DNA of 64,000 nucleotides. Origin: a virus. Positions 1 through 64,000 of this stretch are shown here, one piece after another (position 1 is the stretch's first letter; each line of letters opens with the position of its first letter). The position numbers and the translations under genes were made by a program. The stretch lies in the IMG/VR virus record IMGVR_UViG_3300047554_000685, positions 1 to 64,000 of that record, one strand, 5' to 3'. A model generated the notes under the pieces. The model was not told where the DNA came from. It ran no database searches and worked only from the letters and a program-made list of their open reading frames with translations.

Positions 1-46
1 AGCGATAATTAGCCGACAGTGTCGGTTGTGTAGTTAAAGTCGCCAT
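1..46 (-). CDS. 5' end of next tail-region gene (truncated by window edge), MATLTTQPTLSANYR...
   Basis: ATG at 46 with upstream GAAAG and a TATAAT-like -10 at ~77-82; position after distal tail gene. Confidence 0.5.
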   Translation of the reverse strand, partial: MATLTTQPTLSANYR

Positions 47-85
47 TAATGTACTTTCGTATTTGTCCTTAGATAAATTATAACA

Positions 86-1066
86 CTAGCCAATCCAGCC
101 AGATCGGAAGGATACAGTACAAGTACCCCCCGAGGCCGTAAAAGTAATAGTGTTAGTTGCCTTAGAGCTCGGCTCGAGCCTGATCCAGTCACTAAGGGTG
201 GAGATATAGCTTCTTGCATTTACTACGGTGCTTCCAGTAACTAATACCACTTCCCTGTTTAAGGAGTCTATTTCTAGGGTAGATCCATTTGGGACAGCCG
301 TAACTAGCGTTATAGTCTCCGAAATATCAGTGACGCTAGAATCCGAGTAATTAATTGCGTTGACGACTGTTGCTCCAGCGTTGATTGGCCCCGCCAAAGC
401 TAGAACTGTTGGAACTTTGAATGTGCCGGAGTTTGTACACGTGGTATTTCCATTAGCCGAAATAGTTTTTTCTCTATAACCATCTACAATGGTCTCTCCT
501 GAGCCAGCCTGACTAGATGAATATAAATACTCATACTTAATAGGGTCAGCGGCTTTAAGCCCGATAGAGAAGTCGGTACGCCCCCTAGCCCTAGTAGTAG
601 CTATTTCTGGCCTACCGCTCAGTCGCACAAATGAAGTCTTAATCACTGGCGACTCTTTAACAACTAAATCCGCACCGTCATAAACTAGATCAATCGCATT
701 GAAAAGCTTTTGTCTAGCTGCTTCCACCTGAGACGGATCCTGAGTTAGGAACGATCCGGTTAGGGTAAGCAATCTGGCAGCATAACGACCCTTTGCATCG
801 TAAGATCCGTCGCCCCATCCTCGAGGCAGGTCCGGGATTTCTGGGTCAGGTAGGTTCCACCATCCTTGGATATCTGTGCACACCCAAATTACATCATTGT
901 CGTCGATAGTGTTTAAAGTAAGACTACCGAGGGATACATCAGCTTGAAGCTTTAATCCAGAGATATAAGGATTAGGTAAGTTAGATAGTGCCTTATTTAC
1001 TAACTTATTCTCGTCCGCTTGAGTAGCCGGATTTATGTTGGCACTGGAGTCATAGTATGTAGGCAT
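86..1066 (-). CDS. distal tail (Dit)-like / minor tail protein
   Basis: Immediately downstream of tape measure; 'LKAADPIKY' and C-terminal 'FRSGW' typical of siphovirus Dit proteins. Confidence 0.75.
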   Translation of the reverse strand: MPTYYDSSANINPATQADENKLVNKALSNLPNPYISGLKLQADVSLGSLTLNTIDDNDVIWVCTDIQGWWNLPDPEIPDLPRGWGDGSYDAKGRYAARLLTLTGSFLTQDPSQVEAARQKLFNAIDLVYDGADLVVKESPVIKTSFVRLSGRPEIATTRARGRTDFSIGLKAADPIKYEYLYSSSQAGSGETIVDGYREKTISANGNTTCTNSGTFKVPTVLALAGPINAGATVVNAINYSDSSVTDISETITLVTAVPNGSTLEIDSLNREVVLVTGSTVVNARSYISTLSDWIRLEPSSKATNTITFTASGGTCTVSFRSGWIG

Positions 1067-4000
1067 TAGTATCCACCCTTACGGATTTCAAAAGCGATTT
1101 GTCTCGAGACCTGAGCCGCTAGTTCTCTCTCATCCATCTTTGCTGACGGGTTTATTGTTACATGCACCGTAGGGGCCATGGATACAGACTTATTAGCGTT
1201 TATAGCTTCCAAAAGTGACCGGTTCTCGGCTGTAGCCCTAGCGTTAACTACAAATTCTCCGTTAGAGATGAGTGCAGGAATTGAGTCAGATCTACCAGTT
1301 CCGGGACCAGTAACTAGTCCGCCAGCCATAAAACGCTTTACTAGACCACCATTAGCGTATCCAACGTAACCACCATCTTTTCTGGTAGCCTTACCGTTGA
1401 TGTAGAACTGACTTCCGATATACCCAGTTAGAGGTGGCTTATTGGTTAGTGCATTCTTTGCACCGTCATATAGAGCATTAGCTGAAGTAGCTCCAACCGC
1501 ATTTAGTCGAGCGATCTCTTTCTCGTCATTTACACCGTCCACAAGGCTGGCTACCAACTGAGCACCAGCCTCCCCCATGTTAGTCACCTCAGCCAAGACA
1601 GCGTCATCAAGCTTGCCAGCAAGTCTTCCAATGTTGGTTTGCCAGTTTCTAGCGGCCGTAACTTGGGTCTCTAGGTCAGTGAGGTATTTATCCATACTGA
1701 AAGACTGACCATCCCAGTAGTCTTTCCAAGAGTCGGAAGCGTCATCGGTCTCGGCAGCTTGAGCCTTTGCCCATGCCATTACATCTTCTTTGTTTTGGTT
1801 CAAAGCACCTTGATAATCAACGAAACCTCTAGCAGCTTCAGCCAACTTATCTATGGCTGCTTGCTTTGCTTCGTTTGCTCTACGCTGAGCAATCTCTCCC
1901 TCACCGATAGCAAAGTTAGCAAGCTTTTGCATGTCAATATCGCCTTGGAGGGTTCTAATGTTGATGCCCAGCTGATCAGCCTGCTCGATTAGGGAGGTTT
2001 TATATTCATCCATCTCGTTAAGAGCTGTCTGCACCTCGGTGTTGCTGAAACCTACTTCCGAGGTAAACTTTTTAAACTGCGCCTGAGCTTTTGGAAGATC
2101 GTTTGTAGCCGTGTCAGCAAGAGCTCTGCCCATTGCTCCGAAGGAGTCTGCCATAGCCGTGGTGCTCGGTAGCGCATATGTCCAGTCTTTCTGAGCGGCG
2201 GCAAGTTGCTTCATCTTGCCCTTCATGTCATCAATACTGTCAATGGCTTCTTTATGCGGGCCATCCACCGTAGCTAAGGTTGCTTGGCCCCATAGTTCGG
2301 CGGCGGTTGCACCCTCTTTAAACCCTTGAGCAATACCCTTAGTTGCTTTCTCCATATTTGCGTTATGAATGGCATTGAAGGCGACAACAATTGCAGTAAT
2401 ACCTGCAACAACGGCTGCAATTGCAATACCTACTGGACCAAGGGCTAGGGTCATGGCTGTACCGCTAGCCGTAGCGGCCGGTACCAACTGAAGAAGACCT
2501 AGCCTGAGTAATAACGCTTGAGCATTAAGCCCTATCATTCCAGCGACGCTTGCAATCATTTTTAGCCCAAATCCAAACATAATTGCAGTTGTTTTAGTGA
2601 GTGCCACTCCAAGCAACGTAAATGCAGAGACGGCTGCAAATATAGGACCTACTGCATTAATCAAACCTTGGATAGATTTAAGTGCCTGAGCCACACCGCC
2701 GAGTGCGAAGTTAAGCACGTCAAAGAATGCTTTAACCTGTCCAGAGTCAGTAAATACTGCAATGATCTCTGTCATGGTCTTTAGGAAAGTAGCAAGAGCA
2801 GGGGCCGAGTCAATGGACCCCTTAATTATCTGCTGGAAAGCAAATGATCCGCTATCTAGAATCTCCCAAAACTCTTTAATTGCTGGGTTAGAACCAGCTT
2901 TAACAACCGTCTCTATTGCTCCGCCGATGGCACCAGCCATAGCCACAAAGTTGTCTGCCGCGCCTTTGAAATAGTTCTGGAGCCCTATAACATCCATGTT
3001 TTCAAAGCCTTGGGTAGTTTCTTCAAGCCAAGTCAGTATAGTGTCTCCACCACTGCCAGGCCCAAAGTTGGCTTGGATTATCTTCCCAAAGCCACCGAAG
3101 ATGTTTCCAAAGATAGTGCCAAAACGCGCTGCTAGATTGCCAGCTTGGTTAAAGAATCTTTCTAATTCTCCACTTGCTTGCTTAGAATCTAGAAAGTTTC
3201 TAAATGCATTTGACTTCTTCTCTAGGAATCCAATAAATCTCTTAGTTAGCGGATCCGCTGCTTCTAGGATTGATAGGAAGCTGCTAAAAACATTCCCTAG
3301 GGTTGAACCCAAGGACGGTAGATTTTCTGCAATATCGTCTAGGACCTGTTTGAAATCTACAAGATTATCACCAGATAGGAATATGTCTGTGAAATTCTCT
3401 ACGGCCTTGCCCGCAGCCTTACCTAGCTTTTTAAACTTCTCTTCCAATATTTCTGGAAGTTTTGCAGCAATAAGCTTTTCCATCTGCTTACGCAGGATAG
3501 GCAAAAATCCACTAGCCGCGGCCTCTCGGAGGTCGTCCATGATGGGCTTCAAACTAGCAAGATACTTCGCGAACGCCTTCTGAGACGGGGTTAGACCGGC
3601 GTAAGGGTCTGCACCGCCACCTTCTTTACCAGCATTCTTCTCGGCATCCTTAGCCTTACGAAGAGCTAACTCTGCTTTCTTAACATTTAGATCAGCTTCT
3701 CGCCTAGCTCTGCTATTGGCGGGAAGATCTGCAACTCGGTTTCTAGCTTCTATTGCTTTTTCTAGTGCTATAGAAGCCTCGTCTATATTAAGCGCTGCTT
3801 CTTCAGCATCAAAGGCAAGCTCTCTTAATGACTTACCTAGCCCACCGTTTGCTTTAGTTGCAGCAGACGCGGCTTGTCCTACACCCTTTAGAGCAAATCC
3901 GGCAATACTCATACCGACTTTAGCGGTAATTCCAGCTGCTCCAACAGCAACTAATGCAGAGGCGGCTCCACCAGCCACTCCAATAAGAGCACCTAAGCCG

Positions 4001-4314
4001 CCAACCAAAGCACCGATGCTACCAACAATCGCACCGAAACCAGCCTGAACAAAATAACCTTTTCTCGCCAGTGAAGTGAATGCATTTGCAAGGTCAACGC
4101 TTTGACCCAGAGTTTCCTTGAATTGAGTAGAAAAACTCTTCGGCAAGCTTATTCTAGTTAAACCTCTACCGATACCGTCGGCTAGGTTGTTTCCAATGTC
4201 CCTACCAGCTCGATTAGCAGAAGCAGCTGACCCGCTGAAACCCTTTCGGATATCAGCGTCAACTTTGTCTGTCAGAGCGCGTACAACAACATACGCGTGA
4301 CCTACAACAGCCAT
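1066..4314 (-). CDS. tape measure protein
   Basis: 1082 aa, Ala/Gly-rich helical with hydrophobic stretches; N-term 'VGHAYVVVRA'; C-term 'GPGTGRSDSIPALISNGEFVVNARAT'; follows chaperone pair. Confidence 0.93.
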   Translation of the reverse strand: MAVVGHAYVVVRALTDKVDADIRKGFSGSAASANRAGRDIGNNLADGIGRGLTRISLPKSFSTQFKETLGQSVDLANAFTSLARKGYFVQAGFGAIVGSIGALVGGLGALIGVAGGAASALVAVGAAGITAKVGMSIAGFALKGVGQAASAATKANGGLGKSLRELAFDAEEAALNIDEASIALEKAIEARNRVADLPANSRARREADLNVKKAELALRKAKDAEKNAGKEGGGADPYAGLTPSQKAFAKYLASLKPIMDDLREAAASGFLPILRKQMEKLIAAKLPEILEEKFKKLGKAAGKAVENFTDIFLSGDNLVDFKQVLDDIAENLPSLGSTLGNVFSSFLSILEAADPLTKRFIGFLEKKSNAFRNFLDSKQASGELERFFNQAGNLAARFGTIFGNIFGGFGKIIQANFGPGSGGDTILTWLEETTQGFENMDVIGLQNYFKGAADNFVAMAGAIGGAIETVVKAGSNPAIKEFWEILDSGSFAFQQIIKGSIDSAPALATFLKTMTEIIAVFTDSGQVKAFFDVLNFALGGVAQALKSIQGLINAVGPIFAAVSAFTLLGVALTKTTAIMFGFGLKMIASVAGMIGLNAQALLLRLGLLQLVPAATASGTAMTLALGPVGIAIAAVVAGITAIVVAFNAIHNANMEKATKGIAQGFKEGATAAELWGQATLATVDGPHKEAIDSIDDMKGKMKQLAAAQKDWTYALPSTTAMADSFGAMGRALADTATNDLPKAQAQFKKFTSEVGFSNTEVQTALNEMDEYKTSLIEQADQLGINIRTLQGDIDMQKLANFAIGEGEIAQRRANEAKQAAIDKLAEAARGFVDYQGALNQNKEDVMAWAKAQAAETDDASDSWKDYWDGQSFSMDKYLTDLETQVTAARNWQTNIGRLAGKLDDAVLAEVTNMGEAGAQLVASLVDGVNDEKEIARLNAVGATSANALYDGAKNALTNKPPLTGYIGSQFYINGKATRKDGGYVGYANGGLVKRFMAGGLVTGPGTGRSDSIPALISNGEFVVNARATAENRSLLEAINANKSVSMAPTVHVTINPSAKMDERELAAQVSRQIAFEIRKGGY

Positions 4315-4343
4315 GTCAGCACCTTCTAACTAAATACTAATCA

Positions 4344-4711
4344 CTAACCAAGAGGGGCATCTAGTGTGCTACCAAATGGATTAGAACTTTCGGGATTGAA
4401 CTCGGTTGGTGGAACATAGGGCTTTACTCCACCTTCTATCTCAGACATGTCCGAGCTAGCACGGTCCTTTATTGCGTACATATACTTCTTCTCGTATAGG
4501 GACTCGTAGATTCTCTCCCTGAACCCACTGTGCATTAGTGCGGACTCATACGATCCATATCGCATGTCTTCGTCAAAGAAATAGTGAATGACATCAACCA
4601 TATCGGCTGAATCCATTTCTAGTAGATCTACTTTATTCACTATTGCTTTTCCGTTTACTTGTGGCCAGAGGTCTATAGCCCACTCAACTAGGCCTCTGGC
4701 TGCTCTTCCGG
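4344..4711 (-). CDS. tail assembly chaperone, -1 frameshift extension (gpGT-like)
   Basis: Open frame is -1 relative to 4688..5023, overlaps its 3' end, lies just before TMP; no obvious own start. Confidence 0.7.
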
Positions 4712-5023
4712 GCGATCTGAGTACTGCTCGATTAGCCAACCAACAATCTCAGAGAGGGTTTCGACGTGAACAAACTTTTCCTTGTCGTGTACAAGCTTGT
4801 CAAAACGCTTAAAGCTTTCGTCAGTCAGGATGTTCTCAAAGAACTCTGACATAACACGGGCTGATTCAGAAGGGTCTTCGCTAGTGGACTTTGCAACAAT
4901 GTCAAGAAGAACTTTTCCCTGAATGTTAGTAACACAGTTAAACTCTTCTTCGTAGAGCTTGAACGATACAGGCTCGCGCTCGGCCTGCTGCTTTCCTGAA
5001 CCAAAATCTTTGAATCTAGGCAT
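4688..5023 (-). CDS. tail assembly chaperone (gpG-like)
   Basis: 111 aa upstream of TMP; ends ...YSDRPEEQPEA with candidate slip site CGC CCG GAA. Confidence 0.75.
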   Translation of the reverse strand: MPRFKDFGSGKQQAEREPVSFKLYEEEFNCVTNIQGKVLLDIVAKSTSEDPSESARVMSEFFENILTDESFKRFDKLVHDKEKFVHVETLSEIVGWLIEQYSDRPEEQPEA

Positions 5024-5090
5024 CTTTTATCTTTCTTTAGGTAGTTTAGAAACGAGGCTCATATTTATATATAAGCCCCTATATATTTTA

Positions 5091-5603
5091 CTACCTAATG
5101 TGACGTCTAAGTTGATCACTTAGATATCTATTAGGCCTTGTTCCCGGGTGTTTAACCATCGCGGTTCTTATGATCCTAGATCCACTAGAAAATTGAAGAA
5201 CTTTATTAGGCGGATTCGGGGTGATTATGTGGGGGTTGGTTCCTTCATGGTGTGCCAAGGCATAGTGAAGATTTGAACCGATTTTTATAGTCTGGCCATT
5301 TCCATGTCCAAAGTGCTCCATTTGGATACTCTTTTTAAGGGCACCAGTTTTAAAACCCGCTTGAGCCTTAGCATCCCTTTTAATGTCCAAGCCTATGCGG
5401 TGCATGTGCCTACCCACCATGCCCATAGGGTTATTGAGCTCAAAGTTCAATATTGGTTTGTAGATAACTACTTTGCTAAAAGAATACTTGAGGTCTATTT
5501 TGGCTATGTAAGTGCTTTTACTTCGCTTACTGCCTTTTACCTTTAGACCTTTACCAGCCCAGTAAAGAATTGGGCTGTCGTGTACTAAACCCCAAGCTGG
5601 CAT
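5091..5603 (-). CDS. neck / tail-completion protein (HK97 gp10-like)
   Basis: 'KTGALKKSI', 'YALAHHEGTNPHII', 'VKHPGTRPNRYL' motifs. Confidence 0.75.
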   Translation of the reverse strand: MPAWGLVHDSPILYWAGKGLKVKGSKRSKSTYIAKIDLKYSFSKVVIYKPILNFELNNPMGMVGRHMHRIGLDIKRDAKAQAGFKTGALKKSIQMEHFGHGNGQTIKIGSNLHYALAHHEGTNPHIITPNPPNKVLQFSSGSRIIRTAMVKHPGTRPNRYLSDQLRRHIR

Positions 5604-5604
5604 T

Positions 5605-6114
5605 TTACGGGACCGCCATAGTTATGGTCATTGTGGTTGTTTGAAAACCACCCTCTGGAGAACCTACGTCCAAGGTGGCAATGACTCCAACACCGTAGCC
5701 AGTTTCATCCCACATATCTAATAGGTTTAGAGATTGCATCAGAACCCATGAGTCAATGGCTAAGGTTTCCGATGCATGTTGAATTTTGTCTGGGGCAGGC
5801 GGTCTACCATTTTGACCAACAATTGGAGTAGCCCTAGAAATCATAATGTTTAGAGTTGCGCTCCTAGGAACATGGCACCTTTGCGGATCACCAACCTGAG
5901 CACCAGGTGCACCTAGATACATCTGGGCGAAGGAAACAACCAGCTGCTCACAGTCGATCGCTGGTTGCCCCATCGTCCAATACTTCCTTTGAGGAAGCTC
6001 TACGTTGTAGGACTGAAAAATAGACTGGACGCGCTCAAGTACACCTTCCATCATGTCGCGGAGGTTTGTTGCATCCTCGGCCACACCAGTAAAGTCAATA
6101 GCGGTCGTCGTCAT
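5605..6114 (-). CDS. probable tail terminator
   Basis: Size and synteny between adaptor and gp10-like gene; 'DCEQLVV...PEGG' pattern. Confidence 0.55.
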   Translation of the reverse strand: MTTTAIDFTGVAEDATNLRDMMEGVLERVQSIFQSYNVELPQRKYWTMGQPAIDCEQLVVSFAQMYLGAPGAQVGDPQRCHVPRSATLNIMISRATPIVGQNGRPPAPDKIQHASETLAIDSWVLMQSLNLLDMWDETGYGVGVIATLDVGSPEGGFQTTTMTITMAVP

Positions 6115-6116
6115 TT

Positions 6117-6302
6117 TTACTCCTCTACAACGTCAACAGAAGATTCTGCCTCAGCTACAACCTCTACTACTGGAGCCTCCACTACTGGTGCTTCTACCTT
6201 AGGAGCTGGCTTAGGAGCCACCTTCTTAGCAGGAGCAGCCTTAGGTGCAGGCTTAGCAGTACCAAGCATGTCCTGAGCACGGAAATTAGTCTGAATTGAC
6301 AT
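6117..6302 (-). CDS. small low-complexity protein (basic PAK N-part, acidic VE C-part)
   Basis: ORF with AGAGGT RBS in structural operon. Confidence 0.6.
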   Translation of the reverse strand: MSIQTNFRAQDMLGTAKPAPKAAPAKKVAPKPAPKVEAPVVEAPVVEVVAEAESSVDVVEE

Positions 6303-6313
6303 ATTTACCTCTC

Positions 6314-7417
6314 TTAGCTATACATCTTGATCTGGAGGTTTCCAGAAGCAAGCTCTACTAGGTTCTCTACACCATTAATGGTCTTTGTGGCATAGAGAGT
6401 CCAATAACCAGGGTCAATCATTCCGAGCGCAGTGTTTGCTTTAGCGTAAGGAACGGTGAAACTTAAAACAGTGTTGTTAGATGACAATGTGATGTCAGAG
6501 CTATCTAGGTTAGTGGAACGAATGCCACTGTAACTATTGATCTGAACTAGAGGTTCCCAATCTTCTTCAAAGTTGCTTAGATCAACGTCGAGACCGGTAG
6601 ATGTCCAGCTTGCAGAAGCGCCCTTAATTAGTGAGAGATCAAAGTCAGCGTCAGCAGTAAGTACAAGTGCCTTAGGCGAGTAGCGTCGAGCACGAGGCTG
6701 GTCCGGGCTAAACACCTTTGACTTCCGACGAGCATTGTCAGGGTTAGTAGTCTTCAGGAAAAGGTCAATGACGTAGAGTCCTGTACGAAGTTCTTCAATG
6801 AACTCTTGGTTGTCAAGAATGGTGTAAGAGACGCCTTGACGTGAAACAGAGGTTACACGCTGAGGAAGCTGGCAAGTCTCGTCGTCAGACCAAAGCTTGA
6901 TGAACTCAATTGCAAGAGTTCTAGCTGCCATCTTACCAACGGCAGGGATTGAAGTTCCATAAGAATAAGTAACCTCGGTATTACATGGAGTCCAAGGAGT
7001 TCCAGCTTTGACGTGAATCGTAGAGTGGTCTACAAGGTAGTAGTTAGATGGGTCAATTATGTCACCAAGTCGGTTACGAATGGCGTGAATCTTAGTTACT
7101 GGACGCCCGCGTAGACGGATACGCGAGTCTGGTGACATGCCGTCAGAGGTCAGCTCTGAGTATTCGTCATAGTCGCCAGAAGGGATGTTATAGACATCTC
7201 CACCAAATAGAACTGGAGAGTTGGTCTTAGTTGAAGGGCCGAGTCGGTTGTTGCGTAGAGTACAGGTGTAGCGCTCAGTTACAGTGGTCTCGCCAGTGTA
7301 CTTACGGCCTGACATTGCCCAGAGAAGGTATGACGCAGTGCGAACAGCTTCTTCGGTGAACTCTGTATATGAGTAGTCACCAAGCTCCTCCGGCTGGATC
7401 CAAAAGTTATTTGTCAT
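6314..7417 (-). CDS. head-to-tail adaptor with C-terminal extension
   Basis: 'LWAMSGRKY' and 'CQLPQRVTSVSRQGVSY...RTGLYVIDLFL' match actinophage adaptor family. Confidence 0.8.
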   Translation of the reverse strand: MTNNFWIQPEELGDYSYTEFTEEAVRTASYLLWAMSGRKYTGETTVTERYTCTLRNNRLGPSTKTNSPVLFGGDVYNIPSGDYDEYSELTSDGMSPDSRIRLRGRPVTKIHAIRNRLGDIIDPSNYYLVDHSTIHVKAGTPWTPCNTEVTYSYGTSIPAVGKMAARTLAIEFIKLWSDDETCQLPQRVTSVSRQGVSYTILDNQEFIEELRTGLYVIDLFLKTTNPDNARRKSKVFSPDQPRARRYSPKALVLTADADFDLSLIKGASASWTSTGLDVDLSNFEEDWEPLVQINSYSGIRSTNLDSSDITLSSNNTVLSFTVPYAKANTALGMIDPGYWTLYATKTINGVENLVELASGNLQIKMYS

Positions 7418-7440
7418 ATATAAACCTCTCTTATAAGTTT

Positions 7441-7484
7441 AACGGGTGGCGCACTAGTTTATTAGACCAGTCCGCCACCCGTTT
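7441..7484 (-). terminator. hairpin downstream of major tail gene
   Basis: AACGGGTGGCG...CGCCACCCGTT inverted repeat. Confidence 0.6.
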
Positions 7485-7497
7485 TACTTAGTGGTTA

Positions 7498-8643
7498 CTA
7501 CTCTGACTCGTTCGAAACGATAATGTTGTCGATGTCGTTGTCAGCGTTGTAGTTGATGTTTCCAGGTACGTTGTAGCTGGTGTCATCAGCGGTAGCGCCC
7601 AGCTGTGCGGTAGTTACAGCGGTAGGTGCTGGGTGAGTTTCGCTAGCTGAGTTAGTTACAGTTACACGAGCACCAGCAGATACGTCGAAGCTGGTGATGG
7701 CATCAGTTACGCCAGCGCTTACATAGCTAACAGTGTAGGTTCCGCCAGTACCAGTTGCACCCACAGAAGCAGATACAGTGTAGGTGCCGTTAAACGCTGC
7801 GCCAACATTCTGTACATAAATCTGGTCATTAGCCGAGATACCGTGAGCCGCGCTGAAGGTAAGGGTTGCAGTACCAGTCGAGCTAGCGTAAGTAGCTGCG
7901 GCGCTTTCGATGTTGATTGCAGTAGGTGACTTAGCGTTTGGTGCGGTAAATACAACTGGGCCAGTTCCGTCAGTCCAAGTGTAGAAACCGTTTAGACCAG
8001 TTGGAGCCCAGTCGGTGCGTGCATAAGCGTATGGACGCTCTGCAGCAACCGGGAACTCCCAGCGGCCATCAATACCAGACTGGAATGCCGAGTTACCAAG
8101 ACCGTAGCCCTCGAAGGTGTTAGCTAGTAGACCGTTTTCAATAACACGGTCACCAGACTGGCGCATCTTCACGAATGGGAATACCCAGTGGAAGTAAGGA
8201 AGAACGCCTGCACGCTTTCCGTCCTTCACGGCGTGTGACCAAGCCTCGATGGCAACACCGTTACCAGCAGGGTCATCGCCTACACCAGGAGCTGCCCAAC
8301 CGACAGACTTTAGGTTAGGGTCTTCAGAAGATCCAATGTTCTTGCGAAGCAGTAGACCACCAGACAATAGAGCCGATAGCTCTGGGTCTGGCTCGCAGAT
8401 AGCGAGCTCCATGGTGATACGCTTTAGTGTGTCTGGTGCCTTGTAGGTTACACATACAACACCGTTTGCACCCTTTTCAGTGATCTCGTCGCCCTCTTCA
8501 TATTCTGGGGTAAACGAGATACGCATGAATGCAGAGGTGGTATAGCTGTCGCCTGGACCAGTCATCAAGTTTCCAGCAGAATCCAGACGGGTGACGCGAA
8601 TAGACACACCCTGGATGCTAGCTGCATATTCTTGAGTAGCCAT
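7498..8643 (-). CDS. major tail protein with C-terminal accessory beta domain
   Basis: 'IRVTRLD', 'EEGDEITEKGANG..C', 'ICEPDPEL' typical of actinophage tail tube proteins; Thr/Ala-rich C-term extension. Confidence 0.85.
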   Translation of the reverse strand: MATQEYAASIQGVSIRVTRLDSAGNLMTGPGDSYTTSAFMRISFTPEYEEGDEITEKGANGVVCVTYKAPDTLKRITMELAICEPDPELSALLSGGLLLRKNIGSSEDPNLKSVGWAAPGVGDDPAGNGVAIEAWSHAVKDGKRAGVLPYFHWVFPFVKMRQSGDRVIENGLLANTFEGYGLGNSAFQSGIDGRWEFPVAAERPYAYARTDWAPTGLNGFYTWTDGTGPVVFTAPNAKSPTAINIESAAATYASSTGTATLTFSAAHGISANDQIYVQNVGAAFNGTYTVSASVGATGTGGTYTVSYVSAGVTDAITSFDVSAGARVTVTNSASETHPAPTAVTTAQLGATADDTSYNVPGNINYNADNDIDNIIVSNESE

Positions 8644-8662
8644 TTAGCTATTCTCCTTAGGT

Positions 8663-9538
8663 TTAGGCTGTTAGATCGACTCGAACAGCGAGGTGGATTG
8701 ATGTATCAAAGTAAGCCGCAGCTGGGCGGATTGCTTTGAGACGCATGTCATTCGCATTACCCGACACGTCGTAAGCTTGGCTTAGATTGTCGTTCACGAC
8801 ATCAACATCGCCAACATAGGTTTTGACGGTGCCGGTGGCGTAAATCCATTTGTTGGTGGCTGATGCAGTAGCACCAGTAGCACCGTCTGGTCCAGTACCC
8901 GAGTAACCTGAACCAACAATAACCGGGGTTCCACCGAGGGTCTGAAGGTGTTCCTTGCCAGCCTCGTGGAAAAGCATATTTGAGTTGCTAGCAAGAAGAG
9001 CTGCAACATCGCGAGTCATGTGGATAATGCCTTGCTCACCGCCATCCGAAGCCAGACCAATTTCATGCTCTAGAAGAGCAAGTGCACGGCGTGGCGATAG
9101 AGCAGTACCGCCGTTAATAATAGTTGCAGAAGCAGAGGAGAGGGCTACGTTTGAGTGAGACTCTCCCTTACGAACCGCGCCGTCCCAAAGCTCGACTTCC
9201 ATGGCATGCTGAGTTACACCCTCAAGCTGGCGCTTTAGGCGCTCGATACGGTCAAGACCACTAAAACCTAGGGTAGAGCGAAGCTCTTCAGCCTCGATGA
9301 ACCAAGGCTTAATTTCTGTGTAATAAGTTGGAGTTCCGGCAGCTACTACTTCGCCATCCGTAGAGTCGGTGTCGTCCCAGTTAGTCGCTGAATAAAGAGT
9401 TGTTTCCCATTCCTGAGAAAATCCACGGACCCACTGGTCTTCGTTAGGACCATTTTCTGGCTTGACTACGGCGAGTAGGCCAAAAGCCGATGGCACAATC
9501 TTCGGTGCTGATACAACACCAGTCTTTGTGAAAGCCAT
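8663..9538 (-). CDS. minor capsid / capsid-associated structural protein
   Basis: Directly after MCP; 'GTPVIVGSGY', 'WIYATG' motifs seen in this head module. Confidence 0.6.
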   Translation of the reverse strand: MAFTKTGVVSAPKIVPSAFGLLAVVKPENGPNEDQWVRGFSQEWETTLYSATNWDDTDSTDGEVVAAGTPTYYTEIKPWFIEAEELRSTLGFSGLDRIERLKRQLEGVTQHAMEVELWDGAVRKGESHSNVALSSASATIINGGTALSPRRALALLEHEIGLASDGGEQGIIHMTRDVAALLASNSNMLFHEAGKEHLQTLGGTPVIVGSGYSGTGPDGATGATASATNKWIYATGTVKTYVGDVDVVNDNLSQAYDVSGNANDMRLKAIRPAAAYFDTSIHLAVRVDLTA

Positions 9539-9573
9539 TTAAAATCCTCTAAATAAAGTCTATATTTTTACTC

Positions 9574-9606
9574 GTATTGGGAGGGCCCCGAAGGACCCTC
9601 CCTCAA
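9574..9606 (-). terminator. intrinsic terminator-like hairpin after major capsid gene
   Basis: GGGAGGG...CCCTCCC inverted repeat. Confidence 0.55.
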
Positions 9607-9628
9607 CGATAACTGCGTTAGCGAACTA

Positions 9629-11638
9629 CTAGAGCTCGATGGTGGCTGCAGCGGTGCCACCAGTGGTGTCGCGCAGAGCTGCAGCAACACCGTTGATTGA
9701 GATGGTCGAGGTGATCTTAAGAGCCTCGATGCCGACCTTAGCAACATTCTCAAAGGTCTCAGTGAACATCTTGTAGTCGTTGGTGCCGACTAGAGAAGAG
9801 TCACGGATGATACCTAGGTCTAGGGTACCGCCGTCAAGGAACAAGAAGGTTCCCTCAGCGAATAGGTACCAAACGAAGCTGTCTGGGAACTCAAGGAGCG
9901 AAGTCGCGCCCTGTGAGCCGAAGACAGTTGCGTCTAGCGAAGCTACTAGGTCAACGTTAACGGTTGCTAGGTAGCCATCGATCTCAGACTTAGAAACGGC
10001 AAGAGTACCGTCACCAGGCATCGATAGAGTTAGGTCAGCTGCCATTGCCTCGTAGATCCATGAAGGAACAATTGCCTTCAAACGGGTCTGTGGGTCAATG
10101 CGGTGACGTGAGCGGTAAGCAACAGCTGCACGACGGATCTGAACTAGGAAGTCACGACCAAAACCGATTAGGTTAGTGGTAGTAACAGCAGTAGATGCGT
10201 CACCGATCTTGCTTAGCAAGTTCTGCTCTGCCTCGCGAGCGTGCTGTACAAGAGCTAGCTCGTTGTGGCGAGCAATCAACTCTGGGTAAGCACGAGTCAT
10301 GAGGTTACCAAACTGTAGCTGCAAAGTAACAGCGTCAGTAGAAACAGTGTTCTCTGAAGCAGCAACTACGGTGTAGCTAGTCTTGGTAGCAGACTGTGGG
10401 TCAGCATCAGTTGCAGCAGTCCATACACCAACAGCGTCAGCGTAGGTACCAGCAGCGAATGATGGTGGGGTTACAAAGCGGATACCGCCACGGTCAGCCT
10501 GGAAGCGAGGCAATGCATCGCGAACTGGGCGAACGGTGGTTGAACCGATTGAGTAAATGTCGTACTTAACCTCAAATGGCGCTGCGTGGCCACCAGAAGC
10601 AACAAGAGCTTCCTGACCTACAACGTTGTTGATCTTAAGTGCGTTTGACTCTGCATCGGTAGTCAAGGTACGCTCTTCTGGGTACTGAGTGGTGATAGAT
10701 GCAACGATGTGCTGCTCTCCATCGCCGCCGTTTACACGACGTAGCGAGTGGATACGCTTTTCCATAGCCTGAGCTACTTCCTGCATGTCGTTAATGGTGC
10801 TGCCTGCGGTGTAGCCAGGGATGTCTGCGCCAGCGGTGATTGCCACTGGAGCTGCCTCTGATACCTGAACTACAGGCTGACGGTCAGCTGGAGCCTCGAA
10901 AGGCTGTTCTGCTGCGGCGCTCACTAGTGCCTGCTCTTTCTGCTCTTCTACGAGAGCGGTTGATGTTTCTAAAGTGGTTTCTTCGGCTGATGCTTCTGAT
11001 CCCTCTACTGCTTCTGCAACTACTTCAGCCGAAGCTTCAATAGTCTCTACCTCTACCTCGGTAGCAGGAGCTTCATCAGCAACTACTTCCTCAGCAGAAC
11101 CGTCTGCAGTAATGGTCTCGTCCACAGTCTCAACCGATTCGGTCGATAGTTCAGAACCTGATTCCTGGTCAATTGATGCTTCAGCTACAGTCTCAGTAGA
11201 AGTCTCGGTCTCGGCTGATGCCTTCATGGCCTCATCCTCGTCTTCCTCTTCCTTCTCAGCTGGCTCTACTTCTTCAGCAGGGCTAACCTCTTCAACTGGT
11301 GCCTCTTCTACAGGAGCCTCTTCAACAGGGGCTTCCTCTACGATTGGCTCGTCTTCCATAGCCATTTCCTCTCCTTCTTCGGCTGCGCCCTTAACACGGG
11401 CGGTAGCCTCAGCCGCACGAGCAGCTAACTCTTCAGCGAGGGCCTCGCGACGAGAAAGCTCACCACGTACGATGTCAAGAGAGTCTGCAAGAGACGTCAT
11501 CGCATCAACTGACTCAGAAGTTGGTTCATCAGCATCGATCGACTCAAACTCGCCGACAATCTGAGTCTGAAGCTCAGCGAGTTGTTCATCGCTAAGATCA
11601 GCCAGAGTGTCTAGCTGTGTTTTAATCTGGTCGTACAC
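9629..11638 (-). CDS. major capsid protein with fused acidic N-terminal scaffold-like region
   Basis: C-term half 'RPVRDALPRFQADRGGIRF', 'EGTFLFLDGGTLDLGIIRDSSLVGTNDY' = actinophage MCP; N-term ~260 aa Glu-rich. Confidence 0.9.
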   Translation of the reverse strand: MYDQIKTQLDTLADLSDEQLAELQTQIVGEFESIDADEPTSESVDAMTSLADSLDIVRGELSRREALAEELAARAAEATARVKGAAEEGEEMAMEDEPIVEEAPVEEAPVEEAPVEEVSPAEEVEPAEKEEEDEDEAMKASAETETSTETVAEASIDQESGSELSTESVETVDETITADGSAEEVVADEAPATEVEVETIEASAEVVAEAVEGSEASAEETTLETSTALVEEQKEQALVSAAAEQPFEAPADRQPVVQVSEAAPVAITAGADIPGYTAGSTINDMQEVAQAMEKRIHSLRRVNGGDGEQHIVASITTQYPEERTLTTDAESNALKINNVVGQEALVASGGHAAPFEVKYDIYSIGSTTVRPVRDALPRFQADRGGIRFVTPPSFAAGTYADAVGVWTAATDADPQSATKTSYTVVAASENTVSTDAVTLQLQFGNLMTRAYPELIARHNELALVQHAREAEQNLLSKIGDASTAVTTTNLIGFGRDFLVQIRRAAVAYRSRHRIDPQTRLKAIVPSWIYEAMAADLTLSMPGDGTLAVSKSEIDGYLATVNVDLVASLDATVFGSQGATSLLEFPDSFVWYLFAEGTFLFLDGGTLDLGIIRDSSLVGTNDYKMFTETFENVAKVGIEALKITSTISINGVAAALRDTTGGTAAATIEL

Positions 11639-11763
11639 TGTACCTCCTAGGCCAGTATTGGTTTATGAATGGGAAGATCCCATTCATGGTGAACAGTCAA
11701 GGCTGAGGGACTCAGCACACGTTGTGCGAGGCGCTCCACCTATCACTAATTGTACCTTATTTT

Positions 11764-14700
11764 TTAGGTAAGGAGTCGAAGCAGGGTGTTCATCTCGGAC
11801 TGAATTTCAGCCTGAGAATATACATCTGCTCCAGACATGAAGGACTTCAGATTTGCAGTTGCAATGTCTGCGTCCTCTTTACCGATCTTTGCTTCGACTC
11901 GAGAAATCATCCCATCGATGAGTGTCTTTAGTCCGGCAGGTAGATCGCTAAATCTAACTTTCTGAGCTTCCTTGCCGAATGGCAGTGGAAGGTTGGCAAT
12001 GGTTTTGCCTAGTTCGGCCGCTGTTGTGCGTACGTTTTCTAGAGACTCTGGGTTTAGGGCCTTAGTATCTAGACGATCAATCATTCCCAGTAACTCGCTA
12101 CTAGCCTTAGCTGAATTCACGTAGTCGCCAGCAAACTCTAGGTTTTCAGCGGTCTCTACCTTCTCCAAAGCTTTCTGAAGCCCCGCTACGCCGAGGTTCT
12201 GCTTTAGTCTAGCAAGAACCTTGCGATACTTTCCTTTAGCGTCTCGGGGTTGAGTTTTTGGGGTGTACTTGCTACGACCTTCTTTGTCGTACACATCTTT
12301 GGCTGTGGTCTTGCCAGCTTTGATGTCTTCGGCAATTTTGATCTCTTCTTCAGTCTGCTTGTCGGCTTCTTCTTTAGCTTCCTTAAGCTTCTTCAAATCA
12401 GACTCAGAAATTTCTTTTGCATCAGTCTCGGCAAACTCGGCTAGACGAGAGCGCATTGAAGCAACTATGCTCGCGGCCTCAGACGACCCGGCTGATTTCC
12501 ATTCATCTGGAATTAGGTTAGCCTTACCAAGAGCCTTGGCTCGCTTAACAATGTGCTTACGAACGGTGACTCGCTTTTCACGCTTTGCACGTCCATATGC
12601 CTGAATCGCGTTACGGAGGTCCTGCTCGTTTCGGATCGGGTATGATCCATCTGGAAGAGCAAAGCCCTTGTCAGCAAGTTCAGATCTCTCTTCCTCGGAG
12701 AACTTAGCAAGTTCTGCAACAGCGGCAGCAACAAGAGCACGGGTCTTTAGTTCTTCCGCCTTAGCAGCGGTAGCAACTAGAGCCTGCTTCTTTACGGCTT
12801 TCTTTGCAGACTTGACGCGAGAGCGTAGGTCTGGGGCACTAGCTGAAAGCTCGGCTAGATTATATGCACGCTCAGATAGGGTTGCCACGTGCTGGCTCTT
12901 CATAATTGCCATCATGCTTGCGCCAGCTGCAACTAGAGCCATAACCTTACCTGAAGCAACCATTGCGCGAGCAACTGGGAAGCCTGGAACGTTTACCTGA
13001 CAAACTGCAACGAGCTCAAGAGAGCCATTGATTGGACGCCAGTCACCTGAAGGAGCAGATGCACGTAGAGCGCGAATCTGCATTTCGGTCGCGTCTGGAC
13101 GTACAGATCCAGCACACCAGATGCCATATTCATCTTCGCCCATGTGAACATCGGCAATTGCTGATGCAGTGTCGTCGTAGTGCTTAGCAGCAGAAGCGGC
13201 ATTAGCAGTTAGAGGTGCGTGTCCACCAGCAAGAGTCAGCTGACCAACCGGCATATCGCTACCATCATCGCAGCGGAGGACGCCGGTGTGGAAGTAGGCA
13301 TATTTGCTCTTTGAACGAGGTGGGCGGGTAGAGCGAGGCATACCAATGTGGTTTACATGCCAAGCTGCAATGTGCCCGTAAATGCGACCAGAAGGGTCAA
13401 CAGTGATCGGGGTAGCCTTAGTCAGCTTAGGGTCCTTGAACCACTCTGCTGGTGGTGTCATTGGAATCTCGCCGTCAAGGAATCCTGATGCAACTAGCGG
13501 TGCGCCAGAGAATTCTTGCTCGACGGATTCTTCGTATATTCCGTCAGCTGGAATCACTTCATCCTCCTGGTCTCCCGCTGGTTGTTCTTCAATAGAGATA
13601 GTGCATTCTTGGAATGCAGGCTTTGCTACAATTGTAGCAGCCATTACACGGGCGTGATTTATGGTTAACTTCTTCTTACCTACGTCTTCGGTGTCCTCGG
13701 CGTTTTCAGTCTTCTCTTCTTCCGCTTCGAACTGGTCTAGATCAGCAGAGACGCCACGGATAAATCCGTTACGTACTAGGCGCTCTGCCTCTTGACCATA
13801 TGCTCCTGTATCAAAAACACCATAGGCATTTCCAATACCGTTTTCGGTTCTTTCTACGTAATCAATACGTCCAACTACCACAGACCCCATGTGACCGTCG
13901 CCAGTCTTGATCTGCCATAGGAGTGGAAGTGGGAGCTCTCGAACTGATAAAGAGTCCTTCACGAACTTACGGCCATCGCCCGATTCTAGATCTTCTGGAA
14001 TCAGTAGAGGGATGTTGAATTTAGAACCGTGTTCCATTGCAGCACCTGCCACCAAACCAAAACGCTCTCTAGCGTGGTTTGCTCTGGCGGTAAGCTCCGC
14101 CTGAGCAATAACAGACTGAACTAGGTCGGTCTCGGTAGCGAACAAGCTAGAGGTTTCATTACGACGGCCCGGGTTTAGTCGGCTACCAGTATAGACACCA
14201 GTGGCATCCTTATGACGGAGCTGGCAGTAGCCCTTAGCACGATGCCCCATGTACTTTGAAAGCTGACGAACACAGCGAGTCCAGTCGCCTGGAGTACCCC
14301 ATCGAATCTTCGCAGCGCCCTTACCTCGAGTCCAGTACTGACGAAGCTCTTCTGCATTGCCACGGTTACGGTCTAGGCCACCAGCAGCAACAAACGCATC
14401 AAAAACGGTTAGCAAGCTAGCTGCAACAGCCTCGGGTGCAGTTTCTTCGCTAGGTTTTTCTTCAGCCATCTGAGACAAGACGTCATCTAGAGATTCTTTA
14501 TCTAGCTCCACTACTGGAGGCTTGGTAGATGAACGAAGATCGGCTAGGGTCTGATCATCTTGGACCCACTTGTCACCATCGCGCTTGTATGCAATTGGAG
14601 AAGTAGAGGTCGCAGTCTTAGGGATAATTGCAACTAGATCAACCATTGCCTCTGGGTCTTGCTGATCAACAATAGCAAGATACCTAGGGGTGACGTCGGA

Positions 14701-16263
14701 AGTAGAAGGAGTAAGGATCTTTTCATCCGCAGCGGCAATAATTGAAGCATCGGTGAATTTAGCGTTTGGCCAACGCTTCTTAACTGCAGCCTTATCAGCT
14801 GCGTTCCTTGGCTTGTAGCGTTCCTTCTCTACCCATGAAGCATAGTTGTTGATAAATGCATTTACATCTAGCTTAGGCAGTGTGCCCGGAATGTGGGCTT
14901 TCTTGCTGTTTTGAGGAGTACGAGGTTCCCCGATGATTCCTGAAAAGTCCATAGGAGTTTTACTAGCATCATCTACACGAAGAGAGTTTGGTCGGCTGTT
15001 AGCTTTATCAGCTGGTACTAGATACTTAGACCCAACCTTCACCGAGCGGCCGTCTTCAAGATCAACAGTAACGATGCCGGTCGCGCCGTCAATGTCTCGG
15101 ATTGTTCCAGAGCCTCTAGCAGCGTCTCCGCCGATAGCTACCTTCTGGCCTACCTTAGCAAACTGACCCATAGCGTCTCGAGGCTGGTTTCCAGCATTCT
15201 CTGAACGTTCCTCTGGAGTATAGACTCCATCTTGGTTAGAACCTGCAGCAGTAATAACTTGGTCAATGAATTCCCAGTCTTCGCCACTAATCCCGGCTTC
15301 CATCAAAGCGGCTTCATCGGCATCTAGATCAAAGACAGAAGTCTTACAGTACGGATCTACAGCCATACGAGCTGCAATCATAAGAGCAGACTGAGGGTCA
15401 ATAATTACGTGAGACTTTTCCTCGAGGTCGTAGACGTCATCGAGCATACGGTCATATGTCCATATGTCACCATCAACATGTCCTAGGTTGTCCCAGCAAC
15501 CGTCGTCCCAGACATAAACCGAACCATCAATGTCAATCATGTAGAGTCGGTCAATACCAGACCCGTCTAAGCAAACCCGAGCCAAGAACTCTGGGCCGTA
15601 GTTTGCGTCAAGCTCGTGAGCGTACTTGAATGGGTTTAGTTCTTCGTTCTGCTTAGGGTAGTTGATCTGATCAACGTAGTTAGAGACAGTGTATCCGCCA
15701 GCAGTAACTGACTTCTCTTTCTTGTCTTCGCGCTCAACAATGGCACGCGCCCAGCGCCAAGCAGCGTCTCCACCCCAGAGTGCCCATGCGATACGCCCGT
15801 TAGATGGAAAATTGTCTTGGCCAGGCTTCCAGCCCTTACCCTTTTTATCAACTTCGTGACGAGGGAAATACTTTGCAATATGGCGGATCTTGCGAATGCC
15901 AATTTGACCACCCTTAGCAAGGGTGCGGGCAGTATTCAAGCCAACAGGAGTTCCGCCTCGGCCTTCTTCTTTACGCCATTCCAAAGCTTTCTTTGCCTCG
16001 GCTTGGGCGGACTTAGGAATGGTATACATTCTATCGGCAGAGGCAACAATTGCATCTTCTTCTAGAGTGGCTAGAACCTTCTCGGCTAAAAGGGTTTCGG
16101 ACCTAGTTAAAGGAGTATCCGAGGTCTCCCATTTGTTTTCTGCAAAGAGGTCTAATGCCACACCGCTGGCAACGACGGCTCCTACGGCAGTGTCAATAAC
16201 TACACCGTGTGTATTGTTAGCATAGAATGCTAGTTCGCCAGAGCGGCCGATTAGGTGGTTCAT
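11764..16263 (-). CDS. large multidomain capsid maturation protease
   Basis: HK97-protease-like 'ESGDGR..LPLLWQ..GH..VVGRID..GVSADLD', second 'HYDDT..SGDWR' domain, 'ALPDGSYPI..AIQAYGRAK' (DUF6582-like); upstream of MCP. Confidence 0.75.
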   Translation of the reverse strand: MNHLIGRSGELAFYANNTHGVVIDTAVGAVVASGVALDLFAENKWETSDTPLTRSETLLAEKVLATLEEDAIVASADRMYTIPKSAQAEAKKALEWRKEEGRGGTPVGLNTARTLAKGGQIGIRKIRHIAKYFPRHEVDKKGKGWKPGQDNFPSNGRIAWALWGGDAAWRWARAIVEREDKKEKSVTAGGYTVSNYVDQINYPKQNEELNPFKYAHELDANYGPEFLARVCLDGSGIDRLYMIDIDGSVYVWDDGCWDNLGHVDGDIWTYDRMLDDVYDLEEKSHVIIDPQSALMIAARMAVDPYCKTSVFDLDADEAALMEAGISGEDWEFIDQVITAAGSNQDGVYTPEERSENAGNQPRDAMGQFAKVGQKVAIGGDAARGSGTIRDIDGATGIVTVDLEDGRSVKVGSKYLVPADKANSRPNSLRVDDASKTPMDFSGIIGEPRTPQNSKKAHIPGTLPKLDVNAFINNYASWVEKERYKPRNAADKAAVKKRWPNAKFTDASIIAAADEKILTPSTSDVTPRYLAIVDQQDPEAMVDLVAIIPKTATSTSPIAYKRDGDKWVQDDQTLADLRSSTKPPVVELDKESLDDVLSQMAEEKPSEETAPEAVAASLLTVFDAFVAAGGLDRNRGNAEELRQYWTRGKGAAKIRWGTPGDWTRCVRQLSKYMGHRAKGYCQLRHKDATGVYTGSRLNPGRRNETSSLFATETDLVQSVIAQAELTARANHARERFGLVAGAAMEHGSKFNIPLLIPEDLESGDGRKFVKDSLSVRELPLPLLWQIKTGDGHMGSVVVGRIDYVERTENGIGNAYGVFDTGAYGQEAERLVRNGFIRGVSADLDQFEAEEEKTENAEDTEDVGKKKLTINHARVMAATIVAKPAFQECTISIEEQPAGDQEDEVIPADGIYEESVEQEFSGAPLVASGFLDGEIPMTPPAEWFKDPKLTKATPITVDPSGRIYGHIAAWHVNHIGMPRSTRPPRSKSKYAYFHTGVLRCDDGSDMPVGQLTLAGGHAPLTANAASAAKHYDDTASAIADVHMGEDEYGIWCAGSVRPDATEMQIRALRASAPSGDWRPINGSLELVAVCQVNVPGFPVARAMVASGKVMALVAAGASMMAIMKSQHVATLSERAYNLAELSASAPDLRSRVKSAKKAVKKQALVATAAKAEELKTRALVAAAVAELAKFSEEERSELADKGFALPDGSYPIRNEQDLRNAIQAYGRAKREKRVTVRKHIVKRAKALGKANLIPDEWKSAGSSEAASIVASMRSRLAEFAETDAKEISESDLKKLKEAKEEADKQTEEEIKIAEDIKAGKTTAKDVYDKEGRSKYTPKTQPRDAKGKYRKVLARLKQNLGVAGLQKALEKVETAENLEFAGDYVNSAKASSELLGMIDRLDTKALNPESLENVRTTAAELGKTIANLPLPFGKEAQKVRFSDLPAGLKTLIDGMISRVEAKIGKEDADIATANLKSFMSGADVYSQAEIQSEMNTLLRLLT

Positions 16264-16324
16264 CCATCAATCCTATAAAGTCAGAAACCCTAGACTAATT
16301 TTACCCGTTATTTATCAAAGTGAT

Positions 16325-16492
16325 TTATTTATCGGGTGTGATATCTTTGATAACAACGCCATTCTCGTCTACAAATTCGCTGTCATCTTCATAATCTGGT
16401 ACTGGGTTTCCGATCACTTTTGCTAAAAGGGCCCAATACTCAGGATCATTTTCAGTATATCCGCCTAGCATGTCAGGCTTTTCTTTACTCAT
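16325..16492 (-). CDS. 55-aa acidic hypothetical protein (not in ORF track)
   Basis: MSKEKPDMLGGYTENDPEYW...ITPDK; ATG overlaps end of upstream ORF. Confidence 0.6.
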   Translation of the reverse strand: MSKEKPDMLGGYTENDPEYWALLAKVIGNPVPDYEDDSEFVDENGVVIKDITPDK

Positions 16493-18788
16493 CTGAGTCT
16501 CCATCTGATTTAGATTTGTTTGATGCTCGGTAACCCTCGATAGGGCTCCAGTCTCCCAGATCCATACCTAGCAAATAGTCTACTACCTTCTGAGCCTCGG
16601 AAGATGCTTTCATAACCATATCCGGGTTGTCTTGTAGTGCTTCTAGCCAGCTCTTTACATACGCTGCAGTGTTATCAAAGTCACTGTTAACACCAAACAT
16701 GCTAGCAAGGATTGCTGCAGAGATTTCTGCAATAAGTTCCTCTTCACCTCTAGCCGCATTATCAGTTCCGTAGTTCTTGGTTAGTTCGGTACGGTCAAGG
16801 CGATCCTTGTGTCCGGTGCTGTGGGCAAGCTCGTGAGTAATAGTGTCAAACATATCTTCTGGACTATTGAACTGCTCCTTGGTTGGGAGGGTAATGACGT
16901 CAGAAGCTGGGTTCCAGTTTGGAGAAGAAGAGTGGCTACCATACTCACCTACGTAGGTATAAGAAACTTCAGGGGCTTTCAAACCCTTAGCTTCCATAGA
17001 CTTGCGGTATCGCTCTAGGATGAAGTCCTGAGACTCTAAAGGAGTTTTAGGTTCGCCAGCTTCAGCCTTAACCGTAGGCAGGTTTAGGCCGTCAATCTGC
17101 TCAACGTTAAATACGGTCTTTACACCAAATGTTACGTAGCTACCAGTTACCTTTTCTTCTCCGGTTGAAGAGTCTTTCTCTTTCTTAACCCTCTTGTAAG
17201 GAACAAGGATTTGTACACCCTTCTCGCCCTTACGAACCTGCCCGCCTAGCTCGGTGGCTTGGTTGTAAGTCATCCAGCGTGGGTCGCTATATCCAGATAG
17301 TTGCTGATAGAGCTTAAGAACAATCGAGTTGATGCCGCTATAGATGTGTTTTGACGCTGGGTTGCGCGGAACGAATGCACCAGCATAGTTAGCATCATCC
17401 TTGAATGGTTTACGCCAAGGAGCCTTACCTTCTTTAATCTTTTCCAGTAAGCCAGACAGAACTCGCTCTTTAGCATCCTTGCTGTCAGATACTGATTTAG
17501 CACGGTTGAAAGGTTTTTTGCCTGGGGCTTGATTAAACCCTAGAAGGGGAGCATCAACTGAATCAGGGTTAGTGTCCGGGTTAAGGCTTGAGTCTTCTGG
17601 AGTAGTAGACGCCATTCTTGCTGACTGTAGGGTCGGAGCAACCTTAGTCTTTAGCGGGTTCCACTGAGGAAGGACGTCATTACCTAGTAGGTAGTCGGCA
17701 GCCAACTGAGCACGGGTCATGGCGTCAGTCACAGCCTTGTCCGCATCAATGCCATCTAGGTTTCTGATGTGAGTGAGCAGGTAGCTGATCGAGTTCTCTG
17801 GGTCAGCATCAAGACCAAACATCTTTGCTAGAAGCATGGAGCCTAACTCAGCGGTTAGCTCTTCTTCTGCGTAGGCATTACTATTTCCATCCAATGCCTT
17901 CTTAACTTCTTCTCGGTTAAGTCGGTTAGTTCTACCCGTGCTGTGGATTAGTTCGTGGGCAATAGCGTTGAACCAAGACTCGTCGCTATCAAAGTTTGCT
18001 CGGAGTGGTAGTCGTACTTTATCTACATCTCTACCGTAGCTTGGTTGCCAGCGAGGATTCTGATCTTTATCTAGTTGAATACCATAGAGCTCTGGTTGCT
18101 TGATACCGCGGATCTCGGCCGCCTCGCGCATTCTGTCGAGAACAATGTCTACAGCCTCTTTTGCGGTGTAAGACTTGTTTTCGTCAGCGTTGTATGGATC
18201 GATTCCTTGGATCTGGTCACCATTAAAAACAGTGACTTTTCTAAACTCAAAGTGCTCAACAACCTTGCCATCACGACTGGTGACAAAGAAACTAGGTACA
18301 AGAATCTGAGTACCCTTGGTTCCAGCCGAGATAGAGCCACCAGCCTGAGCAACCTGAGAAGCAGTCATCCAGCGAGGATCACTGAACCCATTTTCTGAGG
18401 CCGCGGCTTCTAGAGCAATCATGTTAGGGCCGGTGTAGTGGGTGTTGCTTGCAGGGTTGACTGGAAGAGGGCGATTAGCGTCCCTGCTCCACTTACGTAC
18501 CCATTCTTTTAGTTTTCTAGGGTTGCGTAGTTTTTCTAGGACATCGCTTAGAACGCTAGACGCTGCAGCCTTATTTGCCTCTGTTACAGAAGCCAACTTC
18601 TCATCTAGCTGTTCTTCAGTCAACTCGAGCGGATTAGTTCTAGACCCCGGCTCGCCTTCAGGCACTGAAGGGCGAACAGAGTTATCAGCCGCAGACTTGC
18701 GGTACTTATCTAGAATGCTCTTGATTCTGTCTAAATCTGGAGCGTCCTGATCTAATCCAGGCTCAGCCCCCTCGCTGGGGGCTAGGCT
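16485..18788 (-). CDS. tandem ArdC-like modules (ArdC-N/DUF1738 ssDNA-binding + zincin metallopeptidase) x2; probably the -1 frameshift extension of 18782..23983
   Basis: Two copies of 'NPAS...Y.G.N...DPRWMT..Q....GG....G.KG..ILVP...VFN..QI' + 'HEL.HSTG...RL.R...EE..AE'; frame open back to 18788; annotated GTG at 18665 lacks an RBS. Confidence 0.85.
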   Translation of the reverse strand, partial: SLAPSEGAEPGLDQDAPDLDRIKSILDKYRKSAADNSVRPSVPEGEPGSRTNPLELTEEQLDEKLASVTEANKAAASSVLSDVLEKLRNPRKLKEWVRKWSRDANRPLPVNPASNTHYTGPNMIALEAAASENGFSDPRWMTASQVAQAGGSISAGTKGTQILVPSFFVTSRDGKVVEHFEFRKVTVFNGDQIQGIDPYNADENKSYTAKEAVDIVLDRMREAAEIRGIKQPELYGIQLDKDQNPRWQPSYGRDVDKVRLPLRANFDSDESWFNAIAHELIHSTGRTNRLNREEVKKALDGNSNAYAEEELTAELGSMLLAKMFGLDADPENSISYLLTHIRNLDGIDADKAVTDAMTRAQLAADYLLGNDVLPQWNPLKTKVAPTLQSARMASTTPEDSSLNPDTNPDSVDAPLLGFNQAPGKKPFNRAKSVSDSKDAKERVLSGLLEKIKEGKAPWRKPFKDDANYAGAFVPRNPASKHIYSGINSIVLKLYQQLSGYSDPRWMTYNQATELGGQVRKGEKGVQILVPYKRVKKEKDSSTGEEKVTGSYVTFGVKTVFNVEQIDGLNLPTVKAEAGEPKTPLESQDFILERYRKSMEAKGLKAPEVSYTYVGEYGSHSSSPNWNPASDVITLPTKEQFNSPEDMFDTITHELAHSTGHKDRLDRTELTKNYGTDNAARGEEELIAEISAAILASMFGVNSDFDNTAAYVKSWLEALQDNPDMVMKASSEAQKVVDYLLGMDLGDWSPIEGYRASNKSKSDGDSDE

Positions 18789-18794
18789 TTTGGG
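18765..18794 (-). other. candidate programmed -1 ribosomal frameshift signal
   Basis: C CCA AAA heptamer (18794-18788) in correct phase, followed after 4 nt by stem-loop AGCCCCC-AGCGA-GGGGGCT with no U-tract. Confidence 0.75.
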
Positions 18795-21700
18795 TTTTTC
18801 TCGATTAGTGCTCGTAAACGATCAGCATAAGCATCTAGCTTGCGCGCTGCGTTCTCGCCAATACCACGGTTAGTTGAGCGTAACCAACTAACAGCTGATT
18901 CGATTGCCCTCAGAATGTCTTCAGGATTATTTCCTACCACATCAATAAGGCCAGCCATATCTCCTTCGGAGTCGTCGTTTAACAATCGAGCGTAGACATC
19001 ACCTAATGACTCGTTTTCTTTTGATAGGTTGGCGGCGGCCCATGCGGCGGCGTCCTCGCGATCATCAAACTCTTTACTGTAGCTGTCAGAATCGCTCTCG
19101 GGAGAATCTACATAACCTACCCATTTGCCAGTTTCTTCATCCTGACGAACTCCACCTTCCCAGCCGCCTCCGCGAACATCTCCGAGAGGGTACTCTTTGT
19201 CGTTCATATGGGCTTCAATGTCAGCAACGTCAGTAGGGTAGTAGTAGTCAAAGAAGTCTTTTAGATCTTCAAATGCCTTACCAAATTCAAAATCGCTACC
19301 CGCATCTTCTGGGTCGCGCTTAGCTGCTTCAATAGGTCCTAGATCGGACTCGATCTTGGCAAGCAAGTCATCAGCTGCCTTCTTAAGACGAGCTTCTAGG
19401 TCCTTACCTCCCTCTGAAGTAGGGCGCATTGAATTGTATGCATCCATTAGCTCGGAGTATAGGTAGTAAGCATCATCAATATCGTTCGGGTCAAGGCCCT
19501 CGACGAAGTCTTTGCCTAGGAATGCATAGCCTTTTTCATCGCTGTTCTCGGTTTCCTCGGCCAAAGAAACTAGCTCTGGTTTCATCTGCTCCCAAGAAGT
19601 TCCGTACTGCTTTCCGGCTGCTTGATCAAAACCCTTATCACCAGACTCTAACTTGGCAATTGCATCATCCATGTCGCTTGACCAGCGGCCATAACGCTCG
19701 TCGGCTCGTAGACGCTTTAGTGCATCTAGGTCACCCTTAGAAACTAGCGAGTCAATGTAGTTATTGATTCCGCCCTCAACGTCATCCATTTCTTTCAGCA
19801 TGCTGATGATAGATGAAACATCGCCCTTTGAGCGGTTCTCTAGGTCCTTGAGAATTTCATCGCGATCAGCGTCAGATAGGCCCTTAGCGTAGACGTCACG
19901 CTTTACAGAGTCAATCATCTTCTGAGAAGGCTTGCCGTACTGCCCCAAGTTTTCCTTGTCACCAAGGTCGCGGAGCTTACCGATGAATCCACCAGCCTGA
20001 GCCTTAGTCAGGTTGTTTCCTTCTAGAGCCTCTTTGATAGCCTGAGCAGTTTCTGAGTCAATACCTGACTTGGTCTCAGAGAGGTTCTTAAGGTAGTTGT
20101 ATTGGGCTTCGGTTGCTGGCTCCATCATCTTTGGAGATAGAGTTTTGCCTGGAGCTTGGTCGAAGCCGTCAATATCAACTCCAGCGTTTTCAAGCATGTC
20201 TGCAATCAGCTCTGGATCTTCGTTGGCATAGAAGTCAATAAAGTCTTCAGCGTAGTACTGAGGCTTCTGCATTACACGCTTGCCATCTGGGTGATCTACC
20301 GCTACGTCATAGACCATGTCATAGAACTCGTCTGGGTTCGTCCGACGCAATTTAAGGAGGTAGTCCCTCATTGACTCGGCTACGCTGTCTTTGGTGTCTT
20401 GATCTAGTTCGTCCCAAGCATCGGCGATACTTTTACCAGAAGCTTGATCAAATCCAGGCTCTTCTTCGCCCTTACGTGCGTTGATGTCTGCTAGGGCGTC
20501 CTCAATCTGAGACTGGTACTCGCTGTAGCTCGGATCATTTACGATGTCCTCGAGGAAGTCCGAGTCATCTCCGTCAATCGCAGCCTGAACTTCATCTGCC
20601 TTTGCCTGATCAGCGTCCGCAAGATTCTTCTGCTTACGCGAGTCTAGGGCCTCCGCGTTGGTGCGAATGTCTTCAACAATCTTGTCAAAAATTCCACCAG
20701 TAGTGTCGTTAGCAATGTCACGCTCGGCACCAAGTGCATCAGCAACATTAGACGAGTCACGTAGACGCTCGGCAATCTGGTTTGCCTCGTCCATCTTGTC
20801 AGAAACCTCTGCCTCAGATAGTCCGTCAGCTTCCAGTGAGTTTTGGTAGTCCTCTAGGGCTTGGTCAATTGCAGACTCTACATCAGCGTGAGCTGAGTCG
20901 TATTCGCTGTCAAACTCACTGTCAATTCCTGCAGCTTGGTCAAAGCCTTCGGTCTGCTGGCGGTCTGGACGACGACGTAGCTTAGCGGTGAGCTTCTCAA
21001 TTGAGTCACGATCTAGTCCTGCGTCAAGCTGAGCAAGAATGTCGTTCATCTCGTCAGGAGTCAATTCTTTGGTAGTTAGGTAACCCTGAAGCGAGTTGAT
21101 CTGACGCTCGGTTGGCTTGGTTGGATCAACACCAGGCTTAAAAGGCTTCTTAGTTAGGTCACCAAACAGAGAGGCCATCTGGGCCTTTGTTAGGTTCTTG
21201 TTAGCTAGAGCATCGTCAATAGCCTTTTGAGTGACAGGGTCAATACCGTCACGCTCTGAGTTAAGCTCCTCAAGAAGTGCATACTGCTTGTCAGTAGCTG
21301 GCTCCATCTGCTTTTCAGATAGTGGCTTAGCTGGTGCATCCGCCTTATCTTCGCCAGTCTTCTGGTCAAGACCAGCAGGTGGCTCGAGTTCATCTAGCTT
21401 CTTGTCTAGGTGCGCGTTGATGCCTTTACGAATATCAGAAGCAATGTCAGTTTCATCATAGGTCGGGCCAGCAGTGCCAGTAGCGACTTCATCGCCATCT
21501 TCGTTGTAGACGCCCCAGTTGCGGTAACCGTCTTCGTCTTCATCGCCAACCCAGATGCTATCATCGCTGTCGCCATTGAAGATCTTGTTTGCAAGCTCGT
21601 CTACCTTGTTAAGTAGACCTTCCTTATCAACAGCCATGCGAGCCTGCTCCTGAGCTGCATCGGCTTGCTCCTTCTCCCACTTAGCACGGGCACGCTTCTC

Positions 21701-23983
21701 TACCTGCTCTGGAGAATTGTAGAAGTCTTCCTGAGCCTTACGGTCAGCTTCACGCTTAGCCTTCTTCTCTTCTGCATAGTTAGGGTTCTCTAGACCGTTT
21801 TCTGCCATAGCAGCAACACGGTCAAGGAAGTCAGGCCAAGACTCGCGGTTATTACGAAGCACAGTCTCAACTGGCTTACCATCTACAGAGACCTGCATTT
21901 CGTCCCAAGCGACGTAGCCCTTTTCGTCATCGAACCACGAGCCGTCACGATACTTAACCTCTACGCGACCATCTGGAGATGTGTAGGTTTCCTCTCCTCC
22001 AGTGAAGTTGCCGTCTGCATCCTCTTCGAGGAAGAACTTGTGATCACCTAGGTCCTTGGCAATCTTTTTGCCAGCTGCGCTTAGCTTCGGAGCTTCACCC
22101 GGAGCCTGATCAAAACCACCGTCGTCCATACCAGCGCCGAAGTCATCATTGCGCCAAGCTTCGTAGAGGACATCATAAGCTTTGCTCGGGTCCTGTAGAA
22201 CTTCAGCAAACTCTTCAGCTGCCTTAAGAGCGTCTTCCTTAGAGTCGTAAGTTTGCTTGTCCTCGTAGTTATATTCTAGGTTTTCATCAACCAAACCTTG
22301 AGGAATAGACTTAGTTACTTCGTACTTGTTGCCCTTACGCTTTACCTCTACAAAGCCTTCGTCATTACCGTACTCAAAGTCGTCGCCCATGTTGTCAGAC
22401 TGCTTTAGACGGTTATCTGGGCTGAACCAGCTTTCCTGCTTCAAAAGCTTTTCTAGACCGTCGCCGGTGTCGCCATCTTCTAGATCTCGGTAGCTTGCAC
22501 GATACGATCCGATGTATTGACCATCATAGGTAACACTAATTCCAGAAAGGTCGGTGGCTCCAAAGCCGACGTCACCTTCGCCATCAGCTTCCCAGTTAAG
22601 TTCTAGCTTACCATCAGGAGAGGTATACTCGGCCGAGCCGCCCAAGTCTTTCCAGTTCTGAGGATTTGATAAATGATCCCAGTCAATCGCGCTGTCAAAC
22701 CAGTTTGAACCCTCTCCGGGCTTCTGATCTAGGCCAGGCTCTTCTGGAGTTTCGTCGCCCTCTCCATTAAGAGCATCGTAGGTCATACCAATCTTGTTGA
22801 GACCAGCCCAGTCCTGACCAACGCCAAGAATCTTGCCGTCTTTGTCGCGGATTTCAAACATCGGGGTATTTGGATCAATGGCACCGCTCTCGCCTGCGCC
22901 TTCGGTCATGTAGTCACCCTCTGGTAGGGTGTCAACAGCCTTTACAGTTTGACCAGTCTTAGATGTGAAGGAACCGTCTTCATTCTTGGTCCAACCCTCT
23001 GGAGCATCTACACGAGTCTTTAGGAAGTCTTCTAGAGGAATTGCAGAGGCAATATCTGCCTTGCTCGGGGTCGCAATAGTGCGGTTAGCCTTGAGACCCT
23101 TTACCTTAGAAAGTGCGCGCTTAGAGAGAATAGCCTTTACTGGAGCAGTCTTAGCGGCGTCAATAGTATAGATACCGTCAGGAATTTCGGGGCTGTCTTT
23201 AATCTCAATCTGGAAGTTGTTGGTTCCCTTAGGTGCACCAACAATGCGTGCATCTTCCGAAAAGATACTTCCGTCTCCGCGACTAAAGAATCCACGTAGA
23301 CGCCCAAATTCCTCAGCGAATCGGCCATCACGGTGACGACGACGAACCGCTGCCAAAATCTTTGACATTGCTGAACGCATTGCAAAGCTCATCTTAAAGG
23401 CTGCAGTGATAGGAAGTACTACGTCTTCTGGAACATAGCCAGCAGCAACCAATGCGCCAAGCTTTGCGCTGGCGTAGTCAGCCTCTACAGAACCAGGCTT
23501 GGTTGCGTAGGCCGCGTAAACATCAAGACGAGCCTGCTCCGAGGCAATGCGAGGGTCACTAGCTACCCAAAGGGCGGTGACTCGAGATAGGGCAGAGGCA
23601 GTCATAGCACCACGGTTAGTACGTGACGGGTGTCCTAGAGGAAGGAAGTCGGTGTATTCGCCAAGGCCAGAAGCGATAATACCGTGGTGAGAGTAGTTAA
23701 GGACGTTGTCTACAGCATTTGCTGCAAATAGCATCCACTCGCTTGGGTCAGCATCTAGATTGAAGTGGATTGCGGTTTCGATGATGTTATCAATCGAAGC
23801 GTCTGACACCTGACGGGCCGAAGCAACCAGTGCATTCTGAGTCTTCGCGTACTCTACGATCGCTAGTTTAGAGAGGTGCTCTGCATCCTCGGTTGTGTAG
23901 TCGCGATCAGCGTAGAAGTTTTCAATCTTGCTGATGAGATTAGTGAATGCTGAGCTCACTTTAGGCCTTCCTGAGCAGGGCAA
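18782..23983 (-). CDS. giant acidic modular head-module protein (putative internal/ejected polyprotein)
   Basis: 1733 aa between portal and protease; 7 copies of G[FL]DQ[AK]xG linker; two repeats of 'EPAT..Q...LTKAQ' domain; highly acidic segments. Confidence 0.7.
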   Translation of the reverse strand: MPCSGRPKVSSAFTNLISKIENFYADRDYTTEDAEHLSKLAIVEYAKTQNALVASARQVSDASIDNIIETAIHFNLDADPSEWMLFAANAVDNVLNYSHHGIIASGLGEYTDFLPLGHPSRTNRGAMTASALSRVTALWVASDPRIASEQARLDVYAAYATKPGSVEADYASAKLGALVAAGYVPEDVVLPITAAFKMSFAMRSAMSKILAAVRRRHRDGRFAEEFGRLRGFFSRGDGSIFSEDARIVGAPKGTNNFQIEIKDSPEIPDGIYTIDAAKTAPVKAILSKRALSKVKGLKANRTIATPSKADIASAIPLEDFLKTRVDAPEGWTKNEDGSFTSKTGQTVKAVDTLPEGDYMTEGAGESGAIDPNTPMFEIRDKDGKILGVGQDWAGLNKIGMTYDALNGEGDETPEEPGLDQKPGEGSNWFDSAIDWDHLSNPQNWKDLGGSAEYTSPDGKLELNWEADGEGDVGFGATDLSGISVTYDGQYIGSYRASYRDLEDGDTGDGLEKLLKQESWFSPDNRLKQSDNMGDDFEYGNDEGFVEVKRKGNKYEVTKSIPQGLVDENLEYNYEDKQTYDSKEDALKAAEEFAEVLQDPSKAYDVLYEAWRNDDFGAGMDDGGFDQAPGEAPKLSAAGKKIAKDLGDHKFFLEEDADGNFTGGEETYTSPDGRVEVKYRDGSWFDDEKGYVAWDEMQVSVDGKPVETVLRNNRESWPDFLDRVAAMAENGLENPNYAEEKKAKREADRKAQEDFYNSPEQVEKRARAKWEKEQADAAQEQARMAVDKEGLLNKVDELANKIFNGDSDDSIWVGDEDEDGYRNWGVYNEDGDEVATGTAGPTYDETDIASDIRKGINAHLDKKLDELEPPAGLDQKTGEDKADAPAKPLSEKQMEPATDKQYALLEELNSERDGIDPVTQKAIDDALANKNLTKAQMASLFGDLTKKPFKPGVDPTKPTERQINSLQGYLTTKELTPDEMNDILAQLDAGLDRDSIEKLTAKLRRRPDRQQTEGFDQAAGIDSEFDSEYDSAHADVESAIDQALEDYQNSLEADGLSEAEVSDKMDEANQIAERLRDSSNVADALGAERDIANDTTGGIFDKIVEDIRTNAEALDSRKQKNLADADQAKADEVQAAIDGDDSDFLEDIVNDPSYSEYQSQIEDALADINARKGEEEPGFDQASGKSIADAWDELDQDTKDSVAESMRDYLLKLRRTNPDEFYDMVYDVAVDHPDGKRVMQKPQYYAEDFIDFYANEDPELIADMLENAGVDIDGFDQAPGKTLSPKMMEPATEAQYNYLKNLSETKSGIDSETAQAIKEALEGNNLTKAQAGGFIGKLRDLGDKENLGQYGKPSQKMIDSVKRDVYAKGLSDADRDEILKDLENRSKGDVSSIISMLKEMDDVEGGINNYIDSLVSKGDLDALKRLRADERYGRWSSDMDDAIAKLESGDKGFDQAAGKQYGTSWEQMKPELVSLAEETENSDEKGYAFLGKDFVEGLDPNDIDDAYYLYSELMDAYNSMRPTSEGGKDLEARLKKAADDLLAKIESDLGPIEAAKRDPEDAGSDFEFGKAFEDLKDFFDYYYPTDVADIEAHMNDKEYPLGDVRGGGWEGGVRQDEETGKWVGYVDSPESDSDSYSKEFDDREDAAAWAAANLSKENESLGDVYARLLNDDSEGDMAGLIDVVGNNPEDILRAIESAVSWLRSTNRGIGENAARKLDAYADRLRALIEKNPKA

Positions 23984-24031
23984 TAATTGCTTAAGCTATG
24001 ATACTAGAATTTTACCGTATTACCAGACAAT

Positions 24032-24727
24032 TTATTTTCTAGTTGACTTCGGATGTGCTTTTGGAAGCAGGTCGTTGTCGGTTGTGTATTTTGAGTTTTT
24101 AGGTGAACCAGAGCGTAGTAAATGCAGATAAGCATTTACACGAGCCATGGCCCAAGAGTTGCGGTTTTGATCTGGTCGGTGGGATGTAGAGAATGCACCT
24201 GCACCACGACGGTACACAGCTTTAAGGGCTCCCATGGTAGCTTTTCTACCGTCTGGTGCTTTCTTGTTGTGTGTTTCCATTTTGTTTTTTAGGGCTGTCA
24301 CAATTTCTTCAGTAAAGTCTACAGACTTACCCGTGGCTGCTGACCCCTTTTTGTTTTTGCTTGAACCCTTGATTTGATCTTTCTTAGGTGCTGGCTTCGA
24401 ACCTGCGGTTGCAGTTACTGCACCGTCCGGGAGAACTGCAAAACGGCAAAGTCCTCCGTCCTCCACTTCAGCTGCAATAATTGAGCAACCATTAGGTGCG
24501 TTGAAGAAAACGCAGTTGCCGCATTTTACGCCGATCTTAGCGTTGTCTTCATTTTCTGAGGCAGGGGTGTATCCGGCCCAGACGCCAGTGTTGTCATCAT
24601 TAAATTTGCCATACTTATTCGCAATAAGTTGGAGTGCATCTGCAAGTTCTTGCTCTTCGGGGACTAGGTTATATCCACCAGCAACTACAGAATCGTCTTT
24701 TTTGAATACATCACCAACATAAGACAT
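24032..24727 (-). CDS. head-module protein with 4-Cys HiPIP-like motif and DUF5824-like C-terminal domain
   Basis: 'KCGNCVFF..NGCSII..GLCRF' and 'LKAVYRRGAGAFSTSHRP...WAMARVNAYL'; ATG 24727 overlaps the Dps stop. Confidence 0.6.
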   Translation of the reverse strand: MSYVGDVFKKDDSVVAGGYNLVPEEQELADALQLIANKYGKFNDDNTGVWAGYTPASENEDNAKIGVKCGNCVFFNAPNGCSIIAAEVEDGGLCRFAVLPDGAVTATAGSKPAPKKDQIKGSSKNKKGSAATGKSVDFTEEIVTALKNKMETHNKKAPDGRKATMGALKAVYRRGAGAFSTSHRPDQNRNSWAMARVNAYLHLLRSGSPKNSKYTTDNDLLPKAHPKSTRK

Positions 24728-25182
24728 TACTGAACCCCTAAAGTCGATTTCAATTGCCATTGCCACTTCTTGTGCATGTCAATGCGCCCGGCTAGGAAGT
24801 CAGCAATGCCTTGCTCATTGCATGCATCAGCAATGCCGAAAGCCTGCTCATAGCAAAGAAGCACTCCCTGATTAACGCGAGCCAAAGATTCAACCATAGA
24901 GACCGGATCTCCAAGCTCCCTCTCTTGACGAACAATACAAGTTAGTTCTACGAAGTCGGTGACTAGGTACGGGGCGTCATAGCCTAGCTTGCGGATGTTT
25001 TCAGCAAGAGGGTCAATGGCGCTATCAACATCAGAATAGATCTCTGCAAAAAAATCATGGAACTGATGAAAAGTAAGACCCTTCACATTCCAGTGATATC
25101 CCTGAGCTAGAAACCCAAAGGTAGTTACATCAGCTAATAGATGTGCTAGTTGCTCTGCTAGCCCGTCCTTCTCATGGGTCAT
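24727..25182 (-). CDS. dps: Dps / ferritin-like DNA protection protein
   Basis: 'HWNVKG..F..FH..F.EIY....IDPLAENIRKLG' Dps signature; 'HKKWQWQL' C-term. Confidence 0.92.
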   Translation of the reverse strand: MTHEKDGLAEQLAHLLADVTTFGFLAQGYHWNVKGLTFHQFHDFFAEIYSDVDSAIDPLAENIRKLGYDAPYLVTDFVELTCIVRQERELGDPVSMVESLARVNQGVLLCYEQAFGIADACNEQGIADFLAGRIDMHKKWQWQLKSTLGVQ

Positions 25183-26939
25183 GGTGTAGGTACCTCAGGT
25201 TCTTCTTCTGGAGCTGCCGATGTAGGTGGTGCCTCTGGAGCGGGGGTTTCGGCTGAAGGCTCTGGAGCTGGACTGCCCGGGCCTCCATCAAGAATGTTTT
25301 CAATCTCTGGTGTCATCGGGGCAACAGAGCTTGCTTGATGGGCTGCGTTAATAATATCTTTAAGCTCTGGTGCGACTGCCTCGAGCATCGACTGAGTCAG
25401 TTCTGGGGTGATCATACCCTTCTCAACAACTAGACGTAGCGCAAGCTCTTCTGGGCTTGGTGCGTCTGCATCGGAGAAGCCGTGAGCACGACGCCAAGTG
25501 TTGAAGGATACAGCCATCTTTTCAAAACCAGAGTCAGCATCAGCTGCACGGTCATTACGAGTAGCAACCTGGCTCGGGTCATACCAAACCTGAATACGAT
25601 CTACTTCATCTTTGTCGTAGCCGTTGGCAATTAGGTATGGACGTAGGTAAACAACAGTCAAGGCATCGGCAATAAGAAGCATCAGAGGCTCGATGTGCGC
25701 CTTGTAGAGGGCTTCATCAATCTGTAGCGCGTTAGAGTACTTAACGTTAGCTAGGCCTGTCACAACGTCTTTAGGGACGTCTAGACCCTGCATAATGCGT
25801 TCCAGCACACGGTCAGCTCGAGAAACTAGCGATGCGTCGAAAGAACGCTCAAACTTGAACTGCTTGATCTTGTCGCCAAGTTCTGCTGGACCACGGATGA
25901 TCAAAGGAACAACGGCACTCGCAGAGTCCTCGTCCTTAATCGGAGTGGTCATTGCATCTATTAGCTGATCTTCGAAGTCGTCAGCGGCTTCTTCGGTATT
26001 GTAAAGCTCGTTGTATTCGCCATCTTCATCGTATGGGTAGTCAGGATCTGGGCTAGCTGCAACAGACAAACCATCAGGCAGGTACAAAGCACCAGCGTTG
26101 AGGCGAGAACGGGCCGTAGCGCGGAAAGTGCGGTTGAGTAGCAATAGTTCTGCACATAGATCCAAAAGTCCGCGTAGCGAGCTGTCAGACTCCATCGAGT
26201 AACGTGGGTGTGCTTTCCAGATACGTCCGATGAATGCATCGGAAGGTAACCTAATTGCATTCTTACCCGCTTGACCTGAAGAAGAGCCGCTAGCATCACG
26301 AATCGGATTGATTGTGTAGTTTCCACGAGAGTCAAGCTGTAGTTCATCTACAGAACGAATGTCCCATGATTCTGGGATCTGCGAACCGATGCGCTCTGGT
26401 ACCTGAACTAGATAACATTCGCCGGTAACTTGAAGATTTAGTGCTGCATCTTTTAGAAGACCAGCTTGGCCTCCATACGCTGAGTCAAGACGAGCAAGTG
26501 CACGCTGGGCAGCTGATGCTAGTTGAGGATCAACAATTTTTGATAGGTCTACAGGTATTGGAGATTCTGAAGGGTCGTCTACAGCAGCAGCATAAAGGCG
26601 GATACGCGATACGACAGACGCCACAAGGTTAAACGCATATTTAACTTCACCAATTGCATCGTAATACTCCCATGCTTCGGCTTGCCATGCAGTCGCGGCT
26701 GACTGACGACGATTTTTAAACATCTCCGCTTCAGTTTTGTCTCCGATTCGAATCTGAGCAGCGGCAGCGGTCAGTGGGCGAGGAGTGTTGTAAGCTGCAG
26801 GCTCTGCATAGACAACACCAAACGAGTCTACAGAGATGCCTGGTGCAATAGGTGTCGCAGTTCGGGGAGTAGATGCTCGCAAACCGGCGGCCAATGCCCT
26901 ACCACGAGCATTTTTGTTGTTCTTTTTAAAAATTCCCAA
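25179..26939 (-). CDS. portal protein
   Basis: 'WQAEAWEYYDAIGEVKYA', 'ASAVVPLII', 'GLDVPKDVVTG..NVKY'; two genes downstream of terL. Confidence 0.85.
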   Translation of the reverse strand: MGIFKKNNKNARGRALAAGLRASTPRTATPIAPGISVDSFGVVYAEPAAYNTPRPLTAAAAQIRIGDKTEAEMFKNRRQSAATAWQAEAWEYYDAIGEVKYAFNLVASVVSRIRLYAAAVDDPSESPIPVDLSKIVDPQLASAAQRALARLDSAYGGQAGLLKDAALNLQVTGECYLVQVPERIGSQIPESWDIRSVDELQLDSRGNYTINPIRDASGSSSGQAGKNAIRLPSDAFIGRIWKAHPRYSMESDSSLRGLLDLCAELLLLNRTFRATARSRLNAGALYLPDGLSVAASPDPDYPYDEDGEYNELYNTEEAADDFEDQLIDAMTTPIKDEDSASAVVPLIIRGPAELGDKIKQFKFERSFDASLVSRADRVLERIMQGLDVPKDVVTGLANVKYSNALQIDEALYKAHIEPLMLLIADALTVVYLRPYLIANGYDKDEVDRIQVWYDPSQVATRNDRAADADSGFEKMAVSFNTWRRAHGFSDADAPSPEELALRLVVEKGMITPELTQSMLEAVAPELKDIINAAHQASSVAPMTPEIENILDGGPGSPAPEPSAETPAPEAPPTSAAPEEEPEVPTP

Positions 26940-26951
26940 GGGTACTCCCTG

Positions 26952-27239
26952 TTATTCAGCCTTAGAAGAAATAATACCCACTAATGCAGACGTTGATAAG
27001 ACTAATGATACCACAAAAACAGCATCTGGCACTAAAATATATGCCACAACAAAGACCAATGACACCCAAAAACCAGTACACCAGTTGCAAGTGATCAAAT
27101 ATCCAAGTTTTGTGTCTGGTGGAAACCTTTTCCACACTTTTTCTCGCGCAAACTCGAAGATTGTATCTGTAGTTATTGCTCGAGTAACTCTATACGCAGC
27201 TAAAACTAATAGCAAGTACGAAAACCAGTCAATGCTCAT
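26952..27239 (-). CDS. DUF1360-family membrane protein
   Basis: 'YRVTRAITTDTIF..R' and 'LITCNWCTGFW'. Confidence 0.8.
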   Translation of the reverse strand: MSIDWFSYLLLVLAAYRVTRAITTDTIFEFAREKVWKRFPPDTKLGYLITCNWCTGFWVSLVFVVAYILVPDAVFVVSLVLSTSALVGIISSKAE

Positions 27240-27601
27240 AGTCCGTCTTTCAGTGCAGTAATAGTTTTATAGGCATTCCAACTGCGAAGACGTGATCCGC
27301 ATCCGCAATTGGTGTCTTTTTGGAATGCTAGCATCTTTCTAGAGGTGGTTACAACCCTGTAATCACTTTTTTTGTCTGCAGCAGGCAGTAAAAGGTCGTA
27401 TTTCTCCTGAAAAATGATTTGAGCACCATTAGGAGAGTCTTGGGCAACAAAAATAGCTTCGTCAGTAACAACAACACGAGTAGTTGCCCTATAAAATGCA
27501 TCGGGAGTGGCTGGATTTGATTTTAAAGAGTAAACATCGTCAAAGGTTCCAGCCGGAACCACTGCCAAGTGAGCCGGAAATACGTCTAGTAGTATTTTCA
27601 T
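27236..27601 (-). CDS. hypothetical protein (CGCGSRLRSW motif)
   Basis: ORF coupled to terL stop. Confidence 0.7.
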   Translation of the reverse strand: MKILLDVFPAHLAVVPAGTFDDVYSLKSNPATPDAFYRATTRVVVTDEAIFVAQDSPNGAQIIFQEKYDLLLPAADKKSDYRVVTTSRKMLAFQKDTNCGCGSRLRSWNAYKTITALKDGL

Positions 27602-29004
27602 CAGCGCACTCGGAAGATTTTTCCGTTGTTCCCTGGTCTAGTGTTTGGAATTCGACGATCAGATAGAGATTTAGCTCGAATCTTACCGCCAGAGAAGCCT
27701 GCTGGTGGCTTGATCAGCAGAGCGGTGAGTGCGTGGACGAGTGCATCAACTCGGTCAGGTGATTTACCTTCTCCAGGCACCCAAGAGATCATTTGCGATT
27801 CCAAGTCCGCCAAATAGCCAACGTGATGGACACGATGTTGCTCATATGCAAGGGTGATAGGCTCTGCTCGGAGCGCTTTTCCTTGCTTGGAGTGGACTTC
27901 GAGGACCTTAATAGTTGGGTCGATGGTGTTAATCGCGTTGCGTACAAGTGCACCGCCTTGATTAACTTCCGCAACAACAGGGCAACCCCACTTGCGAGCC
28001 ATTTTAACAACTTGGTTTGCCCAGACGTCTGGCGATCCGTGAACCGACGCGTCTTCGAGTACCCACGCTTGCCTTTTGTAAAGGTCATGCTCAGAAGTCG
28101 AAGCACAAACCACAATACCGCACTCATCTCTCGGATTTTCCGCAACAGATGGATCAACTCCAATCACTCTTAGTGGCGTAGAGAGTGGGTAATACCCTTC
28201 TCGCCCAGCTTCAATCATTTCCTCGGTCCATAGAGCACCCTCCATGGCTTCAAGCATTTCACCGTAGAGTTCCTGACGAGCAAGGGATGTTCCCTCATAA
28301 ACACCAAGCATGGTGTCAAGATACGCACCAGAAAGGTTACCCGCATTGTCCATTGTTGAACCTCGAGTGATCTTTACGATCTCACCTTTCATGGACTCTT
28401 CGATAAGTTTGTAAAGAAGCGGTGTTCGCTTCGGGGTAGTAGTAACTAAAATTTTTGGATTAGCGCCAAGACGGGTACCAACACGTAAGTTATCAAACGC
28501 AGTCATACCTGCGGCATCTGGAGTTTGACGCCAAGCTGCAATCTCATCGCCCCAGGCGTGAGTGAACTGAGGACCACGGAGTGAGTCAGGCTCATCGGCG
28601 GTAAAGAGTGTAGCGGTGTTTCCGTTAGGCCAAGTTAGACGGCGCTTCGAAGGCTCGTAGAGTGGACGCTCGCTCGGAGGGGTTACGTTCAGGATTCCTG
28701 ACTCACCTTCAACGATAACGTCACGCACGTCAGCTGCGGTACGTGCAACAAGACCAAAGCGACGCTGGCCGGTGTTGGTGTATTTAGCTTCTTCGCGTAC
28801 CCACTCAGAAGCGAGACGAGTCTTACCGAAACCACGTCCAGCTAAGACAAGCCAGATATTCCAATCACCCGGTGGAGCCTGCTGTTCTGGGCGACCCCAG
28901 ACGGACCAGTCCCACATTAGTACTTCGGGATCTAGTCCAGCCAACGCCTCGCGTTGCTCGTCTGGAGGTAGGAGCGCGATCTGCTCCATTATGCTTTTGC
29001 CCAT
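27601..29004 (-). CDS. terL: terminase large subunit
   Basis: Walker A 'AGRGFGKT', 'LRGPQF..AWGDE', 'TTTP', nuclease 'GVDPS' and 'SPDRVDALVHA'. Confidence 0.96.
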   Translation of the reverse strand: MGKSIMEQIALLPPDEQREALAGLDPEVLMWDWSVWGRPEQQAPPGDWNIWLVLAGRGFGKTRLASEWVREEAKYTNTGQRRFGLVARTAADVRDVIVEGESGILNVTPPSERPLYEPSKRRLTWPNGNTATLFTADEPDSLRGPQFTHAWGDEIAAWRQTPDAAGMTAFDNLRVGTRLGANPKILVTTTPKRTPLLYKLIEESMKGEIVKITRGSTMDNAGNLSGAYLDTMLGVYEGTSLARQELYGEMLEAMEGALWTEEMIEAGREGYYPLSTPLRVIGVDPSVAENPRDECGIVVCASTSEHDLYKRQAWVLEDASVHGSPDVWANQVVKMARKWGCPVVAEVNQGGALVRNAINTIDPTIKVLEVHSKQGKALRAEPITLAYEQHRVHHVGYLADLESQMISWVPGEGKSPDRVDALVHALTALLIKPPAGFSGGKIRAKSLSDRRIPNTRPGNNGKIFRVR

Positions 29005-29013
29005 GCTATTAGT

Positions 29014-29625
29014 CTAGCTTAGCCAGCGTTTTTCTAGGTCAGCAAAAATATACTGGTTAAACCTAAAAGCAAGAACTACCTCGTCAATAAAAATTTTTGT
29101 GTCGGCAGTAGAAAGATTTAGACTGTCAAGTCCCTCGCGGTAGGTCTCTTTGTATCGGACCTTATCATCTATTTCGTCAAACTCATAGAAAGACAGAAAG
29201 TTTGGCGGAATCATCAGATTGCGCATAACAAGAGTCGCGATCGCCTGACCACCTGAAAGATCTCCGAGGTAGCGGGTGTAGTGGTGCGCTAGTAGGCGCG
29301 TCCAATCTTTATTTTGAACAAGAAAGCTAATGTGGTCGGCGTATTCCGTGGTGCTTCGGCAGATTAGTTTTGATCCACCAAGTGACTCTATGTCGCAAAC
29401 GATTCGCTCGAAACGGTCAAGCCTGCGGTCAAACATTGGCCACGGATTGCTTTGGTCGTCCCAAGCCTCTAGAGCACCGTAAATTGGAGCTAATTGGGTT
29501 AGGTAGTCTCGGTAAGCATCGGCCCCCACTTCACCGCGCATGAGTGCAATCATAAACGGGCTACGTTCGGCAGCTGTGTGAGCCTCTTTAGAGGCCTCTT
29601 TAACAAGTTGTGAAAGCATAATCAT
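29014..29625 (-). CDS. biliverdin-producing heme oxygenase (auxiliary metabolic gene)
   Basis: 'H..AE.SPFM', 'AHHYTRYLGDLSGGQ', 'AFRFN' HO signatures. Confidence 0.92.
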   Translation of the reverse strand: MIMLSQLVKEASKEAHTAAERSPFMIALMRGEVGADAYRDYLTQLAPIYGALEAWDDQSNPWPMFDRRLDRFERIVCDIESLGGSKLICRSTTEYADHISFLVQNKDWTRLLAHHYTRYLGDLSGGQAIATLVMRNLMIPPNFLSFYEFDEIDDKVRYKETYREGLDSLNLSTADTKIFIDEVVLAFRFNQYIFADLEKRWLS

Positions 29626-29662
29626 CCTAAGTCGTTGGGATATGATTTTAGCATATCAGCTC

Positions 29663-29956
29663 TTACGTCCACTCAAGCGTCTCTGGTTCGAACTCTAGTT
29701 TTGCAAACTTGTATAGGTGTTTGGCAAGAATAAACTTGATCTTTTCTAGGGACTCTTCTGAATCAGATACCGCCATTAGTCGGATCATGTTGCTGTCTGG
29801 GATAACCATCGCTTCAGCCGCGCCTAAGCCTGGAAAAAGAAGGAAGCCCTCGTAGAGGGCCGCCTTCTTAGACAAATGAGAGTTAAGCTGCTTAACATAC
29901 CGTTCAGCGCGTTCAATCTCTAGGTAGTGAAAAACCTTGAAGGCAAACCCGGGCAT
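29663..29956 (-). CDS. DUF2218-like protein
   Basis: 'RAERYVKQLNSH' ... 'HLYKFA..E..LEW'. Confidence 0.65.
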   Translation of the reverse strand: MPGFAFKVFHYLEIERAERYVKQLNSHLSKKAALYEGFLLFPGLGAAEAMVIPDSNMIRLMAVSDSEESLEKIKFILAKHLYKFAKLEFEPETLEWT

Positions 29957-29957
29957 T

Positions 29958-30512
29958 TTACTTAATGCGATTCTCTGCGGAGATCGGAGTATAAACCTTA
30001 GAGGTTGCCGTTACTGGCTTCTTGTAGCCGTAGCGTGCAAGACGGAAGCGTAGGGCTCCGTGAGTAACGCCGAGACGCTTAGCAAGACGGTAAAGGGTAA
30101 CGCCTTCTACGGTATGCGCGTGATTTAGTAGGCGCGTGTACTCCTCGGCCTCTTCACGGTACTTCTTACCGTTAGAGCGGACCTGCTGTGCGTACGGCTG
30201 AAGTTCTAGCAGACGCTCAAGCGTAGCTTCAGAAGGCTCTACGTAAACAGGCTTTGGCTTCTCTGGCTTTAGCGGTGGCTCTGGAAGTTCTAGGCGGGTG
30301 TGAAAGCCTGGAATGCTGGTCTTTGCAATCTGGCGGACGCGCTCACGGGTTAGCCCGGACGCTCCTGAGATCGCCTCGAGAGTCCAGCCCTTATCACGTA
30401 GCTCACGGATCAGCTGGTCTCGGAAGTCGGTTGATACAGAATCAGCAAAGATGTCGTAGATAACCTTCGGCAGCTTCTGGTTCTTCTTGATGTATTCGTT
30501 CATTTTTGTCAT
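29958..30512 (-). CDS. double HTH DNA-binding protein
   Basis: 'WTLEAISGASGLTRERVRQI' and 'VTLYRLAKRLGVTHGALRFRL'. Confidence 0.75.
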   Translation of the reverse strand: MTKMNEYIKKNQKLPKVIYDIFADSVSTDFRDQLIRELRDKGWTLEAISGASGLTRERVRQIAKTSIPGFHTRLELPEPPLKPEKPKPVYVEPSEATLERLLELQPYAQQVRSNGKKYREEAEEYTRLLNHAHTVEGVTLYRLAKRLGVTHGALRFRLARYGYKKPVTATSKVYTPISAENRIK

Positions 30513-30784
30513 TACTTTCGTGGTCGCTTGATTGCTTTCATTACAACAGGGGTTAAAGTTATCACGTAATCCTCGCTGTCAACGTGAGACGTAATTCGTA
30601 CATCAATAACGTTGATCATTGATTCAATCAGTGAAACAATTCGGTGAATGTCCTCTACAGGTCCAATCGGGCTAGCAACAATCTCTACCGTGCAATCAAG
30701 CATGTCAAATAGCTGGGTTAGATGAATGTTGTCGCGAAACTCTTCGTAACTAGTTGTTTCGATTACTATCGGTGCGTCTCGCAA
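30512..30784 (-). CDS. hypothetical protein
   Basis: ORF track, coupled to neighbours. Confidence 0.55.
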   Translation of the reverse strand: MRDAPIVIETTSYEEFRDNIHLTQLFDMLDCTVEIVASPIGPVEDIHRIVSLIESMINVIDVRITSHVDSEDYVITLTPVVMKAIKRPRK

Positions 30785-30929
30785 AGTTCTCTCCGTCTCC
30801 TAGGTCATGGATTGATCCGTCATCTTCTACTAATGCCCTATATAGAACACTCGCAGTCCAAAACAGAACTGATAGAACAATAACTGTAAAAGTGAGAATT
30901 GTCAAAATTACAATCAAAGCGTTAATCAT
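30750..30929 (-). CDS. small membrane protein (59 aa, not in track)
   Basis: MINALIVILTILTFTVIVLSVLFW... single TM. Confidence 0.55.
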   Translation of the reverse strand: MINALIVILTILTFTVIVLSVLFWTASVLYRALVEDDGSIHDLGDGENFARRTDSNRNN

Positions 30930-30931
30930 TT

Positions 30932-31147
30932 TTAATCCCTACCGCTGAGAATAGCTAGTGCAATAGAGGTAAGAGCCAGCGTGATTGCGACAGCGGTGCC
31001 GGCAAGAATGCTTGCGGCGGAGGGGGCGGGGTTCGTAGTAGTAGACGCCACTAATCCAATCGAAACAGCAAACGCGGAGAAAGCTGCAAGGACTGAGAGC
31101 GTAGATGGCCATGAGATCTGGCGAAGGAAAAGAATGAAGCGTGTCAT
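30932..31147 (-). CDS. small 2-TM membrane protein
   Basis: Two hydrophobic helices. Confidence 0.6.
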   Translation of the reverse strand: MTRFILFLRQISWPSTLSVLAAFSAFAVSIGLVASTTTNPAPSAASILAGTAVAITLALTSIALAILSGRD

Positions 31148-31345
31148 TTAATGGACGTCCTTATGCGGGTAGACGACGCCTAAGAGCGCCGAAGGTTCGT
31201 TGTTGTTCTTGTGCTTACGGTAGAGCTTGTAGAAGTGGAATAGACGCACGAGAAAGTAAATGCCGACCCCAGCAAAGAAAAGAATTGCAAAAGGGTCGGC
31301 ACTTACTACCGCTACGGTGTCACTTGTTGGGGTCGTATTTGCCAT
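31148..31345 (-). CDS. small membrane protein, leaderless
   Basis: TTGACA-16-TATGCT promoter 6 nt upstream of ATG 31345. Confidence 0.6.
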   Translation of the reverse strand: MANTTPTSDTVAVVSADPFAILFFAGVGIYFLVRLFHFYKLYRKHKNNNEPSALLGVVYPHKDVH

Positions 31346-31368
31346 ACAACAAGCATACACCTTATGGT

Positions 31369-31968
31369 TTAGTTGTCAAGCAGATTTCTATACGTAATTT
31401 TGGAATAGTTTCCTGCGAATTGCTCAACGGACTCGATACGAGTCACCTCACCCTTACGTGGAGCATGGATCATCAATCCATCGCCAATATAAATTGCAGT
31501 GTGGTACGCAGACTTGTATCCCTTGTAGGTGAATACAACGATGTCACCTGGAGTAGGGGCGTCTGTTACTTTTCCTGCTTTACCTTGGATTGATGCACGG
31601 TGCTCAAGGGTGATTCCTACTTGTTCGTAGGCCCAAAGCACGAGACCAGAACAGTCCCAACCTTGTGGGGTGGTTCCGGAGAAGACGTACCATGTTTTCC
31701 CAACTGTCTTATGCAGCTTGGAGATCATGCCGTCTAGTTTTGTTCGGTTTGCCTCAAGCTGGCGAGCTTGCTCAGCTTGTTCCTCTAGAAGAGTCTTTTC
31801 TACTTGCATAGCAAAGACGGTTTCCATTAGATCCTCCGGTTCGTGCTCAAGGACTGAGACGATTCCCGTAGGGGCGTTTGTTACTTGTGCTCCCGGAGGC
31901 AGTGTCCCAGCTGTCGTAGCTGTGGCTGCCGTAGTGGATGCAGTCAGTAGAAATGTTAACCATTTCAT
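31369..31968 (-). CDS. secreted NlpC/P60 (C40) peptidoglycan peptidase
   Basis: 'WDCSGLV', 'PGDIVVF', 'HTAIYIGDGLMIHAP'; signal-like N-term; GGAAAGGT RBS. Confidence 0.92.
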   Translation of the reverse strand: MKWLTFLLTASTTAATATTAGTLPPGAQVTNAPTGIVSVLEHEPEDLMETVFAMQVEKTLLEEQAEQARQLEANRTKLDGMISKLHKTVGKTWYVFSGTTPQGWDCSGLVLWAYEQVGITLEHRASIQGKAGKVTDAPTPGDIVVFTYKGYKSAYHTAIYIGDGLMIHAPRKGEVTRIESVEQFAGNYSKITYRNLLDN

Positions 31969-31969
31969 T

Positions 31970-32160
31970 TAGCGCCTACCTTTCCTTTGAGAGTAATTTC
32001 TCGGCGTTTATTGTCTTGGTGTTTCATCAATATTCAGTTATAAACGGAGAGCCTATCACGTAGGGGCGTCTATTGCAACTCGAAATATCCAGAGATGCAA
32101 AAAAGCACACCCTGAGCTTTTATTGCTCGGATGTGCTCTCCGTAGGATCTATTTTACACC
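31970..32160 (-). promoter_or_regulatory. structured 5' leader: TAAAAT -10, terminator-like hairpin, long-range stem, boxA-like TTTATAACTGAATA
   Basis: Hairpin 32104-32137 with U-tract on - strand; ACGGAGAGC (32044-52) pairs with GCTCTCCGT (32135-43). Confidence 0.5.
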
Positions 32161-32953
32161 CGTAGGAGCGTCTATTATTTGGATCGGGGCTTGACTTTTT
32201 GCTGAAGTATGGTACCCCTGGACGATTTTTTTGAAAATTTGTGGAGCCCGATTTTATAAATAGGGGCGTCTATTTGACCGAGGAATTTGCAGAAGGGGGG
32301 TACTATGCTATATTGATCGCTAGGTGCTTTTGGCGGGTGAGACGGCAGTTGTTGATCTGAGGCCGCCCCGAAATTGTTTCCTAAAAGTAGGGGGTATCGG
32401 GTCTTCGTTCGATGTATGCCTTTTTCTTTTTATTTTCTAATTTTTTCCTTTTTCCAAACTTGCTAATCAAAAAAAGACTATGTGCCTATGTCTAAGGGGG
32501 GGGGTCAAAAGTCTAAAAACTAGGTCATAACTTCTAATCATTTTTTATGTGTTTTTGTGTGTCTTTGTGTGTTGTTATGTATACGAAACTTCTTACGAAA
32601 CTTTGGGGGTCATTCTAAGTTTGCCTAGGGGCTAACAACCTATCAACGAAACCAAGGCTAGGGGTCTAGGGGGTTAGCCTAATCCTGGCGAGCCAAGGCG
32701 AACTTCTGTCAAGTTTCCAAGCTTTCATTTCGATCAAAATTGGTCTTGTGTGTTTGTGAATGTGTGTCTAGTCAAGACTTGCGCCAACAAAATTAAAAAC
32801 ACTTTCCCGGGCGCATAAACCGCGAGCGCGAATCAACCAACAACTAGCCAACAACCAACTAACGGTAACGGCAAGCTGCGAGCAACTTTGACGGCAACGG
32901 CAAAAGAAAACCCCCTAGGGGGCTAGGGGGCTTTCGGTTTACCGCTTTGGGGG

Positions 32954-33187
32954 TTAGCGGTAAGTCTTTGCTAGGCGGTATCCGTATGCCTTCACCGCGA
33001 GCGCGGTAATCACCGCAACCGCGCTAACCGCAAGAATAATCGGGTAAGCAACTTCACCGAATCGGCTTAGGTCATTAGCCATTGACAACCCGTAATAATC
33101 CGCGCTAACAAAAACGGCAACAGCAATCGCGCCATAAATAACCGCGCTAAGGGTTGCTTGCGCCTTCTCAAACTTTGTAATGTTCAT
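32954..33187 (-). CDS. small membrane protein
   Basis: Own promoter, GAAAGGGAAA RBS, terminator; 2 TM. Confidence 0.8.
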   Translation of the reverse strand: MNITKFEKAQATLSAVIYGAIAVAVFVSADYYGLSMANDLSRFGEVAYPIILAVSAVAVITALAVKAYGYRLAKTYR

Positions 33188-33343
33188 TTCATTTCCCTTT
33201 CGTTTTGCTAGGCGGTATCACCTAACACTTCTAATTTACCAACCCTAAACCATTTGTCAAGGGTTTCCGCAAACATTTTTTCGAGCGTGTCGCGGTAAAG
33301 AAAAACCCCTAGCCACAATCGGCTAGGGGCTTTCCGTAAGTTG

Positions 33344-33583
33344 TTAGAGACTTGTCTCAAACTTTTCTTCGGCAACCAAAACATCGTTTCCGTTTTCATC
33401 GCGGTAAGCGAATCCACGAACTACAACGCTAACGCCCGCGCGTGGTGTCGAGTAAAAGTCTACAATCGAGCGAAACTTTTCTTCGCCGTAAGTCTCATAG
33501 ACATAGGTCATTGTCTGGCCATCTTCGTAAGTAACTTCGGCTACGGTTGTTACGATGGTCTTTGTGGTGTCTACTACTAGCAT
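33344..33583 (-). CDS. hypothetical protein
   Basis: Own promoter, RBS and terminator. Confidence 0.8.
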   Translation of the reverse strand: MLVVDTTKTIVTTVAEVTYEDGQTMTYVYETYGEEKFRSIVDFYSTPRAGVSVVVRGFAYRDENGNDVLVAEEKFETSL

Positions 33584-33787
33584 TTCATTTCCCTTTCGTT
33601 TTCATAAACCTTTTGGCTTATGTAATAAGCATACTGTATCTAAGCAACTTGTCAAGTCAATTCCAAAACTTTTTTCCTGGCGCGTCGTTTCGATCAAAAT
33701 TGTTTGCCACCGCGAGCGCGTGTCCACCTAATCACCGCAAAAGAAAACCCCCATCCCTTTCGGGCTAGGGGCTTTCTCGCTTTCCCT

Positions 33788-34090
33788 TTACTTCGTGGTA
33801 AGGGTCAAAACATCGGTGAACTTCACCAAGGCTTCGTATGCTTCTGGGTAAGTTGCTTCGAACTCTTCCCAATCGTTTACCGAACGGCGAACACTCTCAA
33901 CAACTTCGGCGATTACTTCGCCAGTCTTTGGGTCTGCGATTACGGTTGCGGTGTTGCCAGTTTCTGCCAAGACAACTTTACGAATCGCGCTCTCGCGGTT
34001 TGCTAGGTCTGCCTTTGCCTTCTTCACATCAACCAATTCGGCGATTAGTGAAACTAGGTCTACTGCTACGGTTGCGGTCTTTGCGGTCAT
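33788..34090 (-). CDS. hypothetical coiled-coil protein, paralog of 39569..39868
   Basis: Shared 'IAEVVES.RRS.NDW..FEATYPEAYEALVKFTDVLTL'. Confidence 0.85.
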   Translation of the reverse strand: MTAKTATVAVDLVSLIAELVDVKKAKADLANRESAIRKVVLAETGNTATVIADPKTGEVIAEVVESVRRSVNDWEEFEATYPEAYEALVKFTDVLTLTTK

Positions 34091-34221
34091 TTCATTTCCC
34101 TTTCGTTTTTTGTATCTAAGCCTTTTGGCTTATGAAATAAGCATAAGCGGTATTTTTTCTTTTGTCAAGTCAATTCGAGAAAATTTTTATAACAGGTTTA
34201 TAACGGTAAATTGGCAGTCAA

Positions 34222-34560
34222 CCCGGCAGACTGCTAACCAACTTCCAACCAAGGCCGCGAGCGCGAGCTGCTTCTAACCCGGGTCTTTCCGGTTGCGAGC
34301 TGCTTCTGGTCCGGCAAACTTTCAACGAATAGCCCGGCTAGGTCCGGCAGGTAGCCCGGCGCGAGCTGCGCCTTTCCGGTATCAGTCCGGCCGATGAGCT
34401 GCCAACTTCCAACCAATTAGCCGCGTCAAGCTGCGAACAAACCCGGCTATTCCGGTGAACAACCCGGCTAGGTCCGGCGTATGAGCTGCTAACAAACCCG
34501 GCGCGAGCTGCCAAAAACTTCGGTCGATCGACCAACAAGCTGCGAGCAATTTCGATCAAA
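34222..34560. repeat. CCGG / AGCTGC-dense spacer
   Basis: 14 CCGG, 8 AGCTGC and 2 GATC in ~340 bp. Confidence 0.9.
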
Positions 34561-34626
34561 ATTAGAAACCGCGAGCGCGTAAAAAAGAAAACCCCCGCTT
34601 TCGCGAGGGCTTTCCATTTCTTCGGG

Positions 34627-34797
34627 CTAAAAGTTTTCGTTTACCCATTCGAGCATTTCTTCGTAGGTTGCGCCGTCAACATACATTTTGGCAAGGTCTT
34701 CGTTTTCTGCGAGCAACCAAGCGTCTACGGTTGTTTCTGCCGACAAGCGCATTAGCAAGTGTCGAACAGTGTTTGCGGTCTTTGCGTCTAGTGCCAT
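34627..34797 (-). CDS. 56-aa hypothetical protein
   Basis: Start MALDAK after GAAAGGGAAA RBS. Confidence 0.75.
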   Translation of the reverse strand: MALDAKTANTVRHLLMRLSAETTVDAWLLAENEDLAKMYVDGATYEEMLEWVNENF

Positions 34798-34909
34798 TTT
34801 GTTTCCCTTTCGTCTTTCGGCTTTCTGCCGATAAGTCAAGTATGGCAGACTTCCAACGAAAACACAACAACCGCCACATTGGGCGGTTGCGTGTCGCGAG
34901 CGTGTCGCG

Positions 34910-35335
34910 CTAGAACAAGTCTTCGTCTTCTTCTTCGGCAACTTCAAAAGTAAACTCACCAGTGCCAACTGGCTCATCGTGAGAGTAGCGAACAGCGGTA
35001 AGCGTCTTCGCGCCTTCTGTAATCTTGAACCTTAGTGTCCAATCGCCATTGATAGACAACTTCTCAACAAGCGTCTTCGGTGTCGCGTAAGCGTATCCGC
35101 TCAAGCGTTGCCAAGTCATTCCACTTCCGCGAATGATTAGGTTAGTGTCTTCATCGTAGCCATTGGCTTCCATCCAAGGCTTGATAACTTCATACCACAA
35201 GTTGCTAACTTCATCGTCATAGCAACCCCAACACTCATTGCTAGGCGATGACGTTTCAGTCTCTTCATCGTAGTCTTCGCAAATACAAGAATTGGTAATC
35301 TCGAATGTTTCGAATTCGGTTGATACAGTTTCCAT
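34910..35335 (-). CDS. acidic hypothetical protein with CxC/CxxC
   Basis: Own promoter and RBS. Confidence 0.8.
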   Translation of the reverse strand: METVSTEFETFEITNSCICEDYDEETETSSPSNECWGCYDDEVSNLWYEVIKPWMEANGYDEDTNLIIRGSGMTWQRLSGYAYATPKTLVEKLSINGDWTLRFKITEGAKTLTAVRYSHDEPVGTGEFTFEVAEEEDEDLF

Positions 35336-35581
35336 TTTGTTTCCCTTTCTTTATCGCCTTTCGGCTAATCCAAGTATCCCGCGTTTCTCATAAAAAGTCA
35401 AGCAACTTCCAACGAATGTTTTCGAGTTGCGAGCTGCGCGGATCGATCGACCATTGGCCAGGGCCGGTGCCGCGAGCGCGTTTTTGATCAAAATCCGCGA
35501 GCGCGAGCTTTCCGAATCTAGGCGTGATAAAAGGCCAGTTTAGAGACTTAGCCTAGGTCTTTTTTCGTAGGGAAACGAAAC

Positions 35582-35953
35582 TTAGTGAGAGTGTTCCATT
35601 GCTTTCAGAACAACTTCCATAATCTTATCAGTTTGTTCACTAGTGAGAGTTTCAATCTCACCATCGTAGTCTTCGCCACCAGTGATTAGAACATTGCCAA
35701 CGATGAAATCAGTCTGTCCGTATGAGTCTTCCCAAATAGCCGTAGCCAACTCATTTAGCGGAAGGTCTGAAAACTTACCTTCTTCGTTTAGCCACATTGA
35801 CAAGCCACTTAGTGAACCTGCCAACGGAACAACCTGAACCCAACCCCCAACGAATGTTTGTAAAAATTCGAGCGAGATTACTTCGTGAGTTTCGTCCCCA
35901 AAAACAAATCCGCCGTCTTCATTGGTGCGAATTGCGAATACCTTTGTAGTCAT
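35582..35953 (-). CDS. DUF3846-family protein
   Basis: 'LQTFVGGWVQ..MWLNEEGK..LPLNELAT..DFIVGNVLITG'. Confidence 0.8.
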   Translation of the reverse strand: MTTKVFAIRTNEDGGFVFGDETHEVISLEFLQTFVGGWVQVVPLAGSLSGLSMWLNEEGKFSDLPLNELATAIWEDSYGQTDFIVGNVLITGGEDYDGEIETLTSEQTDKIMEVVLKAMEHSH

Positions 35954-36166
35954 TTTGTTTCCCTTTCGTAAGTGCTAGAACCCCTAGCAATTTCTAGTTT
36001 AGCGTTTTGCGATAAAAAGTCAAATCAATTTCTTGACATCCATAGACAACCAACAGCTGCGAGCAATAGTAGTCCTGGCACGATCGAATTTGGATAACCA
36101 ATAGCGAAACCCATAATAAAAATAAAACCTAACCCAACGGCAAGGCCACGCCAAATAATCGCAAAC

Positions 36167-36713
36167 TCAGAATTGCGCCTTGACACTTTGCCACCACTTC
36201 CAAATCGCGGTTAGAGGCTTGCGCTCTTGACGACGGCGACCGTGGCGACCACCTTTGACATACGACTTATGCGCGAGCGTCTGCGTAACGTGAAAAGTCC
36301 GAAACGCTACTGAACCAATTGCGCGCCAAAACTTCTCCATAAAACGGTGATACCTAATCACGACTAACTCCACTTCCGAATTGTAATTGTGCGACCAACG
36401 AACTCAACATCCAACGCGATACCAGTTTCATTCACGACTTCAAATTCCATTCCGTCAAAAATTGAAAACAATTCTGGCTTTGCGTCATACTCCGCGAGCG
36501 CGCCAAACACTTCAAGCGCGGTCTTGCGTGCGTTCATAATTTCTTTGCGCCTTTGGTAGCGACTTACGCTTTCGAGATTACTGCCCATTTTTTTGCCCTT
36601 TCTTCTTTACACTCTACACAAATTTGACGGCTAGTGTAGGTGCCAATCCAAGCGACCCTAATCGCTTTACCACATTCCCAACAACCAATCCAAATCGTAT
36701 CTTGCTTTGACAT
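36167..36713 (-). CDS. three small coupled ORFs (36564-36713, 36364-36588, 36167-36373)
   Basis: Single promoter/RBS upstream of 36713; overlapping ORFs. Confidence 0.6.
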
Positions 36714-36896
36714 TTGGTTTCCCCTTTCTAGGTAATTCCAGATTAGCCTAGTTTGTATAATCGCGCAACAACCAAACTTCCGCGTGTCAAGCTTGACCGC
36801 GAGCGCGGATCGACCATCGATCAAAATCAGCTGCGACCGGCCAGGCTAGATAAAGAAAAAGGGTGACCACCGGCCACCCTATCTCCACGAATCTGA

Positions 36897-37484
36897 TTAC
36901 TTGAACATTCGTAATTGTTCAGCAAACCAATCGTCAAAATCTCCATCGCAACTTTCACACAACGGATGAACTTGACCAACGAATGCTTCAATCTCGGTTT
37001 CGCATTTGTAGCAAGTTGTAGTTTCTTTGGTTTCCATCGTTTCCCTTTCCACTTCCATTCTACAAGCCCAACTGAACTTTTGTGCCGAACTCTGTGATAA
37101 TTTCATCGAATCCATCTTGCTCAAGAACTTCAGCGAAATCCATTCCCGTATAGTCTTCGATGCGCTCAATCAAATCGGGCGACAGGTTATCTGTGTCAAG
37201 AACATAGACAGGGTGCTCATTGTGATACTGCCACCAATCACCATTTACATTCGCAACATACTTAGCCATTATGCGCTCCACGCTCCCCAATCCAAATCAC
37301 TTGCTTCACGCTGTGAATCTGACCAAGCGGTTTCTCCATAGAAATACTTGACCTTGCCACTTTCTTTGTTTGTCATACGCCAGTAGTCTTCTGCGAATAC
37401 TGCTGTGCCAGTTGCCAACTCCACGACTTTGCTATCGTAGATAACTTCCCAACTCTTTACTAATGAAACGCTAGGCTTTGCCAT
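36897..37484 (-). CDS. three small ORFs (37269-37484, 37060-37269, 36897-37037 with CxxC-CxxC)
   Basis: RBS GAAAGG before 37484 and 37037; coupled starts. Confidence 0.7.
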
Positions 37485-37773
37485 TGTCGTTTCTCCTTTC
37501 CCTATGCTCCAAGATTACACTAGTCCTGCGACAAACGCAAACAACTTCGAATGAATCCGCGAGCGCGTTTCGATCAAAATTAGCTGCGTCAAGCTCCGGT
37601 CCGGCCAGGGCAGCTCTGATCGATCACCGCGAGCGCGGCCATAATCCAGACAAAAGAAAAACGGTAGCAATTGGGGGGAATTGCTACCGCTCTCTTTGCG
37701 AAAGGTGAAAGGGGGATAACTCCTTTCGCTATTCCTTAGGCGAGTAATCTCGAGCCTAAGCAACTCTTCTAGT

Positions 37774-38121
37774 TTACACAGAATTGTCTTTCAGCGCAAA
37801 TTCTGTATTCACTTCACCTTGATACTCGTATTCGCCATTGTCTGCGTTTACGGTAATTGTGTCATTGTCCACCCAAGCAGAACCTTCTTCGTATCCATAG
37901 GCGTCGATACCGAAAGACAACTTACCTTCGTATCCACCGAGCGCGACCGCGAACTCATAGAAAATCTGCGCGGTGAGATAGTTCACATCGCCGATTCGGT
38001 CTGTGCGTGCGAGCACATTGCGAACTGCCACCAAGTTATCTCCACCCGACCAGTGTCCATAAAGTGTAATCGGCGCTTTGAAATTCTTGCTATTGATTAC
38101 GATTAGCGACCTGTCTCCCAT
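37774..38121 (-). CDS. hypothetical protein, 'MGDR...YGHWSG' family
   Basis: Similar N-terminal pattern to 40086..40610. Confidence 0.7.
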   Translation of the reverse strand: MGDRSLIVINSKNFKAPITLYGHWSGGDNLVAVRNVLARTDRIGDVNYLTAQIFYEFAVALGGYEGKLSFGIDAYGYEEGSAWVDNDTITVNADNGEYEYQGEVNTEFALKDNSV

Positions 38122-38330
38122 TATGCCACCGCCACCCATTTGACAGCGGTGCGTAGCAAGTTGTCATAATCGCCACTTGTGCTCTCGGCGTAGTATTCGT
38201 CAATTTCTTCTTTTGAAACTCCAGCGTCTTTCAGCGCGCTAGCAACACGACCCATAATCGCGAAAGCATTTCCATCTTCCCCGACCAACTGAACTTGAAC
38301 ATCTGGATACTTCGGCTCTCCAAAACTCAT
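38121..38330 (-). CDS. conserved phage hypothetical ('GEDGNAFAIMG...SGDYDNLL')
   Basis: Recognisable motif; own promoter. Confidence 0.8.
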   Translation of the reverse strand: MSFGEPKYPDVQVQLVGEDGNAFAIMGRVASALKDAGVSKEEIDEYYAESTSGDYDNLLRTAVKWVAVA

Positions 38331-38489
38331 TTTTCTTTCCCTACTTTCCTAGGCAATTTGCCTAATACAAAGATACTGTATTTTGCTTTTTAGCGCAACT
38401 TCAAACGAACACTAATTTTGTGTCTTGTGATCGATCGACCAGGGCGACTGGTTTCGATCCGCGAGCGCGGCCGTAGCCGAGCTCACCCC

Positions 38490-38885
38490 CTAGTCTTCGT
38501 CTTCTTCGTCTTCGTCTTCGTAGTCATTACAAACACCAGCGCAACCGCGCTCACCACAATCTTCGCAATCTTCTTCTTCGAATTGCCCGATTAGAGTTTC
38601 GAAACCTTCGTTAGCATCCACACCTTCTGGCATAGTAGAGACCGCGCTCACAAAACGTAGCCCACAACTTTCTTCATACCAGTGCTTGACTTTCTCCAAC
38701 ATCTTGTCCGCGCTCATTGCGTATTTGGTGATAAGACCTTCTGTATCAGTCCCATCCCCATAGCCATACTCGCGCATAAGCGAGACTTGCTCATCGTCCA
38801 TAAGCACGTAAATCTTGTGGCAAGTGTCCCAAGCAATCGCCTTGGCGTCTACCAATCGTTCTTCAACCAAATCAAAGTTTGTCAT
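38490..38885 (-). CDS. acidic hypothetical protein with C-terminal Cys cluster
   Basis: Own promoter and RBS. Confidence 0.8.
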   Translation of the reverse strand: MTNFDLVEERLVDAKAIAWDTCHKIYVLMDDEQVSLMREYGYGDGTDTEGLITKYAMSADKMLEKVKHWYEESCGLRFVSAVSTMPEGVDANEGFETLIGQFEEEDCEDCGERGCAGVCNDYEDEDEEDED

Positions 38886-38980
38886 TTCATTTCCCTTTCT
38901 TTTTAGGCTTTTTGCCTACCTAAAAGATACCGCATTTTAGGACAACACGCAACATCCAACGAACATTTTTTTTCGTGTCT

Positions 38981-39155
38981 TGATCGATCGACCAGCTCCC
39001 AAGTCATCTAACTTCCAACGAATTAGTTGCGGCTTGTTAGATCTGGATCACCGGTAATCACCTGGCTAGATCTCCCTGGTCCGGCCCCGGCGATCAGATC
39101 AATCTAAGCTGCGTGATCAGCTGCGCCATAGATCTAGATCAGCTCCGGTCCGGGT
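38981..39155. repeat. GATC-dense spacer
   Basis: 10 GATC, 5 CCGG, 4 AGCT, 2 CCTGG in ~175 bp. Confidence 0.9.
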
Positions 39156-39194
39156 AAAAAGAAACCCTGGCCGAAGCCAGGGCTCTTTGTATGA

Positions 39195-39251
39195 CTACCG
39201 GTTTGGGCAGTCTCCATGGTCATGGCCACAGCATGGAAAGTCTTCGCACAT
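39195..39251 (-). CDS. 18-aa Cys/His micropeptide MCEDFPCCGHDHGDCPNR
   Basis: Between TTGACA-17-TAAGTT promoter (39284-39312) with purine-rich RBS and terminator 39157-39187. Confidence 0.55.
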   Translation of the reverse strand: MCEDFPCCGHDHGDCPNR

Positions 39252-39568
39252 CTTGCACCCCCTATCTCCCTTTCTAACTCCAAACTTACCACCCAACCCA
39301 AAACGTGTCAAGTCTATTTTGATAACAGATTGATAACACTCGCGAGCTGCTTCGAGCTGCGACTGAGCTGCGCCAGCTCCGGTAAAACTTCCAACGAGCT
39401 GCGACTAAGCTGCAATGCCAGCTGCTGCGATTCGCTTCATAACTTCTAACGAACAACCACACCCATTCGATCCGGCTCCGGTCCAGGCAAGCCCGGCGGA
39501 TCGACCAACAACCGAGCAAGACGAAACCCCCCAGTCTTTCGACTGAGGGGGCTTGCGACCTCCCGACC

Positions 39569-39868
39569 CTACTTCTTTTTGAGAGTGTTGAGGGTTAGAA
39601 CATCAGTGAACTTGACCAGTGCCTCATAAGCCTCTGGATAGGTTGCCTCAAAGTCGTCCCAATCGTTGATTGAGCGACGGGTGCTTTCCACGACCTCGGC
39701 GATAATCACGCCAGCCTTGTCAGCAATCTCAACAGCAGTGTTGCCAGTCGCTCCAAGAACCGACTTGCGAATTACGCTCTCACGAGCAGATAGTTCAGCC
39801 TTTGCTTCACGAACCTCAATGAGTTCGTCAATCAGGGCTACAACATCAACGACAACAGCCTTAGCCAT
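39569..39868 (-). CDS. paralog of 33788..34090
   Basis: Direct protein similarity; GAAAGGA RBS. Confidence 0.85.
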   Translation of the reverse strand: MAKAVVVDVVALIDELIEVREAKAELSARESVIRKSVLGATGNTAVEIADKAGVIIAEVVESTRRSINDWDDFEATYPEAYEALVKFTDVLTLNTLKKK

Positions 39869-40085
39869 TTTCGTCCTTTCCCTAGAAATCAAGCCAACCT
39901 TGTGTTCGCTTGTAATACCAAGCCTAGTCTGCTACTTTTCGCAAGTCAAGCCCAAACAGCATTATTTTTATAACAGGTTTATAACGGAAATTTTTAATCT
40001 GATCGATCAGCTGCAACCAGCGATCGCCAGGATCTCGGGCAAAAGAAAACCCCCACATTTCTGCGGGGGCAATCTTTTGTAGCGA

Positions 40086-40610
40086 CTAGACGCGAGACTC
40101 GCTTGAGTTGTAGCAACCCTTCACAAACTCTTCGTTCGTGCTTGGAAAGTTGTAGAGGTCAAACTCGGCACAAGGTTCGGCTGACCCAGCGTAAACCTTG
40201 AGAGTGTGAACATCAAGGTCAATCACATAAGCCCACTCGCAAAACAAAGTGTCCTGCAAGAATGCCATTTCGTTGACCAATGGCACACGCTCGGTTGCGT
40301 TGGCGACTAGTTCCAAAATCTCGGCGCAAGTGTCGCGAGAGAGACTTGGATAGGCTTCGCCAAATGCTTGACCTTGCTCCATAGTCATCCAACCATCTTC
40401 GTTCGAATACTTCGAGTAGATAGCCTTGAGTTCGTTTTCATCTGCCCAGTAAGCCTTGTCCAAGTTTGCTTCGAGTTTCGCAACTCCAGCGTGCTTGACA
40501 AATTCATAGACAGTAGTTCCCTGACCTTCAGGGTATCCATCCCATTGGCCATACTGCGCGATTACAGGTTCGCCATTTTTGATAACGGCGGTAAGGTTTC
40601 GAGTTCCCAT
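40086..40610 (-). CDS. conserved phage hypothetical ('MGTR...YGQWDGYP...EWAYVIDLD')
   Basis: RBS GAAAGGGAAA; recognisable motif. Confidence 0.8.
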   Translation of the reverse strand: MGTRNLTAVIKNGEPVIAQYGQWDGYPEGQGTTVYEFVKHAGVAKLEANLDKAYWADENELKAIYSKYSNEDGWMTMEQGQAFGEAYPSLSRDTCAEILELVANATERVPLVNEMAFLQDTLFCEWAYVIDLDVHTLKVYAGSAEPCAEFDLYNFPSTNEEFVKGCYNSSESRV

Positions 40611-40793
40611 TGTTTCCCTTTCAGTAGCCACCTTGACTACATCTAAATTATTGCATAGACCTGCGACATTTTGCAACAACCAACCAAGGTTTTTTTCAGC
40701 TGCGTCCGGCACGATCGCGAGCTTGATCGATCAGACCTGGCAGAAGAAAACCCCGCGGGCTGCGAGAGCTGCGGGGTTGACTTCGAACGAATA

Positions 40794-41024
40794 CTAGTTA
40801 GGTGAGCCAGTGAACTTTTCCACGAAAGCATTCACCTGCGGGGCAAAGGTAAAAACCAAAGCCACGACAATTCCAATCAGAACTCCATTCTGAAAAGTTT
40901 CGGTAATGGTTTGATTACTCTCGCCACCAGCCAGCAACATCAACAGATAGAAAAAGCACCAAGCACCAGCCACGAATGGAATTGAGATAATTCCAACGAT
41001 TGCTCTGCGAATGTAAAACTTCAT
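40794..41024 (-). CDS. small 2-TM membrane protein
   Basis: Hydrophobic helices; own promoter. Confidence 0.75.
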   Translation of the reverse strand: MKFYIRRAIVGIISIPFVAGAWCFFYLLMLLAGGESNQTITETFQNGVLIGIVVALVFTFAPQVNAFVEKFTGSPN

Positions 41025-41216
41025 TTTTCCCTACTTTCCGTAGCAACTTGCTACATAACTAATTTACCATCAACTGATAAAAAAGCAAGAACCAACGAAG
41101 AAAACTTTCCACGAACTCGAGATCTTCCGGCCTTGGTGATCGATCTAAGCTGCAGCTCTCAACCACCGGCCAAAAGAAAACGCCCACTCTCGCGAGTGAG
41201 CGTTCCCTGTTTGCGA

Positions 41217-41453
41217 TTACTCGCTTTGGCTTGGCATTTTCTTAGTTGCCAATTCCATTAGGTAAGCAATGACTTCCATTACTTGACCCAACTTGTCCCA
41301 GTCATGGGCTTTGGCAAGTTGCTCGGCATACTCAGACATAACTGCGCTTGCCCTTACCAAAGGTTCTACTGCGTCAATGATTTCGTTTGACTTGGTTAGC
41401 GTTGCGTCAAGTTCTGCCAACGCGGTGTCTAGCGGTGTGTTCATGTTTCCCAT
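41217..41453 (-). CDS. hypothetical protein
   Basis: Own promoter and terminator. Confidence 0.65.
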   Translation of the reverse strand: MGNMNTPLDTALAELDATLTKSNEIIDAVEPLVRASAVMSEYAEQLAKAHDWDKLGQVMEVIAYLMELATKKMPSQSE

Positions 41454-41575
41454 TCTGTTGGATACTTTCCAACTAGTTCAAATGTAGCATAGACGACTGA
41501 CATTTTGCGACAAGTTTGAAAACTTTTTTCGGGCCGGTGATCGCCAGGCGGATCGATCCGGCGAGCGCCGCGCCC

Positions 41576-41794
41576 CTAGTCTTTTGCTAGACGCTTCGTG
41601 TTCAAAAGGTCTAACGCATCTAGATAGTATTTCCTATCGTCATCTTCAATCCACTCGTTTGCGTCTGTGTCCCAAACTTGCTCATCTTCACTAAACCGCG
41701 CCGAATAAGTATCATCTGCGATAAAAACTTCTTTGTCATCTAAATCAACGCCAATGACAAAAAATACCTGCTTGCTCAATCTATTTCCTCTCAA
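41576..41794 (-). CDS. acidic hypothetical protein
   Basis: Downstream of HicA-like gene; start may be ~41779. Confidence 0.6.
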   Translation of the reverse strand: MRGNRLSKQVFFVIGVDLDDKEVFIADDTYSARFSEDEQVWDTDANEWIEDDDRKYYLDALDLLNTKRLAKD

Positions 41795-41987
41795 TCGTGA
41801 TTCCGTGTCGGCGAAGTTCCGACACTAGGTTTTTGACGGCACGCCCGTCTGACGGCGTAGACGCGGAAAAAACTATTTGCCCACTTGGCGAAGTCCACTT
41901 CAAGTGTCCACCACCAGTTAGAGTAACGACCCAGCCCTTAGACTCGGCGACCTTGACTATCTGCTTGAATTCTTTTCTGTTCGACAT
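41781..41987 (-). CDS. HicA-like dsRBD-fold protein (leaderless)
   Basis: 'GWVVTLTGGGHLKWTSPSG..VFSASTPSD.RAVKN...LRRHGI'. Confidence 0.75.
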   Translation of the reverse strand: MSNRKEFKQIVKVAESKGWVVTLTGGGHLKWTSPSGQIVFSASTPSDGRAVKNLVSELRRHGITIERK

Positions 41988-42153
41988 ACTTCAAATGTAG
42001 CACCACCCACTGACATTTTCAACGACACGCCTAAAACTTTTTTCGAGCTTCGATCCCTGCAGCTTACCACCGGCACCACCGCGGATCGACCAACGCCTGG
42101 AAATAAGTGGCGAGCAGTTTTACAACTTGCTCAGGTTGGGTGTGGCTTCGAGG

Positions 42154-42543
42154 CTAAACGAGTTCGTCCTCAGGCTCAGCCTCGCGAACCAAGACCGTAC
42201 GAGTGAAAACCGAAGTTCCCCAAGTCAAGTCATGCCCCATTGAAGTCGCCTCAACCTCAACCGAGGTTCCCGAACGCTCACCGTTATCCCAATCGCGAAC
42301 GCGAAGTGTGCCAGTGACGGTGATACGGTCGCCCTTGTTCACCGAGCCAGCGACATTGATAGCAAGTTGCTTGAACGCGGTAATGGTGAACCAGTTGGTC
42401 TCACCGTCTACCCACTTGTTTTGCTCGCGGTCAAACTTGCGGTATGAACTTGCGAGACGGAATGAAGTAATCGGCAGGCCGTCCTGAGTTACGAGGTGGC
42501 GAGGTGTTGTGGCAACTAGGCCAGTGACAGATACAGTTTCCAT
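42154..42543 (-). CDS. ssb: single-stranded DNA-binding protein
   Basis: 'ITSFRLAS..R.FDR...WVDGETNWFTIT.F..LA.NV..S..KGD.I.V.G.L..R.W', actinobacterial-type SSB. Confidence 0.92.
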   Translation of the reverse strand: METVSVTGLVATTPRHLVTQDGLPITSFRLASSYRKFDREQNKWVDGETNWFTITAFKQLAINVAGSVNKGDRITVTGTLRVRDWDNGERSGTSVEVEATSMGHDLTWGTSVFTRTVLVREAEPEDELV

Positions 42544-42778
42544 TGTTTCCCTTTGATAGTTTCCAAGTGAACTTTTGTCCACCCTTGGATTTTAGCATAG
42601 CGAGCCGACATTACGCAACTTCCCACGAGAGCCTTTTTTCGTTGGAAGTTCCGACGGTAGCCCCCGCCTGGATCGACCAAACCGCGAGCGCGAAATCCAT
42701 TGATCCGGTTCAGCTGCAACCACGCCAAACAAGAAACCCCCGCCCGACGGCGAGGGTTCTTGCTTTTTAGGGAAACGA

Positions 42779-43252
42779 CTACCAACTGGATTGGTATTCG
42801 AAATCGTAATCCTTCAGACTTTCCGAAGTCAAAAGGTGGTTCAGCATTTCGGCGGTGTACTTCACGCCTTCGTAGTACCACTCATCAAGGTCAGTACTTC
42901 CGAAGAAGAAACCACTCTGTGGTGGTAGCAACTCATCAGCCTTCGTGGCATCAGCCAATACAGTCTGGCACGCCTCAAGAAGTTCAGCCAGTTGCTCACG
43001 AGATACCCAAGCCTTCTGGCACTCATCACGACCACCCTGAACATTCTGAACAAACCAGTTGTGAATGGCGTTCGCCTTGCGCCAGTACCCCACGCTAATT
43101 TCAATGGTGGCACTTGGGTTGCCATACTCCAAGTCTGACTTGGTCAAGCCACTAGCAGATAGCACTTCAGCGTACGCCTGCTTCTCTGGCTCTTTGTTGA
43201 AATCGTAGCCACTCACATACTTGCGAGCAGATAGATACATATCTAGTCCCAT
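42779..43252 (-). CDS. conserved phage hypothetical ('MGLDMYL...YWRKANAIHNWF...YQSSW')
   Basis: Recognisable widespread phage family. Confidence 0.85.
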   Translation of the reverse strand: MGLDMYLSARKYVSGYDFNKEPEKQAYAEVLSASGLTKSDLEYGNPSATIEISVGYWRKANAIHNWFVQNVQGGRDECQKAWVSREQLAELLEACQTVLADATKADELLPPQSGFFFGSTDLDEWYYEGVKYTAEMLNHLLTSESLKDYDFEYQSSW

Positions 43253-43327
43253 TGGACTTCCCTTTCCCTACGCCCTACTCTTTTTCAGGCACGCCACCAG
43301 TTTACACTAAGTCAGCAAAAATACAAA

Positions 43328-43630
43328 CTATTTGGCGAAAGTTTTTTGACCTAGATCGACCAGCAGCTCCTCAACAGTATCTGGAATCTGATACCCACCA
43401 ACCAAGATCCCGGCACGAATAATCATTTCTCCGGTGCTAAGTGATAGAGCTGCGGCCCAGGACGATACAACTTCGGAAGAAGCTTCTTTCTGTCCACGCT
43501 CAAGCTCACTAAGGTATCCGAGTGCCATCTTCGCACTAGCTGCAACTTGGCGTAGAGTCAAGCCTTGATCGATCCGTTCCTCGCGAGCAATGTGTCCAAG
43601 GGCTTCGCGGTAAAGAATTTCATTTTTCAT
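43328..43630 (-). CDS. XRE-family HTH regulator, ClgR-like (leaderless)
   Basis: 'TLRQVAASAKMALGYLSELERGQKEASSE'; TTGACG-17-TACGCT promoter 6 nt before ATG 43630. Confidence 0.85.
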   Translation of the reverse strand: MKNEILYREALGHIAREERIDQGLTLRQVAASAKMALGYLSELERGQKEASSEVVSSWAAALSLSTGEMIIRAGILVGGYQIPDTVEELLVDLGQKTFAK

Positions 43631-43716
43631 ACGATCAGCGTAGTGCACGCACGCCTATCCGTCAAACAAAAAACACCAGCAGCTCTCTCGCTACTGGTGC
43701 TTTCTGTCCGTTAGGG

Positions 43717-44574
43717 CTAGGCAACCTCGGTCAAGGTTGGATAGACACGCACGCCGTCTTCTTCAACCCACGCCACGCTATCCTCACTAATCCGCACGCC
43801 GTTTGGTTGTTCGGCATTAGTGAAGTTTTCCAGCACGCCGTTCGCAATCTCCCACGCCGATTCAGCCGACTTCGCCGTAATCCGAATTACTTGCCGAACT
43901 ACAACCTCGAACTCCTTTTCGGGACGAGGGCAGTCGTCATACCAATACTCGTCGTCGTCAGGGTCGCTCGCACAATTACAGGAATCTTCCCTGTCCCTGT
44001 CCACATAATCTTGGTGGCTGTCGGGGATGTCCCATTCCTTAGTCATAATCAAGGAACGCTCGCCCTCCTCGTCGCCGTCCGAAGAAGTGAACTCCGCACC
44101 CCAGCCCTGCTCTTCCTCACTCCAAAAGTCGAAGTCCAGCGTTGGGAACTTCCGAACAATCGCATTGAAGACTGGCTCGGGAATACTCCACGCCGTATTG
44201 AACGAATAGCCCAGCGAGGTTTCGCTGTCGTCATTCAAGTCAGCGTCGCAAGCGTCCCACTTAGTTCCCCACTCACGAACATTCCAGTCATACCAACCAT
44301 TCGACGAGAACTTCATTGAGTAAGCGAGTTGTTCCTCTGAAGTCATTTTGTCGTAGCCCTCTGGCTTGTAGTCGCTTGCCCCGAAGTAGAGTGCCTTGTC
44401 CTCTGGCTCAACAAAATTCCAGAACGAGAACACCTCCTCCTTGTCGTCGTAAGTTAGCGAACCAGTTTGGCTGTCGAATCCAGTTGGTGCTTTTCGTCCT
44501 GCCAGTTCCTTGAACTCAGCAATCTTTTCCTTTGAACCTGAAACGCTCAGGGTGTTGTAAACCCAGTTTGGCAT
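43717..44574 (-). CDS. DUF1281 / YubB ferredoxin-like domain protein
   Basis: 'MPNWVYN', 'WYDWN..EWGTKWD', 'FNTAWS.P'. Confidence 0.8.
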   Translation of the reverse strand: MPNWVYNTLSVSGSKEKIAEFKELAGRKAPTGFDSQTGSLTYDDKEEVFSFWNFVEPEDKALYFGASDYKPEGYDKMTSEEQLAYSMKFSSNGWYDWNVREWGTKWDACDADLNDDSETSLGYSFNTAWSIPEPVFNAIVRKFPTLDFDFWSEEEQGWGAEFTSSDGDEEGERSLIMTKEWDIPDSHQDYVDRDREDSCNCASDPDDDEYWYDDCPRPEKEFEVVVRQVIRITAKSAESAWEIANGVLENFTNAEQPNGVRISEDSVAWVEEDGVRVYPTLTEVA

Positions 44575-44576
44575 TT

Positions 44577-44864
44577 TTAGTTCTCCTCTCCAGTTAGGTT
44601 GTGTTCCTCAATCAAGTTGTCAATGGTTAGACCAGCGTGAATCTTCACGCTCTCTAGGTGAATGGTTAGTTCTTCGTTTCCAAACTTGCGTGCCAGCATA
44701 CAAGCAAGTTCCAACGAACGATACATCAGTGGGTCAGCGTATCCTTGCTCGCAGTAGTTCTCGACAAGAACACCAAGAGCAGTCAAGGCGATACCAGCAA
44801 TCTGGTGGTCGTCCAAGTCCATACCCTCGATTTGGTTTTCTAGGTTTTCGCAGTTATCGCACAT
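44577..44864 (-). CDS. hypothetical protein
   Basis: GAAAGGGAAA RBS before ATG 44864. Confidence 0.7.
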   Translation of the reverse strand: MCDNCENLENQIEGMDLDDHQIAGIALTALGVLVENYCEQGYADPLMYRSLELACMLARKFGNEELTIHLESVKIHAGLTIDNLIEEHNLTGEEN

Positions 44865-44987
44865 TGGTCGTTTCCCTTTCTCTAGCGATAATTCGATTGT
44901 AGCAGAGTATTGCGACAAAACAAACACATTCATTGGAAGTTTCGTGGCAGCTTTCGCCAGGTCCGGCGCAGCTTGTGATCGATCGAT

Positions 44988-45257
44988 CTAGTCTTCTTGG
45001 TCAAAAGCTTCTCGGCGAACTTGGTTCATCTCGAGATCGTCTTCGATACATAGGCAGGTATCACATAGGAAATACCCCAAGTAGTTGTAGTTCCAGTGAG
45101 TAACAACGGCCGCGCAATCTACGCACCGGACTGATTCCCCGGGCGCACCGCAGACGTGGATAGTGTCATCATTTTCGATCCCGTAGAACAACTCAACGAA
45201 ATCATCTTCATTCAGTTCTTCATTCATGATCCCTAGCGTATCCGCTAACCCTGACAT
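44988..45257 (-). CDS. acidic Cys-rich hypothetical protein
   Basis: ORF track; CxxC pairs. Confidence 0.5.
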   Translation of the reverse strand: MSGLADTLGIMNEELNEDDFVELFYGIENDDTIHVCGAPGESVRCVDCAAVVTHWNYNYLGYFLCDTCLCIEDDLEMNQVRREAFDQED

Positions 45258-45440
45258 TTCCCGGGCGATCGATCAGCAGCTTTTCTCGCGCACGCCAGCA
45301 CGCCACCGTCAGTCCGGGCAAAACGAAATCCCTACCAGCGGGGGAACTGATAGGGATTTCTAATCCGTTAGCGGAGAGCGATTTTGGAAAGGGGGAAACG
45401 AGTTTGCTCAATCCGCTAACGGACTTCTTAGGCACGCCGA

Positions 45441-47231
45441 TTACACGCCACCCCCGATTTTCGCGAGAGCGTCAGACGCAGACTTGCCGATTGAGAGCGC
45501 GATACTTTCGACTTCCATTCCGTCAAGGTGAACCGCGTGAGTTCCGCGCACAATCTCTTGCGCGCCGATTGAGTGGCACGCCTTTGGCGTAATGAACAGA
45601 ACAGCCACGCCAGCCAGTTCGCACTCTTTGATAATCCGCTTTGCGTTTTCGGTTTCTTTCGAAACATAGTTTCCGTCCGATACAACAACCAACAAACGCA
45701 CGCCGTCCGAGTAAGTCAGACCGAGCGCGCCATTGAGAGCCGAGAACCCCTTGTCAAAAACTTCGGTGCTATCTGGCGCAGACCAGACCGAAACTTCTTC
45801 CAATTTCTGCCCGACTTTGAGTGTCGCGAAAACATCTTCACCGAAATAGACCATAGCGGTTTTCGCCTGAACCCTACGACCAGCCTCGCTAAGAACCCAA
45901 GCAGTTGTCGCCATAGCGTCCATAGCCGAACCCATAGAACCACTAATGTCCACCATTACGCCAATGGTCAGCGTTGGGTCGTCAGTGTGTTTGCGCGACT
46001 TTGACTTCCAAGCAGGGAGTTCGCCACGCAATCCCATTGACTTCATAGCACTATTCTGAACAGCGTTGCGAGTGTTGAGTTTGCCAAGTGGCGCGTGAGT
46101 TTTGCGAATGTGAACTGAACGCTCACGATACTTCGCCTTGTCCAACATCTCAGCAATCTTGACAGCACTCGCGCGCTCACCAGATTTTGGCGCACGCTTT
46201 TCGCGAAGTGAAGAACGCGACTTAGTTCCAGTAGAACCCTCTTCGCGCTTTTCGAAAACGACCTCTGAAACTTTGCGCTCTTCGCTCTTCTTCTTACTCT
46301 GGTCAGCGCGACCCTTTGCCTCTTCTGCCCACTCTTCGCCAGTCTGTTGGTCAGTCAAGTCAATCGAAACAGCAATCGCAGTTCCACCAGCGTCCTCTTC
46401 CAAGTCCTCTTTGGTCGCGAGAACAAAAGCAATTCCAGCACCCTCGCCACTCTCGCCCTCTGGGTCAGCCTCGCGCAAAATCTCAACCCACTCGCGAGCC
46501 AAGTCAAGACCAGCGACAGTCGCGCCATTCGCGAGCGCGTGGAAACGCACCCAGACAGAACGCAACTTGTCAAACAACTCTTGACCAAGAACATCAAGCG
46601 CACGCTCATAAATCTTTTCGACATCTGCCAGACCAAGAACGCCAGCGTCCACGCGAGCGAGAGCAAGTCCAGCCATTTGCGCCATTACGCGAACCTCGCT
46701 CACCTTTGCCAATCCCTCTTCGTCAATCTCACCAAGAGCAAGACCAAGAGCAGACGCACGCAGGAAGAGCCTATTCTTTGGGTAAATCAAAACGCCAATG
46801 CGCTCAATGCGACTTTCTTCTAGCAACCAAAAAGCGTCAAGAACATTTTGGTTTCCAGCCTTATGCTCAACTTCGAAGAGCGAGTAATCCCACTTGTCAG
46901 AAGAGCGAGCGTGAAGAGCCTCGTGATAAATCACGCCAGTTGGTTCTGCCCAATCGTATTGAGTTTCGCGAAGTGTGAAGTCGCCAACCATTTCTGGCGT
47001 GGTCGCGTTTCCAAACGCACCAGCCAAGTTGATTTCGATTTCAGCAGTAGAGCCAATAAAGCAAGCAATCGCTTGACCCATACCAGCGTCCTCACCAGCA
47101 TAGACAGCCAAGTCATTACGACCAGCCCAATCATTCGCGACCTTGCCAATCTGGGCGCAGGTTGCCAACCATTCCGAGGGAGTGAAACTAGCGCGAGTTG
47201 CGAGGCGCGAGTTAGGTGTGAAGTGTGTCAT
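45441..47231 (-). CDS. VWA-domain protein with HExxH motif (CobT/MoxR partner-like)
   Basis: 'YHEALH', 'LEESRIE', MIDAS 'VDISGSM', 'VVVSDG'. Confidence 0.85.
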   Translation of the reverse strand: MTHFTPNSRLATRASFTPSEWLATCAQIGKVANDWAGRNDLAVYAGEDAGMGQAIACFIGSTAEIEINLAGAFGNATTPEMVGDFTLRETQYDWAEPTGVIYHEALHARSSDKWDYSLFEVEHKAGNQNVLDAFWLLEESRIERIGVLIYPKNRLFLRASALGLALGEIDEEGLAKVSEVRVMAQMAGLALARVDAGVLGLADVEKIYERALDVLGQELFDKLRSVWVRFHALANGATVAGLDLAREWVEILREADPEGESGEGAGIAFVLATKEDLEEDAGGTAIAVSIDLTDQQTGEEWAEEAKGRADQSKKKSEERKVSEVVFEKREEGSTGTKSRSSLREKRAPKSGERASAVKIAEMLDKAKYRERSVHIRKTHAPLGKLNTRNAVQNSAMKSMGLRGELPAWKSKSRKHTDDPTLTIGVMVDISGSMGSAMDAMATTAWVLSEAGRRVQAKTAMVYFGEDVFATLKVGQKLEEVSVWSAPDSTEVFDKGFSALNGALGLTYSDGVRLLVVVSDGNYVSKETENAKRIIKECELAGVAVLFITPKACHSIGAQEIVRGTHAVHLDGMEVESIALSIGKSASDALAKIGGGV

Positions 47232-47474
47232 TTCCAGTCCTTTCCAAAACTGATTACCTATCTAGGATAGCACTTTTCGATTGTCGCGCAACCCCCATTC
47301 GCAGAAAAAATCCAGTGATCCTGGCGCAGCTATTTCCGGCCATAAGTTCCCGGGAGCTTTTCCCGGGCAGTGATCGATCAGTGGCAAAGCTGCAGACGAT
47401 CGAAACGCACTATCCCCGAAAAAGCAAAAGTGCCAGATTTCTCTGGCACTTCGCTTTTCAGTTTCGGACGGAAA

Positions 47475-48491
47475 CTAAATCTTCGCAGGACGACATTCTT
47501 CACCAAAGACGCGAGTGAAAACATCTGCCACAACTGGGCGGTCAAGTTCTGGCGCACTCGCGAGCAAGTTTGAGATTGCGAACTTAGTTCCAAACACTTC
47601 GCTGATTGACTTGTATGCCAACAGTTCGCGCATTTGTGGCGACCAAGAAGTTTCGCCATTCGCTTGCTTTTTCGCGAGGTTCTGGGCAACTGAAACAGCA
47701 GACGCAGGAACGCCCAACTTCTTTGCCAATGCCCAGTCAGTAGTCATTTCTGCCTGAATGGAAAAGCGTGAGAGCAACGCCTCGCTTAGGCGAACTCCGG
47801 GCGCATTGGGGTTTGTCGCGCCAATCACATAAAAGCCGTCCTTTGCTTTTACAGTTCCGCGCTCTGGGTTCGCAGTGATTACGATTTCTTTGCGTCCGTC
47901 CATAAGACCATAGACAGCCGAAAGAACCTTTGGGTCAATCAGACCAATCTCGTCAATCAAAAGAACTTTGCCCTCTTCGGCAGACTTGACCAAAACGCCG
48001 TCCACCCATTCGAAAGCACCACTTGGAGTTTGGACATAGCCACCAATGAAGTCCGAAAGTTCGGTGTCGCCTGAACCCAAGATTGTGTAAAGTTCATCTG
48101 GGAACGCGCCCTCAACGAGAGCAGTTTTGCCAGTTCCGGGCGCACCATACAAAAGGACATACTGATTGTTTGAGCGTGCTTTGCGAAGAACCTCGACATC
48201 TGAATGGTCGCCCCAAGAGCGAGAGAAATAAAAGTCGCCATTCGGACGCTGATACTTCTCAGCACCCTCAATAGTTTCTACGCTCACAGTTGCCTTTGCC
48301 TTTGGTTTTGGAGTTCCAGTTCCAATCTTAGCGCGAAGATTTGCGCGTCCACTTTTCGGCATTAGCGAAGATAGACCAGCAGGAACTTTGGTTTCATCTT
48401 CACCCTGAACAGCAACGCCGAAAATTAGCGAGGTGAGTTCTGGGTAAATTGCGTCCACGACTTCTTCGTGGGTTTTGGTTTCGATAGTCAT
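47475..48491 (-). CDS. MoxR/CbbQ/CobS-type AAA+ ATPase
   Basis: 'GAPGTGKT', 'LLIDEI', 'ATNP', 'EALLSRF', 'QMREL'. Confidence 0.9.
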   Translation of the reverse strand: MTIETKTHEEVVDAIYPELTSLIFGVAVQGEDETKVPAGLSSLMPKSGRANLRAKIGTGTPKPKAKATVSVETIEGAEKYQRPNGDFYFSRSWGDHSDVEVLRKARSNNQYVLLYGAPGTGKTALVEGAFPDELYTILGSGDTELSDFIGGYVQTPSGAFEWVDGVLVKSAEEGKVLLIDEIGLIDPKVLSAVYGLMDGRKEIVITANPERGTVKAKDGFYVIGATNPNAPGVRLSEALLSRFSIQAEMTTDWALAKKLGVPASAVSVAQNLAKKQANGETSWSPQMRELLAYKSISEVFGTKFAISNLLASAPELDRPVVADVFTRVFGEECRPAKI

Positions 48492-48518
48492 TTTAGTTTT
48501 CCGTCCTTTTCGATTTCC

Positions 48519-49025
48519 CTAGTAAAGGTTTTCTGGGTAGCCAACTTCGGCGCGCGCTTTGGTAATTCGGCGCAACGCAGACGCAGGTGCTTTCCAAGCA
48601 CTAATGTCAGTGAAATCAACATCAGTTAGTTCGAACACGATTGGTCGTGGTCGTGGTGTAAATCCCTCTGGGAACATACGCGCAGTGATTTCGCTCGCAC
48701 GCGAACCAAGTTCGACAGCCTTGTCAATAGGCGACATAGCGTCAAACTCTTTCGGAGTGCGAACAAAGTTAGTGCGCCATTGAGCGCGAGGTGTGAAACT
48801 ACTAATGGTGCGATAGATAACAGCCATACTTACGACTTCGCCCTTTTCGTTTTTACCACTTGGGGTAATCAGAACTTGGGTGGTTCGTGCGTATGAGTTA
48901 GTTGCGTGCGCCTCTAAATAAATGCCCATTCCCATTAGGCGAGGCTTGTTGCTTACCTCTTCGTGCGAAGTGGCAAGTGCGTCAGCAATTTCGGAAGATA
49001 CTTCCCCGAATGTTGTTGGGTTCAC
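48519..49025 (-). CDS. hypothetical protein
   Basis: GTG start after GGAAAGG; upstream of AAA gene. Confidence 0.7.
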   Translation of the reverse strand: MNPTTFGEVSSEIADALATSHEEVSNKPRLMGMGIYLEAHATNSYARTTQVLITPSGKNEKGEVVSMAVIYRTISSFTPRAQWRTNFVRTPKEFDAMSPIDKAVELGSRASEITARMFPEGFTPRPRPIVFELTDVDFTDISAWKAPASALRRITKARAEVGYPENLY

Positions 49026-49153
49026 TTTCGTGCCTTTCCAATTAGTTGAGTGTCGTTTTCCCGACAAGAGCAACTTTACACGAAGTCGCGACAAAAGCGC
49101 AACTCTTCCAACAAAGATTTTTTATTTATTTTTCCCGGGCGATCGATCAGCAG

Positions 49154-49444
49154 CTAGTCGTCGTCGAGATCGTCGAAAGTTAGGGGATCAAGATCTTCGT
49201 CTAAGAAGGGGTTAGCAGGGGTCGAGCTAATCGCATCTTGGGCACAGTCCAAGCAAACTATCCACTGAGTACTTTCATCGAGTCCTATTAGATATGCATA
49301 GAAGGTGCCATTAGATTGGCCCACGTCTTCAGTGCAGCTGATGCATGCAATGTCAGCTAAATCCTCGGGGGTAACTAGTCCAGCCACTATGGCCATACCA
49401 GCATCGACTTCGTCTTCTATTAAGTGGAGTTCAATTGCTCTCAT
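49154..49444 (-). CDS. acidic zinc-finger-like hypothetical protein
   Basis: CxxC...CxxC. Confidence 0.6.
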   Translation of the reverse strand: MRAIELHLIEDEVDAGMAIVAGLVTPEDLADIACISCTEDVGQSNGTFYAYLIGLDESTQWIVCLDCAQDAISSTPANPFLDEDLDPLTFDDLDDD

Positions 49445-49579
49445 GAAATCTAATCGTACTGCAGTTAATAAATAGTGATTCGTGAGAAGTTCGTTGATGC
49501 CAAGCCGGCGATCGATCCGCTTAAAAGAAAACTTCCCACGAACGAATTCGTAGAAAGTTTCAGTGGATCCGTTAGCTAG

Positions 49580-50013
49580 TTACTTCCAACGCTCCACAAA
49601 CACGTGACCAGCACCGTTACCTTCTGGGTCCATCGACGGGATGAGTGCTTGCCCGTTATCAAGAAGAATGACGAATCCGACATCGTACGAGTCTTCCCAT
49701 CCCATGTCCGCGAGTTCGCTTGCCGTCAACGGACGCACGCCGACAATCTTGGCACCAACGATGGAACCGTATTCCGTCGCGATGTACTTCTTTGCATCAA
49801 ATTTAGTTTCCATTAGCTAATCACTTCCGTCATGGTTTCTGATTCTTCGACGTCATTGTCAAGGTCCGTGAAGTCAAACGGCTCGCCGTCATAATCACTC
49901 TCGTCTACATGCCCTTGGGACACGAAGTATTTGGCTAGCGCTTCATCGGCGCTAGTGGCGTAGACCGTAAAGGACTCGCCTGATAACACAGTGAATGGTT
50001 GTTTAGTAGTCAT
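49580..50013 (-). CDS. two small ORFs (49813-50013 leaderless; 49580-49813 'SMDPEGNGAG' family)
   Basis: TTGACA-17-TACGTT promoter; coupled ORFs. Confidence 0.7.
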
Positions 50014-50048
50014 ATCTATAACGTAGCATGCGCTTGCCGTTTTGTCAA

Positions 50049-50348
50049 CTACCGAGATGACCCGTTATCATTAAGCTTCTTACGAGGAGGCAAGATCTTC
50101 GTTAGAAGTTGGACCGGCGTGAGCTTCTCATCTCCAGGGATTGACCCGTATTTGTGAAGCAGCTTTAGAAGCAGGCCCGCAACAAACAAGTCATCACTGA
50201 ATGCCATCCATGGGAAGATGAGATCAAAAGGATCCACCGGCATCACAAGATATGCAATACATAAAGTCGCAATGACTTTAACCCACCAAGGTGTCCGTTT
50301 GAACTGCGCGACGTACTGACGCAGGCCGTCTTTAATTCTTTGTCGCAA
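50049..50348 (-). CDS. YkvA/DUF1232-like membrane protein
   Basis: 'IAYLVMPVDPFDLIFPWMAFSDDL'. Confidence 0.7.
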   Translation of the reverse strand: MRQRIKDGLRQYVAQFKRTPWWVKVIATLCIAYLVMPVDPFDLIFPWMAFSDDLFVAGLLLKLLHKYGSIPGDEKLTPVQLLTKILPPRKKLNDNGSSR

Positions 50349-51165
50349 GTAGAGAGCTCTTCTCTTTGAAGGTCCAAGCCGCTAAACGCTCTCCGTTTAA
50401 AGTTACTGCTGCAAGCTGCTTCTCGGCATCCGTGAGATCCTCCGCGAAGACAATAACTCGTTCGAAGTTAGAGCTCGCCGCTGAAGGTTTTACCTGGTAT
50501 TCAAATCCGTACATGATTCTTTCTTTCGTTAATAGTTTAGCTCATCCGTCTTGAGGCAAGCCGCGTTGAAAAAGTTGGGAAGTAGTTCAGAGGGACATCC
50601 GCGAAGTCCGCGGGCACCAACTTCCTACCAAGCCGTTCCTCGACACATCCGATGCAGAGCATTCCACGCCGTTTCTTGTAGATCGAGTCCCAGACCGTGT
50701 CCGTGAGCATGTAGTACTCATCGATGTGAAGTGTATTCTCACCGCAGTCCCTGCAGACAAACGGCTCACAGTCTACCTCACAGAAAGGCTCGCCGCAACT
50801 ACCAATCATTATTGGCGTCCGCGCCGAGTTCAGCGAGGATGTCCTTGATTTCGTTCTCGACCGATTCGGGCACGCCCGCTCCGTAGACAACCAAGGAGTC
50901 CAGCTCTGGACCTTCGTCATCGGACAGGTACCCAACAGGTACCGTACGCCCATCATTCAAAGTGACAACCGCCTGGTTAACCCAGCGCATAGCTTCCGAA
51001 GAAGTAACTTTTAATTTTCCCATGCAGTAACTGTAACACGGCGCTCGCCGAATGTCAAGTTAACTACTCAGGGTTTTCTCCACAGCCCCAGCAATGCCTG
51101 CAGATCTCTGCGTCTTCCTTGTTCCAACCAGTTCCATTGCACTGGCCACATGTCAAGCTGGCCAT
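50332..51165 (-). CDS. four small ORFs (51064-51165, 50799-51023, 50537-50809 Cys-rich 'YML.D.VW...LCIGCVE.RLGR.L', 50332-50514)
   Basis: ORF track; promoter TTGACA-17-TACAGT before 51023. Confidence 0.65.
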
Positions 51166-51863
51166 TAGTACTTCTTCGTCGTTTGGTACTTCAGATGCAT
51201 TGGGCTTGGTTGGTGGACAAAGCCCTCGGGCAGCTCGTGCTGCTTGATGAAACAAGGAAGAACATAGCGCAAAGGACCGGGCCCTGGAGGGTTGACGCCA
51301 TGGGGGTGAGTCTCTCCAGATGAGAACATCAACATCGAACCAGGCTTTGGTTTTAGCTCGAGGCCTTGCTCAGGGAAGATGACCTCGCCATACGTGTAGT
51401 CGTCGTTCAAGTAAACAACAGCTGCATATGCCACATGTGGGTCTACGTGGTTATCAACGTGGACCTTGAGGTCAGAGCCCTCGTATTGGCGCTGGATGGT
51501 GCCAGCTCCTGTGAAGTACAAATTTGGGTCATACGCGATGATGTTGTTGATTCCCTGGTTGACGCGACCAATAACTTCCGAATTAGGAAACATGATGTTC
51601 TTATCAGCCCAGTCGAAAGTGATCTCCATCTTGCCCTCCTTCTGAAGAGTTTCGATGTCGCGAGTTCCGAATTCCGCCTCTGCCTTATCGCGGAGGTGGT
51701 CCATGTAGTGGCCGAGCCAGTCTTCCTCCGTCAAAGTTTCAACGAACGCAAAGATTAATTCGATGTCCGCTGAGCTGAGGAAGTTCTTAACCTCCCACAC
51801 TTCAGAGGCTAGCTCCTCAACTTCGTACCCGGCTTGTTTAAAAGCTTCGACGTTAATTGGCAT
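51165..51863 (-). CDS. 2OG-Fe(II) oxygenase (prolyl-hydroxylase-like)
   Basis: 'HVD', 'VYLNDDY..GEVIFP', 'HGV', 'RY'. Confidence 0.9.
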   Translation of the reverse strand: MPINVEAFKQAGYEVEELASEVWEVKNFLSSADIELIFAFVETLTEEDWLGHYMDHLRDKAEAEFGTRDIETLQKEGKMEITFDWADKNIMFPNSEVIGRVNQGINNIIAYDPNLYFTGAGTIQRQYEGSDLKVHVDNHVDPHVAYAAVVYLNDDYTYGEVIFPEQGLELKPKPGSMLMFSSGETHPHGVNPPGPGPLRYVLPCFIKQHELPEGFVHQPSPMHLKYQTTKKY

Positions 51864-52515
51864 CCGTGTTCTCCTCGGTTGTTCGTTTGTTGATGAATGC
51901 GGGAAGTGCATATCGGGTGGGTCCAGCTTCTACTGGAAGCACGCCGTGCAAATAGTCATCCGCTGATGGAAAGATTATAAGATCCTTCGCAGCCGGCTTT
52001 ATCTTCACATCAATTCGTGGGAAGTGTAGCTCGCCGCCTTCGAAGTCCCCGTTCACGTACATGACAGCTGCATAAACAACTAACGGATTTGACTCACTGT
52101 CGATGTGATAGTTCAGTTGCACGCCTTCGTACTGTCTTTGGATGGAACCCGCGCCGCAAAGCTCGAGCTCCGGGAACTGAACAAAGATCGAAGCAAGCCG
52201 TTCGTTGATTGTTCCCATCAGATCCGGATCCTGGATAATCGCATTCTTGTCAACCCACTCGCCGTCGATGTTAATCCGGTGACCTAGGGCCTGAGCCTCT
52301 TCAAAAGTTTTAACCCCGTACTGATCCTCGATGAATCGGTACAAGCTTTCAGTGTAAGAGACTCGCCAGTCTTCTTCGTTCATTGTTGAGAACTGTAGCT
52401 TCAGCTTGCTGACTTCATCCTCTGTGAGGAAGTTACGTACAACAAAGATCCCTGGGTAAATCTCTTCTGCATGCAGGCCTGCAGTTTCAAAATGATTAAG
52501 CGCTAGATCGGTCAT
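51853..52515 (-). CDS. 2OG-Fe(II) oxygenase, tandem paralog
   Basis: 'HID', 'YVNGDFEGGELHFP', 'HGV', 'RY'. Confidence 0.9.
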   Translation of the reverse strand: MTDLALNHFETAGLHAEEIYPGIFVVRNFLTEDEVSKLKLQFSTMNEEDWRVSYTESLYRFIEDQYGVKTFEEAQALGHRINIDGEWVDKNAIIQDPDLMGTINERLASIFVQFPELELCGAGSIQRQYEGVQLNYHIDSESNPLVVYAAVMYVNGDFEGGELHFPRIDVKIKPAAKDLIIFPSADDYLHGVLPVEAGPTRYALPAFINKRTTEENTDAN

Positions 52516-52533
52516 GAGTGAATTATATCTCAT

Positions 52534-53367
52534 TTACTCGGAGACCGTGAACAATCCGGTTTCTTTTGATAGACGTTGCAACGTTGGAAGATCTGGCATT
52601 CCGGATGCATCTGATCCAACTCGGCCGATCGTCCGTTGGAAGTTAGCGAAGGCGGAAGCTGTAGCTGCATCCCACTTCCCGCGGTCAGCTCCTTTGAGGT
52701 CCGTTACAAGTGAGAGCGCTAGCTGAACCCGTTCGATATCCGTGTTCTTGGTACGGGCAGCTAATAACTTAGGAAGACGGATCTCCTTAGGTGAGCTCGC
52801 CGCTTCGTTAATTGTTTGAAGCTCGACTCGATCCGGAGCTCCCCCAGTTAACTTCTGAACAAGCTTCGTGAGAAGATGCAGGCCGCTCATCCCTGGTGTA
52901 ACCGGCCGGCAAAACAAAACAACTTCGTTTAAAGATCGGATCCGTTGATGCACGCCGTTCTTGTTTTGGTAGACGCCCGTCCCGGTGGTGTCCCCCTCGA
53001 TCGCGAGGAACTCACCAGTTCGTTTGAAGTTACGCGTGTCAGCTACGATCCCGCAGTGTGGGGAAGAGAACGCGCTCGCCGTGTTACTGGAGAATGCATA
53101 TACCGCGATGTCACCGGCTCGAGGTGTTCGTGAGATGTTCCCCGTACGTACGCAGGCCGCTAGTCCCGCGGGCACATAAGTGAAAGATGGTAGATGCAGG
53201 CCGGACTCGCGGGCAACAACATCAATGAAGGCACCCGCCCAAGGCTGAGCGTCGTAGCCAACCCGCTGGCCAAAGACGTTACGTCCGAGGAGCTCGGAGG
53301 TGTACCCGTTGTACTTCCTCGCCGTCGCAATGAACGCGCTTATTAAAGCTTTATTAGATCTGGTCAC
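52534..53367 (-). CDS. CHAP-like amidase + peptidoglycan-binding domain, catalytic Cys apparently lost
   Basis: 'QPWAGAF', 'PRAGDI', 'HCGIV', 'IEGDT'; C-term 'VQLAL...G.WD.AT..A...FQR'. Confidence 0.65.
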   Translation of the reverse strand: MTRSNKALISAFIATARKYNGYTSELLGRNVFGQRVGYDAQPWAGAFIDVVARESGLHLPSFTYVPAGLAACVRTGNISRTPRAGDIAVYAFSSNTASAFSSPHCGIVADTRNFKRTGEFLAIEGDTTGTGVYQNKNGVHQRIRSLNEVVLFCRPVTPGMSGLHLLTKLVQKLTGGAPDRVELQTINEAASSPKEIRLPKLLAARTKNTDIERVQLALSLVTDLKGADRGKWDAATASAFANFQRTIGRVGSDASGMPDLPTLQRLSKETGLFTVSE

Positions 53368-53551
53368 CCGTTGAGTCTAACACAGTAGACGCGTCGAAGA
53401 AAGATTCAAGATCCGTTAGAAGGTTCGCAGCTTCTTGAGTCAACGTTGTGATCCGTATGTGCTCGATCCGTGTATGTGCGTTTGCAATGTCCGCTTTAAG
53501 GTTCCCGTACAGAGCGCGTGCCGCTTCGAGGATCTCTCCCTGAGTCTTCAT
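53354..53551 (-). CDS. hypothetical protein
   Basis: Coupled to neighbours. Confidence 0.6.
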   Translation of the reverse strand: MKTQGEILEAARALYGNLKADIANAHTRIEHIRITTLTQEAANLLTDLESFFDASTVLDSTGDQI

Positions 53552-54492
53552 TATTTCTTTTCTTCCTCCGAAGTAAGCGCAGGCCGCTCTTCCGTTTTCT
53601 CATCCGTGACTATATCAGCATCAATGATCTCTTTATCCGGAGACACGTGAATTCCTGCATCCGCTAACTTCGCAGCAGTCGCGATCGCACCTTGAGCTAG
53701 GCGGTCCAACCTCTCCGCAATGACACTAGCTGCTGGCCGTACATCAATGTTGACGTTCGTGTCTATCTCCACGCCGCCTCTTACACCAGCGCGATCTAGG
53801 ATCTCCGTTGCAGCTTTGAGTCTTACCGGCTCGCTCTCAGCATACTCCATGAGTTCTTCCAGCTTATCAACTGCGTACGGTGCAGCCTGCATCAACTTCG
53901 CACGAGCTCGTTCGATGTCATCCGTCGTTTTATGTTGGATGGATCTCAGGTGTACTCTGCACAGGCCGTCATCGTTTGGACGCCCGCTGGACCATAGCAT
54001 ACATCTGATTCCGTCATCCTTTATGTGACGACAACGAGCTGGCATGGCAAGCGGTTTCCGTTTCGGAGACATAGGTCCCCCGGCTTCTTGCTCCTTGAGG
54101 TACATACGGGTGGCATTAACTACCCACGGAGGAACCAAGTAGTCGCTCGCCGTTTCCGCTAAGAGGTCCAGGCCTGTGATGAAGTCGGAGTTCTTGTTGT
54201 CCGGTTCAGCAAGGATCGGTTTCTTTTCGGCTAAAGATAGTAGACGCTTCTCGGCGATTGATTCCTTCGAACGAACGCGGATTAGTCCCGTTGGAACTCC
54301 GTTGAGGGAGTAGACGCTGTCCCAGATGAGACGCGCTCGCCGAATAATAGCACGGTTTTCAAATGTATCTTGGCAGACGCCCTTGTCCACTTCCTCGATG
54401 CCGTATTGGCTGAGGTCAACGCGCATGTCGATGGGGTCATCAATCATGTATTCAGGTGCTAAGTTTTTGCTGTCTATCTCGTCATCAAACAT
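53551..54492 (-). CDS. probable terminase small subunit
   Basis: C-x9-C...C-x2-H zinc motif plus 'AVDKLEELME.AESEPVRLKAATEILDRAG', resembling actinophage TerS. Confidence 0.55.
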   Translation of the reverse strand: MFDDEIDSKNLAPEYMIDDPIDMRVDLSQYGIEEVDKGVCQDTFENRAIIRRARLIWDSVYSLNGVPTGLIRVRSKESIAEKRLLSLAEKKPILAEPDNKNSDFITGLDLLAETASDYLVPPWVVNATRMYLKEQEAGGPMSPKRKPLAMPARCRHIKDDGIRCMLWSSGRPNDDGLCRVHLRSIQHKTTDDIERARAKLMQAAPYAVDKLEELMEYAESEPVRLKAATEILDRAGVRGGVEIDTNVNIDVRPAASVIAERLDRLAQGAIATAAKLADAGIHVSPDKEIIDADIVTDEKTEERPALTSEEEKK

Positions 54493-54702
54493 CTCATGAA
54501 CTTTCGTTCGAAGTTAGGGCGACGGCTAGCTTAACTGGGGAGAGGACTTGTAAACTAGCCGCCGCTGTATTAATTTTACGGGACGCCGTTAATGTTGATT
54601 TATCTTCGGACGAAGTCGGACGAAAAAATTGCGCGTGGAGAGGGAGACGGCTGCCTTTTCCCTCTTTTATTAACAAATCTTTGGGGGTATCTAGCCACCC
54701 TG

Positions 54703-54975
54703 CTATAGTAATCCGCTTACGTTCTTGCCGTTCAGGTCACCAGATAGTAGTCGGAATTTACCGCTTTTGTCCCGTTCAAACTTCTGGCTTCGGAGCTGGG
54801 CTTGTTCTGTTTTGCGATTACGGACTGAGATGATTGCTCGCCGAAGATCGGCTTCGAAGACAAATCCTGGGTGGGCTAACTTTAGATGGCCGTGCTCGAT
54901 CCAACTGTAGATTGTCTTCTCGGTAACCTGAGCCATCTCTGCAGCTAACTTAATCTTTATCATTTTGTCGTCCAT
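54703..54975 (-). CDS. MerR/excisionase-like HTH protein
   Basis: 'AAEMAQVTEKTIYSWIEHGHL'. Confidence 0.7.
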   Translation of the reverse strand: MDDKMIKIKLAAEMAQVTEKTIYSWIEHGHLKLAHPGFVFEADLRRAIISVRNRKTEQAQLRSQKFERDKSGKFRLLSGDLNGKNVSGLL

Positions 54976-54984
54976 CGGATAATC

Positions 54985-55422
54985 CTATACATAGTCGGCG
55001 CAGACGGCATAGACTTCATCCTCGCCGTAGTTGTGGTCGGGGGTTAGGTCAACAACAATTGAATCCTTTGTAAAAGGTTTACCTGGATAGACCCAGATGT
55101 GGCCGTGGCTGGTGAGGGCATAGTCATCAGACTGGTGCCAGAAGAACTTGTATCCTTGGTCTTTCTTTGAGAAATAATCTAGGGCTTCCAAATTCTTGCA
55201 GTGGAACCAAGCATCACGATGGATGAGCTCAACAAATGTCGAACCAACTTCGTGTTGGGGTTTATCGTGTCCGAAGAAAATCTTTCCGTCAACCACCCAG
55301 ACATCGACTTCAACATCGACACCCACATTCAAAGCTTCTACTAGATAAGAAGGGGTGTTCTCCCGTTCGGGGTTGGGGCCGTCAATATTACCACGATGTG
55401 AGATTAACTTAGCCGTTGACAT
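54985..55422 (-). CDS. GDPD-like phosphodiesterase-fold protein
   Basis: 'ISHRGN...ENTP...VEVDVW...GHD.P...HCKN'. Confidence 0.75.
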   Translation of the reverse strand: MSTAKLISHRGNIDGPNPERENTPSYLVEALNVGVDVEVDVWVVDGKIFFGHDKPQHEVGSTFVELIHRDAWFHCKNLEALDYFSKKDQGYKFFWHQSDDYALTSHGHIWVYPGKPFTKDSIVVDLTPDHNYGEDEVYAVCADYV

Positions 55423-56758
55423 ATGCCTCCAAATCTTCTGGTGTTCCTAGGCTAATCATACGATGTACTTCGTAAGTTCCGATCTTCAACCCGCTGGCGA
55501 TTGCTTCATTGTAAGCTGGGCAAATATAGAACTCTCCGTTGGTTCGGATATCCTTCTCGATCATCTGCTCGGCAAACTTTACATAGTCTGAGCCATGCTT
55601 CCAGTAGTAGATTCCTACCGTGGCGGTGTCGCTGATGACCTGCTTCTCGGCAACCTCTGTTACAAATCCGCCGTCTTCGACTTTGGCATATGACCATTTA
55701 GGGTCTTGGCTCTCGAAGATTGCAATAGATCCGTCAAGATTTCTATCTCCGGCATCTTGAAGAAATGCCCTTGCATCCCATTCAACTAGTTGATCGGAGT
55801 TACAGATGATTAGTGGGTTCTCGTTATTGATAAGTTCTTTGGCCAGCAAGGAAGTTGAAGCTGCTCCTTCGGTCAAGGCATCAACGCCGATGACCGTGAC
55901 CTCGGGGGCAAATGGACAGATGCTTCGTAAGAAGTTTTTGAGATCATACTTCTCGACAATCGGCTCTTGGGCTAGGTAGATGAAGTGCCCGTTCATGTCA
56001 AGGCTATAGATGACCTTTTGAATCATGGGCATACCTTTGACTTCAATCATAGGCTTAGGGTTTTCGTAGCCCTTCTCTACAAATCTACTTCCAGCCCCCG
56101 CCATCGGAATTAGGATGTTAAAAGTTGGGGCTTCTGGTTCTTTAAGTTCTTCCATAGTTTTCAATACCAATCTATGAGTCAAGTCAATTCTGTTATTTAC
56201 TGGGACTAACTTCGCACCAGATTGTTCAGCTGCAAGTCTACCTACAACACTGTCTTCAAAGATAGCCGTTGTAGACGCATCCGCTCCCAGAGTTTTCATA
56301 GCTAGAAGATATCCTTCAGGGGATGGCTTTGGGGCTGGGGTCTCCTCGTTACTGATTGAGATATCTACCAAGCCCTCGATGCCTAGTCGTCGGAGACAAG
56401 TGTCTAGAGTTTCTCGAACGCTATTGCTTACAACGCCAATCTTGAATCCGTTTTGCCTCACCATGTTTAGGGTGTTCACGATCTCTAGATCTTTGGGAAT
56501 CCAATCAAATAACCTAGCCGTGTGCTTCTGCTTGGATTGCCAGACCTCTTCAAGTTTTTCCTTTGGAAGACCTTTGTCCTTGCTCAGGATCTCGAGCTTT
56601 GTTCTGGTTGTTAGACCTTCGTAAATTGTTTCTTGTTCAGCTTCGGTTATGACGAACTTCTCATCGACCTCGGCCAATGCCGAGTTAAGTGCTTTGAAGT
56701 GAAGTTCTCGGCTATCAACCAAGACCCCGTCAAGATCAAATAAGAGTGCGTATGTCAT
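55409..56758 (-). CDS. HAD phosphatase fused to nucleotidyltransferase/GT-A domain
   Basis: 'FDLDGVLVD', 'KPSPEGY', 'FEDS'; 'IPMAGAGSRF...PKPMI', 'LGTPEDL'. Confidence 0.9.
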   Translation of the reverse strand: MTYALLFDLDGVLVDSRELHFKALNSALAEVDEKFVITEAEQETIYEGLTTRTKLEILSKDKGLPKEKLEEVWQSKQKHTARLFDWIPKDLEIVNTLNMVRQNGFKIGVVSNSVRETLDTCLRRLGIEGLVDISISNEETPAPKPSPEGYLLAMKTLGADASTTAIFEDSVVGRLAAEQSGAKLVPVNNRIDLTHRLVLKTMEELKEPEAPTFNILIPMAGAGSRFVEKGYENPKPMIEVKGMPMIQKVIYSLDMNGHFIYLAQEPIVEKYDLKNFLRSICPFAPEVTVIGVDALTEGAASTSLLAKELINNENPLIICNSDQLVEWDARAFLQDAGDRNLDGSIAIFESQDPKWSYAKVEDGGFVTEVAEKQVISDTATVGIYYWKHGSDYVKFAEQMIEKDIRTNGEFYICPAYNEAIASGLKIGTYEVHRMISLGTPEDLEAYVNG

Positions 56759-56767
56759 GTTTAAACC

Positions 56768-57778
56768 TTAGCTCATCAGAAACTTTTTAAGCTCTGTATT
56801 ATTTTCAATTTGCCCGATTATTTCTGATGCTTTTTTGTCATGTGAGATCGAGATGTAGGTGTGTCTAAGTTCATGCGCCAGATGATAGTAGTGCGGGTGA
56901 ATACGGGTCATGGTTTGTTGGTCTGGAGCAGGGGTTGTTAGTGGTGTCGAAAGCTCTACCACGACTCCGCCAGGTTTCATGGCAAGCATTGTTGTTAACC
57001 CTGCACTGGTGATTGAAGCTAGTGTTCTGGTTTCAGCTACAAACCTAAGCTGATGTTCAAACGAATCAATATCTTCTGGCGAGAAAATCTCGAACCCTAG
57101 TTCCCTGAAATACTCCTCGACTAAGGCTTCGTCATCAAGTCGATCATTGGTTTTGTATTTGTATTTCTCGCGGATCTCGGCGAGTGTTAGGTTTGCGTAT
57201 TCTTCATCCGTTGCCCTGAAAACACTGTTGGATAGAGTCTTGCTTCGACTGAGGTAGACTTTACGGAATGGGGTAATAGAATCCAAATCAACAAGACCAT
57301 TTAGTAAAAATTTAGAAATGTCTTTAGCTACTGATAAATTGGTTGTGTAATTCTCATAAATTACGAAGTTATTTATTCGGCATGGGTTACGTCTATCGAA
57401 GGGAAGCCGAGAGGTTTTGTGACCCCCGCTCTCAAGTAGTTTCACAATGTGCTCGTATATCGAGTTGATGTGTGAACTACTAAACTCTTGCTCTGCACCA
57501 GTCATGGTCAGAACAATGTGAATCTTATATCCGCCTTGTTCGGCTTGTTTTAGCTCTTGGATAATTATTGGAATAATCTCGGTGATTACGTGAAAGTATG
57601 CTGTTTGGATTGGCAGAATAATTTTTCTATCCTCTGACACCAAATCCTTTGAAGTCCCTTGGTCAAAATCAATATGGCTATCTTCCACCGAGTAATTGCC
57701 ATATTCATTGCGGAATACATACTTCGGCTCCAAGTAGTGATTGAAGTTGTAATTGATTTTTTCCCAAGAAGGTAGCAT
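56768..57778 (-). CDS. glycosyltransferase family 61-like
   Basis: 'YFH...E', 'KVYLSR', 'GFEIFSPE..SF..Q', 'SAGLT', 'VVEL'. Confidence 0.75.
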   Translation of the reverse strand: MLPSWEKINYNFNHYLEPKYVFRNEYGNYSVEDSHIDFDQGTSKDLVSEDRKIILPIQTAYFHVITEIIPIIIQELKQAEQGGYKIHIVLTMTGAEQEFSSSHINSIYEHIVKLLESGGHKTSRLPFDRRNPCRINNFVIYENYTTNLSVAKDISKFLLNGLVDLDSITPFRKVYLSRSKTLSNSVFRATDEEYANLTLAEIREKYKYKTNDRLDDEALVEEYFRELGFEIFSPEDIDSFEHQLRFVAETRTLASITSAGLTTMLAMKPGGVVVELSTPLTTPAPDQQTMTRIHPHYYHLAHELRHTYISISHDKKASEIIGQIENNTELKKFLMS

Positions 57779-57802
57779 ACCGACATCCTATCACTCTTCC
57801 CC

Positions 57803-57836
57803 AAAAAAGAAAACGGGCCACCCGAAGGTGACCCGT
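57803..57836 (-). terminator. intrinsic terminator
   Basis: ACGGG.CACC-CGAA-GGTG.CCCGT followed by U-tract on - strand. Confidence 0.75.
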
Positions 57837-57876
57837 AAAGACCTAAGCTCTCCCGCTTAGTTCTTATATCTCCATC

Positions 57877-58200
57877 CTACTTCTTTTTCGGAGTGGTCTT
57901 TGGTTTAGCCTTTGGCTTTGGCTTAGCCTTAGCAACTGGAGTGTCGGCGATATCTTTCTTGATCGCTTCCTTCTTCTCAGAAGATTTCGCAGCTGGCTTC
58001 TTTGCGGGAGCTTTCGCGGGAGCTTTCTTAGCAGGTGTAGGTACAACCTCAATCTTTGGAATTGAATCTGCCTTACCTGAGACAGTCGCTGGTACTACCT
58101 TGATCTCAACCCAACGGCCTTTGTCATCACGCTCTACGGCCACAATCTCAGGATTGATAGCTTTCTTCTTGTCCTTGCGGAACCAATTAAACAGACCCAT
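57877..58200 (-). CDS. Lys/Ala/Pro-rich histone-H1-like basic protein
   Basis: PAKKAPAKAPAKKPAAK repeats; 'RDDKGRW'. Confidence 0.7.
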   Translation of the reverse strand: MGLFNWFRKDKKKAINPEIVAVERDDKGRWVEIKVVPATVSGKADSIPKIEVVPTPAKKAPAKAPAKKPAAKSSEKKEAIKKDIADTPVAKAKPKPKAKPKTTPKKK

Positions 58201-58877
58201 GGTCTCGTCCTTCTTCCTCTTCTCCAAACTTTTTCCAAATTTGGTTTAGTGAGTCAACATCAACCACCGGATCAATATCGCCGATAGCTTTCCAGATGTA
58301 CTCGGTTAGCGTCTCTGCTACTCCTGAATCAATCAGGTCATAGTCTACCAATACCTGGATGTGTTCTTCCAGATATCGGGCAGCTTGTTCTTTCATCATT
58401 TCAAATCACATCCTACAACAAAAGACAGTCTTGGCACAAGAAGACATTCAAACGACTTGCTTTATCCAAGATCTCACCGTTTGGACTTACTGGTGCTGGA
58501 ATAACTTTAACGCCACTTGCGCCACACTTGTCGCAGTTGGGTGGTACATCGCCAATCCAATTCAGCTCGACTCCAGCCTTCTTAGCTGCAATCATCCCCT
58601 GGGTCAAAGCATGCGATGAACCCATTCCCTTGGTACTACGCAGGAACTTACGCAGATCTCCAGTTTCCAGTACAGCCCTAGGAGTGTTGCACTTACATCC
58701 AGCAGCGTTTGGTTCACAGACGAACCATCCAAGATCCGCCTTAAACTTGTGACGAACTATCGGATGTCCACAAATACAAACTCGTCGATCCTGAATGTGT
58801 TTACCATTCTCAATCTCGTCCAGAACTTCCTGAACTTCGTTCTCGTCTACACCTAGGAAGTCGAAAACATCACCCAT
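58187..58877 (-). CDS. two ORFs (58413-58877 Cys-rich; 58187-58399)
   Basis: ORF track; GGAGA RBS. Confidence 0.7.
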
Positions 58878-58879
58878 AA

Positions 58880-59586
58880 CATTTCTCCAATCTCAAAAGT
58901 CAAATGTCAAATTACAAGTACTCTTATACTATCACTCTTTTATAAATCTATTAACGACTATGGTTTACATTCAGCGCTAGAAAAAATTCCTCGCGCGTGA
59001 ATAGGAAATATAATCACTAATAAATTTATAGTATATAGATATCATAGTTTCATTAGCAAAATTTTCCACTTCTTTTTTCTTTCTTCTTGCTAATAACCTA
59101 CCCTACCTTAGCTCCGATCCTTCGGATATTAGCAAAATAAATAACGGCGTCTACCATTTGCCTTAAATCCCACACCCTAATACACTCCAACCTACCCTGC
59201 TATACTTCACGGCCCTTCTTCTGCCTCTATCCGTATATCGGCGTCTATCATTTTTGCCCCTTTCAACTCATTTCAACTCAAAACAAAATAAGATAACAAA
59301 TATATAACGCCAACTTCCAACGAAGCTTCGTTTAAAGATTTCGCGCGAAAGCACGAATTAACCAAACTTAACAACACTTCCAACGAACCTTCATTCGAAG
59401 TTGCAGCAACTTAAGTAATACCGGCGTCTATTATTTTTAGCCCACCCTTACCTTCATTCGAAGTTATTTTGCCCATATACCTACCACGACTTCCCGCCCC
59501 CGCCACCCCCTCAGTTTTAAGACCGTCGTCGGCGAGGGCTCACACAGCTAGTTGACATATCTATATGTAGGGTGTAAGGTCAGAGC
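58880..59586. promoter_or_regulatory. divergent AT-rich control region with repeated motifs
   Basis: GGCGTCTA x3, AACTTCCAACGAA-type x2, CCTTCATTCGAAGTT x2; + promoter TTGACA(59552)-17-TAAGGT. Confidence 0.6.
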
Positions 59587-60600
59587 ATGATTAATGCACG
59601 AGACACATTAGAGCTACTTGCGGACCTGGCTAGGGTAAGTAAGAATGACCAGTTCATCGAAGCGGGTTCTTTTAGGATCTACGCAACTACTGTTGTGAAC
59701 AACTCGGTTGTTGAAGGGATTGACCCACAATCTCGAACTGACCTTAGGGAACTGAAGGAAGGGGCTGACTACCTGGCATTTGGCGTAGCTGCTATTACTA
59801 ATAGTAATCCAAAGGTCTTCTACTGCGACCCAGAGATGTCTGCGGTTATTCAGGCTTCTGCCGGAGCAATGGACAATACCGACCTAACTGACCTAAGCCT
59901 ACTGCCTAGCAAGTACGGCTTCTGTTACTTTGCACAGGGAATCAAGCTATCTAAGGGCATGATTATTCACGCGCTTTTGTGGTGCGTACAGCCAAAGGAT
60001 CCAGGCAATATCCTTGTTTACGGGTTGAACGATAAGTTCAACGAGGAAGACGGCTCGAAAGAATCGTGGGCAGAGTATCTGGAGCACCACGGCTTTGACC
60101 AGATTAAATACGAACGCTGGGTATTTAGGTTCAACCTTTCATATCGCGAAGGCACCCAACTATCTCCTGTTACCCCCGAAGAGCGCGAAGATTTTACTGC
60201 TAAGAGCCGTGAGATGTATAGGATGCACGCAATTGATCTTGACCCTAGGCAGGTATTTCACGCTCTAATGCTCATGCTTAATCAAGAACCAGATGTTATT
60301 CACATCTCAAAAGCGGAAGCAACCAAGAAAAAAGCAGCTCGACTTACAAAAAAGAAGATGCCAACCGAAGTTACGGTCATTGACATTCGCCGTAAATATG
60401 CAACAGTTGCGAGTTCTGGAGGGTCTAGCGACCGTGAGTACTCACACCGCTGGGTTGTAAACGGATTCTGGCGGTGGCAACCATATAAAGATGCCAACAA
60501 AGAATGGAAGCGCAAGCGCATCTGGATTGATTCATATGTAAAAGGTCCAGCGGATAAGCCACTGCATATCACTGAAAAGGTTTACGCACTTCTTAAATAG
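59587..60600 (+). CDS. conserved actinophage hypothetical ('HRWVV.GFWR.QPY...IWI..YVKGP..KPL'), leaderless
   Basis: C-terminal motif; promoter 6 nt upstream. Confidence 0.8.
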   Translation: MINARDTLELLADLARVSKNDQFIEAGSFRIYATTVVNNSVVEGIDPQSRTDLRELKEGADYLAFGVAAITNSNPKVFYCDPEMSAVIQASAGAMDNTDLTDLSLLPSKYGFCYFAQGIKLSKGMIIHALLWCVQPKDPGNILVYGLNDKFNEEDGSKESWAEYLEHHGFDQIKYERWVFRFNLSYREGTQLSPVTPEEREDFTAKSREMYRMHAIDLDPRQVFHALMLMLNQEPDVIHISKAEATKKKAARLTKKKMPTEVTVIDIRRKYATVASSGGSSDREYSHRWVVNGFWRWQPYKDANKEWKRKRIWIDSYVKGPADKPLHITEKVYALLK

Positions 60601-60629
60601 GACAAAACATCCCAAGCTAAAATAGTTTC

Positions 60630-60854
60630 ATGGAAACCAGGGATCCACTGCGCCGAGCTCTAGAACGTATAGAGTTATGTACTTATGCCATACAAGAGGC
60701 GCATTACGAGGTAGAAGAACCTACGGATCCAGAGAAAAAGGCAGACCTACTACTTGCGGTAGAAGCCCTAGCTTATGAAGCTATAGACCTTCTTAGTACT
60801 GCGAAGTTGTATGCGTGGGGGCCGGACCAAGAAGAGTTCGAAGGCGAGCAATAG
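60630..60854 (+). CDS. hypothetical protein
   Basis: TAAAAT 6 nt before ATG; 3' overlap with GT61 gene. Confidence 0.6.
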   Translation: METRDPLRRALERIELCTYAIQEAHYEVEEPTDPEKKADLLLAVEALAYEAIDLLSTAKLYAWGPDQEEFEGEQ

Positions 60855-61803
60855 CTACTTCTGCTTCTTTTTCTTTATTAGATACAGAAATATGCGAGTG
60901 ACCGCAAATATACGATAGATCTTGATAAGTTCCAATTAGACGCTGGTCCGTAGGATCTTTTGATAGAAGCTCGCACCTTAGCTCAACAACAATCTGATTG
61001 TCTTTTAATAGACCTGCATTTACTAATCCAGATCCAGTAGGGGCAACCAATACTGACGTCTGCGCCATTAAGTCAACTTGATCCTGAAACGAGTTCATAT
61101 CCTCAGGCTTGATAATACTAAACCCCACAGACTTCAGAAACTCTTCTAAACGTTCCTCATTATGTACTCGGATATCGTCACGATAGCCAGGATGATTATC
61201 ATCTTCCCACAAAGTAAAGCCAGCACCGCCCCTGCTTATATATACCCATTTATCTGGCACATAAGAAGGATCAACCAAAGACATACTCTTAATTAGGTCA
61301 AACGCAGCTTTTATGTCAATTAGCGACCCGTTCATACCTAGGTCATACTCAACCAAGTAACTAAAGTTTGTCATCCTAGATACCGACAGCAACGGATCTA
61401 GCCCATTAATAGAGCCCTTAGGGTCATCAATGACCAAGTAATCAATCCCAGCTTTATCTAAAGCTCGGAGAATAGGCTCATACAAAGAGTACGAGTTAGT
61501 GTAGCGAGTATCCGCATAGATGATGAATAGGGTTTCTGGCCTGACCCTTTGGACCCTAAGTATTGTAGACAGGGTGTCCATTATTGTGTGATAGAACTCA
61601 TATCTGAAGGAGATTAAGAACTTAAACCGATCAGATGTAAATCTTTCATCTTCTACGAGCTGATAGTTGTTATGAAGGCTAGAAACAACTTCATCCATTG
61701 AACCAACGACAAACCTGCGGTTCATTAAAGAAAACGCTACATAAGCATCTTCCTGCGTTGTTTTAGATATATCTAATTCGCCAGGAAGGGTAGAACTTGT
61801 CAT
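60793..61803 (-). CDS. second glycosyltransferase family 61-like protein
   Basis: 'FYH...D', 'VYISR', 'GFSIIKPE..SFQDQ', 'GSGLVN', 'VVEL'. Confidence 0.75.
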   Translation of the reverse strand: MTSSTLPGELDISKTTQEDAYVAFSLMNRRFVVGSMDEVVSSLHNNYQLVEDERFTSDRFKFLISFRYEFYHTIMDTLSTILRVQRVRPETLFIIYADTRYTNSYSLYEPILRALDKAGIDYLVIDDPKGSINGLDPLLSVSRMTNFSYLVEYDLGMNGSLIDIKAAFDLIKSMSLVDPSYVPDKWVYISRGGAGFTLWEDDNHPGYRDDIRVHNEERLEEFLKSVGFSIIKPEDMNSFQDQVDLMAQTSVLVAPTGSGLVNAGLLKDNQIVVELRCELLSKDPTDQRLIGTYQDLSYICGHSHISVSNKEKEAEVAIARLRTLLGPAPTHTTSQY

Positions 61804-62140
61804 TTATGGAACCTAGGTGGAAACAACACCTTTGCTAGCTGGGCATGACCGTCAGGTTGCTTTTGTATTTGCCTAATAATAGGCATGACCTTCACCCAAA
61901 AATAGATGCTAAAACTTAGTATTGATAGCAACCATACAGCAACGATTACCAACAATACTAAGTTCCAGCTATTATTCATGATCTAAGTATAACTTAGATA
62001 CGGCCTCGACGTCCGGTTCCACGAGACTGCTTGCGATATTGAACAGCAGCAATAATGAACAAACTAATGAAGCCAACCAACAAGGTTGTAACTACACCAG
62101 CAGCAAACGAAGCCCAATCTAAAACAAATGAAATTACCAC
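61800..62140 (-). CDS. two small single-TM proteins (61800-61979, 61994-62140; not in track)
   Basis: Read by eye; AAGGAGG RBS before GTG 62140; TATACT 6 nt before ATG 61979. Confidence 0.55.
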
Positions 62141-62248
62141 AGTAACCTCCTTAAGGTCCCCTAAATACTAACACTTAGACCGATTCAGCGCAAGCTAGAC
62201 ATGATAAAATAGGTATCGGGGAGAGGCCACCTAACGGGAGCCTCCATT

Positions 62249-62554
62249 TTGTCTACGAAAAATAAGAACAGCAAAGCTGGTCTAACCCTCGACATCACGT
62301 ACAGGGTTATAGCCACATTCATTGCCAGCGCGCTCGGCGTAATCGGAGCTGGCTCAATTATTGGTTTAGATGTGTGGATGTCCGCCGCGCTTGGTGGTCT
62401 GCTAGCAGTTGCAAAGGTTGTCGAGAAGCTAGCTCTCGCTTTCTTAGAGGACGGAAAGATCAGCCGAAGTGAAGTCAACATGATTTTCTCTCAAGTTGTC
62501 CGCCTCAAAGAAGCTGGAGAAGACTCCTCAAATGCGTCTAAACCTAAGAAATAG
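62249..62554 (+). CDS. small membrane protein (holin-like topology)
   Basis: 2-3 TM helices; 'FLEDGKIS..E.N..F'. Confidence 0.6.
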   Translation: MSTKNKNSKAGLTLDITYRVIATFIASALGVIGAGSIIGLDVWMSAALGGLLAVAKVVEKLALAFLEDGKISRSEVNMIFSQVVRLKEAGEDSSNASKPKK

Positions 62555-64000
62555 ACCCCTACTAAACGCATATTTAGCCGTAAGCCTAGCTTTTCTTTTC
62601 CCCCTAGCAGCAGGCTCTACTATTTCATATGCCTCGGTTGACCCTGCCCAGCAGGTTGCCGATCTCCAGCAGGATCTACAGACATACACTCAGCAATACT
62701 CAACCTATACAGGGCACTACCAGACCTATGCCCCCGAAAGAATAAACGAACTAAATGACTTTGCATCAGCATTAACCCCATTCTCTTCGGCCGTATCCAG
62801 CGCAAGTTCAGCACTACAGAACCACTACACTGCTTTATCAGCCCTTCAGGTTGCACAGGCAAATGTAGATGCAGTACCAGGGCAGATCGCTACAGCTCAG
62901 GCTTCGTTAGAAGTTGCACAAACAAACTATGACACAGCGTCTGCCTCTTTAGCTGCTTTACAACCGAGTTACTCAGAAGCTTTGTCAGCTAGAGACACTG
63001 CCTACACTAACTACCTATCAACCGTTGTCAACTCAAGCATTATTGAAAACTTTGACGGAAACCAAATTACCTCAGGAATTCAGTTTCTACTAAACGGAAC
63101 TACCGGATTAGTTTCAAATACTGGCAACCCGATGATCACCAGTCAGCGAATTTATGTAAATGGGAATGGTGCAAATCTACACATTATTCCGCCAGTCAAT
63201 TCTTCTCCAACAGCTCTCGGCTTCGAGACATATGCACGCAATGGCGATCAAACCATCACTGTTACTTTCACCGACAACACCACTGCTACTTTTATCAACC
63301 CTAATGGTGTTGGTAACTCCAACTGCCCAAATTACTACTGCAATGTTTCCTATACTGCACCAACAGGCAAAATAATTAAGTCCTATATCATTCCAGGCGA
63401 CTTTGACATTCTCTACCTAGACAAGTTTACATTCACTAGTAACTCTTACGATGTAACCGCACAGCAAACTTATCTAGATGCGCAAGCAGCTTTAGATGCT
63501 TTGACCCCAAACTACACTGCAGCAACCAATGCAGTAAGTTCAACAAGTGCTACACTCGCGAGTTCTCAGCAAAATTATGACAATTTATCTGCTCCAAGCT
63601 ACCTCCAGAATCTAGAAACGATCCGTGACAACGCACAGCAAGCTTCATCCGATGCTTCAACAACCCTCATAGAAGCAATAAACACTGCTACAGTTGTAAA
63701 ACAAGCAGTAGTAGCTGCTATTTCCGCCATTACTTTACCGCCTACCAGCCTAGAAGTTACCTCTACAGCCGATACCACCGACACAGGTACCCTCCGCTGG
63801 GCAATTACACAGGCTAACGCACAGGCTGGTGGCATCTACGATCTCATCACTATTAAGACAACAGAGCCAATCGTTCTGACCGCAAACCTCCCGTTAATTA
63901 CCCAGAACGTCACAATCACTTCTGCCAACCGAGCAACCTCGATTATTGATGGTAATGCTCTTTATACCGCATTTGATATGAGAGGCAGCTCCCTCACACT
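62532..64000 (+). CDS. large secreted/surface protein, runs off window (not in track)
   Basis: ATG 62532, signal-like MRLNLRNRPLLNAYLAVSLAFLFPLAAG, coiled coil, CSLREA-like 'VTSTADTTDTGTLRWAITQAN'; no stop seen to 64000. Confidence 0.75.
   Translation, partial: MRLNLRNRPLLNAYLAVSLAFLFPLAAGSTISYASVDPAQQVADLQQDLQTYTQQYSTYTGHYQTYAPERINELNDFASALTPFSSAVSSASSALQNHYTALSALQVAQANVDAVPGQIATAQASLEVAQTNYDTASASLAALQPSYSEALSARDTAYTNYLSTVVNSSIIENFDGNQITSGIQFLLNGTTGLVSNTGNPMITSQRIYVNGNGANLHIIPPVNSSPTALGFETYARNGDQTITVTFTDNTTATFINPNGVGNSNCPNYYCNVSYTAPTGKIIKSYIIPGDFDILYLDKFTFTSNSYDVTAQQTYLDAQAALDALTPNYTAATNAVSSTSATLASSQQNYDNLSAPSYLQNLETIRDNAQQASSDASTTLIEAINTATVVKQAVVAAISAITLPPTSLEVTSTADTTDTGTLRWAITQANAQAGGIYDLITIKTTEPIVLTANLPLITQNVTITSANRATSIIDGNALYTAFDMRGSSLT

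Follow-up and report, generated by a model that had tools for sequence, protein, structure and literature searches.

The giant gene and its −1-frame extension

The window, by which we mean the whole 64,000-nt stretch of DNA analyzed here, derives from an uncultured freshwater phage, and no tRNA genes were found in it. The locus under study has the gene order portal, Dps, DUF5824, giant gene, ArdC, protease-like gene, and major head protein, the last being a separate gene at 9629–11638. The giant gene is placed syntenically in relatives, again between the portal gene and the major head gene. The giant gene occupies a minus-strand ORF (18782..23983) that amounts to 1733 aa when counted from TTG and ends GAG AAA AAC CCA AAA GCC TAG, with the TAG at 18784–18782. 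Because the homologs all begin with (M/V)SSAF.. from a GTG with AGGAAGG upstream, we took the start at the window counterpart of this codon, GTG 23959, which is likely the true start of the gene. On this basis the zero-frame product (18782..23959, minus strand) would be 1725 aa long with the C-terminus ...NPKA, and its fusion to the downstream ORF would comprise 2491 aa, a correction to the ~2499 aa given in the preliminary description.

The giant protein opens with a conserved N-terminal domain of ~400 aa, after which come modules set apart by seven G[FL]DQ linkers. This N-terminal domain stands at the head of giant proteins in 241 representative clusters; its predicted model (pLDDT 76.8) yielded no convincing fold match in Foldseek searches against PDB and BFVD or in a wide VIA search, and no MuF domain was found in the giant protein.

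The downstream ORF lies in the −1 frame and is open from 18821 to its stop at 16485. Counted from the CCC of the slip site, the −1-frame extension (16485..18794, minus strand; stop codon 16487–16485) spans 769 codons, reads PKSLAPSEGAEPGLDQDAPD... from the slip onward, and would add 767 residues after ...NPK. Pfam resolves this arm into two copies of ArdcN + MPTase-PolyVal (E 9e-50 and 5e-48). ArdC module 1 (17649..18575, minus strand) combines ArdC-N with a zincin MPTase carrying HELIH at 17943–17957, and ArdC module 2 (16536..17483, minus strand) has ArdcN at 17139–17480, MPTase-PolyVal at 16599–16919, and HELAH at 16821–16835; a GFNQ linker motif (17529..17540, minus strand) separates the two. 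In translation, these two HEXXH metallopeptidase motifs are followed downstream by EEELTAE and EEELIAE. The modules share 36% identity (E 1.5e-58), and module 2 matches the solved plasmid R388 ArdC (6i89, 6sna; E 3e-42). The preliminary description, drawn from the DNA letters, had thus correctly read the 3' end of the giant ORF, the −1 frame of an ArdC ORF open back to the slip site, and the presence of two ArdC modules.

The slip signal and its conservation among relatives

The putative slippery heptamer, C CCA AAA (18788..18794, minus strand), lies in phase as X XXY YYZ, as previously claimed, such that a −1 slip would re-pair CCA with CCC in the P site and AAA with AAA in the A site. It is followed by a 6-nt spacer (18782..18787, minus strand) made up of one sense codon, GCC (Ala), and the zero-frame stop TAG, and then by a predicted stimulatory hairpin (18764..18784, minus strand) whose arms at 18784–18777 and 18771–18764 enclose the loop AGCGA (18776–18772). 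The hairpin, UAGCCCCC-AGCGA-GGGGGCUG, forms seven Watson–Crick pairs plus one G–U around a C5/G5 core, in keeping with the 7-bp GC stem-loop described before, and has a predicted energy of −18.5 kcal/mol. The distance of 6 nt from the heptamer to the C5/G5 core is inside the 5–9 nt range for a stimulatory RNA structure. In E. coli, both C CCA AAA and A AAA AAA count as patterns prone to shifting; the most efficient heptamers named are C CCA AAG, G GGA AAG, and A AAA AAG, a set that does not include C CCA AAA (Sharma et al., PMC4066793).

Several other readings of the site were considered and rejected. The hairpin does not qualify as a rho-independent terminator: the sequence 3' of the stem is GAGCCUGGAUUAGAU, with no U-tract, and no minus-strand terminator was called. 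A plus-strand terminator-like match at 18775–18793 falls on the non-coding strand and is not kept in relatives. Similarly, a tandem heptamer, A AAC CCA, just upstream of C CCA AAA is not conserved in relatives. Read-through of the TAG was likewise set aside, with the zero frame running into further stops at once.

Taken by itself, the heptamer is within chance, because the giant ORF contains six in-phase X XXY YYZ patterns; its conservation is far beyond chance. The cassette, by which we mean the heptamer, the 6-nt spacer with its sense codon and stop, and the C5-N5-G5 hairpin, is kept in 13 loci belonging to three clades, which answers the question of conservation in homologous genomes raised by the preliminary description, and in all cassette loci of the three clades the long ORF lies in the −1 frame. 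In clade 1 (nine loci, 41–91% protein identity), the block CCCAAAA GCN TAG CCCCC N5 GGGGG CTGA occurs in every member, with variation confined to the wobble position of the Ala codon and the five loop nucleotides and with an invariant stem. Clade 2 (L030, L032) reads xxA AAA AAA G(AC/CG) TAA CCCCC GATGA GGGGG, and clade 3 (L033, L034, L036) reads tcC CCA AAA GCG TAA CCCCC GAAAA GGGGG. C CCA AAA is therefore invariant in the nine clade-1 loci and in two to three clade-3 loci, with A AAA AAA in its place in clade 2, and none of the three cassette versions departs from the 6-nt spacer (GCN TAG; GAC/GCG TAA). The codon preceding the heptamer encodes N, S, or A in clade 1, always with C as its final base, and across all clades the base before the heptamer is C or A whatever residue is encoded, so that it fits the heptamer in every case. 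Third-codon positions are invariant at 9 of 10 sites in the cassette versus 12 of 146 in the flanking coding sequence (P = 1.6e-9).

The hairpins of clades 2 and 3 have predicted energies of −11 to −14 kcal/mol, with a 5-bp stem that is no stabler than shuffled sequence (z −0.5 to −1.7), and the stem never varies, so that there is no covariation to read. At the family level, 27 of the 135 representatives of at least 1200 aa end in PK[AD] or KK[AD]. Both ORFs are under purifying selection in lineages whose N-terminal domains are only ~38% identical at the protein level.

Coding character of the bridge and the supposed ArdC start

Between the slip site and the supposed ArdC start lies a bridge (18666..18794, minus strand) that translates as PKSLAPSEGAEPGLDQDAPDLDRIKSILDKYRKSAADNSVRPS, has no start codon of its own, and has the predicted tryptic peptide SLAPSEGAEPGLDQDAPDLDR. 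Its divergence by −1-frame codon position (0.25/0.11/0.44) follows a coding pattern, and the peptide is conserved in relatives. As noted before, the bridge shares the linker of the upstream protein, here GLDQ at 18747..18758 (minus strand, −1 frame), and relatives keep this G[FL]DQ through synonymous codon changes (GGA TTA GAT CAG, GGT CTA GAT CAA, GGC CTA GAC CAA, and GGT TTT GAT CAA). That the bridge is translated in the −1 frame is strongly supported, since it contains this linker.

These features bear directly on the conventional reading of the locus as two genes, in which the giant protein ends at the TAG, ArdC is initiated at GTG 18665 or another internal codon, and the heptamer and hairpin are there by coincidence or for some other function. 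Gene callers do annotate two ORFs, and a candidate initiator lies 43–48 codons past the slip as GTG in the window, ATG in L001, or a nearby GTG in L007; moreover, a word search recovered no longer, fused protein holding the bridge peptide, although this is weak evidence. However, the GTG (18663..18665, minus strand), already described as lacking a ribosome-binding site, has no purine-rich Shine–Dalgarno sequence, which most neighboring structural genes possess. An independent N-terminus at this codon would have spoken against a fusion, yet the start is not conserved: the matching codon is GTA in four relatives (L002, L003, L004, and L007) and ATG in L001. L003 and L004 do not offer a canonical −1-frame start until codon 82, and L002, with no ATG, GTG, or TTG for 144 codons, first reaches one at codon 144, within ArdC-N. 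We therefore rejected GTG 18665 as the main ArdC start and read it as an ordinary Val codon, while recognizing that it (ATG in L001) could give rise to some free ArdC in the window genome. Two independent genes would also leave it unaccounted for that the 43 codons upstream of the GTG evolve as coding sequence containing a conserved GLDQ linker, that the −1 frame opens only 3–51 nt ahead of the heptamer in all 13 loci, and that synonymous sites in the heptamer and hairpin do not vary. On balance, we consider the two-gene reading improbable.

In-frame relatives and alternative origins of the frame change

The same architecture occurs without a frame change in some more distant relatives. P0026, P0030, and P0032 (2848–4167 aa) carry the N-terminal domain, 8–10 linkers, and two ArdC modules in one ORF, with ArdC regions matching those of the window at E about 1e-171. 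They read ..RPKAP.. in frame at the point where their relatives P0031 and P0033 end ..SPKA*. No DNA match to P0032 was found among viral contigs, and a search for P0030 returned only P0031-like loci. The comparison with relatives shows, at the level of sequence, that the start of a separate ArdC "gene" lacks conservation and that the architecture exists as a single ORF.

In the phage GenBank collection, we found no DNA relative of the window, and its sole protein relative there is Actinomycetia phage DSL-LC01, which has neither the cassette nor ArdC. A search of genome contigs with a very diverse query alignment found no relative and hence no prophage.

Runs of A that are as short as A4 after C3–4 do not allow efficient polymerase slippage. 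Clades 1 and 3, the window included, offer only such a run, which counts against transcriptional slippage, i.e., the loss of a base by RNA polymerase in the A run to give an mRNA subset encoding the fusion. Clade 2 is more amenable to this explanation, having a run of seven A's (AAAAAAAG), and A7 runs can yield mRNA indels (Sharma et al., PMC4066793). Nevertheless, the strict heptamer phase, the constant 6-nt spacer, and the hairpin lying some +12/+13 from the P site match the requirements of a ribosomal −1 shift, whereas slippage by the polymerase has no need of any of them, and we regard it as very improbable. Finally, an assembly or sequencing indel in what is truly one continuous ORF, or a recently broken fusion decaying as a pseudogene, is scarcely credible despite the short homopolymers at the site and the existence of relatives with an in-frame fusion, for independent Logan contigs from three studies are identical to the window over 18300–19300 (0 differences, 0 gaps), the same frame arrangement recurs in 13 loci from different metagenomes, and purifying selection acts on both ORFs across lineages.

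A programmed −1 frameshift as the preferred reading

Given the comparative data (signal conservation, the coding pattern of the bridge, and the non-conserved start), we favor a programmed −1 ribosomal frameshift at C CCA AAA that very probably joins the giant protein to the two ArdC modules. Under this reading, most ribosomes would read C CCA AAA GCC and stop at the TAG to yield the 1725-aa protein, while a fraction would stall at the heptamer with their mRNA entrance facing the C5/G5 hairpin. In these, tRNA-Pro and tRNA-Lys would re-pair one base back (CCA to CCC and AAA to AAA), and reading would go on in the −1 frame to give a 2491-aa product that gains another G-L-D-Q linker together with two ArdC units, each predicted to comprise an ArdC-N ssDNA-binding domain and a zincin metallopeptidase. 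Several domains would accordingly share one polypeptide in the window only if the frameshift occurs, as they do within one ORF in P0026, P0030, and P0032.

The long form would presumably be the minor one, and both forms may be loaded into the head, as suggested by the location of the giant gene between the portal and major head genes. They could then enter the host with the DNA, where ArdC would act against restriction at an early stage, and cleavage at the G[FL][DN]Q linkers, possibly by the ArdC zincin domains, might free the modules. These proposals of a minority long form, packaging, and injection at fixed stoichiometry draw on gene position and on the polyvalent-protein hypothesis (PMC5512222). 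The preliminary description had joined all of them to the frameshift; the −1 fusion itself is strongly supported by the comparative evidence, whereas a fixed sub-stoichiometric ratio set by frameshifting appears neither obligatory nor essential in the family, because P0026, P0030, and P0032 carry an in-frame fusion.

Comparison with known systems

Among tailed phages, known cases of programmed frameshifting concern tail chaperones and small capsid or tail decorations. Lactobacillus phage A2 is reported to use the same C CCA AAA heptamer. As in A2 and its counterparts, the slip site of the window is located close to the 3' terminus of a late gene in the structural module, is composed of a heptamer and a downstream stem-loop, and would yield a short and a C-terminally extended form. 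The counterparts in question are −1 frameshift extensions of virion proteins, namely the major head (gp5A/gp5B) and major tail proteins of A2, capsid 10A/10B of T3/T7, and those of Listeria A118/A500 (Atkins et al. 2016, PMC5009743, whose passages on virion-protein frameshifts cite Garcia 2004 and Rodriguez 2005). In those phages, however, a short extension, often an Ig-like decoration, is added to the capsid or tail subunit itself, whereas the window extension is 767 residues long, carries two ArdC modules, and is attached to a non-capsid, modular protein of 1725 aa. The window system thus falls outside the A2 and T3/T7 type of virion-protein C-terminal extension.

Another parallel is provided by polyvalent proteins, for which virion delivery and autoprocessing by the MPTase were proposed (Iyer, Burroughs, Anand, de Souza, and Aravind 2017, PMC5512222), with ArdC-N + zincin MPTase as the commonest pair (PMC5512222). 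The window likewise has a giant multidomain protein in a head-gene neighborhood with ArdC-N and zincin MPTase, and a ParB-like domain in a relative. It differs in that its ArdC/MPTase arm would be reached only by recoding and in that its body is formed of small modules strung together by a conserved G[FL][DN]Q motif, with no MuF detected. The words "frameshift" and "linker" are both absent from Iyer et al. 2017 (PMC5512222), and we found no paper in the literature describing an ArdC-adding frameshift of a giant phage protein.

With regard to the cargo itself, Gonzalez-Montes et al. 2020 (PMC7213743) describe the ArdC of the IncW plasmids R388/pSa as needed in the recipient cell. The alignment of module 2 covers the full length of the solved protein (PDB 6i89, 6sna), both window modules keep HEXXH and a downstream Glu-rich helix, and the arrangement of an N-terminal ssDNA-binding domain and a C-terminal metalloprotease is shared. 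The plasmid protein, however, is free and ~300 aa long, in contrast to the tandem copies that would end a 2491-aa trans-frame product in a lytic-type phage.

In its proposed mechanism only, the locus also resembles retroviral Gag/Gag-Pol and lambda gpG/gpGT, where an abundant structural or assembly gene ends in a −1 shift that gives a fixed fraction of product with extra, enzyme-bearing domains, among them a protease in Gag-Pol. There is no homology to these systems, and in-frame relatives exist here, unlike for Gag-Pol.

Implications and cargo diversity

The presence of anti-restriction enzymes on a giant, probably virion-borne protein appears to depend on the frameshift. If this is true, recoding would be linked to counter-defense, and polyvalent proteins would gain a means of dosing bulky cargo. 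The annotation would also need correcting, with the ArdC "gene" in these phages having no start and being no gene in its own right. The conserved linker and the protease-bearing arm make the older idea of polyvalent-protein autoprocessing directly testable.

A more far-reaching and, with all its parts taken jointly, doubtful proposal is that the cassette and linker together act as a portable cargo adaptor in a phage polyprotein system akin to Gag/Gag-Pol. The frameshift arm would contribute a zincin protease, which would cleave both the short and the long form at their G[FL][DN]Q linkers and free some 10 small proteins and ArdC in the newly infected cell, and the near-invariant ~60 nt comprising slip signal, hairpin, and linker codons would serve as a recombination joint at which co-occurring strains swap anti-defense cargo. 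The content of the extension does differ among relatives, with one or two ArdC modules, a ParB-like domain (in L014), and lengths of up to 1779 aa. Consistent with the adaptor proposal, L014, L009, and L021 have different cargo behind an identical cassette, a fork in the run X9 assembly graph falls within the cassette, and the median number of linker motifs per 1000 aa is 3.8 in proteins with a cassette-type end versus 0.2 in those without.

Genomic Setting and Architecture of the Giant Gene

The window forms part of a 79-kb IMG/VR virus record; identical DNA was found in freshwater and aquatic metagenomes from several studies, and the lake-derived Actinomycetia phage DSL-LC01 is the only isolate with a homologue. 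All surrounding genes lie on the minus strand, in the order large terminase, portal, Dps/ferritin-like protein, DUF5824 protein, giant gene, ArdC ORF, 59-aa ORF, 1499-aa protein and major head protein. The Dps/ferritin-like gene (~157 aa; 24727-25182, minus strand) overlaps the end of the portal gene and sits between portal and giant gene in all relatives examined. The 1499-aa protein (11764-16263, minus strand) combines a prohead-protease-like part (phrog_18402, residues 940-1164) with a portal/MuF-type PHROG match; it has no Pfam or NCBIfam match and no G[FL]DQ motif, and the equivalent genes of DSL-LC01 are annotated as capsid maturation protease.

Counted from a TTG, the giant ORF spans 18782..23983 on the minus strand and ends in GAG AAA AAC CCA AAA GCC TAG. 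Homologous sequences point to GTG 23959 as its start, which would give a short form of 1725 aa and a fusion of 2491 aa. The preliminary description had proposed that a -1 frameshift fuses a giant head-module protein to two ArdC modules (~2499 aa); all of its statements about the sequence were correct, and only the start, and hence both lengths, had to be adjusted. A GTG preceded by AGGAAGG (or AGAAAGG) begins each giant ORF examined, in the window (23957-23959) and in all related loci, and ATG begins none. About 45-60 nt upstream of this GTG lies a conserved intergenic element, CGGTAAAATTCTA(G/A)TA (24002-24017, minus strand), which is present in L002-L011 and L014, is kept down to 46% protein identity, and is replaced in clade 2 by AAGATAAAATTTA; its probable role is that of a phage promoter or operator at which the giant-gene/ArdC transcription unit starts.

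With the N-terminal 400 aa of the giant protein as query, an exhaustive HMMER search matched 241 representative clusters, in nearly all of which this domain is the N-terminus of a 1.3-5.3-kaa protein. Its predicted structure (pLDDT 76.8) has one helical portion and a small one rich in beta structure, with no informative match in Foldseek searches against PDB and BFVD or in a wide VIA search. A module of ~120 aa occurs twice in the giant protein (P0003 residues ~880-1000 and ~1275-1390; window about 19790-21320, minus strand), its copies reading ..MEPATDKQYALLEEL.. and ..MEPATEAQYNYLKNL..LTKAQ.., with many columns invariant in the family; it recurs in the family proteins P0030-P0033 and matches no Pfam family.

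As the preliminary description held, the ORF following the giant gene is in the -1 frame and open back to the slip site, running from 18821 down to a stop at 16485 (minus strand); translation in this frame from the slip site begins PKSLAPSEGAEPGLDQDAPD... It encodes two ArdC units, each of ArdcN plus MPTase-PolyVal (Pfam; E 9e-50, 5e-48), with HEXXH kept in both, and the second aligns with the entire solved ArdC of plasmid R388 (6i89/6sna; E 3e-42).

A Conserved Slip Signal across Three Clades

The predicted slip signal, or cassette, comprises the heptamer C CCA AAA (18794-18788, minus strand), in phase as X XXY YYZ; the spacer GCC TAG directly 3' of it; and then the hairpin UAGCCCCC-AGCGA-GGGGGCUG (18784-18764, minus strand; predicted -18.5 kcal/mol), whose 5' arm includes the TAG stop. 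The in-phase heptamer and U-tract-free stem-loop described earlier are therefore both in place; no U-tract follows the stem, and no minus-strand terminator was called here.

Ten proteins, 43-100% identical and all ending in ...(N/S)PKA, were recovered when the C-terminal third of the giant protein served as query. Relatives' DNA, taken from IMG/VR and metagenome contigs, gave nine distinct clade-1 loci (the window, L001-L004, L007, L009, L014 and L021). Conservation of heptamer and hairpin in homologous genomes, named earlier as a check, is complete in this clade: all nine loci share the block CCCAAAA GCN TAG CCCCC N5 GGGGG CTGA, in which the wobble position of the Ala codon and the five bases of the loop are the sole variable sites, while the adjoining upstream sequence changes freely. 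Pro is preceded by N, S or A, yet the third base of that preceding codon is C throughout, as needed for the heptamer. Six aligned sequences have 9 of 10 third-codon positions invariant in the cassette versus 12 of 146 in flanking coding sequence (P = 1.6e-9).

Clade 2 proteins, found among the N-domain HMMER matches, end in ...(S/L/A)KK(A/D), and their DNA (L030, L032) reads xxA AAA AAA G(AC/CG) TAA CCCCC GATGA GGGGG. In clade 3 (L033, L034, L036) the giant ORF reaches 3215 aa or more and is followed by a 1779-aa ORF, across tcC CCA AAA GCG TAA CCCCC GAAAA GGGGG. In 13 of 13 loci the -1 frame holds the long downstream ORF, which opens only 3-51 nt upstream of the heptamer. Two different canonical heptamers thus occupy one position, with the 6-nt spacer and C5/N5/G5 hairpin unchanged across clades; such a swap is what a ribosomal -1 frameshift signal would predict and would otherwise be hard to explain. 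In the E. coli measurements of Sharma et al. (PMC4066793), both C CCA AAA and A AAA AAA count as shift-prone, and neither ranks with the most efficient heptamers.

The L033 extension (5791-11003) lies in two frames (5791-8382, 8364-11003), and the near-identical L034 has one 1779-aa ORF; the split comes either from a second shift or from faulty assembly. L009 carries an in-frame TGA within the giant ORF (8665-8667; 902 aa + 580 aa, one frame); a sequencing error, read-through or a true split of the gene would each account for it.

More distant relatives contain natural fusions. P0026, P0030 and P0032 (2848-4167 aa) carry the N-domain, 8-10 G-F-[DNG]-Q linkers and two ArdC units (E about 1e-171 to those of the window) in a single ORF, and read ..GGVRPKAP.. 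in frame exactly where their relatives P0031 and P0033 end ..ANSPKA*. As an architecture, the fusion is thus a real, selected protein.

Translation of the Bridge and Competing Explanations

Independent initiation of the ArdC ORF at GTG 18665 is improbable. As noted earlier, this codon lacks a Shine-Dalgarno sequence, unlike most neighbouring genes, and it is not conserved: its equivalent is GTA in L002, L003, L004 and L007 and ATG in L001, the first canonical -1-frame start being TTG at codon 82 in L003 and L004 and ATG at codon 144, within the ArdC-N domain, in L002. Divergence in the bridge, from the hairpin to the GTG, is 0.25/0.11/0.44 per -1-frame codon position, a clear coding pattern, and its conservation equals or exceeds that of the flanking domains. 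The linker previously seen in the bridging peptide was recovered as G-L-D-Q, kept in relatives with synonymous codon changes. The giant and ArdC ORFs together hold nine copies of G[FL][DN]Q (expected 0.14; maximum 2 in 2000 shuffles); the window's other long minus-strand ORFs hold none. With the start unconserved and up to 144 codons start-free, independent initiation cannot explain the conserved bridge.

Transcriptional slippage is less probable still: conceivable at the A7 run of clade 2, it is not so at the A4 run of the window, and it has no need of heptamer phase, spacer or hairpin. An assembly error or pseudogene is scarcely credible in view of purifying selection in thirteen loci and of Logan contigs from three different studies, each crossing 18300-19300 with no differences or gaps. 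An assembly indel at the slip site, raised earlier as a concern, is excluded; the same two-frame layout recurs in loci from many other metagenomes. Read-through of the TAG is not possible, since more stops follow immediately in the zero frame.

Sequence comparison thus shows a slip signal with its phase and spacing, -1-frame translation of the bridge and a fused architecture. On this comparative evidence the slip site is a real, conserved recoding site in 13 loci, in line with the frameshift fusion first proposed, and the ArdC 'gene' would then be the frameshift arm of the giant gene. This recoding reading is solid and testable.

Proposed Mechanism and Known Systems

By analogy with established -1 frameshifting, tRNA-Pro and tRNA-Lys would re-pair one base back while the hairpin stands at the mRNA entrance, where its G-C core would begin at +12, counted from the first base of the P site. 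Gene position and the polyvalent-protein hypothesis (PMC5512222) suggest that both forms may be packed into the head and that ArdC may enter the cell together with the DNA. More speculatively, the linkers could be where the protein is cut, with the frameshift arm's zincin domains acting as the protease.

Among known systems, the nearest parallel is found in Lactobacillus phage A2, T3/T7 and Listeria phages (PMC5009743), whose virion proteins are extended by -1 frameshifting; there a capsid or tail subunit gains a short decoration domain, whereas the giant-gene family adds 767-1779 residues of enzymes. The giant protein fits the polyvalent-protein concept of PMC5512222, a paper containing neither 'frameshift' nor 'linker', and resembles Gag/Gag-Pol functionally, by analogy only. 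Full-text literature searches combining ArdC or polyvalent proteins with frameshifting found nothing relevant; the frameshifted ArdC arm is apparently unpublished, its mechanism canonical.

Variable Cargo and Linker Density

ArdC is present in every extension, and the remaining content varies: one ArdC unit in L021, an extra N-terminal module plus two ArdC units in L009, a ParB-like domain plus ArdC in L014, and 1779 aa in L034. In one freshwater metagenome (run X9) the assembly graph branches within the cassette (window 18745-18836), and a co-occurring strain passes from the GFDQ codons straight into ParB-like cargo of the L014 type, a pattern suggestive of cargo exchange at this joint. Across the family, linker density goes with the cassette: the median is 3.8 motifs per 1000 aa for proteins whose ends are of the cassette type, compared with 0.2 for proteins that have neither the cassette nor ArdC; the cassette-free relatives L012, L019 and DSL-LC01 lack both ArdC and the linker motif. 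A 59-aa ORF (..GGYTENDPEYW..; 16325-16504, minus strand) overlaps the ArdC stop, and similar small ORFs lie 3' of the giant gene or extension in relatives including L034, as well as in L012 and L019, although these two lack cassette and ArdC.

Follow-up and report, generated by a model that had tools for sequence, protein, structure and literature searches.

A candidate phage polyprotein punctuated by a short conserved peptide, with ArdC protease modules predicted to be added by frameshifting

The locus examined here belongs to a freshwater actinobacterial phage (IMG/VR record IMGVR_UViG_3300047554_000685) and was analysed within a window of 64,000 nucleotides, positions 1 to 64,000 of that record. 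On the minus strand, between the portal gene and the protease and capsid genes, lies a giant head-module protein built of domains separated by the short peptide G[FL][DN]Q, followed in the -1 frame by an open reading frame that encodes two ArdC modules. The features are as follows, with ORF1 residue numbers counted from the upstream TTG at 23983 and so running 8 higher than those counted from the GTG.

18782..23959, minus strand: ORF1, giant head-module polyvalent protein, 1725 aa from GTG 23959 with a GGAAGG Shine-Dalgarno; stop TAG at 18784-18782
22736..23959, minus strand: conserved N-terminal anchor domain of about 410 aa, shared by 506 representative clusters of giant phage proteins; a helical bundle plus small beta-barrels with no confident known fold
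22724..22735, minus strand: linker 1, GLDQ(KPG)
22106..22117, minus strand: linker 2, GFDQ(APG)
21362..21373, minus strand: linker 3, GLDQ(KTG), preceding copy 1 of the EPAT..Q cassette
20936..20947, minus strand: linker 4, GFDQ(AAG)
20444..20455, minus strand: linker 5, GFDQ(ASG)
20156..20167, minus strand: linker 6, GFDQ(APG), preceding copy 2 of the EPAT..Q cassette (weak DUF3072 likeness, E 9e-4, below the Pfam cut-off)
19622..19633, minus strand: linker 7, GFDQ(AAG), preceding the last ORF1 cassette, which is conserved in 23 of the 33 homologues clustered (all of the GFDQ and GLDQD lineages)
18788..18794, minus strand: slippery heptamer C_CCA_AAA in the ORF1 frame, two codons before the ORF1 stop
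18764..18784, minus strand: hairpin with an 8-bp stem, a GCCCCC/GGGGGC core starting 5 nt after the heptamer, and a 5-nt loop
16485..18790, minus strand: ORF2 as read after the -1 shift, comprising bridge, linker 8, ArdC module 1, linker 9 and ArdC module 2; stop at 16487-16485; no ATG, GTG or TTG before 18665
18747..18758, minus strand: linker 8, GLDQ(DAP), in the transframe bridge
17649..18581, minus strand: ArdC module 1 (ArdC-N plus MPTase-PolyVal zincin; HELIH at 17957-17943)
17529..17540, minus strand: linker 9, GFNQ(APG), between the two ArdC modules
16488..17531, minus strand: ArdC module 2 (ArdC-N aa 448-561, MPTase aa 635-741; HELAH at 16835-16821)
11764..16263, minus strand: ORF3, a 1499-aa head maturation protease/scaffold fusion without the linker code, whose protease domain is called S78/HK97-like from its motifs rather than from a Pfam hit
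9629..11638, minus strand: major capsid protein with a long N-terminal scaffold-like acidic region and no conserved linker code

The observation behind a first-pass annotation of this sequence, that nine such linkers divide a giant protein into domain-sized pieces, is confirmed. By composition 0.096 copies are expected in the 2511 residues, 20,000 shuffles gave at most 2, and all other ORFs of 100 aa or more in the window (21,886 residues) hold 1 hit. As that annotation stated, the motifs at 18758 and 17540 precede the two ArdC modules (aa 78-391 and 431-778 of the ORF2 frame), those at 21373 and 20167 precede the duplicated EPAT..Q cassette, the ten pieces are as described, and the cassettes are strongly acidic, with pI 4.05-4.9 and net charge down to -36. 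One correction is required, as the annotation treated two ORFs, apparently linked by a frameshift, as one protein: ORF1 stops at 18784-18782, whereas the ArdC frame is open from 18821 with its first ATG, GTG or TTG only at 18665, 52 codons in, so that the eighth motif lies in a stretch that would be translated only after a -1 frameshift. The frameshift was also noted separately on this same genome in the first-pass reading.

The junction between the two ORFs carries the elements expected of a programmed -1 frameshift. The heptamer is in frame near the end of ORF1, and the local fold that includes the hairpin has a minimum free energy of -27.7 kcal/mol (z -3.2). The signal is conserved in 9 independent contigs: the heptamer is identical in 8, and the remaining lineage, at 35% identity, has a different heptamer (A_AAA_AAA/G) but the same CCCCC/GGGGG stem. 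Five C-G pairs are kept in 9 of 9 contigs while the loop varies, although the invariance of the stem means that there is no covariation, and the stem also encodes a conserved P-x-E-G. Of 36 homologues, 32 end in PKA, a linker always sits at the ORF1/ORF2 junction, and in-frame fused forms exist among the representative homologues (P0165, P0159, P0170). The predicted transframe peptide runs across N-P-K|S-L-A-P. The bridge peptide upstream of any start codon is conserved; an indel spoiled a simple synonymous/non-synonymous count over the bridge, and we rely on peptide conservation alone.

Both ArdC modules are clearly recognizable, with PF08401 matching over two stretches (E 9.5e-50, 168 bits against a cut-off of 22.6) and PF18818, the MPTase-PolyVal zincin, likewise over two stretches (E 4.7e-48), and HExxH and the Glu helix are invariant in 11 ArdC modules. 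The fold resembles that of DNA-activated Spartan. By contrast, neither the cassettes nor the anchor have a significant Pfam or PHROG family, the sub-threshold DUF3072 likeness being the only lead. With respect to the N-terminal Phage_Mu_F / SPP1 gp7 domain of MuF-anchored polymorphic toxins, the anchor gave no Pfam or PHROG hit even at E of 1 or less, and fold searches gave only weak, generic matches (best Z 7.5). Foldseek and VIA-align found no convincing structural relative for the cassette region or the anchor, and thus yielded no support for or against the DNA mimicry that the first-pass annotation suggested for the acidic pieces. No cultured phage was found to carry the anchor, apart from a partial match in the metagenome-assembled Actinomycetia phage DSL-LC01, whose 3289-aa homologue has no recurrent linker, and a single-protein scan of viral contigs with the homologue P0033 found no locus.

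Two checks that had been proposed in advance, structure prediction of the segments between linkers and a search of homologues for a conserved linker with variable cargo, both came out in favour of the motif as a domain boundary. All 7 ORF1 copies lie in gaps of pLDDT<50 without secondary structure, and as these gaps cover 20% of the model, p is about 1.5e-5. Twenty-three homologues carry 6-10 copies each, delimiting about 26 cassette families that appear, vanish or change position exactly at the motif, and G and Q are invariant at 61, 84 and 29 distinct sites in three lineages. Sister lineages use their own internally uniform variants: GLGQ, GFAQ, DLDQ, GFxQGER, [IL]D[KR]MAP, [VI]EE[SM]S, EEDLP and GPSPKEE. 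In the IDKM and VEES lineages the same code also runs through a second giant protein. The nine copies use different codons for the same residues (GGC/GGT/GGA/GGG; TTT/TTC/CTA/CTT/TTA; GAT/GAC; CAG/CAA), so the constraint is on the peptide. Because the motif is uniform within a protein, differs between lineages and is encoded with different codons, its behaviour fits a recognition site for one trans-acting reader, of which a protease is the most likely.

The comparative evidence links the code to zincins, though only by association. In the loci compared, ArdC was found only with coded giants, and the six code-less loci in which the interval down to ORF3 is complete (L015, L017, L022, L023, L027, L036) have no HExxH. 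Among representatives, HExxH associates with a code (Fisher p = 0.003, not corrected for phylogeny), although two coded representatives (P0190, P0286) have no in-frame HExxH. Coded lineages that lack ArdC carry other zincins. On the anchor-domain tree, however, the code-plus-ArdC association reduces to about two independent origins and is statistically weak, some ArdC-bearing relatives show no recurrent code (proteins P0195 and P0093-P0112, loci L056/L058), and no such linker was seen next to ArdC in plasmid/ICE-type ArdC-primase or helicase fusions. Furthermore, the ArdC protein of plasmid R388 did not need its protease for function and showed no proteolysis in vitro (PMC7213743).

Taken together, we propose that ORF1 and ORF2 encode a virion-associated polyvalent polyprotein in which the 410-aa anchor is followed by seven acidic cassettes and, in the fraction of ribosomes that would slip -1 at C_CCA_AAA, by two ArdC modules, each an ssDNA-binding domain plus a zincin peptidase. 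In this view every junction carries the peptide G-[FL]-[DN]-Q-x-x-G in a disordered linker, and these linkers are cleavage sites read in cis or trans by the polyprotein's own ArdC-type zincin, with frameshifting setting a low protease-to-substrate ratio, as in retroviral Gag-Pol. Cutting, inside the filled head or after ejection, would release about ten separate effectors. What the analysis establishes is the motif and its statistics, its conservation and lineage-specific variants, its position in linkers, the shuffling of cassettes at linkers, the conserved frameshift signal and the intact catalytic residues; that the ribosome shifts frame, that cleavage occurs, which enzyme performs it, which bond is cut, that the protein is packaged and ejected with the DNA, and that the ArdC modules have anti-restriction activity are inferred, in the absence of experimental or proteomic evidence. 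We assign this reading a probability of roughly 0.45. The interpretation offered in the first-pass annotation, a Q|A/K-like protease site cut by the head protease or by the ArdC HExxH peptidases, is thus partly supported: a boundary motif resembling a recognition site is borne out and, of its two candidate enzymes, the comparisons disfavour the head protease and favour the ArdC peptidases, but Q|A is a guess, as G|F/L is equally compatible with a zincin.

A more far-reaching possibility, which we consider unlikely on present evidence, is that a dsDNA phage lineage uses a Gag-Pol-like strategy in which the code co-diversifies with a frameshift-dosed zincin that matures a head-packaged polyprotein. 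Three zincin families would then pair with three code families: ArdC-MPTase with the Phi-x-Q codes, the HEYGH zincin with the Phi-[DE]-[KRE]-[MS]-[AS] codes, and the HExGHxxExAxPE zincin with the EEDL[PG] codes. Together these would form a plug-and-play chassis for delivering anti-defence effectors and would provide the first substrate motif for ArdC-type peptidases.

Among alternative explanations, all of which appear unlikely, the likeliest is that the motif is not cut but serves as a repeated docking motif, for example tethering the string of cassettes to an inner-capsid, portal or DNA partner, or as a modification site. Disorder, peptide-level conservation and repetition are all typical of docking motifs, and encapsulin and T4 cargo use short targeting peptides. 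However, capsid and portal proteins are conserved while the codes diverge completely, and the motif sits strictly between units, absent after the last ORF1 cassette in this lineage and present at the frameshift junction, a pattern that fits a separator better than a per-cassette tag.

Slightly less likely is cleavage by the prohead maturation protease in ORF3, as for T4 internal proteins or the ejection proteins of phiKZ and SPN3US. The position of the gene is consistent with this, head proteases are the known processors of packaged proteins (PMC5694885, PMC10052503), and a head protease is present in every lineage, including coded ones without ArdC. Yet no code was found in the capsid protein, ORF3 or the portal of this window or of three other code lineages. 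ORF3 (46-57% identical) and the capsid protein (62-76%) are conserved across lineages whose codes are unrelated (GFDQ, IDKMAP, EEDLP) and contain none of them, the likely capsid maturation region is the same in coded and code-less phages, and code-less relatives have the same protease. The only capsid look-alike, SIDQESG, was considered as a shared head-protease site and rejected because it is missing in loci L007 and L009, and GVSADLDQFEA in ORF3 was dropped as a linker because it is conserved everywhere and, from motif reading, appears to be the catalytic-serine strand of the S78 fold.

Cleavage by a host protease after ejection, or by an unrecognised phage protease, is less likely still. 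The codes differ between lineages that may infect different hosts, and most cassettes have no known family, but this reading does not explain the association with phage-borne zincins, and closely related lineages (GFDQ versus GLGQ versus GFAQ) differ at a single position, which is more easily explained by co-evolution with a linked gene. That the motif is merely a scar of duplication or recombination at a DNA-level joint, as cassette shuffling at the motif and the paralogy of some cassettes (A142/A178) might suggest, is largely refuted by the synonymous variation between copies; the non-homology of the flanked cassettes and the invariance of G and Q over 170 or more distinct sites also speak against it.

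Polyvalent proteins are widespread in phages and conjugative elements and have been predicted, but never shown, to be cut into working parts, and the protease of ArdC has no known substrate (PMC7213743). This locus and its roughly 500 related protein clusters offer explicit candidate cleavage peptides amenable to synthetic substrates and catalytic mutants, natural specificity variants (D, G or A at one position, plus unrelated codes) suited to swap experiments, and a conserved frameshift signal that would set the enzyme-to-substrate ratio. If confirmed, our reading would show how tailed phages package and release many anti-defence effectors from one gene, and would supply a modular scaffold of anchor, linker and cassette for studying protein delivery by phages. 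Our literature searches found no paper on GFDQ/GLDQ in this sense or on ArdC with frameshifting.

Several known systems resemble parts of this arrangement. The P1 Dar proteins, of which DdrB is processed before packaging, and the N4 virion RNA polymerase, as discussed in PMC5512222, are large head-packaged anti-restriction or early-function proteins, some with an MPTase and some processed, but neither has repeated linker sites or cassette punctuation, and no sequence relationship was found. ArdC of plasmid R388 (PMC7213743) has the same two-domain module and the same HExxH plus Glu-helix gluzincin signature, but is a stand-alone protein, whereas here the module is duplicated, embedded behind linkers and predicted to be reached by frameshifting. 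In prohead-protease processing, short consensus sites are cut in proteins that are packaged and ejected, as by phiKZ gp175 and SPN3US gp245 at AxE (PMC5694885, PMC10052503); T4 gp21 cuts at LxE. In those phages the same motif occurs in the capsid and scaffold proteins and usually one propeptide is removed per protein, whereas here the capsid and scaffold proteins lack the code and the sites divide one chain into about 10 units. In retroviral Gag-Pol, as here, an X_XXY_YYZ heptamer plus downstream structure lies at the end of the upstream ORF, the protease is encoded only in the transframe product (here predicted) and cleavage sites (here putative) are repeated between domains, but the present case is a dsDNA tailed phage, its candidate protease is a zincin rather than an aspartic protease, its inferred cargo is anti-defence effectors rather than capsid or replicase, and cleavage remains an inference. 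The closest relatives are phage-type polyvalent proteins with an MPTase-PolyVal zincin (Iyer, Burroughs, Anand, de Souza, Aravind 2017, PMC5512222), likewise giant multi-domain proteins of the late/virion gene block with ArdC-N plus MPTase domains. The window protein combines two such modules with seven other cassettes, and its relatives carry ParB, ADP-ribosyltransferase, DnaG, UvrD, RNase T, GNAT and Zeta-toxin cassettes. That work predicted autoprocessing by the MPTase but defined no linker or cleavage motif and no frameshift (the words 'linker' and 'frameshift' each occur 0 times), whereas here we find an explicit lineage-specific punctuation code, a shared N-terminal anchor, and a conserved signal for a -1 frameshift that would append the zincin.

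The sequence analyzed is part of a 79-kb IMG/VR viral contig estimated to be 47% complete, and its minus strand carries a head module in the following order.

29004-27601, minus strand: large terminase
26939-25179, minus strand: portal
then, minus strand: two small genes
23959-18782, minus strand: ORF1, encoding the giant protein
open from 18821, minus strand, in the -1 frame: ORF2, encoding two ArdC modules (2xArdC)
16263-11764, minus strand: ORF3, a 1499-aa protease/scaffold fusion
11638-9629, minus strand: major capsid protein
then, minus strand: tail genes

The capsid protein is 69% identical to that of the metagenome-assembled Actinomycetia phage DSL-LC01 from lake water and about 50% identical to capsid proteins of large Microbacterium, Arthrobacter and Gordonia phages, and the host is therefore probably a freshwater actinobacterium. 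This protein carries a roughly 260-aa N-terminal extension, in which a conserved helical scaffold-like segment is followed by a variable, very acidic spacer with PVEEA-type repeats, ahead of a strongly conserved 'PADRQP...VAITAGADIPGY' region that probably holds the maturation site. ORF3 combines an unknown N-terminal 700 aa, an S78-like protease region, a second 'head maturation protease'-like region (PHROG 18402, aa 940-1164) and a coiled-coil scaffold-like tail; its equivalent in DSL-LC01 is annotated as three separate 'capsid maturation protease' genes, and in the related locus L003 it is split into two overlapping ORFs (17967-20081 and 19993-22914). Just upstream of the giant gene (24032-24766, minus strand), and likewise among the upstream ORFs of the related loci L049, L052 and L056, lies a gene for a small Cys-rich protein with a CGNC motif and a conserved C-terminal '...LLPK..' tail, which is conserved in position across distant relatives of the family.

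The observation made by the first-pass annotation holds: all nine G[FL][DN]Q motifs that it reported in the giant protein are present where it placed them. By composition 0.096 copies are expected in the 2511 residues, no shuffle of 20,000 gave more than 2, and the other 21,886 ORF residues of the window hold one hit. The fuller consensus reads acidic/Pro - G - F/L - D/N - Q - A/K/D - x - G/P. Because the nine copies use different codons for the same residues, the conservation is on the peptide and not on the DNA.

The first-pass annotation treated the region as a single protein, however, and our analysis corrects this to two ORFs joined by a predicted -1 frameshift. ORF1 most likely starts at GTG 23959, which is preceded by GGAAGG, and stops at TAG 18784-18782, whereas the ArdC frame is the -1 frame, open from 18821 and without ATG, GTG or TTG before 18665. 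In the ORF1 frame the last codons read AAC CCA AAA GCC TAG, which contain the canonical heptamer C_CCA_AAA at 18794-18788, and a hairpin with a GCCCCC/GGGGGC core and a 5-nt loop starts five bases later; the local fold has an MFE of -27.7 kcal/mol and a z of -3.2. After a -1 slip the reading continues P-K-S-L-A-P-S-E-G-A-E-P-G-L-D-Q, and the eighth motif therefore exists only in the transframe product. The same arrangement is present in eight other contigs from three linker lineages; the heptamer and stem are identical and the loops differ, except that a 35%-identity lineage has a different heptamer (A_AAA_AAA/G) with the same CCCCC/GGGGG stem. Of 36 homologues, 32 end in P-K-A, the bridge peptide is conserved, and some relatives have ORF1 and the ArdC modules fused in frame, namely the homologous proteins P0165 (3915 aa), P0159 and P0170. 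The stem never varies, so there is no covariation, and it also encodes a conserved P-x-E-G; the structural argument therefore rests on position and conservation only. The first-pass annotation had noted this frameshift in a separate observation, and our sequence analysis supports it independently. In the DLDQ lineage (locus L016, 14392-14472, and proteins ending in FSKK[AD]) the slippery site is a run of A (A_AAA_AAA/G) with the same CCCCC/GGGGG hairpin, and with 7-8 A residues transcriptional slippage is an alternative route there. In locus L009 the ORF1 homologue is interrupted by a single in-frame stop (9406-12111 and 12115-13854), which could be read-through, a pseudogene or a sequencing error.

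To ask where the motifs fall relative to folded domains, a test that the first-pass annotation had set for its own reading, we built an AlphaFold2 model of ORF1 residues 400-1590 on a 22-sequence alignment. Mean pLDDT was 67, with the domains scoring mostly 70-88, and all seven ORF1 motifs fall inside unstructured segments with pLDDT below 50; as such segments make up 20% of the model, 7 of 7 has a chance of about 1.5e-5, and the motifs are therefore not inside predicted folded domains. Homologues P0002-P0024 share the 405-aa N-terminal anchor domain and carry 6-10 motifs each. Cutting the 33 homologues clustered at their motifs and grouping the pieces gave about 26 cassette families. Across the 23 GFDQ and GLDQD homologues the anchor and the last two cassettes are constant, whereas the cassettes in between are present or absent, duplicated, or placed at different positions, with breakpoints always at the motif. 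The cassettes of the window are very acidic, with pI 4.05-4.9, although the idea that some are DNA mimics remains conjecture; searches found no Pfam, PHROG or structural relatives for them, apart from a sub-threshold DUF3072 likeness for the duplicated EPAT..Q cassette.

The motif is uniform within a protein but differs between lineages, as listed below (P-numbers denote homologous proteins and L-numbers related loci).

Linker codes by lineage or example.
Window lineage: G[FL]DQ[AK]xG
Nearest sister lineage: PG[LF]DQDAP
P0025-P0033, L043: E[EQ]GLGQxxP
P0034, L016 and relatives: [PV]DLDQD
P0060-P0065, P0162, P0163: GFAQ
P0170: GFxQGER
L020, L029: [IL]D[KR]MA[PA]K
L048, L052: [VI]EE[SM][SA]
P0190: QEMAT
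L046, P0212, with a related form in P0216: EEDL[PG]
P0221: GPSPKEE
P0286: IMDPP

In the GLGQ lineage the linker inside ORF2 is also GLGQ, and the last ORF1 copy abuts the slippery site. In the IDKM and VEES lineages the same code also runs through a second giant protein downstream. Such second giant polyvalent proteins lie between the first giant and ORF3 in related phages (L049 16503-26879 with L062; L048 14325-23747; L052 16036-25473; L056/L058), carrying the same linker code as the first giant and an unannotated zincin family (HEYGH...AEKFAE) that Pfam does not recognize. Code-less relatives show no over-represented 4-mer. The anchor domain defines a large family of 506 representative clusters with proteins of up to 7004 aa, whose recognizable cargo is typical of polyvalent proteins: DnaG primase, UvrD helicase, RNase T, GNAT, Zeta toxin, ParB and ADP-ribosyltransferase. 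As examples of the effector variety on this chassis, a 4896-aa homologue with EEDLP linkers (L046 1197-15884) carries several GNAT acetyltransferase cassettes, and its neighboring giant carries a Zeta-toxin kinase domain. That many copies keep the same peptide while neighboring lineages differ, and that the codons vary, points to one trans-acting reader per phage.

The first-pass annotation proposed that the linkers are cut either by the head protease or by the HExxH peptidases of the ArdC modules, and our comparisons favor the latter. The ArdC modules keep HExxH and the Glu helix in all 11 copies compared, and they are themselves flanked by linkers. ArdC was found only in loci whose giants carry a code, where it is reached by frameshift in the Phi-x-Q lineages and is in frame in the IDKM, GFxQGER and GPSPKEE proteins. 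Coded lineages without ArdC carry other HExxH domains, including the HEYGH...AEKFAE family in the second giants and a HExGHxxExAxPE family seen with the EEDL codes, whereas the six code-less loci in which the interval down to ORF3 is complete have no HExxH at all. Among representatives that do not end in a frameshift-type tail, HExxH associates with a strong code (Fisher p = 0.003). This evidence has limits: on the anchor tree the Phi-x-Q lineages form one clade and the IDKM lineage a second, so the ArdC association amounts to about two independent events; some ArdC-bearing relatives show no code; plasmid-type ArdC proteins have no linkers; and R388 ArdC showed no proteolysis and did not need its active site (PMC7213743). 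The head protease, although the textbook candidate, is disfavored. The code is absent from the capsid protein, ORF3 and the portal, and the one capsid look-alike is not conserved; ORF3 (46-57% identical) and the capsid protein (62-76%) are well conserved between lineages whose codes are unrelated, and contain none of those codes; and the probable capsid maturation region is the same in coded and code-less phages. A conserved protease with conserved substrates is unlikely to read GFDQ in one phage and IDKMAP or EEDLP in the next.

We propose a mechanism in which most ribosomes would terminate at 18782 and make the anchor plus seven cassettes, while a minority would slip at C_CCA_AAA and add the bridge and two ArdC-zincin modules. 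Both forms would be incorporated into proheads through the shared anchor, as inferred from the gene position, and the zincin would then cut the disordered linkers, inside the head or after ejection, freeing about ten units small enough to act separately, including two ArdC anti-restriction modules. A zincin with a hydrophobic S1' pocket would cut G|F/L, though the invariant Q could equally be P1. The first-pass reading of the motif as a cleavage code is partly supported: it is the best reading, to which we assign a probability of about 0.7 for a protease site overall and about 0.45 for the specific zincin model. Our analysis establishes the motif, its placement in predicted disordered linkers, its lineage-specific variants and the conserved frameshift arrangement, but it includes no experimental data, and frameshifting, cleavage, the enzyme responsible, packaging and anti-restriction activity are inferred.

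Polyvalent proteins and viral polyproteins are both known, but a lineage-specific linker code combined with a frameshift-appended zincin in a tailed phage has not been described in the literature that we could search. The processing we propose is that which Iyer et al. predicted for polyvalent proteins (PMC5512222), and to that prediction the present locus adds two elements absent from their account, explicit candidate sites and a Gag-Pol-like dosing device.

Follow-up and report, generated by a model that had tools for sequence, protein, structure and literature searches.

The early-gene block of this phage is partitioned by short palindromes, in that its standardized transcription units have been purged of them, while GATC, AGCT and CCGG (with CCWGG and GCWGC) are ∼25-fold denser in the gaps, which are untranscribed, and in two non-canonical genes than in the units. 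Coordinates refer to the window, the 64,000 nt of IMGVR_UViG_3300047554_000685 that were analysed (genome G000). The phage is an actinophage from lake water. The block (32680..49153, minus strand) was defined from ORFs and ribosome sites, intergenic sequences, a promoter/terminator scan and a binned palindrome profile. It spans ∼16.5 kb and contains ∼30 small minus-strand genes, with ∼28 canonical units. Most units are autonomous, comprising, in order, the upstream element TTCGTTGGAAGTTG, a TTGACA-type −35 with its −10, the ribosome site AAAGGGAAA, the gene and a hairpin terminator. An AAA_5 (MoxR/CobS-like) ATPase (47475..48491, minus strand; Pfam AAA_5, E 4e-21) is encoded near the promoter-proximal start. 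Its partner is a 596-aa, CobT-like VWA-type protein (45441..47231, minus strand), which has no Pfam or PHROG match; the homologue in DSL-LC01, the closest named relative, is annotated ‘cobalamin biosynthesis protein'. Two genes depart from the standard design. An HTH_3 (Cro/CI-type) regulator gene (43328..43648, minus strand; Pfam HTH_3, E 5e-8) has neither the canonical promoter nor the canonical ribosome site, and an 89-aa gene (44988..45257, minus strand) is also without canonical signals. Many of the cassette proteins are very acidic, with a pI of ∼4.1 and a net charge of −12 to −39.

Within the 31 cassette CDS (11.6 kb), the 11 rarest strand-symmetrized 4-mers are all palindromes, a ranking with a chance probability of 9e-13. 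These are TTAA (0 copies), ATAT and TATA (1 each), TGCA (3), CATG (4), ACGT (5), CCGG and GTAC (6 each), AGCT and GGCC (7 each) and GATC (9). Each word displays a z of −3.6 to −8.4 against 500 synonymous-codon shuffles, none of which reached the observed count, confirming the depletion, and the rarity of GGCC and CCGG, noted in an earlier sequence-only reading. CCWGG, GGWCC, GCNGC, GGNCC and GANTC are likewise depleted against synonymous-codon shuffles. AATT, CTAG and TCGA are not purged (TCGA and AATT show a mild deficit), and CGCG and GCGC occur in excess. The assertion that cassette coding DNA contains no GATC or AGCT holds for the 28 canonical units (10.9 kb of CDS, which excludes the two non-canonical genes and one doubtful ORF), but not for all 31 CDS, as the counts above demonstrate. 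The canonical units contain no GATC, AGCT or TTAA, against expectations of ∼32 GATC and ∼43 AGCT, and their purge extends to 11 of the 16 four-base palindromes and most five- and six-base ones. Seventeen genes have none of the 11 words, including, as had been observed by eye, the 1.8-kb VWA gene. Deviations are no more than mild in the structural genes (25.8 kb), in line with the view that they carry these words freely, and the depletion is confined to the block; genes beyond the gap at its promoter-proximal edge (49135..49228) also bear palindromes freely. As third codon positions are only 75–79% identical between G000 and its sister genomes, the absence of sites in 10.9 kb despite 21–25% divergence supports the view that GATC and AGCT continue to be removed from the early units by purifying selection.

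In the gaps the packed words are GATC, AGCT, CCGG, CCWGG and GCWGC, 243 of the 266 such sites lying in 21 clusters that span 2.1 kb. Compared with dinucleotide shuffles, the gaps contain 57 GATC (14.7 expected, z 11.9), 46 AGCT (21.8), 45 CCGG (21.3), 36 GCWGC (10.2) and 18 CCWGG (7.1). The longer word GATCGATC occurs 13 times against 0.1 expected, and is absent from the remaining 62 kb of the genome. The proposal that spacers are packed with the same sites that genes avoid is thus correct for these five words but not for ACGT, ATAT, CATG, GTAC and TTAA, which are avoided in gaps as well as in genes. Nearly all of the spacers previously listed match clusters found by computation. The largest array (34223..34557, 335 bp) contains 14 CCGG, 8 AGCT, 8 GCWGC and 2 GATC; a GATC-rich gap (38982..39227; 10 GATC, 6 CCGG, 4 AGCT and 4 CCWGG), as comparison of relatives showed, is the position of two extra cassettes in genomes G001 and G003; and a third (39345..39502) is rich in AGCT and GCWGC (7 each, with 4 CCGG). 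Smaller clusters occupy 35432..35536 (11 sites), 36790..36875 (10), 37572..37640 (13), 38429..38483 (6), 40001..40034 (7), 40698..40772 (11), 41121..41171 (11), 41532..41561 (7), 42046..42100 (7) and 42667..42717 (6), together with 47317..47401 (14 sites), upstream of the VWA gene, and 44947..45038 (11 sites, with GATCGATCGATC), the right part of which enters the 89-aa gene. That gene (9 sites) and the HTH gene (5 GATC, 5 AGCT, 2 CCGG and 2 TGCA) are site-rich, contrary to the view that the genes are uniformly site-free. In the HTH gene the five GATC compare with 1.5–2.1 expected (p ∼0.004–0.013), and the GATC and AGCT enrichment arises by synonymous choice. As site density is graded from CDS (∼3/kb) through promoters and 5′ regions (12/kb) to gap cores (80/kb), and the two genes without early signals are site-rich, the partition tracks transcription units and not coding as such.

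Related phages, in which the sequence-only reading had proposed repeating the counts, were covered through 80 related loci gathered with the AAA_5 ATPase as marker. Depletion recurs, downstream of the AAA/VWA gene pair, in dozens of related contigs, and the avoided word set varies by lineage, which fits with different host restriction repertoires. In many relatives the whole block is site-free, short gaps included, demonstrating that packing is not required for the block to work. By contrast, two relatives with 67–75% AAA identity, G004 and L052, pack three 4-bp cores that are the same as in G000 but differently flanked, indicating that the 4-bp cores matter and not longer motifs; G004 represents a distant lineage. 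The packed words of G004 display no orientation bias. At its block end G004 carries a terminal array of 44 GATC and 58 AGCT (102 sites in 930 bp), built of TGATCA units; its TGATCA array (470 bp) adjoins the packaging genes, and its tandem arrays have periods of 5–13 nt.

Individual sites turn over at about the third-codon-position rate, 44–59% being common to G000 and G001 or G003, while GATC totals are conserved at 45–60 per genome despite this turnover. Small indels are 2.5–3-fold commoner at site positions than at other intergenic positions, and exact head-to-tail doublets occur: GATCGATC 14 times in G000 and 11 times in G001, and CCGGCCGG 10 times in G004. Such doublets are the expected product when a 4-base 5′ overhang is filled in and rejoined. 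The indel excess, the doublets and the G004 arrays are together signs of break-centred multiplication of the words. Against this, fill-in doublets are confined to one word per lineage, and none was found for AGCT, the type of word cut by blunt cutters. The near-neutral turnover, the tandem periods in G004 and the lineage specificity of the extended words are also what would be expected if the gaps were a passive refuge, where words are tolerated because they are harmless and accumulate through replication slippage and copying between gaps, bringing no benefit and having nothing to do with breaks. This is very unlikely, as slippage leaves unexplained why the amplified words are those purged from the adjacent genes, why the same three cores recur in lineages with different flanks, and why GATC and AGCT are enriched by synonymous choice within the HTH gene.

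Some gap words are oriented. Counting on both strands revealed 13 forward and no reverse copies of CCGCGAGCGCG (CGCGCTCGCGG in the transcription sense), the first at 32820..32830 (plus strand), with 12 at 32.8–38.5 kb and one at 42.68 kb; GCCGG (25:2) and CCGGA (25:1) are also oriented in G000. Six of the 13 CGCGCTCGCGG copies are retained in G001 against a neutral expectation of 0.6–1.5, and CGCGCTCGCGG is probably a protein-binding box, judged by its orientation and conservation. The actinophage L5, a mycobacteriophage, provides a parallel in its stoperators, many asymmetric short intergenic sites in one orientation relative to transcription, which CGCGCTCGCGG (13:0) resembles. L5 stoperators, however, are located within transcribed DNA and are no palindromic words of the restriction type, and the likeness is presumably limited to the oriented words of the G000 clade and does not extend to GATC, AGCT or CCGG.

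These observations bear on a further explanation, in which the gap words are methylation or binding islands, targets of methyltransferases (the phage's own split C5 enzyme or those of the host) or of other readers. Such islands could mark self DNA, insulate units, block DNA-tracking enzymes or mediate regulation by the HTH protein, and a mark or bound protein inside a unit would disturb early transcription, hence the purge. A C5 methylase is encoded by G000, G001, G002, G008 and G009, and HTH homologues are site-rich only in the clade with this enzyme. All the packed words contain cytosine and are classic C5-methylase targets. Retention of CGCGCTCGCGG and GATCGATC at 2–10-fold above the neutral expectation, with several words oriented in both G000 and G001, points the same way. 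In phage P1 the pac site, a functional GATC-hexamer cluster of seven TGATCA/G hexamers, is a Dam-controlled packaging site (PMC10028697), recalling the TGATCA array beside the packaging genes of G004. The P1 cluster differs in being seven copies in 161 bp inside a gene, controlled by adenine methylation in an enterobacterial host, compared with tens of copies of several words at ∼20 places here, where no Dam-type gene was found. Furthermore, G004, with a CheckV completeness of 94%, has these words packed but encodes no PF00145, PF01555 or PF02086 methylase, single sites turn over near-neutrally, and G004 shows no orientation bias. Were every site methylated and safe, the full purge from units would lack a known cause, and methylated cytosine or adenine is not known to halt host RNA polymerase. 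We regard the island explanation as rather unlikely.

The sequence-only reading had favoured a decoy or sacrificial design. In a decoy model, the clusters and terminal arrays would be selected because they draw restriction enzymes, or other nucleases that read these words, to harmless places, gaining time for anti-restriction proteins made from intact cassettes; the beneficiary would be either that genome, by way of a second copy or repair, or sibling phages. The core of the sequence-only interpretation stands, as units have no sites while the gaps hold ∼57 GATC, but packing involves just 3–5 of at least 11 avoided words and many relatives have clean gaps. Densities such as 80 sites/kb in gap cores and the 930-bp array of G004 are far beyond what tolerance alone would give, and all 18 clusters tested contain at least three of four word types. 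ArdC-type anti-restriction domains are encoded in the virion module and, as a weak pointer, the acidic cassette proteins (pI ∼4.1) resemble DNA-mimic anti-restriction proteins. However, the evenness of the word mix per gap is not significant against chance (p 0.16 and 0.06), restriction enzymes turn over and would not be held long by ∼250 sites, and the papers searched yielded no precedent. A decoy is improbable.

An equally doubtful possibility is a natural polylinker, in which the sites persist because nucleases of the host or phage break the gaps, and the ensuing recombination or ligation gains, loses and reorders autonomous early cassettes. Between G000, G001 and G003 cassette content differs, the junctions lying in gaps, and both ends of one two-cassette indel fall on GATC words, lending weak support to the earlier suggestion that cuts seed reshuffling. 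Variant contigs from the source sample also join gap to gap (34204–37617, 33639–34182 and 34338–34495), but with flanks of only 21–68 nt matched at 90% likeness. Shuffling in T4-type phages is mediated by PeSL cassettes, whose architecture is the same (PMC2839356). Gaps, however, constitute most of the non-coding DNA of the block, so junctions are expected there anyway; relatives with clean gaps also vary in cassette content; one site per gap would suffice, leaving arrays of tens over; and selection for evolvability is a second-order effect.

Comparison with known systems shows which parts of the design have precedents. As in the block, PeSL cassettes of T4-type hyperplastic regions contain small non-essential genes with strong sigma-70-type promoters and stem-loop terminators, and vary in gene content among close relatives with modular junctions (PMC2839356, PMC4122927). 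No restriction-word partition has been described for PeSLs, to which G000 adds a 40–400-bp segment of palindromic words between terminator and promoter. Phages deplete short palindromes genome-wide as a passive anti-restriction strategy (PMC6286503); in G000 the avoidance is instead regional, applied to each single unit, near-absolute for 4-mers and accompanied by local enrichment of some words. The earlier comparison with T5 and T7 is apt. The first-step-transfer (pre-early) DNA of T5 and BF23, a terminal repeat, is likewise a bounded set of small early genes that host RNA polymerase transcribes. Type I and II systems can act on these phages solely via sites in this first-entering DNA, and sites occur freely in the remainder of the genome, as here (PMC10644984). 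In T5, too, the majority of pre-early genes are oriented towards the end that enters. In contrast, the 9.1-kb T5 region shows no general avoidance of 4-bp palindromes and lacks site-packed gaps, and none of the 20 block proteins scanned against PHROG matched an entry annotated with a T5 pre-early function. The reading of the block favoured below would follow this first-step-transfer logic. A non-coding boundary (32000..32680) with three iterons CGTAGGGGCGTCTATT ∼100 bp apart separates the block from the lysis/terminase genes and is a candidate packaging or terminus region. Contigs of two runs stop at 32354, and contig depth steps up by 1.1–2-fold at 32.4–32.9 kb, with no return at 49.2 kb.

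The explanation we favour, tentatively and at somewhat less than an even chance, is that the block comprises standardized immediate-early (host-takeover) genes in which each unit has been made proof against restriction separately, while breaks that fall between units are tolerated or exploited. Avoidance falls precisely on the palindromes, on both strands, indicating an agent that reads double-stranded DNA like a symmetric dimer, and from this signature we infer that the agent is restriction enzymes. As units contain no sites while gaps hold ∼57 GATC, either a cut between units is not fitness-destroying or gap sites are uncut. The upkeep of site density would most likely reflect a process centred on the sites themselves, either breakage with rejoining, or local duplication where the DNA is cut, multiplying a word where insertions are harmless, or else selection for many such sites. 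Several data sit uneasily with unit-by-unit proofing: a genome cut at up to 20 places must still give progeny, while T5 is restricted if its first-step DNA has a site; most relatives manage with short site-free gaps; and the oriented words kept above the neutral rate (CGCGCTCGCGG, GCCGG and CCGGA) fit binding boxes better than scars. The papers searched contained no description of site-free units alternating with site-packed gaps. In this phage many Type II restriction systems would have left a purge footprint on the DNA needed before the phage's protection is made or applicable. The property under selection would then be the integrity of each transcription unit, not that of the DNA molecule, and a double-strand break between units may be survivable or even used.

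The structural genes at 1-31 kb, which encode tape measure, major tail and head proteins, portal and large terminase, identify the virus as a siphovirus; a large head-module protein in the same region carries an ArdC-type anti-restriction part. The source record (79,362 bp, IMG/VR; genome G000) has as its nearest named relative the lake Actinomycetia phage DSL-LC01 (terminase identity 74%), itself a metagenome assembly (PMC10611076), with large phages of Microbacterium, Gordonia and Arthrobacter coming next. Two megablast queries from the window (18 kb and 20 kb) returned no matches among 50,697 phage records, nor did Rfam at gathering scores across 31.5-50.5 kb, and a tRNA scan across the window found none. 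All 20 runs holding this DNA are freshwater or aquatic metagenomes. Three sister contigs (G001, a 136-kb circular assembly, G002 and G003) are collinear with the window at 80-90% nucleotide identity.

The early block, which runs on the minus strand from 49.15 kb down to 32.7 kb, comprises about 30 small genes, most of them autonomous units. A stop codon is followed by a G+C-rich hairpin with a T-run and a gap of 15-400 bp, past which lie the element TTCGTTGGAAGTTG, a TTGACA-type -35, a -10, the ribosome site AAAGGGAAA and the next gene. Autonomous promoter-terminator cassettes of this kind are already known as PeSLs (PMC2839356), and the block shares with them a strong sigma-70-type early promoter and a stem-loop terminator around small genes. 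It begins with a 168-aa gene, an AAA_5 ATPase and a VWA-type (CobT-like) gene, and further encodes SSB (42154-42543), a HicA-like small protein (41781-41987) and numerous very acidic small proteins of unassigned function. Two paralogous cassettes (33788-34090 and 39569-39868; ~70% nucleotide identity) encode 100-aa proteins that both match the C-terminal part of the RecE-like exonuclease family phrog_434. The cysteine-rich micro-gene MCEDFPCCGHDHGDCPNR (39198-39254, minus strand) has only 18 codons, with its own promoter, ribosome site and terminator, and is conserved in G001 with synonymous changes and one changed residue; it holds two CATG and one GGCC, words otherwise avoided in the block.

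When the 4-mers of the 31 block coding sequences (11.6 kb) are counted strand-symmetrically, palindromes take all of the 11 rarest ranks, an outcome with a chance probability of 9e-13. Against shuffles preserving proteins and pooled codon usage, ACGT, AGCT, ATAT, CATG, CCGG, GATC, GGCC, GTAC, TATA, TGCA and TTAA displayed z values of -3.6 to -8.4, and CCWGG, GGWCC, GCNGC, GGNCC and GANTC were depleted too, establishing as significant a depletion that the sequence-only reading had noticed by eye. None of the 11 words occurs in 17 genes, among them the 1.8-kb VWA gene, which that reading had rightly described as site-free. GATC, AGCT and TTAA are completely absent from 10.9 kb of coding sequence, a set that leaves out two non-canonical genes and one doubtful ORF. 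The block is not a blanket avoider of palindromes. In its coding sequences depletion is absent for CTAG and mild for TCGA and AATT (z -4.3 for AATT); the tolerated palindromes lie mostly inside TCGCGA, TTCGAA and GCGCGC, and 16 of the 20 six-base palindromes on tolerated cores occur no more than twice. The purged genes are enriched in CGCG and GCGC (z about +3), with 14 TCGCGA in block coding DNA against 5.3 expected; such words may do no harm in the host, or may even be favoured there. Since the avoided words are the palindromes, counted on both strands, avoidance acting at the RNA level was rejected as the chief explanation.

The same word counts revealed nothing comparable in the structural genes, in agreement with the earlier observation that these are not depleted. 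The palindrome maximum of the window lies at 52001-54000, 3-5 kb upstream of the block, where 2 kb contain 25 AGCT, 25 GATC, 18 TGCA, 14 GTAC and 13 CCGG. It takes in a 277-aa gene that matches no family, the greater part of a 313-aa gene for which there is only a weak hint of an E2 domain, and the last part of a 2OG-Fe(II) oxygenase gene. Glycosyltransferase and sugar-nucleotide genes lie beside it, and the corresponding DNA of G001 is similar.

In the gaps between units GATC was observed 57 times against 14.7 expected and GCWGC 36 times against 10.2, with AGCT, CCGG, CTAG, TCGA and CCWGG likewise enriched. The word GATCGATC occurs 13 times in gaps (0.1 expected) and nowhere else in the genome. 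For GATC, AGCT, CCGG, GGCC, CCWGG and GCWGC together, 243 of the 266 sites in 32.6-49.6 kb fall into 21 clusters totalling 2.1 kb, which agree with the spacers located previously by inspection; by a rough split, gap cores carry ~80 sites per kb, against 12 for promoter and 5' regions and ~3 for coding sequence. The proposal that the gaps are packed with the words avoided by the genes holds for a subset only, as the gaps, like the genes, avoid ACGT, ATAT, CATG, GTAC and TTAA. Nor do gaps carry the full word set significantly more often than by chance, all four types being present in 10 of 18 clusters (7.9 expected, p 0.16). The description of the block genes as site-free is likewise correct for the canonical units, but fails for an HTH_3 regulator gene (43328-43648) and an 89-aa gene (44988-45257), both site-rich and with neither the canonical promoter nor the canonical ribosome site. 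The HTH gene has more GATC than expected even among synonymous alternatives (5 against 1.5-2.1, p about 0.01). The partition is therefore between the canonical early unit and the rest of the block. While regional site avoidance in first-expressed phage DNA is already known, the literature searched contained no description of purged units that alternate with gaps in which those very words are packed.

Site evolution was read from the alignment of G000 with its three sisters. Identity was 77-83% at gap positions inside sites, 75-79% at third codon positions and 82-84% in other intergenic DNA, such that site positions roughly equal third codon positions and are at or below other intergenic positions, and below them against G001 and G003. 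Small indels are 2.5-3 times commoner at site positions. Between 44 and 59% of G000 gap sites coincide, column for column, with a site in G001 or G003, and the GATC total per genome stays at 45-60 despite this turnover. Longer words are retained above neutral expectation: CGCGCTCGCGG in 6 of 13 cases (0.6-1.5 expected) and GATCGATC in 7-11 of 15. Some are strongly oriented in the window's clade (CCGCGAGCGCG 13:0, GCCGG 25:2, CCGGA 25:1). Fill-in doublets are not a general signature, as they were found only for GATCGATC in the window's clade and CCGGCCGG in the distant packing genome G004; checks of AGCT, TCGA-to-TCGCGA and CCGG-to-CCGCGG revealed nothing clear.

Whole cassettes also come and go. 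G001 and G003 carry two extra cassettes at the position of a GATC-rich gap of G000, the sequences diverging at a GATC word and rejoining at a GATCGATC word, and lack two genes of G000. Variant contigs of the source sample are joined gap to gap with short joint flanks. The one observation touching on excised mini-circles, a PeSL trait, is a single back-joint from 35969 to 33612 in a contig of run X1. In PeSL cassettes, recombination between modules leads to gain, loss and replacement of genes among close relatives; the block indels have their junctions in gaps, and may or may not arise in this way.

With the AAA ATPase as query, 80 related loci were collected (58-100% identity). In many of these the block downstream of the AAA/VWA pair is nearly without 4-bp palindromes, gaps included; the block of locus L029 retains only AATT, CTAG, TATA and TTAA, and that of L034 only CTAG and TATA. 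The avoided word set is lineage-dependent, some lineages displaying no avoidance at all, and CTAG is purged in none of the palindrome-depleted blocks. In lineages with clean gaps these are short, their sole content being a conserved element upstream of the promoter. Packing with GATC, AGCT and CCGG is seen again in G004 (locus L044, 67% identity) and in L052 (75%), where the words stand in other flanking contexts, and the common feature is therefore the 4-bp core and not a longer motif. In the 30-kb block of G004 (126 kb, 94% complete) 20% of the length contains 91% of the GATC/AGCT/CCGG sites, CCGGCCGG doublets take the place of GATCGATC, and orientation bias is absent. At the end of this block a 930-bp non-coding array (L107:13300-14230; G004 33.3-34.2 kb) adjoins the packaging genes. 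Its first part (~470 bp) consists of TGATCA-type units with 44 GATC and its second (~380 bp) of AGCTC units with 58 AGCT, 47 of which are AGCTC in one orientation. For a site like P1 pac, a cluster of TGATCA/G hexamers that the terminase recognises under control of adenine methylation, the one candidate is this TGATCA array of G004; G000 has no such array at the homologous place, and no Dam-family gene was found. A comparison of 31 block proteins with 60 loci identified no block gene exclusive to packing lineages. Two candidate models were rejected: DSL-LC01 (L019, OQ999401, 1-50000), with no ATAT or TTAA and very few AATT and CTAG, has lost ATAT and TTAA genome-wide and not in a block, and the left arm of the cultured Gordonia phage GodonK differs too much in gene order.

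A split C5 DNA methylase is encoded in two overlapping frames at 70850-72170 of G000, outside the window, with homologues in G001 (24395-24952), G002 (6511-7068) and the further relatives G008 and G009. The 188-aa ORF carries the N-terminal motifs FSGYGG, PCQ and ENV, and the 320-aa ORF the target-recognition part and a GNGV motif; two 'LPTP' segments in the latter may represent two recognition modules. The split is common to all five relatives, with one or two TGA within the match, and this recurrence in five genomes marks it as a real two-subunit or frameshifted C5 methylase and not an assembly error. N6/N4 and D12 (Dam) methylase families were absent from G000, G001 and G004-G008, and the N6/N4 family also from G009-G010. 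A strict rule that packing occurs only with the C5 methylase was rejected, as five packing genomes have the enzyme and G004, 94% complete, has none of the three methylase families tested. Relaxed selection after gain of a methylase is rejected because the units still contain no GATC and no AGCT at 21-25% third-position divergence.

The block is separated from the lysis/terminase genes by a 700-bp non-coding region (32.0-32.7 kb) in which three direct repeats (iterons), CGTAGGGGCGTCTATT, lie at 32059-32274 with ~100 bp spacing; these are a candidate terminase-binding, terminus or origin site. Contigs from two independent runs stop at 32354. In four runs (X1, X3, X4 and X9) depth rose 1.1-2 fold at 32.4-32.9 kb from the structural-gene side to the block, with no return step at the other edge of the block at 49.2 kb; as all 20 runs consist of contigs only, this is contig word depth (30501-50500) and not molecule ends or true depth. 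The apparent 'terminal repeat' of G001 is a 127-bp assembly overlap. Contig ends of the relatives (L020-L099) are strongly one-sided: of 80 contigs, 39 end in the 10 kb upstream of the AAA gene but only 6 in the 10 kb downstream. Several cluster within a few hundred bases at a homologous place ~5.7-7.2 kb upstream of that gene, which is either a physical end or hypervariable DNA at which assemblies break off.

The palindrome signature, its confinement to one block and its variation among lineages point to Type II restriction as the probable agent, and to the block as DNA that would be required to function unprotected. In T5 and BF23, restriction acts only via sites in the first-step-transfer DNA (PMC10644984). 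The block is like the T5 first-step-transfer region in being purged of palindromic sites when the rest of the genome is not, although T5's own region lacks general 4-mer avoidance and the block signature is the stronger. PHROG and Pfam scans of 20 block proteins detected no homologues of the T5 pre-early proteins A1, A2 and dmp. As judged from sequence, the resemblance is one of logic, not descent. A T5-type region also lies in a long direct terminal repeat, is the first DNA to enter the cell, and has a cis-acting injection-stop signal in repeat-rich non-coding DNA at its inner end. For such a signal the iteron region at 32.0-32.7 kb and the 930-bp arrays of G004 are candidates, and candidates only.

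Selection still excludes GATC and AGCT from 10.9 kb of units, with dozens of both in between. Either cuts between units do not destroy fitness or the gap sites are not cut; were all cuts lethal, proofing the units would gain nothing. The block, in which purging of the units continues beside gap sites, is therefore read as proofed one unit at a time. Some positive force is needed for the excess in the gaps. Break-centred multiplication of sites would be in keeping with the arrays, the exact 4-bp doublets and the surplus of indels at sites; binding boxes would fit the words that are conserved and oriented in the window's clade; and the arrays may resemble a sponge. None of these readings is proven. 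It is possible, though unlikely, that the gap clusters and terminal arrays are an evolved sacrificial sponge or polylinker that channels Type II cuts to untranscribed DNA, with anti-defence cassettes still expressed from a first-entering, expendable or repairable segment and the site-rich HTH gene possibly a sensor that active restriction destroys.

Restriction avoidance is commonly viewed as a whole-genome trait, any cut being presumed lethal. In this block, selection appears to act on each early transcription unit separately, and only a few bases off the same words are kept or even multiplied. Should a phage survive breaks between units, it could be cut and still win via a second copy, repair or aid given to siblings, and models of restriction pressure on phages would change. 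Were the gaps marked or bound islands, they would point to a reader of 4-bp palindromes, so far unknown, in actinobacteria or their phages. Either way, the pattern would provide a sequence-only marker of DNA that acts before phage protection; the block offers about 28 candidate anti-defence genes, and the clean-gap and packed-gap lineages, some 180 related contigs, constitute a natural experiment.

Follow-up and report, generated by a model that had tools for sequence, protein, structure and literature searches.

The stretch at 34222-34560 is a signal in the DNA itself, neither a gene nor a structured RNA, in which short words recur on an 11-bp lattice between the terminator of one early phage gene and the promoter of the next. 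The words are of the kind read by restriction and modification enzymes, and the sites themselves appear to have been selected. We tentatively interpret the gap as an island, upstream of an early promoter, at which site-specific DNA enzymes would act in methylation or modification, a reading that is possible and that is weighed below against its alternatives. New here are the 11-bp lattice, natural length alleles that preserve its phase, the contrast between words and linkers, the confinement of words to the predicted-untranscribed gap, and a three-state comparison of relatives that includes a second packed lineage.

Position, word content and lattice of the array

The window, meaning the whole 64-kb stretch of DNA that was analysed, comprises the initial 64 kb of an IMG/VR virus contig that is 79 kb long and has an estimated completeness of 47%. 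Structural genes in the window are siphovirus-type (tape measure, major head protein, portal and large terminase), and the large terminase is best matched by that of the freshwater 'Actinomycetia phage DSL-LC01' (74% aa), with further matches in large Microbacterium, Gordonia and Arthrobacter phages. Near-identical DNA is found in runs from seven freshwater or aquatic metagenome studies. The stretch itself lies on contigs from four public freshwater runs of four studies, one with 0 differences and the other three with 9-18 differences over 2.5-7.3 kb; these are assembled contigs only, with no RNA run among those listed, and an assembly artefact is excluded because contigs of four independent runs carry the stretch. 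Array identity across the four studies, from 2019 to 2025, is at least 99%. Searching the phage collection by megablast with 33500-35500 yielded no match.

On the minus strand the order of elements is a 56-aa gene, terminator, CGCGCTCGCGG, array, TTATAAC pair, promoter, leader with ribosome-binding site (RBS) and a 100-aa gene. The features are listed here by coordinate:

32954..49130, minus strand: early domain of about 25 single-gene transcription units purged of 4-bp palindromes, with word-rich gaps between them
33788..34090, minus strand: downstream early gene, 100 aa, with RBS GAAAGGGAAA in its leader; no known family
34140..34168, minus strand: predicted early promoter, TTGACA, 17-bp spacer, TATGCT (10/12 consensus matches)
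34188..34208, minus strand: direct repeat of TTATAAC, two copies with 11-bp spacing, immediately upstream of the -35 hexamer
34222..34560, no strand assigned: word array of 31 modules of about 11 bp, defined by counts, lattice and phasing
34519..34562, no strand assigned: terminator-proximal end of the gap, with TCGATCGA and TCGATC (GATC-type) words
34569..34579, minus strand: post-terminator boundary word CGCGCTCGCGG, with 13 copies in the contig, all in one orientation
34586..34615, minus strand: strong intrinsic terminator of the upstream early unit, a 13-pair stem followed by a T-run
34627..34797, minus strand: upstream early gene, 56 aa from a start codon with a canonical RBS

A second copy of CGCGCTCGCGG lies inside the array at 34255-34265. 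The TTATAAC pair resembles an UP element or an operator, and a comparable pair is present upstream of the promoter in the gap at 39869-40085. No plus-strand promoter reading into the array was found. For the downstream gene (33788..34090), tblastn against phage records returned no match and a look-up in the ESM Atlas returned unnamed viral clusters only.

The initial annotation had described the stretch as a non-coding sponge of sites and named two findings that would refute this idea, a translated peptide or a structured RNA that explains the words; both were looked for, and neither accounts for them. Rfam and tRNA scans of the array found nothing, and RNA folding was poorer than that of shuffled sequence on both strands (z = +1.68 and +1.21). 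The periodicity of the array is 11.0 bp and a 3-base periodicity is absent. The minus strand has mechanical ORFs of 60 and 73 aa, none with an RBS typical of the early genes. The rationale for regarding the stretch as a signal at the level of DNA is thus its position between a terminator and a promoter, the lack of any Rfam or tRNA match, its poor folding and the absence of a 3-base period.

Recounting the words reproduced exactly the 14 CCGG and 8 AGCTGC sites that had been reported (CCGG starts at 34223, 34279, 34289, 34311, 34334, 34344, 34356, 34376, 34387, 34443, 34452, 34464, 34474 and 34498; AGCTGC starts at 34266, 34298, 34364, 34397, 34429, 34484, 34506 and 34538). The reported single orientation of AGCTGC also holds, its reverse complement GCAGCT occurring 0 times on that strand within 34222-34560. 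Site density is as extreme as had been claimed: CCGG occurs 131 times in the whole 64-kb window, or about 0.7 per 340 bp, and the stretch is the top 340-bp window for CCGG and joint top for AGCTGC/GCAGCT. It had further been described as something other than a simple tandem duplication, in agreement with Tandem Repeats Finder, which gives just a 21-bp unit repeated twice (34435-34477). The accompanying claim that a single 16-mer recurs was, however, too narrow, and several repeat families of 15-32 nt are present: a 22-mer pair (91% identity), a 19-mer family (95%), a second 22-mer pair (86%), and the exact repeats CCAACTTCCAACCAA (twice at 100%) and CCGCGAGCGCG (twice). These families do not form a CRISPR array, in which near-identical repeats of 23-55 bp would alternate with unique spacers, the longest being 15-32 nt with 63-100% identity and irregular spacing. 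A minisatellite would repeat one unit with copies at least about 70% alike, whereas the 31 modules share length and word class and not sequence.

Inspection of word positions reveals a lattice of 10.9-11.0 bp that runs through all 31 modules in one orientation. The Rayleigh R at 10.9 bp is 0.98 for AGCTGC and 0.90 for CCGG, values reached by 0 of 5000 random placements, and the Fourier peak of the GC indicator lies at 11.0 bp, the strongest 10-11.5-bp GC periodicity among 339-bp windows of the 64 kb. Successive AGCTGC starts are separated by 32, 66, 33, 32, 55, 22 and 32 bp, with CCGG on the same grid. When the array is written in rows of 11 bp, nearly all 31 rows start with AGCTGC, CCCGGC, TCCGGY or TCCAAC, which in transcription sense (minus strand) read GCAGCT, GCCGGG, RCCGGA or GTTGGA/GTTGAA. 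A CNGC core is common to 19 of the 31 rows, and the flanks of the words are otherwise free and barely conserved. The words are presented on the same face of the helix, with one helical turn per module. Across the lineage the orientation bias is GCAGCT:AGCTGC 29:10 and CCGGA:TCCGG 25:1, and the spacing of GCAGCT in other gaps and in relatives is also in multiples of about 10.7 bp. The words are also suggestively in phase with the -35 hexamer (R = 0.55), but this value was set aside as evidence, since orthologous gaps and within-array coherence inflate it. When viral contigs were screened for sets of three GCAGCT words separated by 4-6 bp, most hits were coding repeats of 12 bp, and non-coding phased arrays turned up only in L070 and L080, which are unrelated phages. 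A Chi-like reading of the oriented words was dropped, the two boundary words being different and not a mirrored pair.

The purged early domain, its relatives and the growth of the array

The array is the largest of about 20 gaps that share one vocabulary within a 16-kb early domain, in which each early gene has its own promoter and terminator. Read in transcription sense, the gap words are CGCGCTCGCGG, GATCGATC, CCGG(G/A), CCWGG, GCAGCT and GTTCGTTGGAAGTT. The genes between the gaps are nearly free of such sites. Over 26 early ORFs (9,420 bp) the observed/expected counts are 0/36 for GATC, 0/36 for AGCT, 1/32 for CCGG, 0/16 for CCWGG and 0/16 for GCWGC, and they are similarly low for TGCA (1/36), CATG (2/36), ACGT (4/36), GGCC (4/32), GTAC (6/36), TTAA (0/40), ATAT (1/40) and TATA (1/40). 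Eleven strand-symmetric 4-mers have an observed/expected ratio below 0.2, and all are palindromes; no 3-mer is depleted in the early genes, and GpC[C/T] was accordingly rejected as a hidden target. The late genes show no purge (GATC 137/120, AGCT 228/120). Borders of the purged block are sharp, near 32.95 and 49.13 kb: eight palindromes (GTAC, ACGT, CATG, TGCA, TTAA, ATAT, TATA and GGCC) occur at 0-6 per kb in most 1-kb bins of the domain and at 9-15 per kb in three of its bins, against about 23 per kb outside it. An XRE-type HTH gene lies within the domain at 43328-43648.

The purge spans entire transcription units. Across nine gaps in which the promoter is clear, 72 class II words fall in 1,160 bp of predicted-untranscribed gap, versus 3 in 989 bp of promoter, leader and terminator, and words are allowed solely between the T-run of a terminator and the next -35 hexamer. 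The palindromes divide into two classes. Class I (GTAC, ACGT, CATG, TTAA, ATAT, TATA and partly TGCA) is absent from the gaps as well, whereas class II (GATC, AGCT, CCGG, CCWGG and GCWGC) is 2-4 times over composition there, and the same partition is found in three close relatives.

How did the array reach its present length? The orthologous gap upstream of the same gene was compared in three related contigs, where it aligns well at both ends and lacks its middle. In net length, one relative differs by 121 bp (11 x 11) and the other by 143-146 bp (13 x 11); the indels are 121, 130, 143 and 10 bp, none a multiple of 3, and the 143-bp-shorter form accompanies the long form as a minor variant within one lake sample. 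These whole-module length differences, together with the internal repeats, show clearly that module duplication or unequal crossing-over built the array. Between these two genes, relatives also carry one or two additional cassettes, joined at CGCGCTCGCGG, and a co-occurring strain shows several cassette-sized skips. The initial annotation had proposed selection for site density rather than slippage. The first part stands, in that the words are conserved, are purged from the surrounding units and recur in a second lineage; the second part does not, given the whole-module differences and the internal segmental repeats.

Evidence for selection on the words comes from BLAST alignments of the whole early region with three relatives, in which mismatches amount to 8-11% in words, 20-24% in linkers and 11-14% in genes, so that word positions change 2-3 times less than linkers, although alignment of repetitive DNA tends to pair word with word and may lower the apparent word rate. 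The suggestion that the sites themselves matter is based on this conservation together with the restricted vocabulary, the exclusion of the words from transcription units and the recurrence of their cores in the second lineage.

That lineage was found through the AAA ATPase gene that heads the domain; this gene has 178 relatives in IMG/VR, indicating a large phage group that is widespread in freshwater. The 10 kb downstream of the ATPase exists in three states: unpurged (P0), purged with clean gaps (P1) and purged with packed gaps (P2). Clean gaps hold a conserved AT-rich box, TGTATTTATTTTTTCT, instead of words, and they are common, so packed gaps are not required for an early region of this type; clean-gap and packed-gap relatives form a natural comparison for testing. 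In the ATPase tree, packed gaps occupy two or more well-separated places, one formed by this clade and L136/L137 and another by L157 and L165, with L159 in addition, and recombination could be the route of their spread. The second packed lineage has the cores GATC, AGCT and CCGG in free and quite different flanks, with no lattice and no orientation bias (GCAGCT:AGCTGC 2:5 and 0:3; CCGGA:TCCGG 3:5 and 11:11). Since the same cores recur there without lattice or orientation, the common, selected feature is presumably the palindromic core. The lattice and orientation are specific to the present lineage and may largely be explained by growth through module duplication. Two named phages were rejected as models: DSL-LC01, the nearest named relative by terminase, has an unpurged small-gene region (GATC 216 versus 76 expected), and Big4 has a different layout.

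Readings of the word array

Genes that could act on such words lie outside the window, in a modification cluster at roughly 69-72 kb of the contig. A C5-cytosine methylase is encoded there in two overlapping ORFs, the first with motifs I-VIII and the second with a long variable region and motifs IX-X; the gene is either split or frameshifted. A reading of four L-x-T-P motifs of the variable region as four target-recognition domains was dropped as evidence. The cluster further encodes an HNH nuclease and a glycosyltransferase, along with a small 2OG-Fe(II) oxygenase that matches Tet_JBP weakly, and at 51-62 kb there are another two 2OG oxygenases and a pair of GT61 glycosyltransferases. This split methylase also occurs in the sister packed-gap lineage L136/L137. 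Methylase presence nevertheless fails to separate the packed from the clean state: G004, of the second packed lineage (94% complete, packed gaps rich in AGCT, CCGG and GATC), has only a Dam-type methylase and no C5 enzyme, the complete clean-gap relatives G013 and G015 carry methylases, and the complete G014 carries none.

How could so many sites be harmless to the phage that carries them? Modification in the virion is the simplest way, and for this reason the reading as an enzyme island is ranked first. We hypothesize that the words are docking sites, chiefly for DNA methyltransferases and for modification enzymes acting after them; the candidates would be the phage split C5 methylase with the neighbouring TET-like oxygenase and glycosyltransferase, or methylases of the host. 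On entry into the cell, the gap would then present many closely packed modified sites directly upstream of the early promoter, and modification would explain how a domain otherwise cleared of every restriction-type palindrome can tolerate these five words. Such a patch could mark or insulate the promoter, for instance with respect to parental versus newly replicated DNA, like the GATC clusters upstream of Mu mom. The 11-bp lattice and single orientation would probably derive from duplication of one-turn modules, and binding along one helix face may help to maintain them. The island reading is consistent with the placement of the array between terminator and promoter with no plus-strand promoter, with the lower mismatch rate of words than of linkers, with the modification genes on the same contig and the split methylase shared with L136/L137, and with a vocabulary in which five class II words are confined to gaps and other palindromes excluded, as expected if some words are protected and the rest are not; the lattice and whole-module indels were also counted in its favor. 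However, phage methylases of such clusters characterized to date prefer GpC[C/T] and not the five words (PMC8256090), the phage gene is split or frameshifted, and two complete clean-gap relatives also have a methylase. A version that relies on the phage methylase alone meets a counterexample in G004, with its packed gaps and Dam only. Safe protection of the words would also call for another explanation of why transcription units have lost them entirely, and an 11-bp lattice has no obvious use in a methylation island. The lattice would be better accounted for by a cooperative regulator or architectural protein, phage-encoded or virion-borne, that polymerizes on one face of the 31-turn array, and such a lattice might act as an operator or insulator for the downstream promoter, comparable to ParR on the 11-bp iterons of R1 parC, or to phi29 p6 or SPO1 TF1 at early promoters; we consider both the polymerizing protein and its role at the promoter somewhat unlikely. 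The strictness of the 10.9-11-bp spacing, the orientation bias, the multiples of about 10.7 bp for GCAGCT elsewhere, the moderate (and inflated) phasing with -35, the length changes that keep phase, the CNGC core in 19 of 31 modules and the XRE-type HTH gene in the domain all speak for such a protein. Its recognition would nonetheless have to be very loose, or several proteins would be needed, to cover at least four word types on the lattice and five words in the gaps with barely conserved flanks; moreover, the second lineage shares cores and not an oriented iteron, and a candidate binding protein linked to the arrays is absent.

A further hypothesis is that the gaps are decoys, or sacrificial cut zones, to which host restriction enzymes would be drawn and where alone they would cut or be held, so that about 25 site-free mini-genes stay expressible and anti-defence proteins accumulate in a domain that tolerates fragmentation. 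The canonical Type II nature of the words and their conservation argue for this, as do site-free units from promoter to terminator beside packed gaps, a promoter and terminator for every gene, and the presence of the same cores in two lineages with different methylase sets. A pure decoy mechanism is doubtful, however, and we rate the reading as unlikely, because cuts in the gaps still break the genome, because first-entering sites of the T5 type correlate with restriction sensitivity and not with protection (PMC10644984), and because clean gaps would be at least as safe and are common among relatives. Judged from T5, bait sites on the same molecule should cost the phage; the other common sites GTAC, CATG, ACGT and TTAA are not used as bait, neither a helical lattice nor a single orientation is needed, and the domain would have to enter first or lie in a terminal repeat. 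A literature search found no precedent for a restriction decoy or cut zone. The array could instead be a by-product of cassette shuffling, made of junction debris and slippage with little function beyond microhomology for cassette gain and loss. Extra cassettes with a junction at CGCGCTCGCGG, the skips in the co-occurring strain, and the whole-module differences with internal repeats would all follow, yet the by-product reading is improbable given words that are 2-3 times better conserved than linkers, a 2-4 times enrichment of just five words with other palindromes excluded, and an array at least 99% identical in the four studies, dated from 2019 to 2025. Phased short direct repeats, which the 10.9-bp lattice provides in the manner of an iteron origin, are also typical of replication origins, packaging (pac) sites and partition centromeres, and methylatable word clusters occur in P1 pac and Vibrio oriCII. 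Such a function is very unlikely here: about 20 gaps with the same vocabulary leave no unique site, no initiator, ParM/ParR or TubZ-type partner is seen adjacent, where the genes fall in no known family, and the central 121-143 bp are missing in relatives. Hardly credible at all is a structured RNA or small repetitive peptide behind the words, for which the 60- and 73-aa minus-strand ORFs might be cited; in addition to the Rfam, tRNA, folding and positional results, the period is 11 and not 3, the indels are not multiples of 3, and the array is full of words that all real early genes lack.

The consequences differ with the reading. As methylation or hypermodification islands, the gaps would assign a biological role to the post-replicative methylase/TET/glycosyltransferase systems and provide a natural map of their targets. 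As sinks or cut zones for restriction enzymes, they would represent a new anti-defence principle encoded in DNA and not in protein; a lightning rod of this kind would be a previously undescribed DNA-encoded protection against restriction. As regulator lattices, they would reveal a new operator grammar for the early genes of widespread freshwater phages.

Comparison with known systems

Clusters of C5-methylase, TET and glycosyltransferase genes carry out sequence-specific post-replicative hypermodification (PMC8256090; bioRxiv 10.1101/2023.12.21.572611; PMC13229309). The corresponding gene set, with a TET-like oxygenase, is also on this contig; the difference lies in the GpC[C/T] preference of the characterized enzymes, and a link from such a cluster to an island of target sites has not been described. 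In the promoter-early stem-loop (PeSL) cassettes of T4-type phages, stereotyped regulatory junctions with promoter and hairpin lie between small early genes and accompany cassette gain and loss. CGCGCTCGCGG likewise marks the junction of cassette gain and loss here, but PeSL lack arrays of restriction-type words.

Clustered non-coding words whose methylation is read by a protein are known from the Mu mom GATC sites (OxyR) and the P1 pac GATC hexamers. The likeness consists in several methylatable 4-bp words clustered in non-coding DNA by a promoter, whereas those systems have 3-7 sites of one word and the array has at least 22 sites of several words over 31 turns, in a genome with about 20 such gaps. 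One-turn short direct repeats beside a promoter, coated cooperatively on one face, are found in R1 parC/ParR, the omega-heptad system and TubR/tubC. The array shares the 11-bp spacing and adjacent promoter of parC, but parC has ten near-identical 11-mers with a parM-parR operon, unlike an array of four word types and free linkers that has many counterparts per genome; no partition genes were seen near the array.

In T5 and BF23, restriction acts only via sites in the first-transferred block (PMC10644984), and the T5 pre-early block includes large non-coding repeat regions (bioRxiv 10.1101/866236). In the assembled contigs analysed here, the likeness to the first-step-transfer (FST) region of T5/BF23 is that site depletion is confined to a bounded early block, which spans 32.95-49.13 kb in the present phage and in T5 holds early genes whose survival is required until anti-restriction is established. 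The T5 block differs in having no known site-rich gaps, in that its sites are harmful and in that its repeats are DnaA boxes and palindromes at one place, and the phage studied here is related to actinophages. Removal of restriction sites from first-exposed DNA is known in phages; here five such words are also concentrated, under apparent purifying selection, only where no transcription unit is interrupted.

Composition of the early block

About 25 early units, each with a single gene, make up a 16-kb block (window positions 32954-49130) from which four-base-pair palindromes are almost absent, as are GCNGC, CCWGG and GGWCC. The borders of this purged block are sharp, and in the late genes flanking it on both sides the frequencies of the same words are normal or raised. 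Two ORFs within the block are not purged:

43328-43648: XRE-type HTH protein (Pfam HTH_3)
44988-45257: Cys-rich ORF of 89 aa

Both contain GATC, CCGG and GCAGCT and both are missing the usual RBS, and they may belong to a different expression regime.

Word arrays in other gaps and in other phages

A second large composite gap, at 38886-39568, consists of two halves divided by a tiny promoter-terminator unit. One half is rich in GATC/AGATCT, with 10 GATC in ~160 bp and no phasing of the GATC words, and the other is rich in GCAGCT, with a word spacing of 10-12 bp. In L141 and L138, relatives whose gaps are clean of restriction-type words, a conserved box, TGTATTTATTTTTTCT, is found in every gap, ~60-70 bp upstream of the promoter, the position occupied here by the word arrays. 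Non-coding word arrays were also observed in two unrelated phage contigs (L080, 3290-3440; L070, around 4409-4436), built either from (C)GCAGCT words at intervals of 9-12 bp or from four 11-bp AGCTGCTGGTT units, and promoter-like DNA adjoins them.

Repeats at terminators and near the terminase-side genes

Downstream of many terminators lies the word CGCGCTCGCGG, present in 13 copies between window positions 32820 and 42692 (for example, 34569-34579). Its orientation is always the sense of transcription (13 versus 0 in this contig; 22 versus 0 in three relatives). Relatives carry an extra cassette that is missing here, and because its junction falls exactly at CGCGCTCGCGG, the word has the look of a site where cassettes end or recombine. 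A different repeat, ATAGACGCCCCTAC, occurs five times on the minus strand at window positions 31553-32273 with 0-2 mismatches, its copies spaced about 100-315 bp apart within and adjoining the 1.1-kb non-coding stretch that leads from the last early unit to the terminase-side genes. These repeats could represent a late-control or packaging element.

Modification-type genes and the head of the early domain

Modification-type genes are found in two settings:

Contig 68978-72170 (4978-8170 of L012, the same contig beyond the window): oxygenase, glycosyltransferase, HNH nuclease and C5-cytosine methylase
Window 51165-52533, 55409-57778 and 60793-61803: two adjacent 2OG-Fe(II) oxygenases, a HAD-hydrolase fusion and two GT61 glycosyltransferases

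The 2OG-Fe(II) oxygenase of the first cluster is small, and its Tet_JBP match is weak. The methylase is encoded by two overlapping ORFs, one of 188 aa with motifs I-VIII and one of 320 aa with motifs IX-X at its end; in the viral genomes G001 and G003, the first half runs on through a TGA. The genes of the second group may serve DNA modification or virion glycosylation.

Two genes head the early domain:

47475-48491: AAA_5 ATPase
45441-47231: 596-aa protein, labelled VWA in the initial annotation

The 596-aa protein has no Pfam match. The ATPase is conserved across 178 viral contigs, and in the Actinomycetia phage DSL-LC01, the nearest named relative by terminase, adjacent genes are annotated as a 'cobalamin biosynthesis protein' and an AAA family ATPase.
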